In this document: positions 1 to 64,000 of the stretch, piece by piece
Layout: the number at the start of each line of letters is the position of its first letter
Numbering within the stretch: position 1 is the first letter of the stretch
Assembly (NCBI GenBank): GCA_003971905.1
Contig: RSEE01000052.1
Coordinates: 186,001 to 250,000, forward strand
Length of the DNA stretch: 64,000 nt
Direction: 5' to 3'
Source of the DNA: Moniliella sp. 'wahieum'
Lineage: Eukaryota
Position numbers and translations under genes: made by a program
Notes under the pieces: model-generated
What the model was told of the DNA's origin: nothing
The model's database searches: none
What the model saw: only the letters and a program-made list of their open reading frames with translations

Positions 1-1465
1 ATGGGCTCCTTGCAAGGCCCTTCATGCGGGTTCGGGGTATCCGGTGTCCATTCTTCGTCGTTCCATCGCTCTTTGCGAGGGCCCGGCGTACCAAACATGT
101 TATCCGAATCGGGGTTGAAGGTCCCATACGTGGACAGTGCCCGGCCTTGAGAATGAGGAAGGTGATACAGCTCCGCCATTTCAGACATAGTCAGTAGACC
201 GTCAGCGGGAGTGGGTAGGCGACAGTTCTTGAGGAGACGGTCGTCGCTACTGCCCTCACCTTCCCCTTGCTCCTCATCGCCACCATCTTCTTGCTCGGTA
301 TCAGCATCGCATCAGTACATTCGCCATACCCTCTGCCGATCGTTTAGCCAACTCGTCGACCGATTGGTGCACCACGGGGATCGTGTGACCTCCTCTACTC
401 CCGTCGGCGTAGGCTTTTGTCCCGTCAACAGCCCATACGTCATGGAGTCCGGTTGATCATTAAAATCGCCAGCAAAGATGACGGGCCAATCATGGAAGAC
501 GGGATTGCTTTTGCGGAAGGCATCAATCTCCCGCACAATCGCCCCGACCTGCCGAGCGCGCTCGTACCCATGCATCGGATGCCAAAAGAGATGGGTAGTG
601 ACGACAATCACGCCCCCTCCTCCCACTAGAGGCAGAGCGGCGAAAAGAGCAATGTTGCGCGTGATCCGGGAGCAGGCGCGGCGTGCAGCACGTGTGGTAC
701 GCCCCCATCGTTGTTGAGGTACTGTGCCACATCCACCTCATCTAGATAGACAACCTTCTGGGCAGCCGGTTTAGTCTCAAACGAGGGCCCCACATTCTTT
801 TCATCATCAGAAAGTCGGCGCGGATGGGTACGCCAAGCGATCATCAGACCGTGTTGCTTGGCTGCGTAGCCCTTTTCGAACAAATAAGAGTATCCAGCCT
901 TGTCGAGGGTGGCGAAGTGGATGTCGGTACGGTCGACTTCTTGGAAGGCACCGACGTCGAACAGATGGCCGACCAGTTCTGCCTCGAGTCCAGCCTCTCT
1001 ATCTGCCATACGAAGCGCGTCGGATCCAGGAAAGAGCGAGCGACGAACGAGGCCTTGGGCGAGCATGCTGTGCGCGCCAAACCGCAAAAAATGAGTTAGT
1101 CGACTGTGGGGTGTGATCTGCTAAATGCGAAAGACTTACTTCCAGCTGAGGATGCGCAGTGGACGGCCAGGCACGCGCGAGGGTGAGGTGCTAGACGCAG
1201 ACGCGGGCGCAGCGAATGAGAGCGGTTTCCACGGACGGGGGAGGTACAGGCGTGCTCCCGATTTCGCATCGCGCGAAAGAAGCTCGCCTCCATCGTCAGG
1301 CAATTCGCCGAGGGCAGCGCGACGCAATCGGGCGGCGGCAGCGTCAGCGGCTTGGGCTTCTGCCGCACGTTTCGCAGCGCGCGCCTGCCGTTTCGCCTCA
1401 ATCTCTTCGGGTGACGGCCGAGATGTAGGCTTTGATTGCTTCGGTGGCTTGGTGGGGGCGGTCAT
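1..1465 (-). CDS. NGL/CCR4-family (EEP) RNA exonuclease; 3' end runs off the window start; frameshifted
   Basis: Spliced ILSWN-MLAQGL motif (GTAAGT intron ~1069-1140 with CTAAC branch point). Further EEP motifs: FQEVDR, VVTTHLFWHP..YERARQ, WPVIFAGDFNDQP. Confidence 0.85.
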
Positions 1466-2118
1466 GGTGTAGAGAGAACGGGCAGAGCAAAGGAAACGGG
1501 AAAGAGAGAGAGCACGGGTACGGCCCCAAACAGTCGAGGTAAAGATGGTGATGATGGTCGCTGCTGTTGAAAATGAGATGTCAAGACACCGAGGCGGCCT
1601 TCTGATGGTCCATGGCAGATAGCGTGAGTCACTCCAGTCATTCTAGTTAGTCATCGATCATGTATTAGTCGTCACGTGACGCGTCGCGCTGGCGTGGCCC
1701 CTGGAATCTTTCTGGTTTTGGTTTCGGATTGCCTTGCACCGACTTCGAGATCCCCTCGCAATAATCAATTTCATTCGTCTCTGGCAGACGAAGCCAGATA
1801 CACACCATATGCATTTCCAGGTCTAGGTTATATAGCCAACACTCAACAGAAGTTTCCACACCTGCCCCGTTCTGGTGTCAGTTTTGGTGTCACTCCGTGC
1901 ACCTATAAGCGTGAATCCTCGACCATGACTAGTAACTACCCGAGTGTGAGAGTCATCGCATGTGCACGGGTGAGAAAAGGGCCATGTGAGACGGGGGAAG
2001 ATTAGATTGCCAGCATCTCAGGTTCTCATCGACACAAGAGATGGCCACAAGGGAATACTCCCACAAACTTTATGTCGTTTGATTGTCGTCTTGTCTGGAG
2101 ACAGGAGGCGTGGCCTAG

Positions 2119-3264
2119 TTAGGCCTTACCAATCTTCTTCATCTCTGCAAGCATCAGCTCCCCAATCTGGGCCGGCGAGTCGGCAACGATGGCACCAGCT
2201 TTGGTCAGGGCAGCGACCTTAGCTTGGGCAGTACCCTTACCGCCCGAGATAATCGCTCCAGCATGGCCCATTCGGCGGCCGGGAGGGGCAGTGCGGCCAG
2301 CAATAAAGGCAACCACCGGTTTGGGAACCTTCCGCGTCTTATTGTACTGCTCCAGGTACTCCGATGCATCTCTTCTTCATCGTGCCCCCAATCTCGCCAA
2401 TCAGCACAATACCCTCCGTTTCAGGGTCATGGACAAGCAGTTTGACCAGGTCCAGCGACGTCGAGCCAGGGTACGGGTCGCCACCCATGCCCACCACAAT
2501 GCTCTGGCCCAGACCCACATTGGTGGTCTGGTTCACCGCCTCGTACGTCAAGGTGCCGGAGCGTGAGGCGATTCCGATCGTGCCCGGGGTGTGAATGTGA
2601 CCGGGCATGATACCAATCTTGCATCCGCGGGTTGATCACACCAGGGCAGTTGGGGCCAACGAGACCGACTTGCTTGGGAGCGAAGCGCATGCGCAATCCG
2701 AATCTCGTCCCGCTGAGGAATCCCTCGGTAATGGCAACAATGAGAGGGATCTCGTTCTCAATTGCGTCCAACACTGCGGCTGCAGCCGCTGCAGGTGGAA
2801 CATAGACCGCTGTCGCATCCGGCTTGGTTGCCGCCACAGCCTCACGGACCGTCCCGAACACAGGAAGACCAAGATGTGTCGTCCCAGCCTTCTTCGGGTG
2901 CACACCGCCAACGAGTTTCGTGCCGTAGTCCAGGGACTGTTGAGAATGAAAGGTGGCCTGTAAAAAAGGGAGGGTGGAAAGGGTCAGGGATCACAGGTGC
3001 GCCATGAAGATTCACAAGCCAGGCTAAGGATCTTAGCCAAGATGGTACTGCAAGAAAGGGACTGATAGGGACGTACCGTCTTACCAGTAATCCCTGGGTA
3101 AGAACCTTGGAGTCCTTGGTGACCTTGATGTTGGGGATGGTGTCCTCATACGAGGCACGAGACCGCGTCTGGGAAAATCCGCGCACCTGGACCGAAGCCG
3201 CCCGGGTGAAGAGGCGTGGCGCGGCCGCAGTCGCGGTGGCAGTGACAGAGGGAGCAGCAAGCAT
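2119..3264 (-). CDS. LSC1: Succinyl-CoA ligase alpha subunit, mitochondrial
   Basis: [72 protein letters not shown] (phospho-His). Arg/Ala-rich presequence; intron ~2959-3076. Confidence 0.95.
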
Positions 3265-3738
3265 AGCGAAAGCACCAGCGAAAGTGATAGGGAAACAGGA
3301 AGTACGGCCAAAGAGAGGATGGGGTGCGGGAAGGAGGCGGAGGTGTGGCTCCTATAAATGCAGCTGGGCCCGCAGACGGTGGGTGGGCTGAGATTATAAG
3401 GGAAGATATATATGATCGTTGCTGATGCGGCGCCGGCACCGGCACCAGTACCAGCACGAGCGCGCGAGCACATCAGCCAGCATATCAGCAGCCGCGTCAG
3501 CACCAGCACGACCCGACGGAAGGGGAACCGACTGGGGGTGGGTGGGTGGGTGGGCGGGCGAGGCGGGCAAGGCGACGCGGACGAGGCGGCACAGGCAGTA
3601 TAATCCGACAAGCAACGGAGCGCAAGCCAGACCGGGCTCGGCAATGGGGCACTGATGGGGCTCGTCGACATGGCCCATCGATCCTGGATCATTGATCGCT
3701 CAGCCGCTCATTAACATTCACCAATCGACCAAGCCGCA

Positions 3739-3766
3739 TCACGCGTCACGCGTCACGCGTCACGCG
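3739..3766. repeat. (TCACGCG)x4 heptamer tandem repeat
   Basis: Read directly; unit is the palindrome ACGCGT + C. Confidence 0.95.
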
Positions 3767-4714
3767 CACCTGCCTGGCCGGGCGCCCTGGCACAGCGTGG
3801 CCGCATTAGGGTTGACAGTGACAGAGGGCGGGGTATGTGCACGGGCCACACAGCTACTGCCCCCAAGTCCCAGCGCCTCGTCTCCCCACTCGGAGAGGGA
3901 GGCAGGCATCTGTCGGCCCCGCGCTTGTGGCGGCGGCGGCAGCTGGAAGACCCTGGACCAGGCAGACTTCTTCAAGCGGAGGCGGAGGGTGCCGGCTGCA
4001 CCCGCATCAATCTTACCCATTGCGAGAGGCAGGGCGGGGCGAGGGCGCGAGAGAAGGGGGCGTTTCTGTAGCCGCTGGTCTCATGCACTCATGCATCATG
4101 TTGCCTCATTAACTCATTGATCATCGGTCATCGACCATTTGTCACCGATCGTTGATTATTCATATTCAACAATCACCGATCCCCGATCCTCGATCGTCGC
4201 TCTGTTCAACATTTATATCCTCCCTGGGAGTTGGGCTGGGCGCTGGCTGCGCGTCCTGGACCCTCCCGGACCTCCGCCCAACGTCAGCAGGGATGATCAC
4301 AACCATCCCGGCGGAAATGGCCGTCGATGATCGATGATCGGTGGTTGATTCGCTGATGGGGCCTGGGGGAGCAGAGTTTGAACTGTTCAACGTTCAAGCT
4401 TCAAGGAGAGAGGAATGAAATAGGTGGCCAAATCGTTTTCAGGTGCCAATATATGAGTGAGGTGGAATGAAACGGTTGGATGAGTAACCCTTTCGGAAGT
4501 AACCTGGTGAACTCACATTGAGATATGAGAACAGCGTAACATTCCTATTGACATCCAGGCCCTCTCGGAGAAGAGGTCCCAAGGCCGGAAGATACTACAC
4601 TAAGAACCCGTTTGTGGCATGATGCATGATACATGATGCATGAAGAGCTTGAAGCTCTTCTCCAATCGCGGCTCTCGTCCTCTGTCTCATGTGGTACTGC
4701 AGCTCATTAATCGA

Positions 4715-4748
4715 TAGTTACTAGTTACTAGTTACTAGTTACTAGTCA
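4715..4748. repeat. (TAGTTAC)x4 + TAGTCA heptamer tandem repeat
   Basis: Read directly; unit is the palindrome ACTAGT + T. Confidence 0.95.
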
Positions 4749-5662
4749 TTGAGCTCCCGGACCCGTTTCGTACCATCACACAGCCAGCCCCCAAGCTCCA
4801 CGGCGCGCTCCGGCGTAGAGCGGAACTTTTTTGCATCTTGATGTGTGACATTGACGCGTGACGTGTGGGACCGCAGTGAGATTGAGAGGCCGGTGAGAAT
4901 CTGAGAAAGCTCTGAGAATGTAGAAGTCTCTATAAGCTCGAAGGACCTAAGGCCTAATATATAATACTGCACCAGCCGACACCTGCGAAACTCCTTCACA
5001 TCTTCTCTGTCGGCTCCCGCGAGCTTATAGGCAATACACATCGGCAGTGCATGAGATTTGGAATCGTCTCTGGCGCCATCCCACGGTCACGTGACCCTGC
5101 CCGCCTGTCGGTGGAACGGCAATTAATTAATTACCCCACACGCCACCATCCATGCGTGCCTCTCCTTGACTCAGATGCTCTTACGCGTTACGCTCCATCG
5201 CATCATGCCCTCTCGATCGCATTTTGACAGCTTCATCCTCGTTGCCATTGATCTTCGATCTCCTACTATACTCGTCCTGGCGCTGATATTTCATCTGGAT
5301 AAACAGAGCTGATCGTCTCCAACGTCGCCGCCGAGGCTGAGGCGCTGAGGCCTGAGGGCGTCAGAAGAGACGCGTCCTGTGGTAAACCTGCGTGAGCTTT
5401 GTGTGAGTTTTATGACACACTTGGCATCGCGAGTACATCCCCAAGTATATCATACGTGTAATATACACATAGCATACGCACCGCATTTCCTCAATCAAAC
5501 TATGGTTTCCCTCCAGGTGACTCAACCTACCCCACAGAAGCCCCACGAGAACGGCGCGGGAGGCAAAAAGCGTAATACATGATGCTGGCTGCCATAGTCA
5601 GCACAACCCAAAGTTAAGCATTTTCTTCATTTTATCTCTACACTGCATGTCATTCACATAGC

Positions 5663-6341
5663 TTAAGACAGTATTAAGAGACGAAGAAACGCTGTGCCTA
5701 AACCGACCCGTTCATCCGGCGTGTGTTTTGCTTGTTTTAGTGTCAACCCCGTTTAGGAAACCAGGGGAATCGCCGGTAGATCAGGTCCCTCTGTGGTGCC
5801 CACCTTCTGTTTCCATAACCCGAGAGGTAGGTGGTGGATACGGATGGACGTGGAAAACATCCGAGCGCCGGTGAACGTTGAACGTTGAACCATATCCATT
5901 GTGAGACTCAGTAGGTAATAATTGTTTCTAGTGCCCAAACATCTTTTGTTCGCCGTCTTGGTGGCATAGTAGTATTATCCACGCGTCGTCAGAGCCAAAC
6001 TAAGGGAAGAAGGGTTATTGGGTGCGTCCCTGGTACTTGGCCTTCTTTTGTCGCATTCTGCTGGTTCCAACAGCCGAAGCAATTCCTTCTCCTGGTGTTC
6101 CACAAAGGTGTCGCGGTGCTCTTGTGTGCACCACCCTCTCGTACGCAGGCATCGCCTCCCGCGCGCCCGAGTCCTGCAACGTGTGATCCACCTACATTTC
6201 TGATCGAATGCTCCAAGACCAATCACACCGTAGTCAGAACGCATCGCATTCCTCCCACACGCCCCGTCCCATCCTCTCCCTCACCACAGTCGGTTGTTGA
6301 TGTGGGCGTTGGAGATGGAGCGCACCAGCTATGGCGAATTA
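5663..6341 (-). mobile_element. Degenerate 5'-truncated copy of the CRE-like non-LTR retrotransposon (copy A)
   Basis: Aligns by eye to 42200-42823. Peptide remnants RSDYGVIG, EKELLRLLEPAEC, LTTRG, EGPDLPAIPLV; matching 3' UTR (gatgaacgggtcggtttagg...tcttaa). Confidence 0.85.
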
Positions 6342-9059
6342 ACAGGAGATGGAGATGGGGGAAAGGTAGAGAAGAGATCATAATCGAGCGGCAGGGAGCG
6401 AGGTATATATACCTCGGAGAAGAGGAGGACAAGTGAGCTGAGTCACACGGAGAAAACAAAGGGGAGCATATAGACCAAAAGGGGAAACAGGGTCTAGAAC
6501 AAAACAGGTCCAGTCAATCTGGTAACCATCGGTGACCAGGTGGGTCTGATCCCGACACGAATGGACTCCCACACTGTGTCTCGTGCAGTTCTATCTTATA
6601 GGCTGCGTAACCCCTCCATCAGTTATCCTTTTTCTTACCCGGGGGTGCATTCTGCACCAGAAGGATCATCATATGCGCATCACAGGATTACGCTCATGGC
6701 CACCACAGACATCCGCGGTGGCGTGTCAGACCTGGGCTCTATCAACTTGGGCTACGTTTTTCTCTCACGACTAAGCAGAGAAAGCTGGTGTATACATACT
6801 AATAGACCCGATGTAACAATCAGTAACAGGAAAAAGAGTACTATGGTACTAATACTAATAACTTCTCGGTGCACTTTCCCCGATTCGGTGGGCATGCCAA
6901 GGCAACAAACGACAAACGTTGGATCATTAGCCTGTGGTGGGGGAGGTGTGTTTCCTCTGTTCCTGCATATACGAAGCTTCCCAAATGATACCAATAAATA
7001 TGATGGATTAGAGCAGTGTAAAGATGAATGATGTGTTCGTGTAGACGTGAAATATCGACGGAACCAGTAGTGTAGGAGGACATGACCATGTCGAAAAGAG
7101 GGGCCGTTTCCACTGTTGGTATTTTCACTCAAGACGTTGGAAATATGATACGGTTGAATGAGGGACGGCCACTACTGATAAAAGCATGAGCCACACTAGC
7201 CCCCAGCCACGGTAGAGACTGTGCCCCAGCCCTCTTCCCCTCATAATGACGAGGCAGTTCCACAGCCCAGTGTAGGGCCCTGCAGTGCGAAGCAAGACCG
7301 CCTTGGGGGCAGGCGGAGTAGCCACTCCTTCCACCCAATGCCCGGGCGGAGCGGGGATGCCTCTCCCTCCACACCCGTGGTAAGGTCCAACTCGGTTTCG
7401 CTTCCGCTTTCGTCCCCTTCGATGCGACACATCTGAAGGGCTCCTCTTCTGGGTCCGGGGCCCCCTGACTCGCCAATGATACTATCGCGGTCTCCAAGGG
7501 CGGGATGATAGCCTAAAGAAATAAGGTGTCGACACGGGCACGAAAAACGAGAAAAGAAACACATGTATCGCCCAACGCGGACGCGCTGCCCAGGGCAACG
7601 TCCAGAGGAATAGGGCCGTTTGACTTCCTTCTCCGTTAGTATTAGCAGTTTTAGGATCTTCCATGGAGTACGAACATGCAGGGCATGAGTGGAGAGATAG
7701 GCGCTGGTGATCACTTGTCTGTCTCAGCGGCTGTGTTGAAGGGGAGAGGGGGTGACGTACCGCGTCACGATAATACTGATTGGGAGCAAGGCCAAGTTGA
7801 AAAAGGCCACGCTCACGGTAATACGAAACGGAAGAGATGAATCAACAAACATGAGCTCATGCCATCGTTCCATTTCCGTTTGGATCTTCATTTTCATGGA
7901 CGTCGACCACATGAATAGGACCCGATCTCGTGAACCATTGGGAATCTCTTCTCCAGACACGGCATAGGGCCAGAGGGTCTCGTTGATTCGGGATGCTGTC
8001 AACATGGAACTGACTGGGGCGATGCCATTTGAATCAAACAAACACATGGTCGTATTGGGGAGGAATGTAGCGACTAGGATGGCGTTAAGCTCGGGTAGAG
8101 TGATGTTCGTGGTGAGGTTGGTGAAGTTACTCGGCATAGTTAGGGAGCTGAAAGAGGCGTCGAGTCAGCAAGGTGTCGCATAGCAAAAGCTGTGCGACTA
8201 ATTTCCAGAAGAGGCCAAGGAGTAAGGCGCACAGTGTCCACAACTGTGCACCCCGCGTACCTCGGAGGGTCGGAGCTGGGGCCTTTGCAAGCAGGCAGCC
8301 ACCCAAACTAGAGGGTCTCTCCCCTCGCTCTACACCCGCTCGGTCCAACCACATGATCTGAAGCAGGGCCTAACGTACGTATGGCTTCAATTGGCCGTCC
8401 AAAAGGGTCTGTACCCCTAAACTACAAGGGTGGGTCTCACCTCGGGACTTCCCCCATGACATGTGAGTTTAGGCGCAGCGTTTCTTTTTTGCAGCCTCAA
8501 GTTCTCTATCAATGATATGGTTACAATACTATAGAGATACGTGTTGGTGTGATCAGCATCTCGATGCGCCCTGCAAGCCCCCCTCCCCTCGGGGAGTGGC
8601 AGCAAACGGTGCCCCCCCGCAAATGCCAGTACCACCAAATTGCGACCCGCAATGTGTGGGTTCCATTAAGAGATGGAGTAATACCGCAAATGCTGTATTG
8701 GACCGAACCCTCTACGGATGCTAGGCTCTAAAATAACAAAGGCTTGTCCTACTCTCCCAGTGTGAAATGGCACCGGCGAAGACGTCTCGCCATAATATGG
8801 CCACAAAAGATACATCGTACAGATATGCGTGGACTGGTTCCAAGTCGTCCGCACAACCCTCACACTCAGTCTGGGTCGTTACCACAAGAATCATAACCGT
8901 AATCACCACTTCTGAAAGTGTATAGGTCGATGTCCAGGTTCATAACTGCTCCGAGAATAAAGTGTACAATTCTATGTGTTGTGTATACTTGAAGCATTGC
9001 TCGGGATTCTGCTATCTCTTTCGGAGTGTCTGTCAGGTAATTGAGCCTGTAAGCGCAAC

Positions 9060-9145
9060 GGGCGGATAGCTCAGTTGGTAGAGCGCACGCTTTGCATCAT
9101 TCTTGCAGCTGTGTGAGGTCTGGGGTTCGATTCCCTATTCGTCCA
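9060..9145 (+). tRNA. tRNA-Ala(TGC) with 13-nt intron (9097-9109)
   Basis: Acceptor stem GGGCGGA/TTCGTCC with the G3:U70 Ala identity pair; D arm GCTC-AGTTGGTA-GAGC; anticodon arm CACGC-TTTGCA^T-GTGTG; T arm TGGGG-TTCGATT-CCCTA; intron at canonical 37/38. Confidence 0.96.
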
Positions 9146-9146
9146 A

Positions 9147-9154
9147 TTTTTTTT
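9147..9154 (+). terminator. RNA polymerase III terminator (T8)
   Basis: Run of 8 T directly after the tRNA 3' end. Confidence 0.85.
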
Positions 9155-9684
9155 GAAAGGCCCGACAACAGTCCGAGTCGTAGCAACACAACGCACTTGA
9201 AATGGCGGGATAAGGACGGCTGGTATCGGCTGGGCAACACGAATTGCTAGATGCACGTTTTGCTTGTACGGGCAGATGGAAGCCTAGGGGCTTAAAAGTG
9301 AGCGAGATAGGGCAGGGCGCAATGAGGGGCACAGGCTGCGCTGCTGCTGGCTGCCACATGGGAACGAGGACGTCTCCTTCGGGCACGGGGGCTGTGCATG
9401 CCGTTGGACAGCAAATGAAATTGCATCGATTCATGTGGGGCCTTGTAGGTCTATAGCCACTGGCCCCACTATAGCAACGATGGGCACAGCCGTACCAAAG
9501 CATAAGATGGACACTGCTCCTATATACGGCACCGTCGCCCCACCGGCTGCTCTGCTCTGCCCTGCTGCTTCCCCCCTGCCCCTGGCCTGGCAGCAGAGGC
9601 TTCCATGTCGTCTGCTTCATTTGCCTGGCCGCCTCTTTTCCCCTCGTCGCGTCAACGTCGTCTACGCTTCCCGTCACCCACAGC

Positions 9685-11243
9685 ATGCACCCATCACGAA
9701 AACGCAGCGTCCGCATCCTTTCTCCTCAGCCCCACCCCGAGGCTCAGTGCCAGCTCTTGACGCCCGCCGCCACCCCGACCGGGCTCAAACATCCTCCACT
9801 CACCCAGCCCTCCCGCCTGCGCCAGACCTCGTCCGTCTCCCGCGCTCCCATCCCATCGACCTTTCACGACGAGCTCGTCTCCGACTCGTCCTCTCTTCTT
9901 CTTTCCCCCTCCCAAAGCAGAGACAGCCCGCAGGACAGCCCCGCACCACCATCCGCACCCGCACCTACTCCGTCCACTCCGGCACCAGGCCAGCCTCGCC
10001 CCCCCCTCCCCCCTCATCGCCCCATCCCCCCAACTACATATCTCAGTTAGCGCGCAGCTCAACCCTGCCCTCCACTCCCCCTGTTCGTCCCCTCGACCTA
10101 CAGATACGGCATCCCACTGGCTCTCCCCGTCGTACCCAGCCCCATCCCCGCGCTCCAGTTTACGTGAAACTTCTGTGTGCGCACGTCTTTCTTGGGAGCA
10201 GTCTCCCCCTTCGCCCTCGCCGGCGCCCCCTCTGCCCTCCAGGCAAGGTTAGGACCTCCTCGCACCACGCTCTCTCGGTTCCGCCGAGCCCATTGCACCG
10301 ACAACAATCGGACGGATTGCTAGCCCGCCCCACCAGGGGTATACTAGCTCGCCATGCTTCCGAACGCAGTCTGTCTCTTCGTCTCGTCTCCCTCCCGCAG
10401 CGTCCCTGCCGCCTGAAACTGCATATGCACAACCTAACCGACGCGTTGGCTCGAGTGGGTCAGACCGGTCCCGAAAGCTACTTTCCACCGCCGCCCAATT
10501 GGCTGACAATGTAGAGCGCATGAACGCGGCCTTGCGCCAAATCCGTGACCAAGTGGTGGAATGGGGGTGGAACAGGACCTCGATTCGCCCGCTTTGGGTG
10601 AGAGAAGCAGCTTACCCGCCCGGGATGGGCAAGGGACCGTGCCGGAGCACAGGAGGGGCATCGCCTGCATGTTCTGGCAACAGATTTGACCCGTTTGGTG
10701 CAATGGAGCGATGACCAAGCGCGTCTCGTGACGCAAACCTTCCTCATGCTTGCACCGTCCCTTACGTCGTCGACTTCAGCACCTACTTTGGCATCCGGAT
10801 TGACGGCTGCTACACCGGGGACCTCATCTGGTTCGGCATCGGGATCGACGTCTGGATCGACGTTGCCATCGACGACCGCATCAGTGCTGGAACCGGAACC
10901 CTGTTGTCCTGTAGCTACGGTACCTGTGGAGGTGCCCACAGACAAACCTGTTGACGAACCTGTGGATCCTGCAGCCTATCCCGTATCACAGGACCAGTTG
11001 CCCCCACCTCCGTCCCTGCGGCCGCCTCCACTCCCAATGACTCCGCTCTGCCCCGCACGACCTGAAAGTGCCTGGCGCACTCGTCAGCGACTCCGGAAAC
11101 AAAGTACTCCTTCAGTCAGACCACCCACCATGCCGACCATGCCGACCACACCCACCCCGTCTGCTACGCCTTGGCCAGTGCGCCCACGCCGGGTCTCCGC
11201 CCACTTGGGGACACCAAGACTATGGACAGCTGGGTTTGGGTGA
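9685..11243 (+). CDS. Hypothetical Pro/Ser-rich protein, frameshifted, no domain recognised
   Basis: Chain of overlapping + ORFs (9685, 9435, 10499, 10686) with coding-like composition; a central ordered segment (ERMNAALRQIRDQVVEWGW). Confidence 0.4.
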
Positions 11244-11319
11244 GTAGAACCCATGAGACTGATGGACATGGGTTGATGTGCCACATGGGCTACACGGTTG
11301 ACGCGGTGGATCATAGATG

Positions 11320-11642
11320 CTAGACATGCACAGATCGACAAGATCGGACTACGCCACCGTCTTCTTGTTCAGCAGCCTTGGCCAGCGCTTCAGCGACGGG
11401 TTTCTGTAGTAAAAGGTCAGGCTGACATGTAGTTAAATGCAAACCAAGGGGGGGAGTAGCGGCAGGTGGAGACGTACAGGATCGGTAGAGTGGCCTTGCT
11501 TCCAGTCCTGGTACTTGAGGTTCATCTCACCACGCCGGGCGGCCTTGACCCGCAGCTCGGGCTTGAGGGCAGCACGCACCGCCGATGCGGCGACGGATGC
11601 GTACCGGTTGTACGACATGACAGCCTTCCAGGGCGCAGACAT
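11320..11642 (-). CDS. ATP15: Mitochondrial F1 ATP synthase epsilon subunit
   Basis: MSAPWKAVMSYNRYASVAASAVRAALKPELRVKAARRGEMNLKYQDWKQG; intron 11404-11477 (GTACGT..CTGAC..CAG). Confidence 0.92.
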
Positions 11643-12006
11643 GGCAAAGACTTGGTGGGCGGACCGGACGCATCCACCTGTGGTGTGGCTGGGTCAAGAA
11701 CGCAGCCCCGGTCTGGCAGGGGAGGGCTGGGCAGGCCCCACACTGCCCAAGTGCGCGCATGCGCCGCCAGCAGGGGATTATTAAAGCGCGTAGGGTTGTG
11801 GGTTGGTGGATGCCCGTCTGCGTTGGGCGGTACGGCGTTGTGGCATTTGCGGCAATTAGTCTGGTGCCAGCTCCCTCTCTGAGAGGCAGACGGGTGGCCC
11901 GATATACATATCGGTGCTGAGTACGCCGAGTCCTGAGTCTCCGCAGATCTCAGTCCAACTCAATCCAACTCCAGCCGCCGGGTTGTCTGCCGTTTGGTGT
12001 GGTAAC

Positions 12007-12566
12007 ATGATTGAGAAGGCTGTCCACATTGCTGCCGCCGGCCTGGGCCTGACGGCGGTCGCTGCCGGCGCGTATGGCTCCCACGGCCTGCACGGCGTCG
12101 ACGAGCACTGTACGCACCCTTCTTTTCCCCCTCCTCTCGGCCTGCCCTAACCACGATCCCTACCCCCCTCCTGACGACAGGGCAATCGCTGGAAGACCGC
12201 GGCGCAGTACCACCTCACGCACTCGGTCGTGCTCTTGGGCCTCGCCCATTCCGGTGCAACCGCCACGCGCGCGGGCAAGGTGGCCTCCTGCCTGTTCACA
12301 CTTGGCATCTTCGGCTTTAGCGGCTCCATTACGCCGCGTCTTGACCCTCGACTCGCACCCCGACTGGAGTCCCACGTTTGCCAGCATCACACCCAAGGGC
12401 TGTTGCGCTGTTGCTTGCCTGGGCTGCCGTCGGCTTTGTCTCGCCGCGATCGCTGGCGCTTGCGCGTGCAGCAGCGCTGGCTAAGGCTGTGCCAAAGTGA
12501 GCAAATGCATTGACAGGTGCGGATGGCGGCGGGTGCCTTGGTTGGGACGCTCCTTCATTGTATTAG
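12007..12566 (+). CDS. TMEM256/DUF423 (YgdD-like) small membrane protein
   Basis: GLTAVAAGAYGSHGL, WKTAAQYHLTHS, GIFGFSGSI, ITPKG; first intron ~12110-12180. End approximate. Confidence 0.85.
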
Positions 12567-13709
12567 GAGTAGAGTCTCGGATTGGGGTGTAAACAAGGTG
12601 CGTCTTACTTGGCCAGCGAGCAGTCGGACCTGATCAGGCCAGATACAGCTACTCAGATCAGTCAAGGATGGGATCTCCTATCATCGATCCCGCGCTTCGG
12701 GTAGCGGCCAGCGGCGTAGCCCAAGAACAACAGGATGCTGCCAAGGGGCGGGCGAATTGGGCTCGCTTGAATGGGAGGCGCAGTAACGAAGTAGTTCAGC
12801 GCTGACTGGTCTTCATTGTCGCGGCGAGGGCGTGTCCAGGCGCGCACTCGAGCCTCGCGTTGATCCAACTCTCCACAACAAAGCAGCCAATTGCGGGCAG
12901 AAATTATGCCAGGCCGTTCCAGCCATTCCGCTGCAGCCGCCCGCCTGTCCGCCCTGCCCCCACCAACATCCCAGCGATGGCGCTCGCCTGGCACCTGGCC
13001 CACCTGCCTTGTCCCCCACCGGCAGCCCTCCGCACCGACGAGCCAGACAGCGCAGGCGCCACCTCCCACCCCCGGCCGCGCCTCCACCCCTCTCCCTCCA
13101 AGCAGAGGAAGACGAGGATCCGTATGCGCACTGCAGGCTGGCGAAACAGAGGCAGCTTGGCAAGCTCGGTTGGGGTTTCGCTTTTTGACTCCCGGGGCAG
13201 TTCAGTTGTTTGATGCGTCGCGGCAGTTCAAACGGGAACGAGATCGTTCGCGTTCAGGCTCGCGTTCTCCCCTCGTCTTCTCCCCCCCATGCAGCTCGCA
13301 ATGCTTCCGCCACTCCGCCACCTACCCTCCCAATCCGCCGACGATCTTCAGAACAGAAGACAAGGAAGACGCGGCGCGTAATGCTGCCGCCCCTGGGCTG
13401 CCAAGGGGATGGCGCCAAGGGAAAGGAACACGTGCGCGAAACGTGCGCGTCTCGAAGCGCGAAGGGCCCAAGACTGCAGTTGGCCCAGGCCAGTTCTGTG
13501 CGTCCCCCTGCTGCCTGTCGCAAGCTGTGACACCCGCCGAGTGCCTGCCTCTCGTACTACAGTTGCGGCACCTTCGGGCGAACTAGAATCGCTCCGGGCG
13601 CGGGCGCTCGCTTCGCTGCATTCGCGCTAGTGGATGCATACCGTTTGACTCATCTACCACTTGGCGCCGAGGAGAGTGGGCGTACACGAGTGATACAGGG
13701 TATGGAATT

Positions 13710-15012
13710 TCACAGTCCGTTGGGTCCTAATGTGAGAGAGCTACGCAGGTTCGTCAGGCAGCGTGGCTGTCGTGCTGGGGGTGGATGTCCGACAATGTAG
13801 GCCACGATATCGGAGAGGGTAAGGATACCAGCGAGCCTGCCGTGGCCCTTGGGGATGGTGGGCTGAGCACCCTCGGCTAAGGTTTGGTCCAGTTGAGCGG
13901 GAGTGAGTTTGCGCACTGGTGCGGCCTCGACGAGGATCAGACGATGTACTCGCCTCCGCTTGAGAAGGGCAAACACATTCGCTAATGGTTCCTCTACAGA
14001 TGCGACCCAGGCGCCGCGGACGCTTGGGCCTCGTTGGCTCCGGCCTGAGTCGGGTGGGATGGAGGTGCACGACGCGCGATGGCTCGCGCACAGTGAGGTC
14101 AATGTCGTGTAAAGTCCGGTTCGGAGCAGTTCCACCGCATCCACTGCATCGTACAGATCCACCACATCCCCTGCTCATCCACCACTGGCACACCCCCGAT
14201 CCCGCCGAGGAAAAGAGCCCGATTAGCTCATGCACCCGCATGTCCGCCGGGCTACCGCCAGGTCACCCCATCCGGGCGCTGGGTTGCCGATGGGGAAGTG
14301 GATTGGGGGGAGACAAAAGTGCCAATGCCCAGGTCACGGATTGAGCGGTGGAGGCCGCTCGTGTCGCAGTTGATAGCAATGAACTTGAGCACTCGGTACT
14401 GGGTTAGAACCGAGATGACTGCCTCTGCGTGGGACTGGGTATCGTGGTCGATCAGAGGCACGCGGCGGGCATGAGACCGCATCAATTCCTCGCACGCACT
14501 GAGGAGAGACTGCAATGGGTGGATCGCCAAGCTCGCCGGTGGTGGCACACAATGCCCGCTCAATCGTCCGCAGCTCTGCAAGCGTCACGTGGTCCACCTG
14601 CTCTGCTGCACGCGCGGCGGCGTCGGGATCGTCTGGGTGGTCGGCGGCGCAGGACGTAAACTGGATGAGATGGGTCACGTCGCTGACGGTCAGCATGCCG
14701 GCAAACCGGTTGGCTGCCGCGTTCCACAGCGCGCACTGACCACCCCGGCTTGGGCCATCACGTCGAGCGCGGCGCGCACAGCCAGCCGGGTGTCCAGCAT
14801 CACCACCCTGAAACTGACGGGGAGCACATCGTAGCAGCTGCGGCCCTGAAGGAAGGTGCGGATGCGGGCGACAGCCAGGTCTGCTGGTTCATCGCTGTGA
14901 GCGATGGTGGTGAACAGCGGGGAGTAGTGGATGGACGAGCGAGACCAGGTCCTGCTGACGATGGCGGCAAGAGCACAGAAACGGGGTTCTTTGAACATTT
15001 CGAAGATGGCAT
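13710..15012 (-). CDS. SNF4: AMPK/Snf1 gamma subunit (CBS domains), frameshifted
   Basis: IRTFLQGRSCYDVLPVSFRVVMLDT, MLTVSD, SHARRVPLIDHD, ISVLTQYRVLKFIAINC, RRVHRLILVE, GILTLSDI. Start uncertain. Confidence 0.9.
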
Positions 15013-15183
15013 CTGACGTGGCCAGCCGGCTGCTCTGCCGGAACGGCCTCGGGCACCCTTCAGCGGTTCAACGTTCAGGGCCCCGCGTGGGGCATCGCCA
15101 GCGTCCAGCCTCGGCCATCACCACAGTCCAGCCTCGGCCACCCCACAGCTCCAGCCACCGCCACAGTCACGACTGCGCCTCCC

Positions 15184-15994
15184 ATGGAGTTGGTTGCCAC
15201 CTCCTACGTCCCGCCGCAGGCGGCTACCAGCCTGCCACCGCGCGCCAGGGCATCGTCTCCCGCTTTCCCAGCGCCGCTCGACCTCGTCGCAGGTCGGCCT
15301 GCAAGCGGCTGTTGGAGCACCCGTAGGCGTTTCAGCTGGCCTGGGCCATGCCACCGTCCCAGCCGCTGGTCCAGACCGCCTCGACCGTCCTCGGGATCGA
15401 ACTCGTCATGGCGAAGTGAGTCTCGCATCGCGTCCTTCTTGTTTCAGAGATGGTGTCGACGTACCAGGCGCGCGTCAGTGGCGTGGCCCAGCTCGAGCGC
15501 CGCTTGAGCCTGATTGGGTACAGCATCGGCCAACGTCTTTTGCTCCTCACCACCCACAGGCTTGAGATGGCCAACAACCCCAAGCTGCCCAAGCGGGAGA
15601 CACGCCTGGTGCTGCCCTCCTCTTTGTCCACACTCACATTTACCGCCAAGCCTTCGGGCGGCCCGCCGACTCCCTGGAACGCTCCAGAGCGCGATGATGA
15701 GTGTACGACCATCCCTCGTCGTTGCTCCCCTTGTACCTAACCCACTTTTTTGACCCAGACATGATCTCGATGAACGAACCCATCTTGCTCGACGCATCTC
15801 CATCCCAAGGACCTCTCCTCTCTCTCGATTGAGGCGGTTACTGCCGGCATCGTCGAAGCGCGCCCTGGACGGACTCGGATTCGCAGCTCGCGTCACTGCC
15901 CACTCGGTCCCCACCCCTGACTTTCCTCAGAGAACCACGATCTGATCAAGGTCGACCCAAGTGTGATGCGGCGTGAGAAGCGTTGGGCTCGTAA
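15184..15994 (+). CDS. TRS31: TRAPP complex subunit Trs31/TRAPPC5, frameshifted, one intron
   Basis: EVSLAS.FLF.EMV, LERRLSLIGYSIGQR, KRETRL, FGRPADSLERS, GF.ARVTAH, PQRTT.LIK. Confidence 0.88.
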
Positions 15995-16464
15995 CGCAGT
16001 ACCTACCCATCTTCTCTTCTTGACTGATAGTCCCTTCTGGAGCAATCTGATCCCCAAACAATATGACAGGCCACTTCTAAAACAATCTAGTTCTGCCTGC
16101 CAACCTCTCCTTCCAATCTACATGGCCCGCTGTACATACGACCCTCGTAGTACCCACACTGGTTATGCCAGATGACCTTCAGCGTACGAGTTTCAACAAC
16201 CATGTACTTTGCGCCTACAAGCATTCACCACAAAGGCTGCGCCTGCGATGCTGTGGACCATGTTGCTGAACACGGATTCTACGAGCCACAAAGAAATGGT
16301 CTTGCTGCTGGATAGGATCGAAAATCTACCAAATTGCGTAGCATCCCCCTCTTCAGCTAGATGCGCCTATAGCATCACATCCGGATGTAGCTACAGTCGG
16401 TAAGTTACTCTTCATACATGTACTGCACACAACAGCAGGGAAGGTAGAGGCAGCCAATGGTTGA

Positions 16465-17139
16465 TCAATTCTTCCCGGCGGGGCAAGGATTTGGACCAAA
16501 GCACGCTCCAGCACAAAACGGGTATAATCTGGTCGCACCTCACTCCATCGTTGACGGCGCCAGGCTCGGCACGTCGATGAGAGTACACCTCCCAGAGAAG
16601 CCTTGCGTGCTGTCCAGGCGTCAGTATCCCTTAATCTTGTACGCACGCATACAGGAAGGAAACGAACCGATCCGCTGTGCCATGTCCCGCGCTAACCTAG
16701 GCCCACCACCATGCAACACCTCGCTCCCCACAGACCCCAGAGCAAGCGCCATGTCGGTACCCAGCGCACCTCTGGGCTGAAGGAGGCGCCACAGTCCCGC
16801 ATCGCTGTCCGGCTTAGCACTCGCATCGCCCTCCCCAGCGGGGGATGGGCACACCCAATGTGCGATGCATCGTGGGCGTGTCCCTTCCTGCCGCGCGAAG
16901 TGCCTCTTGCAACTCATTCTCCAACTCTTGGTCCACTGCGGACGTCGCATCTTTCACTGCGGAGGCAGCGGGTGGCGGTGCAAACGCCTCCTGAGCACTT
17001 GGCTTGCTGGCCCCACCCAGACCCAGGCTGCGTTCGCCATGCGGGTAACCTGGACACTAAGCAGGGTGGTGCGGTCGTGCGTAAGTGGAGTGGCTGGCAC
17101 ACGCACCGCATGCTGCGATGTGCTGAACAGCTCGGACAT
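16465..17139 (-). CDS. Proteasome assembly chaperone 4 (PAC4/Poc4)-like
   Basis: SVQVTRMANAAWVWVG ... DMALAL ... LARDMAQRI|ARK ... LERALVQIL follows my recollection of the PAC4 motif order; GTTCGT..CTGAC..CAG intron after MAQRI. Confidence 0.55.
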
Positions 17140-17361
17140 GGTTGGTGTGGGAAGGTGACTGAGGAGAGGCGCCCGGAAACGGCCAAGTGGGTGCAGGCCT
17201 CTTCTGGTGCTGCTGCCAAAGCTTGTGGTGATTCGAATCACTCGCTGTCATCACCTGCATCACCGCTTGGATCATCGGATCGATCTAATTGCTCTTCTCT
17301 TTTTCCTTTTCTTCTTCATTTTCCACTGCTCTTTCGCCAGCACCACACCAGCAACCCAGCG

Positions 17362-18710
17362 ATGCCCACCGCTGGATCAACTTCCCTACGCCACTGCGCC
17401 CGGCAGCGACGCGCCTGCTACCTACGAAAACTACACACACACTGTTGTGCTCAAGGCTGCACGTTCCGTGCTGCTCCCCCAAGGGTGGGAAGTGGTCGAT
17501 GGCCACTCTGGCTCGGCCGAGGAGGAGTACGAAGCCTATGTGGGGGACTACGACTGGATCCCATTTGAGCGTCTATTGCGTTCAAAAGCAAGCTGTAGCA
17601 GCTATGTCATCCGCAAGGCGCTCATTCGCAAACACCATCTTGCCCATGCCTACGACTCGATGCCGCCAGCGCTCGGAGCGCTCTGACTTAATCCGCAAAG
17701 CCACCCCACGGACATGGGACTTCGAACTGCATTTGCCGACGAGCTGGACGAGTTGTTAATGGACGACCTGTATGACCTCAACGACGACCTAGAGAGTGGA
17801 TCATGGTTATTCTCAAACCAGGCATGGCTGATCGAGGTCGCGGGATTCGGTTGTTCAACTCGTTGTCAACTCTGCGTGCCATTTTCGACCAGTACGAGGA
17901 AGAGGATCTGGCCGAGGAGGAGGAGGAGGAGGACGGGGAGGAAGAGGCCAGGGAAGGAGATGAGGAGGGCGGGATGTTGGGTCAACTGAGGCACTTTGTT
18001 ATCCAAGTATGTTCATTTTACGCGTGTGAGAGTGCAAGACTGACGCAATGCAGGACTACCTAGCCAACCCGTTACTCTTCTGTCCCCGCTCGATGCCAGT
18101 GCAGGCGGCGCAAGTTCCATCTTCGTGCGTATGTGTGCTGTGTGTGGGCGCCTTTCAAGTCTACCTATGGGACGAAATGCTGGCCCTGTTTGCACCGGTA
18201 CCCTACGCCCCACCGGATGAGCATGCCAGCCTCGATGCTCACCTGACCAACACCTGTCGTCAAGAGGAGCGTCACATCAATCAGGGTCGGCCCAAGGAAG
18301 AAAATGTGCATCTCTGGTCCGACCTGGCTGGGACGGCGACCCGACTGGCCTCTGACCGAGGAGGCTATCGAGCTCGTCCGCACCCGCGCTGTGAGACGAT
18401 CGGGCTGGTGTTTGCGGCCGCTGCAAGGGGTGGTAGCGTACACCTCCAGCTTGGCCGAAGCGTGGGAAATCTTCGGGGTGGATCTACTGGTGGATGATCA
18501 GCTGCACGTCCAGTTGCTCGAGGTCAATGCCAAACCCGACTTTGCCCAGACGGGCCAGCGCTGGTTGGGACGATTGAGGGGCTGTTCGAGCGGGCGTTGC
18601 AGATTGCCCTTCTGGACCAAAGGGCCGCTTGGGTGGGAAGGAATGGCCGTGGGCGAGAGCAGGGGGGCATGCGGCTCTGCTTGAACGAGCAACTCACGGC
18701 GGAGCACTAG
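17362..18710 (+). CDS. Tubulin-tyrosine ligase family (Pby1-like ATP-grasp), frameshifted
   Basis: SSYVIRKALIRKH, ADELDE, ILKPGMADRGRGIRLFNS, QLRHFVIQ, RKFHLRAYV, AHLTNTC, EIFGVDLLVD, LLEVNAKPDFAQTG. Confidence 0.9.
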
Positions 18711-18968
18711 ACACTAAAAGCATACTAGGCCTGACCTTCACCCTGGGAGCTATCGCACGTCGATGATGGGCGTGAATTGTCGATCGAATATATGCAGAGG
18801 CAGATGGTTGCTGGGCCAGCGGGCGACGGGTACTGATGAAGGATCGATGATCTCGATGATCGGATATTGCACGTGGTGTTGTGTACTGCTGAATGTGAAC
18901 ATTAATTAATGTCGATCACGCGTAGCTGCTCGGCTTGACTTTCTTTCCTACCCCACCATCCTCATTCT

Positions 18969-20353
18969 ATGCCACCACAACCACCCACCCGCGCCGGCAC
19001 GACCCCAACGTCTTCCACCCCAACGCGCCCCTCCAGGTGTGCCGCTCCATTCGACGCCCTTCCGACGTCGGCGGGCGACGACGCGGCGCGTAGTACGCGT
19101 ACGCGAACTCGGCCTCCTCTCTACCTGACTCAGATTCCGAAGTGGACGCGTCGCCATTGCTTCGCGTCCGCACCGACCCCCATTCCGGCTCCTATGCATC
19201 ACCCATACCGCAGCGGCTTGGCAGGACGCGCACTGCACATGAGTTGGCGTCGAGTCCATCCACCATCACCTGCGCGTCGACGCTGGGAGCGCATCTGTTT
19301 GGACCCTCGTTCTGTTGGGGCTGGGCCTATATTGGCTCTTGCCGCGCTCCAAGCCTTCATACCGCTGCCCAAGGAACTCTACTGGAGTTGAAGAAATCAA
19401 TATGCCGCGAGGACAGCCTACCACTCAGCTCCCCACCTCTCTGCCCTTGGATGAACATGTCTACGATGACGGTGAACTGCTGGGCATATCCTCAGAAGAG
19501 CAGATCCCCATCTCACCGGCGTTTGAGAACCCAGCAGCCGACCTTACTCTGCAAGACGATGCATTGGTCCCGCAGTTGAGCCCCCTAGTCCTGGGGAACT
19601 ACCTTTGCAGGAACCCCAGCCTCCTACTCCGCCCGACCCGCTTCCTACCTGGTCCGAGGTGTTCGCAACCCTCGACCCCGATTCCCCTTCTTTGACCAAA
19701 GAGGCGATGGAGCACCTCCGCACCACCCTTCCAAGCGATACATACCAACTCACCTCTTATCTGGAACCGATCCTACTCCGCCTGCTGCAGGCCGAGCCTG
19801 GTGCTTGGTCCTGGATCGCGGAAACATACCTCGCGCAGGGCGGGACAGACCTGCCTACTCTGCTTACCCGCGTTCGTGCCCAGCTGCGCTCCGACCTATC
19901 CTCCATCCCACCACGTGTGCTCCATGGCACCCGTATCGCCCAACTTTTTGCCCTGCTACCACCAAGGCGAGAGCGCGACTTTGCTCACTCCATCGTCGGG
20001 AGCATGACATCCCCCTCGCAACCTCCGGGCGTGGACCCGGCCTTTCTCCTTCAAGCGGAGGGGGTCTATCCCCTCCCTGACCAGGGCAGGGTGGGCGTTG
20101 TGCTCTCTGACGCGATTCGTGTGAGAGGGATCACGTTGAGCCTTGCTGGGTGGTGCGAGTGGTACGTCGATCTTTTGTTAGAGGGGCAGTTTGTGCCTGT
20201 CGCCCATGGCCATCATCACACCCAAGAGCCAAGGACCATATTCCTACCCGTGCCCGAGATGGATCCCACACGACTCCTCCGCCTTCGCCTTCCTTCCCCC
20301 AGTGGTTATTGGTGGAGCGAATCCGGGTCCATGGCGACAAGGCGGAAGTCTGA
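18969..20353 (+). CDS. Putative divergent SUN-domain (Sad1/UNC-84-like) type II membrane protein
   Basis: Basic/Pro-rich N-terminus, hydrophobic segment ~19290-19345 (TLVLLGLGLYWLL across a frameshift). C-terminal RDFA..IVGSMTSPS, GRVGVVLSDAIRVRGITL and terminal ERIRVHG resemble SUN motifs. Confidence 0.55.
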
Positions 20354-20644
20354 GTAACGAAAGATGAAATACCAAAACTATTGGCGAGATAATCGATTAA
20401 CGTCCCAGCGGCGGGAAGTATAGCGTGCCACTATGGGGCATGCCCTATGGTTGTGAACCTCCTTCTATCATCACGGACATATTCGAATGAGAGACACGTG
20501 GACGTGACAGAGGGACTTCGTAAATAGACAAGATTCGATAGAGAACCCCTTGCGAAAGACGTTGCTTGTGGACTTGACAGCCACATACAACGAGGAGTGG
20601 GTGGGACCCGGTGTGCCTCTCACCCTTTTGAGGGTGTAGCTTTT

Positions 20645-22654
20645 TTAGAACCAAATCCAACTAATGATGCGAATCAAGCCCTTGGGTGGAACTTCTTTGG
20701 TTCCGGGTTTTGCCGATACTGTGAGCCAGGGTTGGATTGGCACGTCCTCAAGAGGAATCCAAAACGGTGTGCCACTGTAGAACTTAAACCCGAGGAGAAG
20801 GGAGATGTTGATGATGGGGGCACAGTAGGCTGAGATGAACGTTTGAGGTTCCTGGTTGCCCGGGATAAAGAACTCAAAGCCGCCAGTGAAAAGGCAGAAG
20901 AAAGAGCCCACCAGGCCAATCCAGCCGAGATAGGGCTGGCCCCACGCTTGCCAAGGCAAGGCAGAGCGTGGGATACCCTGGACCCGCATAGCATAGTATA
21001 CCCGCAAAAAGATAAGGCAGGTGACAAACCACTGATACAGAGCCAGAGAAGAAGTGATGCTTTGGAAGTAACCAAACACTTGTTCGCGCTGGAGCTGACC
21101 ACCGTATACCCCAACGGCCAGCCGCGGTTACGACAAGGATAGCAATGTACGGCACGCCCCAGCGATGGGTCTTGAGGAATGCTTTGGGGGCAAAACCCAT
21201 GTTGGCCAAAGCCATGGCGGACCGAGAGCCTGATAGAACGCCAGAGGCTGCAGAACTGTATGCCGAGGTGAGCGTGATGGCATTAATGATGCTCGGCAAG
21301 ACGCGAACGCCAGCATTAGAAGCGGCGACGACAAAGGGCGATGCAGATGCAGTTCCAGACGAGCTGACCAATCGTTCGTCGTTGGACGGGACGATGAGCC
21401 CGACACAGAAAACCAGCAAAATGTAAATCAACCCGACACGGACAAAGACGCGCTTGGCTGCCCGCGGCAGCGCCTGACGCGGATTGCGCGTCTCGGCCGC
21501 AGCGGCGCAGATCGTCTCGATTCCCTGGTAGCTGTAGGCAGCGTTCGTTAGCGTGTACCACAGGCCATACCATCGCCCAGCCGCGCCTTTAGCAAGATAG
21601 GAGACCATTGGTCCGGGATTTCGCCAGTACTGAAAGCCCGTCATATGGCCGTGCGGTCCTGCACCAAGGTCGATGCAGATGCAGAAAATCACAAGGCCGA
21701 TGGCAGTGGTGAGCTTGATGATGGAAAACGCGTATTCCGTCTCGCTAAAAATACGAGTAAACGCGAGATTCGTGACGAGTAGGACCACACCAAAGATGGT
21801 AATGAACACCGCGGGGGAGATGCTCTCTGTCCAGAATTGGATCAGAATTGCGGCACCGCTGAACTCGCCGGGAATAGAGACGATCTGGCTGTAAACCATG
21901 GACCAGCCACTTGCAAAGGCCAACGACTTGGAAACAAACATGCCACTGTGACGGACATAGTACCCACTCACGGGGGCGAGTGTGGCAAGCTAAATGGGGA
22001 AAATAGATGTTAGTTTTGTTTGTATGTTTGCTGAATATTAGCCCCAACAGCATCACCTAGATCAGGAGCAACACGTACTTCCGCTTGGCAAAAAAGCATC
22101 GCGCAGGCAAAGACGCCAACGACCAAGTATCCAAGGAAAAGCGACAAGGGACCAGCATGTGCCAAGGCTTTGCCCACTCCGAGAAAGACACCCGTACCAA
22201 TAGAACCTGCGAGTCACGAGAAAAAGTAGGTCAATTATAAAGGTAATACCTCCCTCTTCTCCTTGTTTAGAATGTAAACATACCCGCCAGCGAGATCATT
22301 GCCAGTTGTCGAGAAGTGAATGCCTCTCGTACCTCATCTTGATCAAAGAGTTCCTTGGCCACTTGAGGATCGATATTGGAGAGATCGCCATACGACTTGA
22401 CCTTCCCAGCAAACTGGTCCAACTTGCCTTGTTTGACATTCACCGTCTCTCCGCCCGTGATCTTCTCTGAGGGGGTCCGTGTCTTTGCCATCAACCTTTT
22501 TTTCGTCGATGGAATCAAGAGGAAGGGATGGGTTGTGAGGATGATAAAAAGTGTCCGGCACGAACTCGTCGTGGGAGGGCAAAGAAGGCCTGGTAGACGT
22601 GGGAGTGACAGAGGACGGAGCGGATGCGCGATCTCGACGGAAGAATCTTGACAT
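20645..22654 (-). CDS. Amino-acid permease (APC/YAT family)
   Basis: SRQLAMISLAG|SIGTG, FSETEYAFSIIK, GFQYWRNPGP, AAAETRNPR, SASPFVVA, LPSIINA, GVPY, QPYLGW; at least two introns near the 5' end. Confidence 0.93.
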
Positions 22655-24045
22655 GGTGTAGTGGTGGGGAATTTTGGAGAAGGGAAAATGATGTGGCAAA
22701 ACGGTGTCCAACGGGCGAAGAAGAGGTGCGGGTCTTAATAAGGATGCCATAAACAGCCCAACGCTGACGCGCACACATTCCGAGTTTGATGAACATCATA
22801 ACAGCAAACAATGCAATAAAGGAGTAGAGGAGCACGCACTCCGCTAGCTGCTGCTACGCACCCTGGCTACGTCGGCGCAATGTTCCTGACAGTGTGGTGC
22901 TCCTGTTGGGTCCTGAGCCTCGGACCTCAGGGTTTCAGACCGGTCCCACTAGTAGGAGATCAGAGTCCCCGTACCCCTGTGCCCCGCAGCACCACTGCCT
23001 CTTCAGTGGGGACGAGGAATTCAAGCTTGGCACTGCGCGGCAGCATAGAGGAGAAGTGCTCAGACTGGGACTTTGGCGGTCAGGACGGCCAAATAGTTGG
23101 CGCGGGGGCGCACACACTCGCTCGGCCTTTTGCGAATGCAAAGGGGGCTTTTCCTGTTGCACGTGGGTTAGCACATGAGTGTGGGCAGTGCTTCGGCACA
23201 TCAGCGCATCAATCATCAGCGGATCAGCCGAGCTGAAGCTTGAAGGCCGAGTGCAGAGCACGCCATGGGTCCAGGGCTTGCGGGGGGGGGGGGCGGACGC
23301 TCGCGGTGCGCGGGCGAGAAGACGAGCCCAGTGGAAAGAGGAAGCTGTCTGGGGGGCTGTGGCTGCGGTTGCTGCTGGGGCGGCGGGCGGAGCGAAGGGA
23401 CGGCGGCAGTTTATTACCGTTACGCTTTAATTAGCGTTCAAGTTGAACTTGAACGTACTGAACACACCGTTGATCTCCTGCTGCGATAGGGTGGCGTGCG
23501 CGTGCCCCGAACTGCCGTCATCGACTCGGCTGTTTGACATTGTAAGAGGCAACCCTGGCATCCAAGCCAGCAGCCACTTCTCGTACTTTTTACCGCCACA
23601 CCGCACCACGCACACCAACGCAGGCGAGCCTGCAACCCCCCCCCACCCCCCCCACCACCCCCCCCCAACTCTCCTCCTTTTTCAGCCCTGGCCCCCCACT
23701 CGTCAACGACGTCAGTTTTGTTGGCCACATCTTGCCCGTTCTTCTATGCGCTTGGACGCACACATTGTTGCCTCCGATGTGCCAGCCGCCATGGCTCAAC
23801 GACCATACCTTCTGGTACCCCTTCCTACATCTCTTCTACCACAGAAGCGTCAGGTAGCACAACCCTCTACCATGCCTCAAGGAGTGGGTTGATAAGTATA
23901 CCATAGGTCTATGATGGGCCAGGCGGCCAAGTTGCGGTGTAGTGTACAGGTGGAATAATAGGTGGGATGGATGGATGAGATCGATGAGCGGGCAGCCAGG
24001 GGATGTACTGCTTGTAGGGGGGCTCGCAGGGAGCGGCGGATGGAG

Positions 24046-26314
24046 TTAAAGAGGCAAGTCAGGGAGGCTAGAAGGTGGGTCAGAGTCGGGTTCGGTGCCG
24101 CGATAATCCAGGTGCTCCAAGACGAGGGGGAAGGTTTGTCCCAAGCCCGGGTGGAAGAGGTAGGACGAAAAAATGGTTTTCATCACGGCGGTTGATTTGG
24201 CTTTGCTCCAGACAGACAGAAAGAAGGCCATCTCTGCCTTTTTCAGATCGGCAGCTGGGAAGGAGGAGGTGAAGTGAGAAAAGAGCTCCCAGGCAATGTT
24301 GTCGACAGTAAGGTTGTTGAGAATATGGGTCATAGCGCGCTCCCGTAGGTCAGGTAGGTTGAGTTGGTCGGCCAAGCGGAAAAGAGACTTGGCACTGCAC
24401 GGTTCTAGCTTCCCCTTGTTCTGGGCGCAATATGCGTCAATTTGTAGGCGCCTGCATGTGCGCCGCATACAACATCCGTAGCCCATTCACCCGTGCTCGC
24501 ACTGCATTCGGAACAAACATCGACGATCCCAGCGACCCCTCCCCTGGCAGGGGGGCATACAGTGTTTCCTCATTCCAGTTGGATATATAGCTCGAGGTCA
24601 ACGGAGCAAATTCGACTTGGCCCGTGTAGAGGAAATGAAGAAGTGCGCGGTAAGTCCGTGGCGTGACTCCAGGGATAGTCTTGGAACGGCAGTTAATACT
24701 CTTCCGTGCAAGGCAGGCAAAAGATGGATCAAGAGGGATGACGTACGATGATTTTCCTCGAGGAGATACCTTCGGGTTGGGGGGTTGGATGCGCTTGCGG
24801 CCTTTCGGAGGTCGTGCCGAGGGGTGTGGACCGGTTCCAATCGAGAGAGCCGCTGTCATGATGCGTATCCATCTCGGGTGTCGAACGCCCGTTCAACGCC
24901 CTTTTGGACTGGCCATGGAGACCCGGAGAAGGAAGGTCCTCTTCCAGGCGTTCGGGATTGGGAACAGTAGTTGGAGTAAAGCTACCCGATCGTATTCCGG
25001 GTCAATCCAGTCGGGATCAAAGTCGTACTCCGCATCCGAATCAGGGAACGCATCCATCTCGGGGTGGTACGCGTAGGACAGATCTCTCGGTGAGGTGTAT
25101 GCAGGGGACGGGGCTCGGTGCATGTAGGGCGAAACGCTCTCTTCCCCTTCCAAATCGAGCAGAGCGTCCGGTGACGCCTGGTTCTCAACCCGCTCCTCGT
25201 CCAGTAACATACCACCAAGTTGAGGCGAAAGTGTAGATGGCGGTTGCGCAGGGCGCTCGCCGGCCTCTAGAAAGTCACCGGAGAGGAGGTTGGTAAAGTA
25301 TTGAGACCGGGTGACAAGCAACTGTTTGATGGCATAGATCGTCTCTTCCTCTTGTCTTTGAATCAGAGGGCCATTTCGACTGGTCTGTGAAGGGAAAGAA
25401 AAGACAATGTCGCTGTCAATGTATCAGTATCGGGACGATCATGTGACAGCGGGCAGCACACACCTGTACAAGGGATTGTCCAGCATCTTGCCCAGGGCGG
25501 TAAGAAGTTGATGGGGCACAACGGCGGTGGATGGCACCATAGAGCGCGCTGGCACAGACTGAGTTGTTATGGATACGCTCACAATTAACTTATCCAGCTC
25601 CATGACAGGCAGGGAGGAAAGGACAACGTCATGGGAACAGAACTTGCTCCACCCCCAATTGGGTGACTGGCTAGAGAAAGTGTGATCCGACGCCTCCTTG
25701 GACGCCAGCTGTTGGAGTTTGCCTGTAACAGGTGCAAGGAGACTGATGGTGAATTGTACACTGCCTCTGCGGATCCAGGTGAGCTTGGGCTGAGTAGGGG
25801 AGGCGGCACCGCTGGGTTCAGTGGCATCCTTCGTCGGGGTGGAAGTAGGAGTGTTGCGAACACGAGCGGGCTGGGCTTTGCGCTTGTCTGCATGAGCAAG
25901 GGATTTATCCACTCGTATTCTTGCGGTTCAGCACAGAGGTAGATGGAGAGACGGTTGCGCTCCACGCCAGGGCGGTGGGTGTAGAAGATGGTCCAGCATC
26001 CATTATAAAAGTGGGCGCTTTGCACCGCTTTGTTTTTGACCGCCTCGTTGGGCTCATTGATGAGGGACTTGATACCGGTTAGCGGCTGGAAAGCATGTCA
26101 GCATGGCAGGTCAGACATCGGGTCAGTGCACGTCTGGTTTCTGAAGGGGGCGGTTCGACGACAAGCCATACCCAGTCAAAGGTGACTGTGGGATGTGAAG
26201 GAGCTGGTGTCAGCAGCTGCTTGGAGGAGAGGAGGGGACATACGCACTCGTACGCGACTCTGTCGGAACGTCACCGGAACCAGGAGGAGCGGCAGGTGCT
26301 CGGCGCTCAGCCAT
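24046..26314 (-). CDS. MATH + BTB/POZ domain protein (cullin-3 adaptor-like)
   Basis: LSIYL...NWGWSKF (MATH); DIVF..IYAIKQLLVTRSQYFTNLL, TYRALLHFLYTGQVEFAPL, SAKSLFRLADQLNLPDL, LTVDNIAWELFS (fungal BTB). Several introns. Confidence 0.8.
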
Positions 26315-26870
26315 GGCGGCGACAAAGACGGTTGTTGGTGGTGTGGTGGTGGTGGGGTGTGGTGCAGCCCCCCGCACTGTATTCCGCCAAAAGCATTGGG
26401 GCTGGTGGGACGTCGGCCAACCGCACAGATTAGGCTGTGGCGACGGCCGCTTAGGTAATACTGGTATCGACAAGGCCGCGTCCTCCTCCTATCAAGCGAA
26501 ATCAGTTGCTGTCCCGCGTCTGCATCCAAGTACCAAGTGCTCTGCCGGTAACATGCTCCGCAGATCATTCCTTTGAGCGCCCCAGGGCAGATGGTATAGG
26601 GGAAGGGGGGGAAATAGTTATGGTCCTGAATCGCGAGCGCCATATAAAGCACACAATCCATCATGCATCGCACCGCTGGAACGGGGCGGTTCACAAACAG
26701 AGGGAATATAAGAAAACTATTACACAACATGAAACGGCATGGGCCCGTTTGTACAGCTCCCAGCACACCAAGATAGCGCACCATTGCCGGCTCTAGGGAC
26801 ATGGGTCTGCACTCTCACTTAGGACTTACAGCGATCAACACCCTCAAAGTAAAGGGGCGGAGGAAAAGGA

Positions 26871-27931
26871 TCACACCTCTCTCGATTGCTTGACGTCGAC
26901 CGCCTCCTCAGTCACTGTGCGTTTGCGGATGACCCCTGCCTCGGTCAGGTAGACATCGTCCTCCTCCCCTGGGACAACGTTGAACAACTTTTGTTCGCCG
27001 GTGACGATGCGCTCCGCAGTGGGCACGTCCATCTTCTTGGGCACTGTCTTGTGCTGGAACCGCTTGGTGATAGCGCGGACCATGGCACGGAACCAGATAA
27101 AATTGAGCGAATTGAGCACAACGTTGCCCGTGCAGTAGAAGAGTTTAATGCCGATGGGGATAGGTGGGGTATGAGGTACAAAAAGGGTCATGTTAAACCA
27201 GGAGATGGAGTTGTACACACCCAAAACAAGACGCACAACCACGTATGTCCCCAGCAGGAAGACGGCATTGATCAGCTGCCAGATGGAGCCCGTCATGCCG
27301 AGTTTGTCCATAAACCAATGAATGTTGAGGAACGGCGAAGACGCTTCCCAGAAAAGAAAGCCGAGGCCATCGTACATGAAAATGGGAGAGTAAATGAGTA
27401 TAAACGCAACAAAACTGACCAGGCCATGGGCGATGAATGCAACGCCTTCGTACTGGTGAACGTTGACATGCAACCGACTTTTGTCAGTGATCAGTGCAGT
27501 CAGGGGGATGGGGACGTACGCGAAGGGATATGTACATATCCCACGTAAAATATCCCAACGAAATGGCAAACACCTGACCGGCATCGAAGCTGTACCCCGC
27601 AGACGGTCAATGGCGAGAGGGTGGGGATCAACAGAACCGATTGGGTTGTTGTACACGTCAAGCCAAACGCGTGCAGCAAGGGGTGCGATAAAGGCGGCGT
27701 GAGCTAGAGCAACAAAATGCACGTCCCAGTTGCGACGGCTACGGCGATCGAATGTCTTGATGGTGCGAGGGAAGAGGAGGGGGGAAACGAGACTGGAGAG
27801 TAACTGGAGGGAAAACCAAGATAGGGCACTAACGATAATGGTTAGGACGTGCTCGGGCATGCGGGGCCGGCAGCGGTGCACCACGGCGCCACGGCCTCAG
27901 CGACGGTTGCCTGAACCTGGGCGACCGACAT
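26871..27931 (-). CDS. TLC (TRAM-LAG1-CLN8) domain membrane protein, TMEM56-like
   Basis: NWDVHFVALAHA, FIAHG, FLFWEASSPFLNIHWFMDKLGMTGS, LNSLNFIWFRAM. Confidence 0.9.
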
Positions 27932-29137
27932 GGAAGCGGGTGTGCAGCGGGGGGGAGATGAAGATAAGGTGGTGGCCTCAGGCAGACAAGGTGGAGTGGC
28001 GGATGCAGGACTGGCTCCTGTGTTGGGAGTGGGGTGGAGTAAATCTCTCTCCCTCGGCCACTGCACCTGACGGGTAAAAAAGGGAGCCGCCACCCGTCAC
28101 GCGTCACGCGTCACCGGTAACTCGCTGATTGCACGTCCCACGTAGCAGTAGGCCAGCAGCACGCCCTCGGAGATCTGATCGATGATCAATGGGACATAGG
28201 AGTCACGTCCATATCACGTTCGTATCACGTCCTTCATTGATTACCACTGTAAAAATATAGACACTCTCCGGAGACCCCAACACGGGGCGAACCTCCTTTC
28301 GGGTGGCCTGACCAGCTTGCCCTATCGGATCCAAGAGTTGGTATCGAGAACATGGAAGCGGAAAACGAAGCGAAGAGGTCCCCATATACCGAACACCCTA
28401 GGTTGATAAAACAGAGCTGCCCCCCTGTCTCTTCCCTAATATTGACCCCACGAGAGGCAACTCCCCATATGAACCGCGGTCTGCCACAAAAGAAAATAAC
28501 GCGTAAAAAGGAACCTTGAATAGGCATCGGACGTGGGAGTGGATCACAGGATTTTGCTGCGTGGGGTGCTTCGAAGTAGTCTGTAGGAACAAGCGCATCT
28601 ACATGTATACACACTATACAGAAGACAGCTAATAAAAAAAGGCAAAACTGGATACCATATATAGAGTGAGGGTGTAGCTGTTGTGGAGGGAGTGCCAGGG
28701 TTCCCCCACGGCCATCAAGCTTCAAGTGGATCCCTGACACACTCGCCTAGTGGTGTGGAAGCGTTCCGCTCGCAAGCTATACGCACCCCCTCGCCCTACT
28801 CCTCATCTCCCTTCTCTGTATCATGTCTCCTTCCCGTTGAATACAGTTGTGGCTCACTACTTTACCTTCACTAGTGAGGCACATAGGAGAGGGTGCAGGG
28901 CACAGGGACAGTGCCATACCCTGGGAGGATACCTGCAGAGTGGAAGCCGATGGAGAACCGAGGTGAATCTGGTCTACCGACTGGGACCGGAGGATCAAAC
29001 AGCTAACATTCACGCCTTTTGTCTGAAGGCTGCGTAATTTGCCATTGTGATCCCATGGGATCCCCGCGTGCTCCCAAGTCTCACACTCTGTGGCCTTAGC
29101 CTGAGGTGGCCACGGAAAGACCGGTAGTTTATAATTC

Positions 29138-29436
29138 CGTTTTCCCCTGGTTTTGACGACGCGGGGATAATGATTATTACGGCACCAAGATAACGAGCAA
29201 GATGCTTGCGCACTGGAAGGACTACTGACTTTCAATGGAAATGGTTCCTCGCTCGGATGTCTACCACGTTCCGTGTCCACACGCGCTACTCGGTTATGGG
29301 AACGAATGGCGGGTATCAGAGGGTCCTGATATCCTGGCAATTCCCCTGGTTCCTTACAACAGGGGGTGGCGCTACCAAGCAACAACGAAAGATGAGCGGT
29401 CGGTTTAGGCGTAGTGTTTCCCTGTCCCAGTCTTAA
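29138..29436 (+). mobile_element. Short 3'-end copy of the CRE-like non-LTR retrotransposon (copy B)
   Basis: Strong nucleotide similarity to 42515-42823 (cccctggttttgacgacgcg; tggaaatggttcctcgctcggatgtc; gagggtcctgatatcctggc; ccctgtcccag..tcttaa). Confidence 0.9.
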
Positions 29437-30730
29437 CTTCAGCTCCCTGTCAGTACGGATGCAGATAAGAGAGGGCCCCCCAAAAATGAAGATATGTGTG
29501 TGGCATGTACAGCGTTTCTACTGCTGGGGATCAGGGATCGATTCAGGCTTGATACTAGCTGAGCGTGAGGGGCGGGCCAAATGACGCGAACACACTGACG
29601 TGTGCGGAAGACGTTGACGAGTGTTCTGTCTAGTATCCGTGCCATGATACATACAGGATCAATAAGATCAGTTTGGTGCTTCTGTCTACTTCATGTGTGA
29701 GCATGTGTGAGCAAAAGGACCGAATCGGTCCCGTGGTTGTGGATTGATGCAATTGATGGACCGTGCACTCAAGCGGCCCGCAGCAACTTGTGTCTCTAAT
29801 CTGGAACCGACGTGACACTGTGATTCGTGTTGATTCTGTCACACATGTGACTGTCACATGTCAATGTGTCATGCATGTCAACGTCAACGTTCAACGTGTT
29901 CAGCGCAACACTATCGCTCGCTTTATCTTGGCAAAAAGTGCGTGGTTACGCGTTACGCGTTACGGCTGCTACTACCGACAGCATGTATAGCATCTGGGTC
30001 CCTTTGGCGCAGCCGCCCTCGGGTCAGAGGTCAGAGACGTCAGACGTCAGACGTGGCCTCGCCCAGAAGATATGTTAAGGCCACTTCTCATCTTCGTATC
30101 CTAGGCTTCCCCACAATTGCCCACCAGTGCCCCAGCAACAGAGGATGAGGCTTCCTGAACTTGTCAGTCTGAGCGTGTCTTCAACGCAGTCAAGTCAACA
30201 CATTGCCCACACGCTCCACCAGAAACAGAAGCGGTTATAGGGGTCGCGGCGCAAGAGGCGATCTATAGGGCCTGGACTATCTCAACATTCAATATTCAAC
30301 CTCGCCCAGTTTCCCAACCGCGCTCCGCAGCGCAGGTGGCTCAGCGTGAGCGGTGTAGCTGTGGGCCTCGGGCCCCAGTGCCTCACTATTAGTCTCTGTC
30401 ATAGCCTCAAGCTCAAGCTTGCCTCAGCGCCTCAGCCTGAGCGGCTCAGCTGAGATCTCTGAGAGAGGCGGGACCTCACATGTGCTCACATATGCTCACA
30501 GCTCACCCGGCCCTCAGCGCCTTCAGCGCCCTCAGCCCCTCAGCGGCTGAGGGCTCTCACACTGGGCCTCCGCCATGAGTAACTCAAGAGAAGTGTATAT
30601 TTGGCACGCATGCATCTGGTGGTGGGGGTCGGTGTCCCGCGCGATGAGCGGGCGAGGGTGATGCATGTTGCAGATGCCTGAGGCTGAGTGCTGGCTGGGG
30701 AGGTCTAGTAAGGTGATGGACAGTCAGTGA

Positions 30731-30941
30731 TGTTGACCACCAGTGGTCTAGAGCCCATCGGCCTTCAGTGACACGTGGCCCGATCCACACAGTGCACCGG
30801 GGCAGTGAGTTCCGACCCTTCCACGGGTTTCCACTGGCCTCCAGGCCAGGAGCCTATCAAGGCCCATAGCTCTAGCTCTCCTTAGCTCTTGAATGCCATC
30901 TCCATCGACCATCGCCAGCATCGCTAGCTAGGCCTGTGACA
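30731..30941 (+). repeat. 5' LTR
   Basis: TGTTGACCACC...GGCCTGTGACA; no differences seen from 35794-36004. Confidence 0.97.
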
Positions 30942-31088
30942 GAGCTACAATCTGAAGCACCCCACTGGCGCAAAGGATCAATACTCAGCACCACCATCGG
31001 CGCCCACCGTCACCACCACCACCCCAACGCCACCATCGGCACCACACACCAACCAATTCAAAAAAAAACAAAGGAAAAATCAGCCACC

Positions 31089-32321
31089 ATGCCCCCCGAA
31101 CTGGAAGAAAACACCCCTCCTCCCGAAGTCTCTGTCATCGAAGAGGCGCAGGACATCGACGAACCGACCACCACCCCTGTCTCCGACCCGACCTGGCAAC
31201 AGGCCCTCACCGACGTCAGAGACAACCTCCTCGCAAGCACCCGCGCGTTCAAGCCCACCAGCGCTGACAATCTCCGCTCCACATGCCGCTCGTTCGCTAC
31301 GGATGCACACACGGCGGCGTATGGACCGAAGAGCAAGAAAACACCGGGCGGAAAGGAAAATTGGATCTACACGCTCACCCTCGCGTTGGAGAAATATGTA
31401 TTGGCCGTTGAATTCACGAAGCCGCAAAACACCCGTGAGGCCCTTGCATCCGCGAGTGAGGACATGGCCGAGCTTCGCCACGCTGAGAAACGCGCGTCAA
31501 AAGAGATCGAGCGTACCAACGCGACGCGCAAGGACGCCTTCCGCGACCCCACCGAATATGTGCTCTGGGAGCCCTCCATCCTCAACATCCTGGACCGCAT
31601 CCACCCCGCCGCGAAGGACATCGTTCGCTCCGGTCCATCGTCACCACACTACGACTCGTCCCTCGATCTACGCCTCCAGAACCTTCTGTGGTCCCACCTC
31701 CCGAACGACGTTCAATCTGCCATTATTGCACAGGACAACGTTGACACGTCAGCTGACTTGCTCCGTGCCCTGCGAAACAAATACGGTACGGTCGACTGCA
31801 AGACGTATCATGAATTGTCCAGTCGCTTTCACCACTGCTACCAAAACCGGCGCAGCGGGAGCGAGTTCCTATCTGAAATGGGGACGCTCCGCAACCGGAT
31901 CAGCGCAACCACACCGATGTCGGACGAGCAATTCCGCCGTATCCTCGTCGGGGCCCTCCGCGACCCTGGTGACCGTCGCCGCCTAGAGCACATGACTCTG
32001 GCGGAGACAATGCAAGACGTGGAGAGAATCCCAGCGGACCCAGAGTACAGAATTCCGTACCGGGGCCGTCACCCCCGGACCGCCAACTCGGGCGCTGGCA
32101 AACACGACAGCGCGGGATCCCAGCAGCATAGCGGGGGTCCTCCTGCCGGTGCATCTCCCCGTAGCGGGGGTGCTCTTGCGAGAAAGCCGTCCGGCCACAC
32201 CGGGGTTCCTTCGAACAACAAATGGCACCGCAACAGCTCCGCGCGAGCGCACATTGCCACCGAAGACGACGTCTCCGAAGGGGAGACCCTGTCTGTGGAC
32301 CTTGCCCTATCTGACAAATAG
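31089..32321 (+). CDS. gag: Copia Gag, ends at TAG 32319-32321
   Basis: Uninterrupted ORF from gccaccATG; helical capsid-like segment (TSADLLRALRNKYG..EFLSEMGTLRNRI); no CCHC knuckle seen. Confidence 0.85.
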   Translation: MPPELEENTPPPEVSVIEEAQDIDEPTTTPVSDPTWQQALTDVRDNLLASTRAFKPTSADNLRSTCRSFATDAHTAAYGPKSKKTPGGKENWIYTLTLALEKYVLAVEFTKPQNTREALASASEDMAELRHAEKRASKEIERTNATRKDAFRDPTEYVLWEPSILNILDRIHPAAKDIVRSGPSSPHYDSSLDLRLQNLLWSHLPNDVQSAIIAQDNVDTSADLLRALRNKYGTVDCKTYHELSSRFHHCYQNRRSGSEFLSEMGTLRNRISATTPMSDEQFRRILVGALRDPGDRRRLEHMTLAETMQDVERIPADPEYRIPYRGRHPRTANSGAGKHDSAGSQQHSGGPPAGASPRSGGALARKPSGHTGVPSNNKWHRNSSARAHIATEDDVSEGETLSVDLALSDK

Positions 32322-35300
32322 GAACTCGCGGGCAACCAGGACATCCAGTCTCGTCACGACTCGGGCGCGGATCCTAGCATCTGGAAGGATCTCAGGGTAT
32401 TCAAAACCCTCAAGCCCAGCAACCGCTCAATCGAAATCGCTGATGGAAAACATATTAAAGCCAGTGGACGCGGAACATGTAGCATCGGTATCAAGTGTAC
32501 CGACGGCAAATGTATCCATGTAGACCTACCCGGCAGTCTATACGTCCCCGGCATAGCAAGCAATCTCACGAGCGTAGCGCAAATAAGTGACGCAGGCCAC
32601 GCATCCTGGTTCGCCCCCCACCGAAAAGGTATCTGGTTAAATGACAAGCATGGCAAATATCACCAAATCGCGGATTCCTCATACAAGCTGAACATCGTCC
32701 CGAAACCGACACCCACAAACGAACACGCGGCCAAAGCTGCCGTCGCCACCCAACACACCGCAGCCAACACCATCGAGCACGTCATGTACGTTCACCAACA
32801 GTACAACCACGCCGCGCTAGACCTACTCCCGACACTAACCGCCAACGCGCGAGCGAGCCTCCGCGTCAGCCCTGCCCAAATCCGACGCATCCGCCCCTTC
32901 TGGCATTGTCCCACCTGCACAAAAGCTCTGGCCAAAGCGCCCAGCCACCCTTCGCGCCACGGCCGCCGCATTTCGGAACGTCCTTTCGAAGTACTGCACG
33001 CCGACGTAGTCGACCTCCCTCGCATCACTGGCATGGGACATGGATACGCCCTGGTCGCGGTTGATGACTGGAGCCGTTACACCTTCGCTGTTCCCCTAAA
33101 GACGAAAGGACAAGCCACGGCGGAGCTGAAAAAACTCATCACCCGCGAGCAACGCATCGGAAAGGACCGTCTGCTTCGCATCTTGAAGACAGACAATGCC
33201 CCCGAGCTCACCAGCGCACTCCGTCCGTTCCTTGAATCCGAAGGTATCACGACGGAAACCACCATACCAGGCCAAAGTCAATCAAATGGGGTGGCCGAGC
33301 GAGCCATCCAGGCAATCACCACACGCGCGCGCCAACTCATCATCGCCTCGGGCCTCCCGACATCAAACTGGTGGCAGGATGCCTTGCTGGCAGGGTGCTG
33401 GACGCACAACCTCATGCCACCGACATCTCCACGCCAGGGCACACACATCTCGGGCTGAGCTGTACAAGGGGTCACCCCCACCGCTGCCAATGCACGCCTT
33501 CGGATCCTTGGCGTACCTTCACCTGGCCCAGGACCAACGTGACCATAAGCTCAGTCCGCGGGCTGTCGAAGCCATGCTCGTCGGGTACGACGCAGGTCGA
33601 GGTACAAAGGGTTGGCGCTGGGCTGTGTACGACCCGTCCATGGGCACGTTCCGATCCCAATGGGCAAAACCATACAAGTGGACCCAGCGCCAATACCACG
33701 AGGTTTTCCCCGACCGCTTTCCGCCTGACGTATCTCGCTTCCCCGCTCAACCCCTGCCTGACAGAACTATGACTGACACTGAAACCAAAAAGGGAGAAGA
33801 AAAAATGAACAAAATTGAAGTTGCAAATCCCAACACACCACCGAGAATCAACACTGATACTGACGCGACCATCGCAAGACAAAACGACACCCATCCAACC
33901 ACCCCCACCACCAGACGGTACCCCGCCCGGACCCACCAGCGCCGTTTTGACCTTGACTGGGCACAGCTCCCCGTAGCGGACGACCCTCATGATGGTGACT
34001 TCCACGCACACGCTGCCGCGCTGCCTCCGGTTCCCCTCCCTGACGGTAGTCGTAGTCCTGCGATCGGCCTACGCTTCCCACTGCCCGACACTGCCCTGCC
34101 CGCGTACAGCGACGGTCTCCATCCGCCTGAATACAAGGCGATGATCGCCCTTAGCGAGCCAGGGCCGCACGAGCGCATCCAGCTCACCAAGGACGGAGTA
34201 CCTGTTGCACCCAAGACAATGAAGGGCCTCCAATCACACCCCTCATTCGAACCAGTGCTGGAGGCGATGCGCACGGAAATCGACACCCTAGCCCGCTACG
34301 GCACATTCGAAGTCGTCACGCCCCCTCCAGACGCGCAGCTGCTGATTGGTCTGTGGCGCATCAACACCAAAACGGACGCGGACGGAAATTTCCTACGCTA
34401 CCGAGCCCGTCTCGTTGCCGGGGGCCACCAGCAGGATGCTGACACATGGGGACAAACATTCGCCCCTGCCGTGCGCACTCCTGCCATCCTCAGCCTTATC
34501 GCCCTTGCTGGAAAGTTCGGCCTCCACCTCTTCACTGCTGATGTGCACTCTGCCTATTTGAACGCTCCCCTCACGGAAAAAGTGTACCTCCGCCCACCCC
34601 CATTCTTTCCCGAGGAAAAAGGCAAGGTCTGGCGTCTCCGGAAAAGCCTATATGGCCTCCACCAATCCGGCGCAAACTGGGCGGTATTCATCCGTGACTT
34701 GCTCCGCGGAGACATGGGTTTTGTACAATCTCTGGCTGAGCCGTGCTTGTTCATCCGACCCCGTAAAGGCGACACGGTCCTCCTTGCCGTGCACACCGAC
34801 GATCTTCTCATCGCCTGCACGTCTCACGCACGCTACGATTCCTTCCTCACTGAGATCAACACCCATATCGAGGTGCGGGGAAACGGCCCCCTACACTACC
34901 ATCTTGGCTGCCAGTACGACACCATAAACGGGAAACTGTACCTTAGCCAGCCAAAATTCATTGAGGAATCCATTGCCAAACATGAGGTTCCGCCACCCCT
35001 GGTTATGGGCCTCCCCCACCCCAGCAAGATGATCCCCGCGCGCACCGACCCCGAACCGCCCGCACTGCCCGCCGAGAGACGCGACTACCAAGCCAAAGTA
35101 GGATCTGGGCTGTGGGCTGCCCGCATGTGCCGCCCTGATGCGCTGTTCGGCATCTCAGCTCTAAGCCGAGCAACTGCCGATCCCTCCAAGGCCCACCGCG
35201 CTGCGGCAACAAACTTCCTCCGCTACCTCTACGGTACCAAGGGCTACGGTCTCCGACTAACACCCGAGCCTGACGCACCCGCTCTCGCGCTATACACGGA

Positions 35301-35799
35301 TGCCGACCTGGCTGGAGACCCTGACCAATGGCGTTCCACGTCGGGATGCCTGCTTTTCGTCTACGGGGTTCCAGTGTCCTGGAGGAGCGTGCGTCAACCC
35401 AAGAGCGTCACCAACACTGCTGCGGCCGAATATACGGCGGGATATGAGGGCCTCATTGATGCGAACTACGTTAAAAACATCTTACTGGAGCTCGGTGCCA
35501 TCACCTCAGACGAGCCCATACACTGGTACTGCGACAACATGGCGGCACTTGCCTTGGCCGAAAAAGTGGGCAGCACGGGCAAACTACGTGAGCTGAACAT
35601 CCGGTACCACAACGTACGCCAGCATGTCGACTCGGGCGAAGTCAAAATCGCGCACATTGCTGGAAACGAGAACCCGGCCGACATCCTCACCAAACCAGCC
35701 ACTAAGGTCTCACTCCTGGCCAACTTGCCTCGCCTCAAGCTTGAGGACGTTACAACCTTCCATCGTGCCACTGAGACCTCTGGCCAGCGGGGGTGTTGA
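32322..35799 (+). CDS. pol: Copia Pol (PR-IN-RT-RNase H), in frame with gag; one frameshift near 33415-33450
   Basis: PR: DSGA, IEIADG, LYVPG..NL.SV. IN: H-x4-H..C-x2-C, LHADV, KTDNAPE, NGVAER. RT: YRARLVAGG, DVHSAYLNA, LRKSLYGLHQS, HTDD. RNase H: YTDAD, AEY, CDN, NPADILTK. Stop lies inside the 3' LTR. Confidence 0.93.
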
Positions 35800-36004
35800 C
35801 CACCAGTGGTCTAGAGCCCATCGGCCTTCAGTGACACGTGGCCCGATCCACACAGTGCACCGGGGCAGTGAGTTCCGACCCTTCCACGGGTTTCCACTGG
35901 CCTCCAGGCCAGGAGCCTATCAAGGCCCATAGCTCTAGCTCTCCTTAGCTCTTGAATGCCATCTCCATCGACCATCGCCAGCATCGCTAGCTAGGCCTGT
36001 GACA
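35794..36004 (+). repeat. 3' LTR
   Basis: Direct repeat of 30731-30941. Confidence 0.97.
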
Positions 36005-36279
36005 AGTGATTGGTGCGGGCGGTCGTGGGCACGATGAGGCGACCGGCATCAAGCTTCGGTCAGCGGACGGGACAGCGAATTACTGAAATGTACGGTTTTA
36101 TGCGGGCCCTTCGTACGATCACACGCCCACGAGCCAGTCTGGGCCGCTCAGCTGCTTTTTAATTTTTGGGCAGCCGATCGCCAGCCCCATCCTCTCCTCC
36201 GTCGTCGCCGCCAACGCCGCCGCTGCGTGTCCGCTGCTACCACCACCCTCTCAGTCCCACACTTACACAAAAACAAGCC

Positions 36280-38578
36280 ATGATGCCATCGATGCCCATG
36301 CCAGCTTCGGCACCGCCGCCCGTGGGCGCCATGCCGTCATCCTCCGATCCAGCCGCAGTCGCCTTGGCAGCTGCTCTCGCCGCCACCAACACCGCTGCAC
36401 CCTCCGTACTCCCGAATGCAACTACTGTCGCCCCTTCCACCATACCTTCCACTGCCCCGCCCCCACCTCCTCCTCCTCTCCCAACAGCCACCAACCGCAA
36501 CCACCCAGCATTTGTCAACAAGTTGCGCAGCATGGTTGATGACCCCACGACCAATGACCTTATCCGCTGGAGCCCGTCCGGCAAGTCCATCTTTATCTGC
36601 CACCCAGCACGCTTTTCTGAGCAGCTTCTTCCCCGCTACTTCCTCCACCGCAAGCTCAGCAGCTTCGAGCGGCAGCTCAATATGTATGGCTTCCACAAGG
36701 TACCGCACTTGCAGGCTGGTGCGCTCTCCCCGACCTGGGCAGGTGCGAGCACCACCCAGCCCCTGGCCTCTTCCTTGGGGTCCTTGCCTAGCACTCGCAC
36801 CCCCATCGAACAGCAACAAGACGACCAGGCCATCAACGAGTTCCACGCATCAGGAGAAGTCGGATCGGAGGACTTGGAGCTACGCGAATTTATGCATGAG
36901 TATTTTCAGCGAGCCCATCCCGAATGGCTCAACCTTGTTGTCCGCAAAAGTCCACTCCTCACAACAGCGCCGATCTGAAAAGGCGCCGTAAAGTGTATGA
37001 AGAAGACTCTTCTGTACCCACGATCGAAGAACCCGGAGAACGAAATCCGGTCCCACCAGGCTCTGTTCCGTGGCAGCCAGTAGGTCTTATTGGAGCCCCA
37101 CCGCCCCCGGGTATGCCGAATGCGGTTTCCCCGTATTATGGGCGTCCTCCTTCCGACGTCCCTCTTTCGTTGGTCGAAGCCATCTTAGTTGCCAACGGAC
37201 TCCACAGCACCCCCGCCGCGGTCGCCGCGGTCGCTGCAACGTTAACGGGGAACAACCCGCATATGGCAGCAATCAACCCTGCCGCACCCACACCCACACC
37301 CACTTCGACTTCGCAATCACCACCACCTGTACCTAGCCCAAATCCTACTCCTACGCCCCCTAACCCATCCGCTCCTGATGCCCAAACCAACTCCTTTTCT
37401 TCCTCGATAAATCCGCCTGGGTCGCCCAAGAAGGCAGCTGCAGGGGCTTCAACCGGAATTACTCCGCAGGAGGCTATGCCCAATATGTCCTTCACACCGA
37501 TGGGTGCCACGAACGCATTCCCGTCCGGCGGGGCTTGGAATATGAATGTGAACCTGGGGGCGATATTGCAAACACTGCAAACAACACAGAGCGACCTGGT
37601 GCGCGAGATTGCTCATCTGCGCACTGCCCAACACCGACTTTGGCAAGACAGTCAAGAAGAAAAGAAACGGTATCGGAAACATCAGGATGTACTTCAACGT
37701 ATTCTTCGCTTCTTAGGGGGGGTTTGGAGCCGTGCCGGCTCTTTTACCACCTGAAAGCGACTTGGATTCGGATTTGCCTGCCAAGGGGGAAGAAAACGAC
37801 AGCGGGCATGCGTCTAAGCGCCCTCGCACGTCCCTCCTTTGACGCAGACCGAGCCCCCTACCCGCAAGAGGCAAATATTGAGGAACTGCTGGACTCAGTT
37901 ACCGATATGGGTACGCCAGCAGCACCAACACCAAGCCCGCCTGCTGAGTCTCACCCCACCCCGTCAGGGAGCGGCTCTGTCTTTCCTCCCGCCCGACGGG
38001 GGCTGATGATTGAAGGCCCAAGTGGGTGGAAAGGAGATGAGCATCCTTTGTATTCGGCCGTGTCCCCTCCTGAACTCCCTCCTGGTCCCCGTTTTACCCG
38101 GTTGCGCTCGCCCAGCCCAACAGGCCCATCGGAGGAACGGCCAAGCTTAGTACGATCGAACTCCTCCAGCGCCCAGGTGCGCAAGGCCAGCCCTTCACTC
38201 AGAGGAGCTAAGCCTGCGTCGCTAAGTAAAGGCCAAGTCGCGTCGTGGATTCAACAATTGTTAAACCAGCCTGGTTCGCCCGCCGGGACAGCGCCGTCGT
38301 CCCCCATGCCCACGCCAGCTCATTTGGAAGAAGCATTGAACTCGACAGACGCCGATGCGCAAGCGTTGCAGCAGTCCATCGCTGCTCTTGCCCAGAGCCT
38401 GCACAAAGAGGACCCGTCGCACGTTGCTGGTCCTACCTCTGTCTCTGCGCATACTGCAACCCCAACTACTGAGGCGCCTTTGGGCGAGCCTACGGCAGAC
38501 GATATGCTGTTGTTTCAGCAGTTCCTCCAGCCCGATCGGGAGGGGAAGTTCTCTCCCCTCTTCCTGCAACTGAAGTGA
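36280..38578 (+). CDS. Heat shock factor family transcription factor, frameshifted
   Basis: PAFVNKLRSMVDDP..LIRWS..SSFERQLNMYGFHKVPHLQ..EFMHEYFQR DNA-binding domain; HR-A/B coiled coil (IAHLRTAQHRLWQ..HQDVLQRILRFL). 3' end uncertain. Confidence 0.9.
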
Positions 38579-39838
38579 TGCGTTCCTCGCCCAGTGCTCC
38601 CGATGGCACATAAGCGTGCCCGCACTTCCCACACTTTGCGTCGCGTTGATGGAGCAGAATCCCCATCCTTTTCGCCGGTTGACGCTATACAAGTTTGACG
38701 TCGTCCTTGTTCAGAACACTTGCAGAGTAGAATGTACCGTGTGTATTACTTTTTGTGTCTGGTAGCTATTGATACTAATGATGCGGCTCACAGAAGCGTT
38801 CACAGTTGCGGTTCCCATCCCATCTACAGTACTGTGACGGACTAAAAGGAGAGGCGGTTATAGAGAAGATCCTCATCGTCCTTCTATACTTCGAGAGCCT
38901 CATTGCTATCTTCCGGCGTCCTTCACTGGGTGGGATAATAGGCAAGGGCAGAGAGACTTGGAAAAAACCTGGAGTTCGTCCGGCGGAGTTCGAAATCCAT
39001 TAGTGTTTATTGTAGTTCCTGCGACAGATCCGATGCCACAGAGTGTGGGCCTTCTGTGAGACGGTCACTGACAGTGAAGTCAGGGGCCAGGTGGAGGGGA
39101 AAAGGAACGTGGCAGCGAATATGTTGGACTGTTGGGCGGATGGGGATGCCACTTTGACCCCGCCAGCGGCACAGGAGGAGACGATGATGATGGATGGCAT
39201 CAACTATAATAAAGGCGAAGGTTCCTTCTTCTGTTGGCAACCCCGTTCGGACGGTATGGCGGGATGGCAGGTTTAGCGCGAGGAACTTTTAGGGCGGTAA
39301 TCCATAGTTTGTCTCGTTTGTCCTCATGAAGAGGATAGCGATCGATAGTACCAAAGCCAAAGGGCTTGCACTGTTATCCGTCAAGTAGAAGCCACCAAGA
39401 TCATGTCCAATAAAATGTTGGAGCACAGGGGAAAAGGCTTGTATATTAGTACTAGAGTCTCATTCTTGTTTTTTGTGCTATTAGAGTTCGACTTTTGGGG
39501 AGCGTTCTCGCGATCCTAGTATGGATCAGCTGCAAAGCAGTCGTAATCCGCTGTGCAGACAAGGTGTAAAGGGAAAATGGTGAGCCACTGCAACTGTCTT
39601 CAAGCAAGCAACGTCTGAAGGGAAGGAGACAGGACAAAGAGTCTAGGAGGGTCTCTAATTTCTATATCGGAGGGTGCACAAGAATCCGCCACAACAACCC
39701 TGTTGCTCGCCCGCCTGCACGTGACACGGCTGTGGGTGGGGCTGGCTACGCCAACGATCGGGCATATGACAGAGTCGCGTCATCGACGCGGCGTCCCTCC
39801 ACTACCTTATAATGCTCTCTACCCATGCTCACTGGCGT

Positions 39839-39950
39839 TGCCCCCATTGCTGCACCAACAACCACACTCGCACACGGTGTCCCTTCAATCCACGCCGAGA
39901 GTTGTGCCGCCACTGCCGTCGCCCCGACCACAAGGCTGTGCCAACTGCCC
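39839..39950 (+). pseudogene. Relic of tandem CCHC zinc knuckles (retroelement Gag/ORF1-like)
   Basis: My translation: CPHCCTNNHTRTRC-PFNPRREL-CRHCRRPDHKA(frameshift)ANC, i.e. two C-x2-C-x4-H-x4-C motifs. Not in the ORF track. Confidence 0.6.
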
Positions 39951-41392
39951 GCAATGCATATTTTGGAAAAGACAGATGACCACCCGACGCGTCTCTGTCC
40001 TGCCCCTAGCTCCGTTCGGATCCTCCAATTACATAGGGTTTAATGTTGGATAAACCGCAACTGGACCCTCCTTCTCGAAGGGAAATCACCCCTAAGCCAT
40101 GAGTTATTGGGCTCCAGTTCGGGGCCCACCCATGACGCGCTTTGCCCTTCCTCGAGACAAAAATAATTCTTCCTGTTGAGTATCGGACCACAACTGGGTT
40201 GAGACTCAACATTCTGGTTCGTCCCTAGTTTGGTTTGACCTGCTTTGTGGGCGAAACGACTTAGTGGTCTGACCCTGCATGGTTCTTGCAGAGTGCCTAT
40301 ATTAATCGATGAGAGTATCATCTCGTATCTTTAAAGAGCTTTTGGCATTATTAACGACAGCGCTGCTGCCATCACAACGTGAGATGTAGGTTCGGGTTGG
40401 GATTCCGCCGTAACCGCCACCCGAAGGGGCTACTACGGCGCCAATGCTCAGGGTATGCCACTGAATCCCGAATGTCCGACCCTCTCTCGCTACAAACCGT
40501 GGGCTCGAGCGGTTGGACGGGTGGAAAGGTGGATAACGAGGTTGGAAGATGAAGGAGGCAGCGAAGTGGAGACGGGGTTATCTGTACTGAATCAATTGGC
40601 TGGAAACGGTCAGAGTTGGACAGGGAAGGCGGTAAGGGAAGAGAATGGTGTGGGGAAAAGGATCTCCATCACTGGTCCAGGATGCTGACTGTTGGCTGAC
40701 CCTTTTTTTAACCCCCTCCTCTGTCTAAGCCCGAACGCACTGGCATAGATGTTTACAGAGCGAAGCAAATGAAGTCTGCGAACGCTGCGAAGGCACTAAG
40801 GATATCATCCGATAGCACTTCCTTGTGATTGATAACCTGAAAGGCGTATGGCCTGAGGACGTTGAACTAGCGTTGCGGACGTTGGCGTCCCATGTTAGAA
40901 TGCTGTAATATAGCCGCACATGTACCAGGTTTAACATGGAGATAATAGCTTCCCTAATAGAGAGACCCTCCGCGATGCCGGCACTATAACAAGCCCCCCC
41001 GGGTGCTGTCAACCCACCTGCGTCTTGCTTTGTGCTCCTATGAGTAAAACTGAGTGTTCGCCCCCCCCCTTGATCGATGAGCGCTGAGCCCCGCCGTGTC
41101 TTCTCTCCACGGATGGCATCCCCGCTTGACTCGATACCTCTCGTTCTCCGCAGCGCTTGCGACATGTCAACGTTGTGAACAACTCTCAGCCCAGTTGCTT
41201 TTTCCGTCAGTATACTCTGTTGTGGTGGCCATCTGATTGGAGTCACTGGTTGTGGTTATGGCGCAACAGCAATAAGTTTTGCAAACGCACACATCCCGTC
41301 ATGCCGGTACATGCGGCGAACCTCTTTGTGGTGCGACGAACGAAGAACCGTACCCAGAGGATAGGGGGTAGCCACCACCACGGAAGCGGATC

Positions 41393-41428
41393 GAACGTGT
41401 TGAACGTGTTGAACGTGTTGAACGTGTT
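41393..41428. repeat. (GAACGTGTT)x4 tandem repeat
   Basis: Read directly. Confidence 0.95.
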
Positions 41429-41742
41429 GGATGTGAACTTTGATGCATTGATGATCGATGAGATACCCCCGAGCCTTCTGCATCTGAATATTGATATGTC
41501 AACGAAATGCGATGTGACAAACAGGAATACTAAATACCGAGTGATATCGATTGTTACTACTGGGGCCTTTCCGAGAGAAAGGCTGTGGCAGCGTAGCAGA
41601 GGTGCTAGACGGAAGGTTGCGGACCCTCAGGCCTCAGGGCCCAGTGCTCTCCTCGGCCTCTCAACGTTGAGATCTGAGAAGAGAGCAGGGAGAAAGGGTG
41701 CACTAACTTTTATTAGTCCATAAAACATATATACTAGGGAGC

Positions 41743-42823
41743 CTGCCTCTCCGGCTAGGAGGATGCGGCAGCCCGCTTACTCGTATATCGCGCCCCACGC
41801 CCGTTGCCGCGGCCAACGAGGTCAACGCTATCTTTTACCACTTATGTTGACCGTTCGGGACCGCAAACGGCAGAGGCCAACGCATTTACGAAGCAACGCC
41901 AGCGCTGCGCGAGATGTGGGAGAAAGTCGACAGAGCTGCTCCAGAAGCTGGACGCTGCCGATGGTCGTCACGTGGTTGAGCACAGCAACCCGCTGAGCCA
42001 CAACTGGCTCTCCGCCATTCCGTCCGTCCCATACTCAGGCTCTCCGACCAGCAGGTCCAGGTTGGTCTCCAGCTCCGCACGCTGTGCCGCACCACGCGCA
42101 GCATGTGCAAGTGCGGTGTCATGTCCTCGCTGGAGCACATCATGTATTGCACTCGCTCCCAGGCCAAGTTTGGAGCGTTGCATGACGCAGTGCGGGAGCC
42201 CATTCTCCAGCTCCTACGCTCCATTCCCGACACCCATGTCCACAACGAACCAATGGTGGAGGACGAGGATGGCCGGAGACAGAGGACACAGCGCACTGAC
42301 TACCGCGTGATGGGACCCGGAGCACTGGGAGGATCAGGAATGGAGGTCGACCACGCTGCGCGACACGGGATCACTGGCAGCGCAGAGCGCGTTCCGGAGG
42401 GTGGTGCACGCGAGCACCGCAACCCCCTTGGAACGCCGGGAGAAGGAGCTGCTTCGGATGCTTGAACAAGCAGAATGCGAGAAGAACGCCAAGTACCAGG
42501 GACGCACTCAAGAGACGTTTTTCCCCCTGGTTTTGACGACGCGAGGATACTACGGCACCAAGACGGCGAGCAAGTTGTTTGCGCATTGGAAGGAGTTGGC
42601 TACTAAGTCTCAGTGGAAATGGTTCCTCGCTCGGATGTCAATCACGTTCCTCCGTGTCCGTGTCACGCGCTTCCTAGGGTACGGGACCGGATGGCATGAG
42701 CCGGAGGGTCCTGATATCCTGGCGATCCCCCTGGTTCCTTGACCCTGGTGGCGCCCTAAGTAACCCCCGCAAGATGAACGGTTAGGTTTAGACGTAGCGT
42801 TCCCCCTGTCCCAGCCTTCTTAA
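41743..42823 (+). mobile_element. 5'-truncated CRE-clade-like non-LTR retrotransposon with restriction-like endonuclease (copy C, longest)
   Basis: LPLRLGGCG (RT thumb end), WLSAIP..RLSD, CKCG..EHIMYC (CCHC), HDAVR, NEP..RTDY, EVD, EKNAKY, FFPLVLTTRG: the motif order of RLE-type non-LTR elements. Confidence 0.85.
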
Positions 42824-43522
42824 GTCTGCCAATGAAATGGAAGTTACTAGGCTCTCTCCCGCTGCATACAGCGAATGGGCTGGCTAAACCCCACACAGGA
42901 CTACTGCCCGACATGCAGTACTGCCACACCCGGAGTCGGGCGATGTCATGCCATACAGCGAGGGCCGCACGGGGGCAGTCGGCGACCCATTCGCACAATA
43001 TTAAACGAGACACTTGCATGTATAGGGCGAGTAAAAACTATAGACAGAGTAACTCTGGGTGAAAGGACTGGCATCAAAGTTGGATGGTAGAGGTATCCGT
43101 TTGGGCACGGACGAAAAGCTTGGCACCTTTTGTTTGACTGTCTCGTCTTTCCATGGCACACATTGTCCATCATGCATGATGTCGATCATGCTCACACATC
43201 CCTCAATACCATACTTGCCATATATGCATACAGCGCTTATTATAGCCGTCGGGCCATTTTGTGGTTTTGCAAACCCAACAGGATGAGCTTTCCTGAGGTT
43301 ATTTTTTCCTCTAACCCTTTTAGCTCGAGGTTTTTCCTCCCCTCCTCCCTTCCCACCACCGGGTCATCTGCCATCATTTATCGGATCAGATAACAGCACC
43401 ACCACCCCGCCACACAACCTTAGCGGTCTATAGATCTACTATAGCCCATCATCGACAATATAATAGTTTTTGTTTTTCTCCAGCACCGTCGTCGTCTGCA
43501 TCCTCATCATCATCGACCCAAG

Positions 43523-45510
43523 ATGCCCCTCCCGCAAGCGCTGCAGCGTATGGCGCGCCAGCTGCACTTCCAGCGCGATCTCACCATCACTGCACCTACC
43601 GTCCACCCCACCCTTCTCCCCCACATCCTCTACTGAAGGTCTATCCTCTGACACGGACGAAACTGACGAGGAAGAGCCTCTCTCATGCATCGACCGCGTG
43701 CTCAACTGGCTCGTGCATCAATCGGGCTCGCTCCTGGTCTTCGTCTTGATTCAAGCCATCCTATTGGGCTGGGTCTTTGTTGGGATCCCCTACCACACCC
43801 AAACTGGCAAATCGTGATGGGCAATGGACAAGCAATCTTCTCATACGTGTGGGACTCGTTACTTATGCGCCATCAGCTTATGATTTTCGGGAAAACGCGG
43901 AGGTCGACTTCGTTACTTCGATCTAGGGCCGCGAACAACCTCGCCATGCTCCGTGAGTGTTTGTGCCACACCGTGTTCGTACGCACCCCCCTGCTTCTCC
44001 GAATTCGGGTGGGGATGAAGGCGGCATCCAACAGGTCCAATGTGTTGGTGCCCTCGCTGTCCTACTATCCCAACACCTCTTCACCCGCACTTGGACCCAC
44101 CCAGCACCACCATCACCACCAACCCCAACATCGCGTCCACTCCCACACCCACATCCAACCTGACTCCCTTGACCCCCAGCTCCCCACGGAATCCCGTATA
44201 GGAAAACGCTCACCTACTTTGCCTTCCTCATCGGACACATATTTTCCGTCATCTTGTTCTGGGTCTCCTTCTTCCTCTGGATCGGGTTTGGTCCGTCGAT
44301 GCAGTGGAGCAACCTGTGGCAGCTAGACTGGAACACGGCCTGTCGGCATGGATGATCTTTACGTTTTTCCTTCTTGGCCATTGTCGCGCGAAGAAAATGG
44401 TCGGTACGCTGGCGTGTGTACAGATGCGATTTGCGCCTCGACCGACGGTTGGAGTACCGGCTGAGGTGCTCACGCAGAATTCCCCGCTATTCCGCTGCCG
44501 ACGCTAATACCCCCCTCACAGGCAAGCAACTTACCACAAGGTCCTTTCGCCTGAGGGTAGTTCGCAGCAATGCCCCTCTTCGGCTGGAGCGAGCAACATG
44601 CCGATTTGCACCTCTCTTCCACGTGCAAACCTAGTCCGAAGTGCATTCAAGTGTACGCCTCGGTAGTGGGCACGCTAGTCGGCATCGTGTTCCTCATCGT
44701 GGTACTCATCGTCTGGCTTGCCATTGGTGCCCCCCATGAACTTCTCGACGGACGTGGTTGATTATCGGTACCTACGCCGGCTTGGTTTGGATTACACGAC
44801 GGTTTTCGTGCTACGGAACATGCAATGCGGTTTGGATGAGTGGGAGGATCCGTGGTTCGATGATTTGGCACGGCAGATGACGTGATGATGGATGCTGTGC
44901 GGAGGCGGGGCTTGCGCCTACGAATGTGATGGAGGAGGGGAGAACGGTGTCAAAACGCCGACAGGACCTGGAAGAGCAAGAGAAGAAGGGAAGACACTGT
45001 CCAGAATACAAGGGACCGAAGGAGAAGATATTGCAACCCCTCTCATGAACGGGGTCGTACTTCCCGGACTTAGTCGTCTACCCTCCACTTCCATCTCCGC
45101 ATCCTCACACAAGGAAGAAACTCTCCTCGCGGCTCTGGCGATGGACCCGCACGGTATCGGACCGATGCTCTTCTTTCGCGCATGAGTGGGCCGTCATTTT
45201 GGACCTGTTATTGATCCTTGGGTTGATCTGTGGTGCTTCGGCGATTCGCTGGAACATGACGGGTCAGCTGCTGTGCAACATTCCACCCATGACGATCGAA
45301 GCCTTCATAATGCAGATCCTGATCACTGGGCATAGGGCTGGATCAAAAGATGCGCAAGAGGCTGACAAGGCATACGCCAATCGGGTACGGTTGCAACCAG
45401 TTCTGGACCAAGTGTGTGCGGGACGTGCGGTGGAACAGGACAGGAGAAGGCAATACGTTGCTCCAAAGGTCCTGATGGCCGTGACGCCAGGGGGAAAAGA
45501 GGCCCACTAA
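43523..45510 (+). CDS. FET4: Low-affinity Fe(II) permease, frameshifted
   Basis: WLVHQSGS..VF, WQIVMGNGQAIFSYVWDSLLMRHQL, WIGFGP..WSNLWQL.WNT, WLIIGTYAGL, RWNMTGQLLCNIPPMTIEAF...LITGH. Confidence 0.88.
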
Positions 45511-47597
45511 CTTGCACCCACGCGTGAACGACAACTCTTCATGACCATCCATCATTGACGACAACATTTGCGATCATGAGCCCAACAGTCAGTACCGACC
45601 GGCGGACCGTCGCTGACTTGAGTCTCTAGGCCCCAACGATACCTTTTTTTTTACTGATGAGATCGACGACCTTTTCTCTTTTTGCTGTGCATGCCACTTA
45701 AACGTTTTACGTGCGTAACGCGTAGTAACGCCTTTTGAATGATGACGGTCGACCGACGACCTGTTTTTTTTTGCTTTTATGGCATAACGACTCCCCTGCC
45801 CCTTTTGCTTCAGGCCTCACTTCCTTCTAGCTTTTGAGAAGATGGGGGTCTGTTTGCACGTTTTAATTATTGGATTGAATATTGATTGACGCGTGAAGGA
45901 CGCGGGTGCATTTGCGGACTTATAGTACTTTTAGCTCTCACATGGCACCAGTGACTTGTGTCCTGCGTGTCCTCCATGGCATGCACGGGGCATCATGTAT
46001 CATTTTCTCTGACACCGAGCTAAAGTTACACTGTGGCTATTTCGATTTCTTCTGTGACTCGTTTTGGGTATGTTGTGGTATCATGAGACACGTTGCCATG
46101 TTGTGTGGCGTGCATCAACGCCCTCGGGCCTCAGGCCTCACGTCAGCGAATCTGCACCATCATTTCACGTGTGGCAGTTGGATCGAGGATCCTTGGGGTT
46201 TCTTTTTTGGTTCGCAGTGCTGGACTGTGGCATGCTGCGATGTCATGGTGCGGCGTAAATAGGTTTTGTATAACGCGCAACGCGTAATAATGACCCACAA
46301 AAGGATGCCAGAAAGCATGTACGACACCGCTATTCTACGATACCGACGCAGCGGAGTGAGACCTGAAAGAAGCTGAGAGGGAAGTGTTGAGAGGATAATT
46401 ATACTAAGGTGCCAGGTTGTGCGAGACGCAGCTACTAACTGTTGTTGGAGATAACTGACGGCACATAATATGGTATGCGCAGCTTGCGAGCGGAGCGCTT
46501 CCGCCCGGCTAATAGGTGAGCGTCACCGCGTCACCGTTGTTGAGAAAACCGAGGGCCGTATGAGGGAACCCTAATAGTACTACCCCCTTCAACATATTTT
46601 TGGAGTAGAATTGGTTCTCAGCGTACGTTCAGGGTTGAACTGAACGTTCAGCGTTCATCCGAAAGCTCACAGGCTCACATGTGCAACCACGCTAACCCAG
46701 GCATATACTCCAACCTCGCCCGGCATTGAAGATGATCGAGTATTTCGACTATTGCTCGCATGGCTTACACACGCCTCCAACAGGATGGACGAGGTTGCCG
46801 GGGTTATGCATGTGCTGCACCACGTCATGCATCATGCATAACAAACAGGCACGGGGGCACTTGCTCACTCGCCGCCATGCCGCGGGGGGTGGCGTGCATC
46901 TGAGACATGCGGGGGAAACGAGTCGGCCGGACACAAGCGAGGCGCAGGGGGTTAATCAAAAAGGATCGGTGATCGATGATCGATGATCCGTGGTCGGTGG
47001 TTGGTCTCCCACAGGCGAATCGGCCTCCCCCACTGCGTCCTCCGCCCCCCCCCACTGCGTCCTCCGTCCTCAGGCCTCACTGTAGACTCATTAGACCTGT
47101 CTATTCCGCCCCCCACCACCATGTCAGACGGCCACACTATTTTTATGTGCCCAACAAAAATGCACGCAACTCAAGCATCCTCTCCCTTGTGCGGGCGACT
47201 AATAATAATAGTATTAGTACAGACGCTGAAGTTACAGATGCGCACCAGCCCTGTATATGCGTCGGCAAACTGGCGGTAGGGACGGACCACCGCGGGAGCC
47301 ACTGCCCCGTCCCCCACCCCTTCTCTGCCTGAGACCTAAGGCAGGTCTCAGAATGTTTCACAGGTAGACCAGGCGGGAGACATTGCCCCCGTCCCCCTTC
47401 CCACTCTTATTTGCCTTCGATCTTAATGCCAGGCTTGACTTGACAGTAGACCAGCCCGTCCCGTCGACAGCCAAAGACGCCAGCAGCACCGGCCATAAAT
47501 ACCCCCGACCGTCGCCTTCCCCTTCACCTTCCCCCCCACCTTCACCTTCCCTCTCCCACCTTCACCTTCACCCCCCACACCTTCACCACGCTGAACG

Positions 47598-49094
47598 ATG
47601 CCGCACCACTTCGGTTCGTCATGCCCTCTCTCCATTTCTGGAGCCTAGATACGACTAACACTTCCCATTTTTGCAGCCGAGCCGATGAGCCACCACGGGC
47701 ATTCCTCTGAGTAGTGGAAGCAGCCCCTATCCTTGTCAACTTGTCGACGCAACGCCTTCCGCCTGTCCATTCTCGCAGCATCCCTCCATGGTTCAGCCAT
47801 CCGCGATGCCACCTGCCTCCTGCTCTGCATGGCAAGGGCGCCAGAGTCGAGTTCCTCCGCTTCATTGTCCCCTGTTACTGGTTCCACACTTCCCGCCCTG
47901 CTTCCGTTCAAATCAATCCTATGAGCACTTCGGATGGCCTCACGTTTTCTCGGTTGAGGCTTCCCCTCCCCCTGTTCCTTCTCGTCCCTGCCCCCAAACC
48001 CGCAACCGCGCAGGTTTGGACAAGTCTGGCCTGAACCGTCAGCCCAAGCGTTCATCGCCGACGACCGTGCCCTGGTGCTTGGCAAACCTAGTTCCCAGAC
48101 CAAATCCAGCAAGAAAAAGAAGAAGGATGAACCTAAGAGCAAAAAGGGTCGGGACCGCAGTATTCGAAGCGACGCGGTGGCACGCCCGGGGGACACGTTG
48201 GTGCGTCCGTACGCATGTGGCGCACCGTGGTGCAAGCTAGAGTGGATGCGTGTCTTTACTCCGCAATGCCCTGAGATTGTGGTGCTGGAGCAGTGCCTGC
48301 CTCTTCTTTCGCCTGAAACCCAGGCAGTCTTGCAGGCCGCTCATCAAGAGGAGCGGTCCGGGCTTTTGGCCACGTTTGCCACGTCCAAAGAACTTCAGGA
48401 ACATGTCCAGCAATGCCATGGAAGCATTCTTGCTTCTCAAGAGGCGGGTGTGGTTGCGACGGTCAAAAACACGTTGTACATGTGTTCCCTTCCTCGCTGC
48501 CTCCTGGCCTATGGCAAGCCGCAGAACCTCCAGCACCACATCCAAGTCACCGGCAAGGGTGCTAAGCACATTTGCCACGGATCGCTTCGAAAGGCAGACG
48601 GCGAGCAAGTGGGCTACCACACTGGCCCCTCCTCTCTGGGCATGTCAATGACAGAGGCTATGGAGTTTATGGAGAAGCAGGGAGCGCATCTGCCTGCTCC
48701 CAAACCATGGATCTGTATGGGTGCTCAACTGGGCCACGTGCGCAGCCAGCTCCATTTGGCACTCACACGCCAAGTTGGGGTGGAGAGGGAGGAGGATGCG
48801 AGCTACATGAGTATCGCCGTTCATGCTCTTCCCTGCAAGCGCTCCTTTGAGGAAGCCAAAGGCCTGGCCTACCACCTCGCCAGTCAAGAATCTGGGCACA
48901 GTACGCTTGCCCAGCTCGCCTTGGACCGGATTGCGGCGGAAGAGGCGGGTACCCCGCCACCTCACCATGCCGGAGTCGACGAGCAGAACCCCACGATCGC
49001 TCGGACTCTCGAGCTCTTTATCCAGGCCATGAAGGAAGCGCCCCGTCTCCGTGGCGCGGTTCAGCGCTTGCTTCCTGTCCAGTCTCAGTTGTGA
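47598..49094 (+). CDS. Atypical C2H2 zinc-finger protein
   Basis: Lys-rich NLS-like stretch; RPYACGAPWC...LQEHVQQCH, YMCSLPRC..YGKPQNLQHH, KPWIC...CKRSFEEAKGLAYHL. Probable first intron 47614-47675 (GTTCGT..CTAAC..GCAG). Confidence 0.65.
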
Positions 49095-49604
49095 CTTTGC
49101 GTTCGCTCTCCTTTCCTATGTTTATTTTCCGACCATTCACCTTCCTGTTCTATCCCTCTTGGTACATACTACAATGGTGGCTTCTCAAACCATTTCCTTA
49201 ATAATTTACCTCCTCTGTAGCGCTTTCCCATTGTAGACCTCAATCCTACCAACACTAACATAATATTGGGCTTTCCCACCAGCCCGTTTGGGGTTTTCTA
49301 TATTAGTATTAGTATTATCGTCCTCAGCTCAGGATCGTAGTGCCATATCAGTACCCGTTAACCATCTGAACCCCATACCATCTCCATCGTCGGCTGATGT
49401 CTGAGGCCTCCCCCGCTTCGGTACTGTGAAGGTGCATATGCACAGTAGGGCTAGCCGCTACGAGAATCTCGCCGTTCCGGCCTTGACGGATAACGGTCCA
49501 AAACCCAAGTGGAAGGTAATTGGATGAAGTGGGCTAGGAAAAAGAACAAGGACCAGAGAAACAAGACAAACACTACCTTCCCTACGCGAGAAGGGGGAGG
49601 GGAG

Positions 49605-51393
49605 TTAAAGCGAGATGCGACTGGATATCCCCCACTCTATCACGGCACGTTGGTCCAATTCCTCGCGGGGGGTGGTACGCTCCTCACCTTCCTCGTCCGA
49701 GTCGGAAAAAGGATTGTGCCTAGGCGGGTGGCCATGGACCGGGTGGATTTGGGGTGGACGTACGTCCCATTCGCCATCGGGCAACGACAACGAGGGTGCC
49801 CGTACACTCCTCGGTCGCATAAGGCGAGAAGTGTTGTTAGGACTGGGGCCCCATGCTGCCGCACTGTCCACCTCGGGAGGCGGGCTGAGCGTACCCCCAA
49901 GCCCGACCCCGGCCTCTATTCCGACCCCCAGCCCTAGGCTGCCCTGAGTCGACTCGGCCCAAGGGGTAGGCGAGGGGGCACTGACGAACGATCCGCGGTT
50001 CGTTGACGGAAGCACAGCTGATGGCGAGGGGGGTGTCATCGTTCATAGTAACCTCTCGTCGGTGCCGACGGGAGAGAAATGTTGGCGTGGCGCGGGTAGT
50101 GGGAGGCGATGATAATGGGCAGGAGGAAGATGGTGGCGCCCAGCAAGGGGGAAAGAATGGGCCCACTCTCGACGTACGCGGTCAGGGCAGATCCAAGGAG
50201 GACGTAGCACCCAGCATAAGGAACACGGCCAACAACGGTAGTGAAAAGGATCACGATCAGAGGTAATAGGCCCGTCGAGGCACAGATAAAGCTGATTTTG
50301 CGCCCCAAGTCAAAGGGCTGAGCCGGGCCAGCAGCAATTGGGCATGATGATGAGGCCGCATCATTTCTTTTCGCCAAGCGTGAATGCTATGCTCAACTGG
50401 CCCCACGCCAGCCAGAGAGGAGCGGAGGAGCCTGGCTATACCGCATGCAAGAGCGGTGCTGGGCACGGTCGCCTGTAGAAATCGGATATCAAGTAAGTGT
50501 ATGAGTAGGACAGGGCGCTGGATCAAGGGCGTACCAAGAGGATGAAGAGGGTGCCTTTCAGTGGGCCCCAGATGATTCCAGCAAGCACACTGAGGATCAG
50601 AGTACCAGGAAGGGAGAATGCCTGAACGCTGCCGAAGTCCAAGCGGGTTAGTATATGCGAGGAGGAGGGGGAGGGTGGGTGGGGTAGAGGGACCATACAA
50701 GCAAAAGAGTACCAGGTGCACAATGCGGCTATGCCAAGGCCACAATGCAGCATAGTGAACCAGAGCATGATGAAGAGCTAGTAGATCTGCGCGAGAAGTG
50801 GGCCACCTCAGCGAGGAGCGGTCGGGCCTGGTTCAAGTCAGCCCTGTTCATAAGCATACACGAAAAGAAGGCCTGAGGGGGGTCTGGGTTGAAAACGTAC
50901 TCCTGTACTGGTGGCATCAAGTAGCGGCCAAGCTCGAGGAGCGTACCCAGCGTTAAGGCGAGCAAGGCGACAAACCATAGGAGAGTGAAGCACACGGCCC
51001 CTGAGGCGCGGGCAGGAGACGACAGTATCGATGAAGGCGGCAAAGGTACGTCATAAGGGCCGAGTTCAGCGTCCCGGTGGCGAACCGAAGGATGGAAGGC
51101 GGATAGGGTGCCCCAATCATCTCGTCCGAGGAACTCGTCTTCACCGCCGTCGGCAGCCTCGGGGAGTGGGGGGTGGCAATGTCAATGGGTGCTCCAGCCG
51201 AGGCGGCGGGGACAAAGAGCACAGGGCCAGCGGGGGGGTTCGGGGGCGGCGGATGATGGCAGGAGGTCGTCCTGCCAAGCATCGCGTGCGGCGGGCACGG
51301 GGGACACCATGCTGGTGGTGCAGGACAGGGCGGCGGAGAGATGCTGGAGGGGCGGGAGATCTGAGATCTGAGAGCGGGTGGTGGCGCAGCCAC
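49605..51393 (-). CDS. SNARE-associated/DedA (TVP38/TMEM41-like) membrane protein, frameshifted
   Basis: VQAFSLPGTLILSVLAGIIWGPLKG, further hydrophobic segments, LGATIFLLPII. Start uncertain. Confidence 0.75.
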
Positions 51394-52335
51394 TCGCCAT
51401 GCTCTTTACGCACGTCACGCGTCACGGGGCATTCGCCGTTCATATTGCGCTTTGCATCATTAACCAGCAAGGCGCTGGTTTTCAGCTGGCCGGCGCCGCT
51501 CAGCTCCACATAAATCGCTCACTCGCGCGCCGCTGTCATGCGCAGCTCGCAGCAGCAGACGCATAGCAATGCCCATCCAGCTCATCTCGCCTCGCCCAGG
51601 GCAAGGACTGCTCCCACCAGCTCTCTCGCGGGCAGCAGGATCGCATGGCCGTCTGTCTGCCTGGGGCGCCCACATCGATCATCCCATACCCATCCACCCG
51701 CCCGCTGCTTGCTCCGATGGTGGCACGATCACGGCCACATGCTCTTACCTGCATCCCAGCTAAGCCGCGCCATTCCCGCACCACAGCTTTTGTGATTCTC
51801 ATTGCTGCGTGCCGTCTTGGGCTCAGCTTGAAGGAACAAGCGACCACTAACCAGGCCAACCAGATTTGGGGACTGCAGCGGCTCAAGGACTCAGGTTGAT
51901 CCCTAGGTTGTTAGTACTGAGCAGGAATGCAGGCCGCCGCTGAGCATCATTGCAGGAACAGCACCAGCTCCACACACCGAACAGATGCGCTCACAGGTAC
52001 CCACTTGGACCCAACGGCACGCTGCCTTCACTCCCCCTCGTACTACGGAGAGTCGGGTCGCGGCGCCCCCATCCGGCACTTGCTGGTCCCGCCCCTTACC
52101 CGCGAAAAATGAGCACCGGCATTATTCTTTCGCTACCCGGGCGAATTCCTGAGAGCAATGCAGACGTTCATGGGGGAGAATAGAACACTAAAGAGAGACT
52201 GAGGCAGTAAAGCTACCAGCTTCCGGCCCAGCGCAGTAGGTCCTCCGACGCGCTTCACACTCAATAGCGACCGGGAGCCCAAAGGCGAAGATAGAGGGTG
52301 CAAGCATAACAATTCTGACGCATTTGTGAGCATAC

Positions 52336-54781
52336 TTAGAGGTCTTCATGCTCCCTGAACTGGAATGTCAACGCGTCCATGAACCACTGTTGCTCCTGCT
52401 TGTTCAAGAGGAAGAAGAAGACAGCGTTGATAAATGCGAGGGAAAAGAGGACGAGCCAGGTGCGAGGGTTGGCCACGATAGGCCAAATGTGGCGCAACCA
52501 ACACCGGCGCAGGGCATTCGACCGTTCCAAAAGGGTAATGTGAAGATCGTGTTCGTACCCCAGCGCCTTCTGGGCGTGGGTGACATACAAGGTCTCCTTC
52601 TCAGTGTCAAGGCGCCAACTGCCGTCGCTCAGCTCGATCAGCACATTCTTCCCTTCAAACAGATACTTGGGAAAGAAGATCTCGGTGACAAGCGAGCTGG
52701 AACGACGGTTCATCCAACTCAGATGGAATTCGCCATGATGCCGATCCCAGTTGGTCGAAAGCGGAACGCCTGCAACTTTAGCGGCATAGGGACGGATGAG
52801 GGCTTCAAGGATTCTTCCACCACGGTACCGGTCATCGGTCGCACCTTTGGTGTTGGCCCGGTCGCGAGAGGCGTCGTCAGCAGTGATCACGCTAAAGTCC
52901 TCCTTGTTCCATCCATCGCCATGGGCAGAAACAGCATCCGGGTTAAAGTTCCACCAGGTGAACGAGGCCCAGTTCTTTTCGAGCGCATTAAGCATCGCAT
53001 CCGCAAGCTCGACATGTTTGCGGTAATCTCCAGTGCGATACGCGTGAGCGCCGTTAATGTCGTATGGCAGGCCAATCTCCCCAATCAGGAGTGGTACATT
53101 CCCCAGCGACTGGCGCCCGAACGAAACCTGCGCTGTCAATTGCTTAATGTAGTTTCTCCGCAGCCCTCCTTCGCCAAAGTAGAGCGCATTGAGGAAAACA
53201 TGCCTCTAGCGAGGCCTTGCACGTTGACTGACATGAAAGACCAAACCTTGCCAAAGAGGACATTAAGATCGTAGAAATGTGGGGCATAGACCAAGTTGGG
53301 AGGATGTTCTCCCTCCAAGACAGTGGGAACAGCATACGTTTGCTTGGTAGGATCAGGCGGTGGCGCTGCCCTCCTCTTGGGCTTGACCAGCTTGGATTCG
53401 GCCACATACTTCGGGGGCCAGGGCGGGAAAAAACTCGTTGGGGATGGGCTCGAGCATGATAAACAGGTCCTTATTCTTCTTTTGGAGTCGGGGAGAAACG
53501 CTGGATAAAGGGTAGGTAAAAGTCCTTGTACCACTCCACAGGCTTGGGCTCCTTTCCGCGCTGGTCCTGGGAAAAGTAATGTTCCGATGCAACTTGCGCC
53601 TGCTGGCTCTCCTCGTCCCACTTCCACACACCATGCGACTTCCACGGACAAACTCCGTCCTTCCAAATGGACTTGCCATCTGGGTCGAGGAGACTGTCGT
53701 GCGTCTTGCGCGTGGGGAACGGCCAGGTCTTGACATAGAACGGGACTTTTTGCGCCTTGCCATCGGCCAAGGCCAAGCTCTGGAGCAAATTGGGGAAATG
53801 ACCAATGTGTAGGTCCGTATCGTAGTTCCACTTGTGGAAGCTCCCCAGACCAATCAGACCGCGATGGGGTTCATTGAGCAGATCGAACCCCAAGAAACCA
53901 TCCAGTCCAGCAAGCTGGTCGGCCAGGTACCCATACGCATCGATAAACGCCGTCTGCAGAAAGCGCTGGATCTGCTGCGAGTCCTTGGTCCTAAACTGGG
54001 ATCCTTCCATCTCCTTGGGAAAAAGGCGAGAATGCAAGTTGGGTGCAAACACTTCGCCCCCCCAAAACAGGGTGGCCATCGTCGCCGCCCCCAGTTTCTG
54101 GTATCCCGAGGGCCAGAGGAACGGACCGCTTGGCTCCTTGGGGGTGTCAGCATCGTCGAGGCAGTGAATGTAGGCTGCGCCGGTGGCCTTGAAAGCGCTT
54201 CGGTCCATTCCTGCCGCCTCGAGAGTCCACCCTGGCGCACCGCTGCCTCCTGTGAATCGGCTCCACACGTCTTGATGGGCACAGATGAAAGCCTTCATGC
54301 CCATGGAGCCAATGAGGGTTATGAGCTCCTTCAGATAGGCAATGTACTCCGTGTCCAGGTCCTCAATCCGCGGGCCAGCATGAGAAATGCTCTCCCATGT
54401 TACCATGAGACGGATAAGCGGGTAACCCCATGCCTTGAGCTGGCCCAGGCGCCGTGGAGCCTCTTCCAGAGGAAATGGACGGCCATAAAAGGTGACCTTC
54501 CGGTCGTCAGTCTCCCATGCATCTGTAAGATGCGTGAGGCCGTTGGGGTTCGTCGGTCTTTGCAAGGTTTAGGGTCAGTGGCGACCGTGTAGGGGAATGG
54601 AGCAGGAAGACATACAACTTGCTCCACTCACATTCATACCATGGAGGAGCAAGACCCGGCCGGCGGCATCGAGGAAACTGCGGCCGTCGATTTGGATTCT
54701 GCCCCCCACCGCAGCAGACGACAAGTCGATTGCGGCACCCGAAGCCAAGGGCGGGCCCGAAAGCTGGGTGGTACTGGTCAT
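52336..54781 (-). CDS. GH5 endoglycoceramidase-related protein (EGCrP-type glucosylceramidase/sterylglucosidase) with C-terminal TM helix
   Basis: GRVLLLHGMNVSG, FYGRPFPLEEA, HQDVWSRFTGGSGAPGW, catalytic LLNEPH and IGEIG, GDGWNKEDFS, RPY; hydrophobic C-terminus. Confidence 0.92.
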
Positions 54782-55098
54782 CCTCTTGGCTCGTGCGACA
54801 GGGTGGAAGCAAAAGGGAGACAGACGGGCGGGCTTCCAGCTTGTGCCGAATAGAAGAGTAAGCCTCGACTCAGCTGAACCGCTCACGCCCGATGTGGGCA
54901 CGTTACGTGGCACGCTCACGTGACCTTCAGTTCCCATCGATCCCATCCACCCCATGACGTATGATGCCTGGACATGACCGGTGACCGCCGCCGCCTGTTC
55001 CTCACTGCGTCGATCGATCAGGTCAGATTGGTGCAGCTGAGCCAGTTGCTGGCAGCCAGGCGTGCTTCCAACCACATCGACCCAGGCCGCCATTGGAC

Positions 55099-55998
55099 AT
55101 GACGCCCACCATGCTGGCGTTTGGGAGGCTGCGCACGCCGATGCGCATCCTGCGCATGCAGGCGGTGCGATGCCATAGCACCAGCACCAGCACCAGCGCC
55201 CATGCCCCCCCACTTGCTTCTCCTTCTACGTCTCTCCGCAGCAACAAGCGGCCGGGACCCAGGGGACACCCACCAGCCTCTCGCCTGCTGACCGTGCAAG
55301 GCTCGAGGGGATGCTGCGTGTGGACCATGCCGGCGAGTTGGCAGCCAACACGATCTATGAAGCGCAAGCGAATGTGTTTGCTTGGGGTTGGGGGACAATC
55401 GGACCAAAGCGTTGATGCTCGAATGTGGGAGGTGGAAAAGAAGCATTTATATGTGGCTCAAAAGCTGCTCGACCAACATGGCGCCTCCCCTTCTGTTCTT
55501 TTGCCCATTTGGGGTGTGGCAGGCAGTGTCCTCGGCGCCGTTACGGCGGTGCTAGGGAAGAAAGCGGCGATGGCCTGTACCGAGGCAGTGGAGACTGTGA
55601 TTGGGGAACATTACGATGAGTATGTGCCTGTCCTGCGTTAGCTCCAGCGTGTTGTGCCCGTCATTGACCTGGCGCCGCTTCGTCCAGCCAACTTGTTCAT
55701 CTGCGGCATATCACCGGGGTCAAAACCGACCCGATTGCCGAGCGCGTCGTCGAGGCTCGTCAACCTGCTTCCGACGCTTCCACCGCAGTTGGGGAGGGCA
55801 CCGGAGTCCCCAAGAAAAGAGGAACATCCTTCGCTTCTGCTCTTGTCGGATGTCATCACTGAATTCCGGGATGACGAGCTAGGCCACCTCGATACGGCGG
55901 TGGAGAATGATGCACAACAGGCACCGCATCATGCGCTCCTCTCTGCAATCGTAGGGTACGGGTGCAAAGCAGCGATCCAGGTGGCGAAACGGATATGA
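55099..55998 (+). CDS. COQ7: 5-demethoxyubiquinone hydroxylase
   Basis: [58 protein letters not shown] (di-iron ligands); one intron ~55620-55689. Confidence 0.95.
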
Positions 55999-56169
55999 TG
56001 TCTTCCCATCACAATTTCTTTCTACCGAATGTGCCATGAACGCTGTGCGCGCTCCTCCTACACACTGCTACTCATGCACACAAGGTGAGCAATACGTAAC
56101 TATCAACCGATTCTTTGGTAAATGAAGGGGGGGCGACGCATTAGGCGGAAACATGAGCAACATTCAAAT

Positions 56170-59100
56170 TCAGACAGGAGCGGCCGTGGAGTCGGAAGAG
56201 AAGATGCCGCCTTGCTCAAGGATCCACTTCCAAAACGAGTCGATAGAGTAGGACTCCTGATTTACCGAAGACGTAGCAGAGGGGTAGTCCAGGGCAGGCA
56301 CAGCGAGGGGAGCGGCGGCATCCTCCACCTGCGGCGTTTCGATGCTGGGCGACGTCGACGAAAACGCTCGTGAGATGTGTGGGGAAGGAGGCGAATCACT
56401 CTGGGGGTGGAGATCAGCAGGGTGACGCGAAAGAGTGGAAGCTGAGGTCGTAAGCGCGGGAAGAGGCGATATAGTAGCAGCCGAGTCAGATCGAAGAGAT
56501 GGGTCCGAAGCTGGCTGATGTTGGGTCAAGGCAGACAGATCAAATGCCGATTCGTCCTGCCCCCCCAAAGTTGGGGGGAAGGACATTGTCAAAATAAAAC
56601 GTGTGGGCAGCGGCGGTAGGGAGGAATAACTGTTGGCTAGTGGAGATATTGGCCTGTGCGAGTTGATTGTAAGGCAATTGGAACAGGGGGTGGGTGGGCA
56701 GGACAAAGTCGCGCAAGACCTGAGAGGGATCCGACGTGGACGGAAGGGGCTGTGCACGCAACACCTGTGGTGTCCGTGGTCCACCTCTCTGTTTTTCACT
56801 CTTTCCGTAGGACACGACAGCTGATTGAACGACAGCCACTTCATCAGGGGTCAGGTCGTCCGACTGTGCCGTGTCCATCACCGTCTTGATCCGCGACGCG
56901 AGCGAAAGCATCGTCTCTGCTCCTGCAGTCGGGCCAACAACAGTGCCGGCGGACGGGGCGGGAGCCATACCGGATAAGCGGGATTCCCACTGTGCCTGCT
57001 CTTCTGCGAGGAGAGCCAGAAGAATGCGCAAGGAGCGCTTGACGAGGGGGTTGAGGTAGAGCGTGTCATGCAACGCAGCGACAGCATGCATAACTTGTTA
57101 CCGGATGCTACTACGTTCGCTGGCGTTCTTCTTTTGTCGACAAAGATCGAGCATAAGCACCGCACTGGCCTGGAACACATGGCCGCGGAGGCAAGCCAAA
57201 TGGCCAATCACCGGCACGGTCTGCTGCAACGTGCTGAGGGAAGTGAGCATGCTCCGCGCAAGCATGACACAGGTATCTCTACCCCCCAGAGCTCCGTCCC
57301 CAGCCTCAGGCCACGAGGAGAGGGAAGCGGTGAAGGCGGAGCAGTTGGGAGAAAATGATGCTATGCAGGAGAGCACGTTCGAGGATGACCGAGGTTTGGG
57401 CGTGGGACCCCGAAGACGGTAGAACTCTGGGAGGCGGGAGTCTAGCAGTCCACGGTAGTTGGCGTCAATTTTTTCGACATCCGCCACACTCATGTTGACC
57501 TGTGACTTCCATCCCAGCGCCTGCGTTCGGGAGGACATCAGGTCCATTTCCTGGCGGATCGTCTCGCCGAGGGCGGCCCTACCATAGCAGTAAGACGCGT
57601 CGGTAGGTTCGTCCATGGGCCGAGGAGGGGGAACAGGGTCTTGAAGCAAATCAGTATCATTATAGTTCTTGGGGAGAGGGGTGGTGAACTGGTTGGGCAT
57701 GATGGTGCAGATGCCTTTTTTTCACCAGCGCGGAACCACTCGCGCACAACCAACGACCACCAGACACGCTTCTGCATCTCATATCGCAAGATTGCCTCCT
57801 GCTCCGTCTCCTCCTCCGACGCCGGGGCTGTGTACTTCGCCCAATTGATCGATCCCGAGGGTGCGTGCACAATGAGCCGCAGTAAGATGAAGCCAAATTG
57901 TTGTCGACTCATCTTCGGCTCCATGGGTGTCCATTAGAATCAGAGCCTGGATAAACGGCAGTGTCGGCCGAGCGACACCAAAGCGGCAAAGAGACACCAC
58001 CGCTTTGGCACTTGAGTACCAACAGTTGACTGTGCATGACGCATTGAGCAGCCCATCCACCTCTCCGATGCCATTTGTACCGTCCGGACAAGGCGAGAAC
58101 TTGACACCTAGAACTAGCACCATGAGCAAGAGAGCCAACCAACCAGGATCGAGAGTGTTAAGGACGTGGGCACGGGATGCCTCATCAGTGCCGGCCATGA
58201 GCGTATCGAGCTGGCGTTTAAACTGGCCAGGGTGAACGGCGTGGGTGGTGAGAAAGTTGGCCCGAGCGAAGTAGTTGCCGGCAACAACGTCAATCAGTTC
58301 CCTGGAAGGAAGCGTCCGTATAATGGAACGCAGCACCGCCTCTCGCTCCGCATCTCCATTTTCTAGCCCTTCTCCACCGGAGGTAGTCTGACGCATCGCA
58401 CGAAACTGGCCCTCCTCCGCCGCAGCCGCGTATGCCCACCCAATCCCGAACCCGAGCCGTGTTTCGCTTCCGTTGTAGACCTTGAGCAAGCCATCGTGTT
58501 TCGCGCCAAGACTGCAGGTGGTCTCCTTTCCCTGGTTCACAGAAGAGAATCCGGTATAGGTGCGCTTGTGTCGGGCAGGAGACGAAGCGCGGTCCTTGCG
58601 AGGCTGACTTGAGTTGTGCTGATGAACCAACTTGGACAAGGTCATTCGATCGGCGATACGTTCACTGCAGCTGACCGCTTCGCGCGAGGCGGCGACTTGG
58701 CTGGAATGCACAAGCGTTTCGAGCATCGCGACAGGATCCTCAACATCCGCGGACGGACGGCTGGGTCGTTGGGTCGTTGGGTGATGTGAATGCGAAGGAG
58801 CTGGGTTGAGGGAAGCAGGAGGCGCATTTCCCTGTGATTGGGACATGCGAAGTAAGGCCTCCAGCTGTTGCACGCGATCTTTGATCCCCTTCAATTCGTT
58901 CGTCATTGCTGGATCGGCGCTCCCTTGGATGCGCATAGAATCGGGAGATACACTCGCAGCAGAGGAAGGGAGTTGGATGTTGGGGCGAAAGCTGGCGAGA
59001 TAGCGCATCTTCTCTACCTCCCTCTCGTGCTCGAGTTGACGCACACGATCCTCCAGCTGGCGCACGTGGTGCTCTCTCTCTGTGTCGACCACAGCCTCGG

Positions 59101-59544
59101 CGGCAGCTTGGGCGAGTGCGTCACGCGCTTCTGCGGCACGGTACTTGAAAGGCTCGATGCGGCATGTGTCCCCCTCTCCGCGCTTGATGCACTGTTGGCA
59201 GGGAGACTCGCGGCTGCACCGGATCTTGCGGAGGCTATGAAGAGAATCAGCTGGAGCGGCGTGGTCCGGATGGAAACAGGGCAGATACATACCGACAGTG
59301 GGTGCAGTTCAAGGCCAGACGGTTGCGCTTGCGCGGCGGCTGGGACTGGGACTGGGACTGGGACTGGGACGGAGATTGGGATTTGCTCTGGCTGTGTTCG
59401 CTCTGCTCCGAGGCTTCTTGCGGCGGCGCGCTGGAAGAGGAGTGCGCCCAAGCGCAAAGATGCCCTCGACGGCCTGGTCGTGCTGCAGATGGAGGGACGA
59501 GCGGGGAGGTGGCCGTGGAGGCCACTCGGCAAGGCAGCGTGCAT
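56170..59544 (-). CDS. Zn(II)2Cys6 transcription factor with fungal TF middle-homology region
   Basis: RNRLALNCTHCR|intron|RKIRCSRESPCQQCIKRGEGDTC, coiled coil, EMQKRVWWSLVVREW, FTTPLPKNYND. Confidence 0.9.
59341..59370. repeat. (TGGGAC)x5 coding minisatellite
   Basis: Read directly; encodes an SQ repeat in the frame that leads into the Zn cluster. Confidence 0.9.
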
Positions 59545-59618
59545 AGGCTAGAGCGCAAAAGCGCTTACGCCCGAATTACGGAGGTAAGCCGGCGACGGTG
59601 TAAACGCCACGGGCGGCC

Positions 59619-59664
59619 AGTCACTAGTCACTAGTCACTCTAGTCACTAGTCACTAGTCACTAG
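59619..59664. repeat. (AGTCACT)x~6 heptamer tandem repeat with one CT insertion
   Basis: Read directly; unit is the palindrome ACTAGT + C. Confidence 0.95.
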
Positions 59665-60173
59665 CACTGATCACCGGTCACCCGTAGGGCGATGGAGCAC
59701 TGCGCCATTCTTCGCACCATGGAGAGGGTGACTTGTAGGTGACTGCTTCAAAACTCGGCCTCGGCTCAAGTGGAAGAGACTGCAGGCTACGAGAGAGACT
59801 TAGCTGTGAAGGAGGAGAATGGAGGATTAACTATGTCATAACGTCCGTGGATGTGGAGCAGAAAGAGATGTCAAACACAACAGTGTGTAGTGTAGTGTGG
59901 AATGTGTTGTACAGTGTACAGAAAAGTGTTACAACTGCGGCAAAAAAGGCAAAGGGGGGACAGAATAAAAACACGACTCTTCTCAGTCCGCTGGCCAGGG
60001 CTGGCGCGTGCAAAAGCTTCCAGGCTGGAGAAGGAAAGATCACAGGCGTGAGCTACACCGGGTAAAAAAAGACAACGTCAGTCTCTGTGCTACGCCATTT
60101 GGGGAAGGGATTCGCGGCGCCCAACGCGTGGCGCATGGGGGCGGGAGGCGAGGAGGGGGAAACAAATCTCTCA

Positions 60174-61214
60174 CTACTCGTCACGTGCAGCCAGGTCAAA
60201 GAGGATCACCTCCGCATCGTTTTCACCCGTGCTCTCCAACTCAATCGACTCGCCAATCCGAGTACCCTTGATGAACGCGCCATCGCCTTCCCGCAGGGTC
60301 GTAGTACCGGTGGCTGTCTTGATCACCAGACCTGCTTGCTTTGGTACTTGCACCTGCGACGCAGGTAGATCCGGGTCCTGGTATCCAGACGTCTGAGCCA
60401 CATGCACATAGAGCCAACGCTCGACCCCTGCCTTTGCTGCTTGCTCCGTGTCGAGCCCAATGACATGTTCCACCTTAGCCCCGGGTGTGATGATGGCAGC
60501 ACGGGTGACAAGCGAAGAGTGGGCTGGGATAGCTCGGCCTTGAGGCAGCAAGCCAGTCACACCCTGTTCTTCGGCAGTAAACGTTGAGTAGGGACGGATC
60601 AGGGTCACGAGCCGGTCACGCTTCTCCTCGGCAGACGTGTACTTGGTGTAGTACTTGGGCGCAAGGCGCGACTCGTCTGGGGTGTACCAGATTTGGAGGA
60701 AGTGGCACTCCTTCGAAGGATGGCGGTTGTATTCACTGTGTCGGATGCCGGTCCCAGCCGAGGTGAACTGCAAGCTTCCTGGCGTGAGCACCTCGACATT
60801 GCCCATCGAATCCTTGTGGGTCAGCTCACCCGAGACGACGTAGGAGAAAATCTCCGCTTCACGGTGCGGGTGGGTGCCAAAGCCCTGGGTAGGCGCAACG
60901 CGGTCCTCGTTGATCACGCGCAGGTTGGAAAATCCCATAAAGCTGAAGAAGAAAGAGGGTCAGTAGAATGAAAATGGGCATTGCAAGAGAAATAGGAGGC
61001 TGAAAGTGAGGGCGTACCTAGGGTCAAAGTAGAATGCAAAGCTGAAGGTGTGGAATGTCTTGAGCCAGTCGTGGTCGGCGTGACCACGCTCATTCCACCT
61101 ACGAGCCACAACTTTGGCATTCTGAGCCAGTGGTAGAGTGGCCGGCTTAGTCGTGGCGGGCACAGTGGCAGCCGTAACGGGGGCAGGAGCGGAAGTTTCC
61201 ATAGAAGTCGACAT
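60174..61214 (-). CDS. Pirin, YhhW-type cupin (quercetin 2,3-dioxygenase-like)
   Basis: [18 protein letters not shown]|intron|[54 protein letters not shown]; metal ligands intact. Confidence 0.93.
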
Positions 61215-61331
61215 GGCGGATGTGTAGTGCAAGGTGGTCACCGAGTCTGCTGAGTAGGGATGGATTGTAGTGGAAGAGGATTGGATGATGGAGATGAGAG
61301 ATGAGTGGGGTGGGGAATGAACACGCGGGGG

Positions 61332-61339
61332 TATTTATA
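61332..61339 (-). promoter_or_regulatory. TATA box (TATAAATA) of the pirin gene
   Basis: Consensus TATA about 120 nt upstream of the ATG, followed by a pyrimidine-rich tract. Confidence 0.5.
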
Positions 61340-62342
61340 CGCAGCCTGCGTTGCGTGTCGGCGACTACCGAACCAAGGCAAGAACTGTGGAGCCTAGCGC
61401 TCCTCGTAACCCGGAGCGGATCCATGGCAGATGGTGGCTCGGACGTAGCGTCTTCGGGCCAGGAGGGCAGCTGCGATGTGACAGATGGCAGACAGTCGCC
61501 TAGTCACCGGTCACCGATCACTTCCTCCGTGCTGCTTGTTGCTTGGAGACCGGCGTTCGATTGAAATTGCAAGAAGCCAAGTGGAAACGGACGAGTATCC
61601 ACCGGCCGCGACTGCCACCGCCTGCGATGGCCGCCGTTGCGGTTGCTCCGTTCCGGTCGGCGTATGCGCAAGCATCCGACCGTTCACACCGACGGCATCG
61701 AACATATTGACAGCCCACAGCTGCCTGATCGCCGAAGAGAAGAAAATGCATAAGTGCTTTGATGGCGTCGCCGACCACTAGTCGTGCGATGGCACCACAC
61801 TCTCGACGTAGGTTCTTACTCCAGGGCTCAGGCGCTCAGACCTCACCATGCAATGTAAGAAGGGGATTTGACCATGCAGACGCCTCCGACGACTTCGCCC
61901 ACTCTGCCGATTCACCCAAACTTGAGACTACAGATGTGATGCAGACGCCAGCGAAGCATCACGGAAAAGGATATACTAGGACTGTTCTGACCGGACTGGA
62001 GGAGGGCTGCCTGCTTTTTGAACCCCAACCAACCCCACCCCCCGTACCAATGCCAATGCAAGTTGACAGCGCTCGATGTATTAGTCCAGAAGAATACGTG
62101 CCTCTGCTCTTCGGTGCCCATCCAGCTGCGTCCGATCGTACAGACGACAAATTGTAGAATGAAAAGGAATTATAGTATGCACGTGCCCATGTGAGTGCCG
62201 CCTTCCCTCAGGCCCAGGTGCAGAGCGGAACAGACACTGGTTGGTGTCACGGTTATATTAACCGCGCTAGCGAAGAGGCCGATAAGGCCTGGTCCGCTCC
62301 AGGTGAACAGGTTCGCATGTGTAGCTCGTAGAGTGTGTGGTT

Positions 62343-63840
62343 TCATGCCAGCTCCAGGCCCGCTGCGGCCCAGGTCTCGAGCACCGACTCGCGCAGCCGT
62401 TGCAAGCCCTTCTCCACCAGGTCGAGGGGCACAATGGAAAAGGAGATGCGCACATGTGCGCTCGGGTCCTCCACGCCCGGGGTAAATGCGTAGCCTGGGA
62501 CGGCCAAGACACCCTTATCGCGAGCCACTTTTTCAATCAAAATTTTGGAGTCGCCAATCTTGCTGGCAGGGGTAGGGGGCAGACGCAGTTTAAGGAAGTA
62601 GAACATGCCAGCCGAGGGCACAACCCAAGTGGCCACAGACACTTGCTTTCCATCGCCGCCACTGCCCAGCACCTTCTCCAACGCCGCCTCGACAAAGTTG
62701 CGTCGCTCGAGATAAAAGTGGGCAACCTTGTCGCAATGAACAAGGAAGGTATCGAACCCCCAGTGCTGTAGGATGGTTTGGACAACGGCCTGCGCCGTGT
62801 ACGACGGCTGGAGTTGGTAGGTGCCGGTAACGAGCTCCATCGCCTTGATCAAAGGTGCAGGGCCGGTAGCGACGCCGATACGCATGCCTGCAGCCATGAT
62901 CTTACTAAAGGAGTCAAAGCGCAACACGCGCCCATCCCCCCAGGTCGTGACCTGTTCTTGTTCAAGGGCAAGGTAACTCTTCGGGCGCGGGCGGACGAGT
63001 CTTGCCCCAAGCCGTCAAAGGAGAGGAAATAGTACGGATCGTCCTCCAAAAGGAGCAGTCCAAACTCGCGGGTAATGGACAAGATCTCCCGCCTACGCTC
63101 CTCGTCCGCCGTGGCACCACTGGGATTGCCGCCAGTGGGAATGGTGTAGAGCACCTTGGGGAAGCGCATCCCTTTCGACTTGGGGTGACTGTTCCACTGC
63201 TCCAATGTGGTGCGAAGCGCGCGGGGCTCCAGCCTCGGGCATCAGTGGGGACGCTATACAACTGGTTACCCAACAGTGCCGCGGCGCCCGTAGCCTCACT
63301 GAAGATAGACATTAGCTGTGGGTAAACTGATACAGGGAAAGCACATACGGGAACGTAGGACCTTCCACGAGCAGCGTGTCGCCCGGATCGGTGAGGACAA
63401 TCATCACTTTGCAAATCAAGTCTTGGGAACCGTTGCCTGTCATGGTGGCCCAAGGCGTGTGGACGCCGGGGTTGTGCGGGTCAAAGTCAGGCTTGGCATG
63501 GAGTTTCTTCTGGTATCCATGCAGGGTTTTGACGAGCGAAGGCAAGCCGGCCGACATGCCGTACTGCAGGCTGCTTTCTAGGTCCTCAGGGAAACGCGCA
63601 ACTTGTCCGGGACGCCGGTGTGTGGGTTGGTGACGTCGACGCACATGCCGCGCACGGAAAGGCGCCCGGGTTGGGCTTGCCGGCCAAGAAGGAAACCATG
63701 CCGGGCACCTGCTCGTAGGGGAACAGACCGCGGATCGCAGGCGAGGGCCATGCGTTGAGCACCGCACTCATCCACGTGCTGGCATAGTCGACATGGGGGG
63801 AGGGGGTGGTGTGGGGAGGAGCACTGTGTGCGACGGGCAT
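62343..63840 (-). CDS. PLP-dependent class I aminotransferase (ARO8 / 2-aminoadipate / kynurenine type), frameshifted
   Basis: SPAIRGLFP, SFLAGKPNP, LQYG, GNGSQD, YTIPTGGNPSG, LLEDDPYYFL, RFDSFSKIMAAGMRIG (PLP lysine), GMF. Confidence 0.92.
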
Positions 63841-64000
63841 AGTAATGGAGTGGATGGACTGGTGGTGGGGCCTGAGGGTCTGAGCGGGGAGCGGCTCTCG
63901 GCCAATAATATGGCAGCAACCCGAGTCACACGGTGACATGCTGACTAGTGACTGGCAGCGGACATTGATAAGTGGACAACACCCCCGTCTTTCTCCACTC

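What the first reader, a model, noticed from the sequence alone, without database searches (positions are those of the whole stretch)
3739..63955. Window-wide family of 7-bp repeats with one grammar (A-nnnn-T palindrome + 1 nt) but many sequences
Seen, nearly all intergenic: (TCACGCG)n at 3739, 28097, ~51415; (TCGATGA)n at 4324, ~18843, ~46971; (CATGATG)n at 4618; (TAGTTAC)n at 4715; (TTACGCG)n at 5181, 29946; (CTGAGGC)-like at ~5338; (GAACGTT)n at 5873; (AGTCACT)n at 59619; (TCACCGG)n at ~59670, 61504; GACTAGTGACT at ~63943. Each unit is T-N-A plus a 4-bp palindrome (CGCG, TCGA, TGCA, CTAG, ACGT, GGCC, CCGG), so each array is symmetric about two alternating centres. One transcription-factor site or ordinary slippage would not give so many different cores with the same geometry. 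Inference: a hairpin-primed or template-switch synthesis/repair process that writes such repeats, or a structure-recognising chromatin element. I do not know of a description of this grammar.
Basis: partly seen in the sequence, partly recalled or inferred. Interest (0 to 1): 0.7.

Follow-up and report, generated by a model that had tools for sequence, protein, structure and literature searches.

The report
Transposon excision scars in fungal promoters
The many different 7-base palindromic repeats between the genes of this smut-related fungus are real, and are best read as repair scars left each time a cut-and-paste transposon jumped out of a T-any-A site: a known kind of scar, here unusually regular and dense.

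Summary
19 of 26 exact period-7 repeats have a unit made of a 6-bp palindrome plus 1 nt (chance 11%). The 10-bp core TNA + 4-bp palindrome + same TNA occurs 59 times against 2.2 expected. None of the 15 other X-N-Z frames is comparably enriched (highest 10 vs 3.4).

The smallest event is 12 periodic bases: five flank bases copied directly, with two inverted bases between the copies. The inverted bases always come from the side away from TNA, so the unit is a symmetric 7-mer, abTNAxy. Rarer +8 and +9 variants duplicate that whole 7-mer with 1-2 inverted bases between the copies. One array is absent from two paralogous copies.

Best reading (0.68): footprints of a transposon with a 7-bp target-site duplication at nnTNAnn. 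It leaves hairpins on the flanks, each nicked 2 nt from the tip. Repeated visits, perhaps helped by slippage, build the arrays.

No such element lies in the window. Transposons with 7-bp duplications are reported in Basidiomycota (PMC12730594). '10-bp repeats' in Ustilago maydis were already suggested to be transposon footprints (PMC4081816). This scan had already flagged the same pattern on other pieces of this genome. Verdict: a known kind of feature, moderate interest.

The parts
1651..1661 (.). single core TCA-TCGA-TCA, no 2-nt flank match
2119..2128 (.). single core TTA-GGCC-TTA, no flank match
3739..3766 (.). array (TCA-CGCG) x4, 28 nt exact
4079..4100 (.). +8 variant (whole 7-mer + 2 inverted nt + 7-mer minus 1) followed by a standard +7 scar TCA-TGCA
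4104..4118 (.). +8 variant scar on a TCA-centred 7-mer
4324..4340 (.). array (TGA-TCGA), 17 nt exact
4385..4405 (.). chain of two different palindromes (ACGT, AGCT) sharing TCA; reconstructs exactly as one left-type plus one right-type scar on one ancestral 7-mer
   Evidence: hand reconstruction noted
4617..4643 (.). array (TGA-TGCA) with one substitution
4715..4746 (.). array (TTA-CTAG) x4.6, 32 nt exact
4852..4863 (.). minimal scar TGA-CGCG, right-flank type (12 periodic nt)
4946..4966 (.). chain TAA-GGCC / TAA-TATA, left type plus right type
5181..5193 (.). scar TTA-CGCG, right type
5336..5357 (.). +8 variant (7-mer + 1 inverted nt + 7-mer) followed by a standard +7 scar TGA-GGCC
5872..5890 (.). 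array (TGA-ACGT) x2.7; absent from both paralogous copies
8457..8466 (.). single core TGA-CATG, no flank match; abuts a 20-nt inverted repeat arm
15066..15077 (.). minimal scar TCA-ACGT, left type
17249..17264 (.). +9 pattern (7-mer + 2 inverted nt + 7-mer) in coding-like sequence; weakest member
23234..23245 (.). minimal scar TGA-AGCT, right type
27457..27466 (.). single core TGA-ACGT inside the TLC-domain reading frame, no flank match; may be chance
28095..28120 (.). array (TCA-CGCG) x2.9 continued by CCGG-TAA
28176..28187 (.). minimal scar TGA-TCGA, right type
28497..28506 (.). single core TAA-CGCG, no flank match
28715..28726 (.). minimal scar TCA-AGCT, right type
29743..29758 (.). +9 variant: non-palindromic TGA-centred 7-mer duplicated whole, with 2 inverted nt between the copies (direct evidence for a 7-bp duplication)
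29852..29863 (.). minimal scar TCA-CATG, left type
29884..29897 (.). scar TCA-ACGT, 14 periodic nt
29945..29964 (.). array (TTA-CGCG) x2.9
30022..30054 (.). plain 7-bp tandem duplications of TCA-centred 7-mers, with no inverted bases
30287..30299 (.). scar TCA-ATAT, left type
30421..30436 (.). +8 variant on a TCA-centred 7-mer
41071..41089 (.). chain TGA-TCGA / TGA-GCGC (first without flank match, second right type)
41393..41429 (.). 9-bp array x4.1 = TGA-centred 7-mer + 2 inverted nt, repeated
41439..41461 (.). +8 variant followed by a standard scar TGA-TCGA (left type)
41485..41494 (.). single core TGA-ATAT, no flank match
41625..41638 (.). scar TCA-GGCC, both flanks match
41668..41679 (.). 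minimal scar TGA-GATC, right type
45810..45819 (.). single core TCA-GGCC, no flank match
45874..45896 (.). scar TGA-ATAT (left type) next to core TGA-CGCG
46127..46140 (.). scar TCA-GGCC, 14 periodic nt
46520..46536 (.). +8 variant: TCA-centred 7-mer + 1 inverted nt + 7-mer
46825..46839 (.). scar TCA-TGCA, 15 periodic nt
46970..46988 (.). array (TGA-TCGA) x2.7
47068..47079 (.). minimal scar TCA-GGCC, left type
51356..51373 (.). array (TGA-GATC) x2.6
51413..51426 (.). scar TCA-CGCG, both flanks match
54975..54987 (.). scar TGA-CCGG, right type, just upstream of the COQ7 frame
59619..59664 (.). two arrays (TCA-CTAG) joined by a +9 step (59631-59648)
59671..59682 (.). minimal scar TCA-CCGG, right type
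61291..61305 (.). plain 7-bp duplication of a TGA-centred 7-mer
61503..61516 (.). scar TCA-CCGG, right type
63942..63953 (.). minimal scar TGA-CTAG, right type

Best explanation
The repeats are donor-site scars of a cut-and-paste DNA transposon. SHOWN: each elementary event adds 7 bases at a 7-mer abTNAxy. Five bases are copied directly, and the two bases between the copies are the reverse complement of the two outer bases of the 7-mer, on either side. Rarer variants keep the whole 7-mer twice, with 0, 1 or 2 inverted bases between the copies. INFERRED: the element inserts with a 7-bp staggered cut centred on T-N-A (N is mostly C or G) and so makes a 7-bp target-site duplication. On excision both flanks are sealed as hairpins exactly at the element boundary. 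Each hairpin is nicked 2 nt to the 3' side of its tip. That leaves a self-complementary 4-nt 3' overhang on each flank and a 5' end recessed by 2 nt. Each overhang is then exactly as long as the gap opposite it, so both strands can be ligated with no trimming or filling. The result is a 4-nt mismatch bubble, which replication or mismatch repair resolves into one of two mirror products: abTNAxy-y'x'-TNAxy or abTNA-b'a'-abTNAxy. Both are seen. Each scar regenerates TNA sites, so further insertion and excision cycles, perhaps helped by slippage once two units exist, build period-7 arrays and chains of different palindromes that share one TNA. Selection against 7-base frameshifts, perhaps with a preference for open promoter DNA, confines the scars to intergenic DNA.
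For: Specificity: TNA-pal4-TNA (same N) 59 vs 2.2 expected, while the other 15 X-N-Z frames stay near expectation. Only filler length 4 is enriched. Flank rule: of 49 arrays, 40 have a 2-nt flank equal to the adjacent half of the palindrome (right 21, left 12, both 7, none 9), against 12% by chance (p 1e-28). For single cores the modal flank extensions are (0,2) x10 and (2,0) x7. Symmetry about TNA: TNAxy+y'x'+TNAxy at 38 positions (0.23 expected) and abTNA+b'a'+abTNA at 29 (0.12 expected). Variants with the inverted bases taken from the TNA side number only 2 and 3, and 4 of these 5 positions lie inside palindromic arrays. A whole 7-mer duplicated with inverted bases between the copies: +9 form at 29743, 41399/41408, 17249, 18846 and 59633 (0.0 expected); +8 forms at 5336, 30422, 46521, 4079, 4104 and 41439. 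Arrays are derived insertions: the array at 5872-5890 is missing from two paralogous copies. Strand symmetry: TCA 21, TGA 21; right vs left type 21:12, not different from 1:1 (p 0.16). 13 of the 16 possible 4-bp palindromes occur, as expected if the filler is copied from arbitrary flanks. Location: 33 of 46 loci in noncoding-like DNA. Literature: hairpin resolution with palindromic P-nucleotide insertions is the accepted origin of Ac/Ds footprints in plants, yeast and Candida (passages of PMC5873905). hAT families with 7-bp duplications ('hAT7', Puccinia and Melampsora) and Kyakuja elements with 7-bp duplications (Laccaria) are reported in Basidiomycota (passages and section 3.2.1 of PMC12730594). 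10-bp repeats in U. maydis were suggested to be transposon footprints (passages of PMC4081816).
Against: No candidate element was found in the window. None of 209 stop-to-stop frames of at least 110 aa matched a DNA transposase (shorter frames were not scanned). No terminal-inverted-repeat element flanked by a 7-bp repeat was found, and no convincing short-range inverted repeats. No whole genome, strain or read data could be obtained, so no filled or empty site was seen. The scars are far more uniform than experimental Ac/Ds footprints, which gave 28 types among 128 events in Candida. Their palindromes are even-centred, whereas Ac/Ds palindromes centre on the complement of the base next to the element. 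So the chemistry is not that described for Ac/Ds, and the 7-bp hAT lineage may not fit. 9 of 49 arrays show no flank match, and only about 2 such cores are expected by chance. Arrays of 4-5 units need repeated hits at one site or an added slippage step. The double-ligation and mismatch-bubble step is my inference and is untested.
Confidence: 0.68

Rival explanations
1. An endogenous break-and-repair or replication template-switch process acts at T-N-A sites without any transposon. For example, a host nuclease makes 7-bp staggered, hairpin-capped breaks, or a polymerase copies two bases of the opposite strand and then re-copies five.
For: No transposon was found in the window. The outcome is extremely stereotyped, more like one enzyme-defined reaction than like untidy end joining.
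Against: A 7-base direct duplication with inverted bases at the junction needs two events, a staggered insertion and a later double hairpin break. A transposon supplies both; no known host process does. The +8 and +9 variants that keep the whole 7-mer twice look like a retained target-site duplication. A dyad-symmetric short target is typical of transposase dimers (general knowledge, recalled).
Confidence: 0.12
2. The element makes a 5-bp duplication (as Transib/RAG-type or LTR-type integrases do) of TNAxy, and one flank contributes 2 P nucleotides.
For: The modal scar is literally a 5-bp direct repeat with 2 inverted bases between the copies. A Copia element lies in the window.
Against: With a 5-bp duplication the inverted bases should come equally from either end. 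Those from the TNA end are essentially absent: 2 and 3 positions, against 38 and 29. Eleven variant loci duplicate the whole 7-mer, including the two outer bases. LTR elements do not excise.
Confidence: 0.06
3. Ordinary microsatellite dynamics: near-palindromic heptamers form hairpins that favour slippage, so they expand preferentially. No special birth process is needed.
For: The arrays are quasi-palindromic by construction. Arrays of 3-5 units exist, and slippage may well add units once two are present.
Against: It does not explain the birth of the unit from a non-repeated 5-mer or 7-mer, the strict TNA requirement, the flank-mirroring rule in 40 of 49 arrays, or the dominance of 1.7-copy events. 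Period-5 repeats with units of 4-bp palindrome + 1 nt are not enriched: 14 of 84, against about 31% expected (the expectation is my own arithmetic).
Confidence: 0.05
4. Selected cis-regulatory or chromatin elements: arrays of dimeric transcription-factor sites at 7-bp spacing, or a structure-recognised element.
For: The scars concentrate in promoter-like intergenic DNA. Some of the 6-bp palindromes they create resemble known fungal factor sites, for example the ACGCGT cell-cycle box (recalled, not tested). Single-motif ACGCGT-N arrays with conserved flanks do exist in unrelated metagenome contigs.
Against: There are 13 different cores, and the core is dictated by the neighbouring two bases. 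One array is absent from paralogous promoters. Nothing here argues against later co-option.
Confidence: 0.05

Closest known systems
'10-bp repeats' of the Ustilago maydis genome, suggested to be transposon footprints (Laurie et al. 2012 Plant Cell; Schirawski et al. 2010 Science; as cited in PMC4081816)
   Same: The core here is 10 bp long (TNA + 4 + TNA). Both are numerous, lie between genes, occur in Ustilaginomycotina and are read as footprints of past transposon activity (passages read).
   Different: I could not open either primary paper, so I do not know their sequence pattern. This genome is not U. maydis: the best named relatives of one protein are 44-49% identical.
Excision footprints of hAT transposons (Ac/Ds, Hermes), including the 7-bp 'hAT7' lineage of rust fungi
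   Same: Hairpins on the flanking DNA; a retained target-site duplication with short inverted copies of the flank at the joint; net gain equal to the duplication length. hAT7 families make 7-bp duplications in Basidiomycota.
   Different: Ac/Ds palindromes are centred on the complement of the base next to the element (odd centre), and the footprints are heterogeneous. Here the palindrome is even-centred and one product dominates. The usual hAT duplication is 8 bp with consensus nTnnnnAn (recalled); here it is 7 bp, nnTNAnn.
P nucleotides at V(D)J coding joints and Transib-type excision
   Same: The hairpin forms exactly at the border and is opened about 2 nt off the tip, giving even-centred palindromic additions of 2 nt (textbook knowledge, recalled).
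   Different: RAG and Transib make 5-bp duplications. Here the whole 7-mer is duplicated. No such element has been seen here.
Kyakuja (KDZ) transposons of Agaricomycotina
   Same: 7-bp target-site duplications in Basidiomycota.
   Different: Their excision chemistry and target consensus are not given in the text I read. None was found in the window.
Tc1/mariner footprints (TA + element-end bases + TA)
   Same: A short palindromic insertion between two copies of the duplicated target.
   Different: There the filler comes from the constant element ends. Here 13 different fillers are copied from the local flank.

Membership tests
Hairpin-on-flank transposon excision scar (generic) | Two direct copies of the target-site duplication remain at the empty site | tested here: met
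   A 5-nt direct repeat in the modal scar and whole 7-mer repeats in 11 variant loci
Hairpin-on-flank transposon excision scar (generic) | The junction carries an inverted copy of the terminal flank bases (P nucleotides) | tested here: met
   40 of 49 arrays obey the flank rule (p 1e-28)
Hairpin-on-flank transposon excision scar (generic) | A spectrum of junctions differing in the number of P bases and trimmed bases | tested here: met
   +7 with P2 (49 arrays), plain +7 (3 loci), +8 (6 loci) and +9 (5 loci)
Hairpin-on-flank transposon excision scar (generic) | An element with the same duplication length and target exists in the genome | not testable with these tools
   No genome is held. None was found in the window.
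hAT footprints (Ac/Ds type) | 8-bp target-site duplication | tested here: not met
   Net gain 7, with 7-mers duplicated. A 7-bp hAT lineage is reported.
hAT footprints (Ac/Ds type) | [quoted passage not shown] | tested here: not met
   The palindrome is even-centred (xy|y'x') and the central N is the same in both TNA copies. Feature taken from PMC5873905.
hAT footprints (Ac/Ds type) | hAT transposase or its remnants nearby | tested here: inconclusive
   No hit among 209 frames of at least 110 aa. Shorter frames and the rest of the genome were not searched.
Transib/RAG-type | 5-bp target-site duplication | tested here: not met
   Inverted bases never come from the TNA end, and whole 7-mers are duplicated
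Slippage microsatellite | No dependence of the unit on flanking sequence or on a fixed trinucleotide | tested here: not met
   Strict TNA requirement and flank rule
Transcription-factor site array | One conserved core sequence | tested here: not met
   13 different 4-bp cores in 49 arrays
U. maydis 10-bp repeats | 10-bp intergenic repeat read as a footprint | tested here: inconclusive
   Length and setting agree, but the sequence pattern was not seen because the primary papers are not held

The most novel reading that the evidence does not exclude
The scars report an uncharacterised cut-and-paste element of Ustilaginomycotina, or a nuclease domesticated from one. It would combine a 7-bp staggered integration at nnT(C/G)Ann with RAG-like hairpins formed exactly at the border. 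Both hairpins would be nicked at +2 and both strands ligated with no processing, so that one excision gives a 4-nt mismatch bubble that segregates into two mirror scars. By returning again and again to promoter TNA sites, it would act as a mutational engine that writes arrays of A-NNNN-T palindromes, which are ready-made sites for dimeric factors, into regulatory DNA.
Probability: 0.15. Interest if true: 0.65.

Novelty: new member of a known kind. Interest (0 to 1): 0.4.

Why it matters
If this reading holds, about 60 seven-base insertions in 64 kb record an intense past or present wave of transposon traffic through the promoters of a fungus whose window holds no such element. The scars by themselves give the element's duplication length (7 bp), its target (nnTNAnn) and the point at which the hairpin is opened (+2). 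That is enough to identify the element in a full assembly. The scars also explain an excess of heptamer repeats that would otherwise be taken for microsatellites or regulatory motifs. Each scar creates a 6-bp palindrome in promoter DNA, so the scars are a plausible source of new factor-binding sites. The pattern probably matches the poorly described '10-bp repeats' of U. maydis, which would make it a feature of the whole subphylum.

Tried and rejected
Whole genome of the window: none is held. Public sequencing runs for window 1-10000: none was listed, so no reads could be laid and no strain polymorphism was seen.

All carry one motif only (T-N-A-CGCG arrays, often with conserved flanks, G+C 0.30-0.75) and not the many-core grammar. 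I set them aside as a different thing.

Search for a terminal-inverted-repeat element flanked by identical 7-mers: only a trivial self-match and one weak pair. Short-range inverted repeats gave nothing convincing. Pfam scan of frames of at least 110 aa: no DNA transposase. I listed the 316 frames of 70-109 aa but did not submit them.

Models I rejected on paper:
- A 3-bp TNA duplication with P nucleotides from both flanks. It predicts the filler TN'N'A, which is not palindromic and was not seen.
- An 8-bp or 5-bp hAT duplication with the one-base offset chemistry. It predicts odd-centred palindromes or a fixed TA in the filler.
- Element-end-derived filler as in Tc1/mariner, which is excluded by the 13 different fillers.
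- Retention of both overhangs (+11; two adjacent 4-bp palindromes between the TNA copies): 0 found.

Papers: Laurie 2012 (by DOI and PMC id) and Laurie 2013 are not held. The supplements of PMC4081816 gave no occurrence in the files searched; 4 of 15 files were not searched. Full-text searches that found no description of the TNA/7-bp grammar.

Two protein searches did not help with taxonomy. In one search the best named hits were about 53% identical and came from mixed phyla. In one search I chose the wrong length class.

Full report
**What the window is.** The window is 57% G+C and carries intron-split fungal genes. These include an amino-acid permease, a TLC-domain protein, an HSF-type factor, COQ7, a pirin, a GH5 glycosidase and a Zn2Cys6 factor. 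There is also one Copia-type LTR retrotransposon at 30731-36004 with two identical 211-nt LTRs. The best named relatives of the TLC-domain protein are all Ustilaginomycotina (Pseudozyma, Ceraceosorus, Violaceomyces, Tilletiaria, Testicularia, Exobasidium, Tilletia and others), at only 44-49% identity. So this is a smut-related fungus with no close named relative in that database. No whole genome is held for it.

**Checking the observation.** Two need small corrections: the repeat near 18843 has a 9-bp unit, and the one near 5338 mixes an 8-bp and a 7-bp step.
- Of 26 exact period-7 runs of at least two units, 19 have a unit that is a 6-bp palindrome plus one base. Only 10.9% of heptamers have that property (p 1.7e-13).
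- The 10-bp core, T-N-A + 4-bp palindrome + the same T-N-A, occurs 59 times against 2.2 expected from 50 dinucleotide shuffles. The 15 other choices of outer letters give 1-10 against 2-6 expected.
- With a different N in the second triplet the count is 16 against 5.7 expected.
- Only a palindromic filler of four bases is enriched. Fillers of 2 and 6 are not, and none of 8, 10 or 12 was found.
- Among longer runs, period 7 has 11, period 6 has 5 and period 8 has 1.

**Anatomy of one event.** The 59 cores fall into 49 period-7 runs. For single cores, the periodicity extends beyond the core by (left, right) = (0,2) ten times, (2,0) seven times and (0,0) eight times; other values are rare. So the commonest object is 12 periodic bases: TNAxy, then y'x', then TNAxy, or its mirror image.
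- Counted by array, 40 of 49 have at least one 2-base flank equal to the neighbouring half of the palindrome (right 21, left 12, both 7, none 9), against 12% by chance (p 1e-28).
- The palindrome is therefore copied from the local flank. This explains why 13 of the 16 possible 4-bp palindromes occur.
- The middle base is C or G in 42 of 49 arrays, against 67% of T-N-A triplets in noncoding-like DNA (p 0.004). TCA and TGA are equal at 21 each.

**The unit is a symmetric 7-mer.** If the event were a 5-bp duplication with two inverted bases, the inverted bases should come from either end of the 5-mer. They do not. The forms with inverted bases from the end away from TNA number 38 and 29 positions (0.23 and 0.12 expected). 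The forms with inverted bases from the TNA end number 2 and 3, and 4 of these 5 positions lie inside palindromic arrays. So the event is symmetric about TNA and involves two bases on each side: abTNAxy.

Rarer variants show the 7-mer directly.
- At five loci (29743, 41399/41408, 17249, 18846, 59633) a whole TNA-centred 7-mer is followed by two inverted bases and then the whole 7-mer again, a gain of 9 (0.0 expected).
- Six loci show gains of 8, with one inverted base, or with two inverted bases and the second 7-mer one base short.
- Three loci are plain 7-base duplications of TNA-centred 7-mers (30022-30054 holds two of them; the third is 61291-61305).
- The locus at 17249 lies in coding-like sequence and is the weakest.

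**The arrays are derived insertions.** Three diverged copies (about 70% identity) of one gene-plus-upstream segment lie in the window. In their alignment, the copy at 5700-6200 carries the array at 5872-5890 within a 17-base insertion that the other two copies lack. Fourteen of those bases are two 7-base units added to a site that reads xGAAC in the paralogues. The other three bases are an untidy difference next to the array.

**Location.** A crude codon-usage classifier, trained on the 16 Pfam-supported frames,% of the window coding-like. 33 of 46 loci fall in the other 42% (p 4e-5). The scars cluster in a few intergenic stretches: 3.7-5.9 kb, 28.1-30.3 kb, 41.0-41.7 kb, 45.8-47.1 kb and 59.6-59.7 kb. 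Several of these are upstream of divergently or leftward-transcribed genes. Seven-base insertions in exons would shift the frame and be lost. A preference for open promoter DNA is also possible but was not tested.

**Mechanism (inferred).** A direct duplication with an inverted copy of the flank at the joint is the hallmark of a transposon that excises by sealing the flanking DNA into hairpins. The hairpins are then opened off-centre and the ends rejoined. This is the accepted origin of Ac/Ds footprints in plants, budding yeast and Candida (passages of PMC5873905).

With a 7-bp target-site duplication abTNAxy, hairpins formed exactly at the element border, and a nick 2 nt to the 3' side of each tip:
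- the left flank ends in the 3' overhang xyy'x';
- the right flank ends in the 3' overhang b'a'ab on the other strand;
- both 5' ends are recessed by two bases.

Each overhang then spans exactly the gap opposite it. Both strands can be ligated with no trimming and no synthesis, giving a 4-base mismatch bubble. Resolving the bubble gives abTNAxy-y'x'-TNAxy or abTNA-b'a'-abTNAxy. These are the two observed classes, in a ratio (21:12) not different from 1:1 (p 0.16). This accounts for the fixed gain of 7, the regularity and the mirror classes. The +8, +9 and plain +7 variants are the same reaction with a hairpin opened at 0 or 1 instead of 2.

Each scar recreates TNA sites. A second visit at an inner TNA lengthens the array. 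A second visit at an outer TNA can start a different palindrome. The chain at 4385-4405 reconstructs exactly as one right-type and one left-type scar on one ancestral 7-mer (worked by hand, noted). Slippage may also add units once two are present.

**Which element?** None is in the window. Two lineages with 7-bp duplications are reported in Basidiomycota: 'hAT7' in Puccinia and Melampsora, and Kyakuja in Laccaria and other Agaricomycotina (passages and section 3.2.1 of PMC12730594). The scars do not fit Ac/Ds chemistry in detail. Ac/Ds palindromes centre on the complement of the base next to the element, whereas these are even-centred and keep the same N in both copies. In that respect they resemble the P nucleotides of V(D)J coding joints (recalled). 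I therefore file them as hairpin-type excision scars, not as hAT footprints.

**Rivals.**
- A transposon-free nuclease or template-switch process (0.12) remains possible, because no element was seen. But it has to invent both a 7-bp duplication and a double hairpin break.
- A 5-bp duplication model (0.06) fails the side test and the whole-7-mer variants.
- Pure slippage (0.05) and selected factor-site arrays (0.05) explain neither the flank rule nor the 13 different cores.

**Evidence from elsewhere.** No sequencing run was listed. These carry a single motif, T-N-A-CGCG arrays often with conserved flanks, in contigs of very different G+C. That is a different, single-site phenomenon.

This scan had already noted the same pattern on other pieces of this genome and read it as excision scars. 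I re-derived the '5 + 2' structure independently. I add three things: the evidence for a 7-bp duplication, the paralogue test and the literature links.

[quoted passage not shown] They cite Laurie 2012 and Schirawski 2010. I could not open those papers. The shared length, setting and interpretation make it likely, but not certain, that they describe this core.

**Verdict.** It is best explained by a known kind of process, so it is a new member of a known kind. What stands out is its density, its regularity and how much it reveals about an element that has not been seen. Interest 0.4.

Noticed in passing
window 30731-36004: Copia-type LTR retrotransposon (integrase, RVT_2) with two 211-nt LTRs that are 100% identical, so it is a recent insertion. 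It holds no same-N scar core. It sits next to the scar-rich stretch at 28.1-30.3 kb.
   Followed up: partly
window 5686-6237, 29148-29420, 42296-42801: Three diverged copies (about 68-72% identity) of one gene start plus about 230 nt of upstream DNA. The open frames downstream have no Pfam match. I used them as a paralogue control for the array at 5872.
   Followed up: partly
window 5684-5703 and 8467-8486: A 20-nt inverted repeat (95%) whose left arm is the start of the paralogous segment. Its right arm directly abuts the scar core at 8457-8466. There is no duplication at the outer ends, and the meaning is unknown.
   Followed up: partly
L010 (23 arrays in 11.5 kb), L014, L073, L050 and other metagenome loci: Unrelated metagenome contigs (G+C 0.30-0.75) carry many T-N-A-CGCG heptamer arrays, often with the same flanking words (such as 'cgattttt' or 'cgcgagga'). 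They look like arrays of a single site spaced at 7 bp, perhaps regulatory or mobile. This is not the many-core grammar of the fungus.
   Followed up: partly
window 20877-21989 (-): The best named relatives of the amino-acid permease are only about 53% identical and are mostly Ascomycota (Penicillium, Pseudocercospora). The TLC protein's relatives are Ustilaginomycotina. Two unnamed assembly-derived proteins are 83-84% identical. This may be a transferred or fast-evolving gene.
   Followed up: no
window 59340-59381 and 23636-23666: An ordinary hexamer microsatellite, (CTGGGA)7, lies just upstream of the scar cluster at 59.6 kb, and there is a 31-nt C-rich run. Neither fits the scar grammar.
   Followed up: no
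window 12796, 28868, 35735, 41661, 43170, 46641, 20390: Seven perfect 10-bp palindromes, TNA-pal4-TN'A with the complementary middle base (about 1.9 expected by my own arithmetic from the 5.74). Two of the seven have a flank match. They could be scars opened 4 nt from the tip, or unrelated palindromes.
   Followed up: partly
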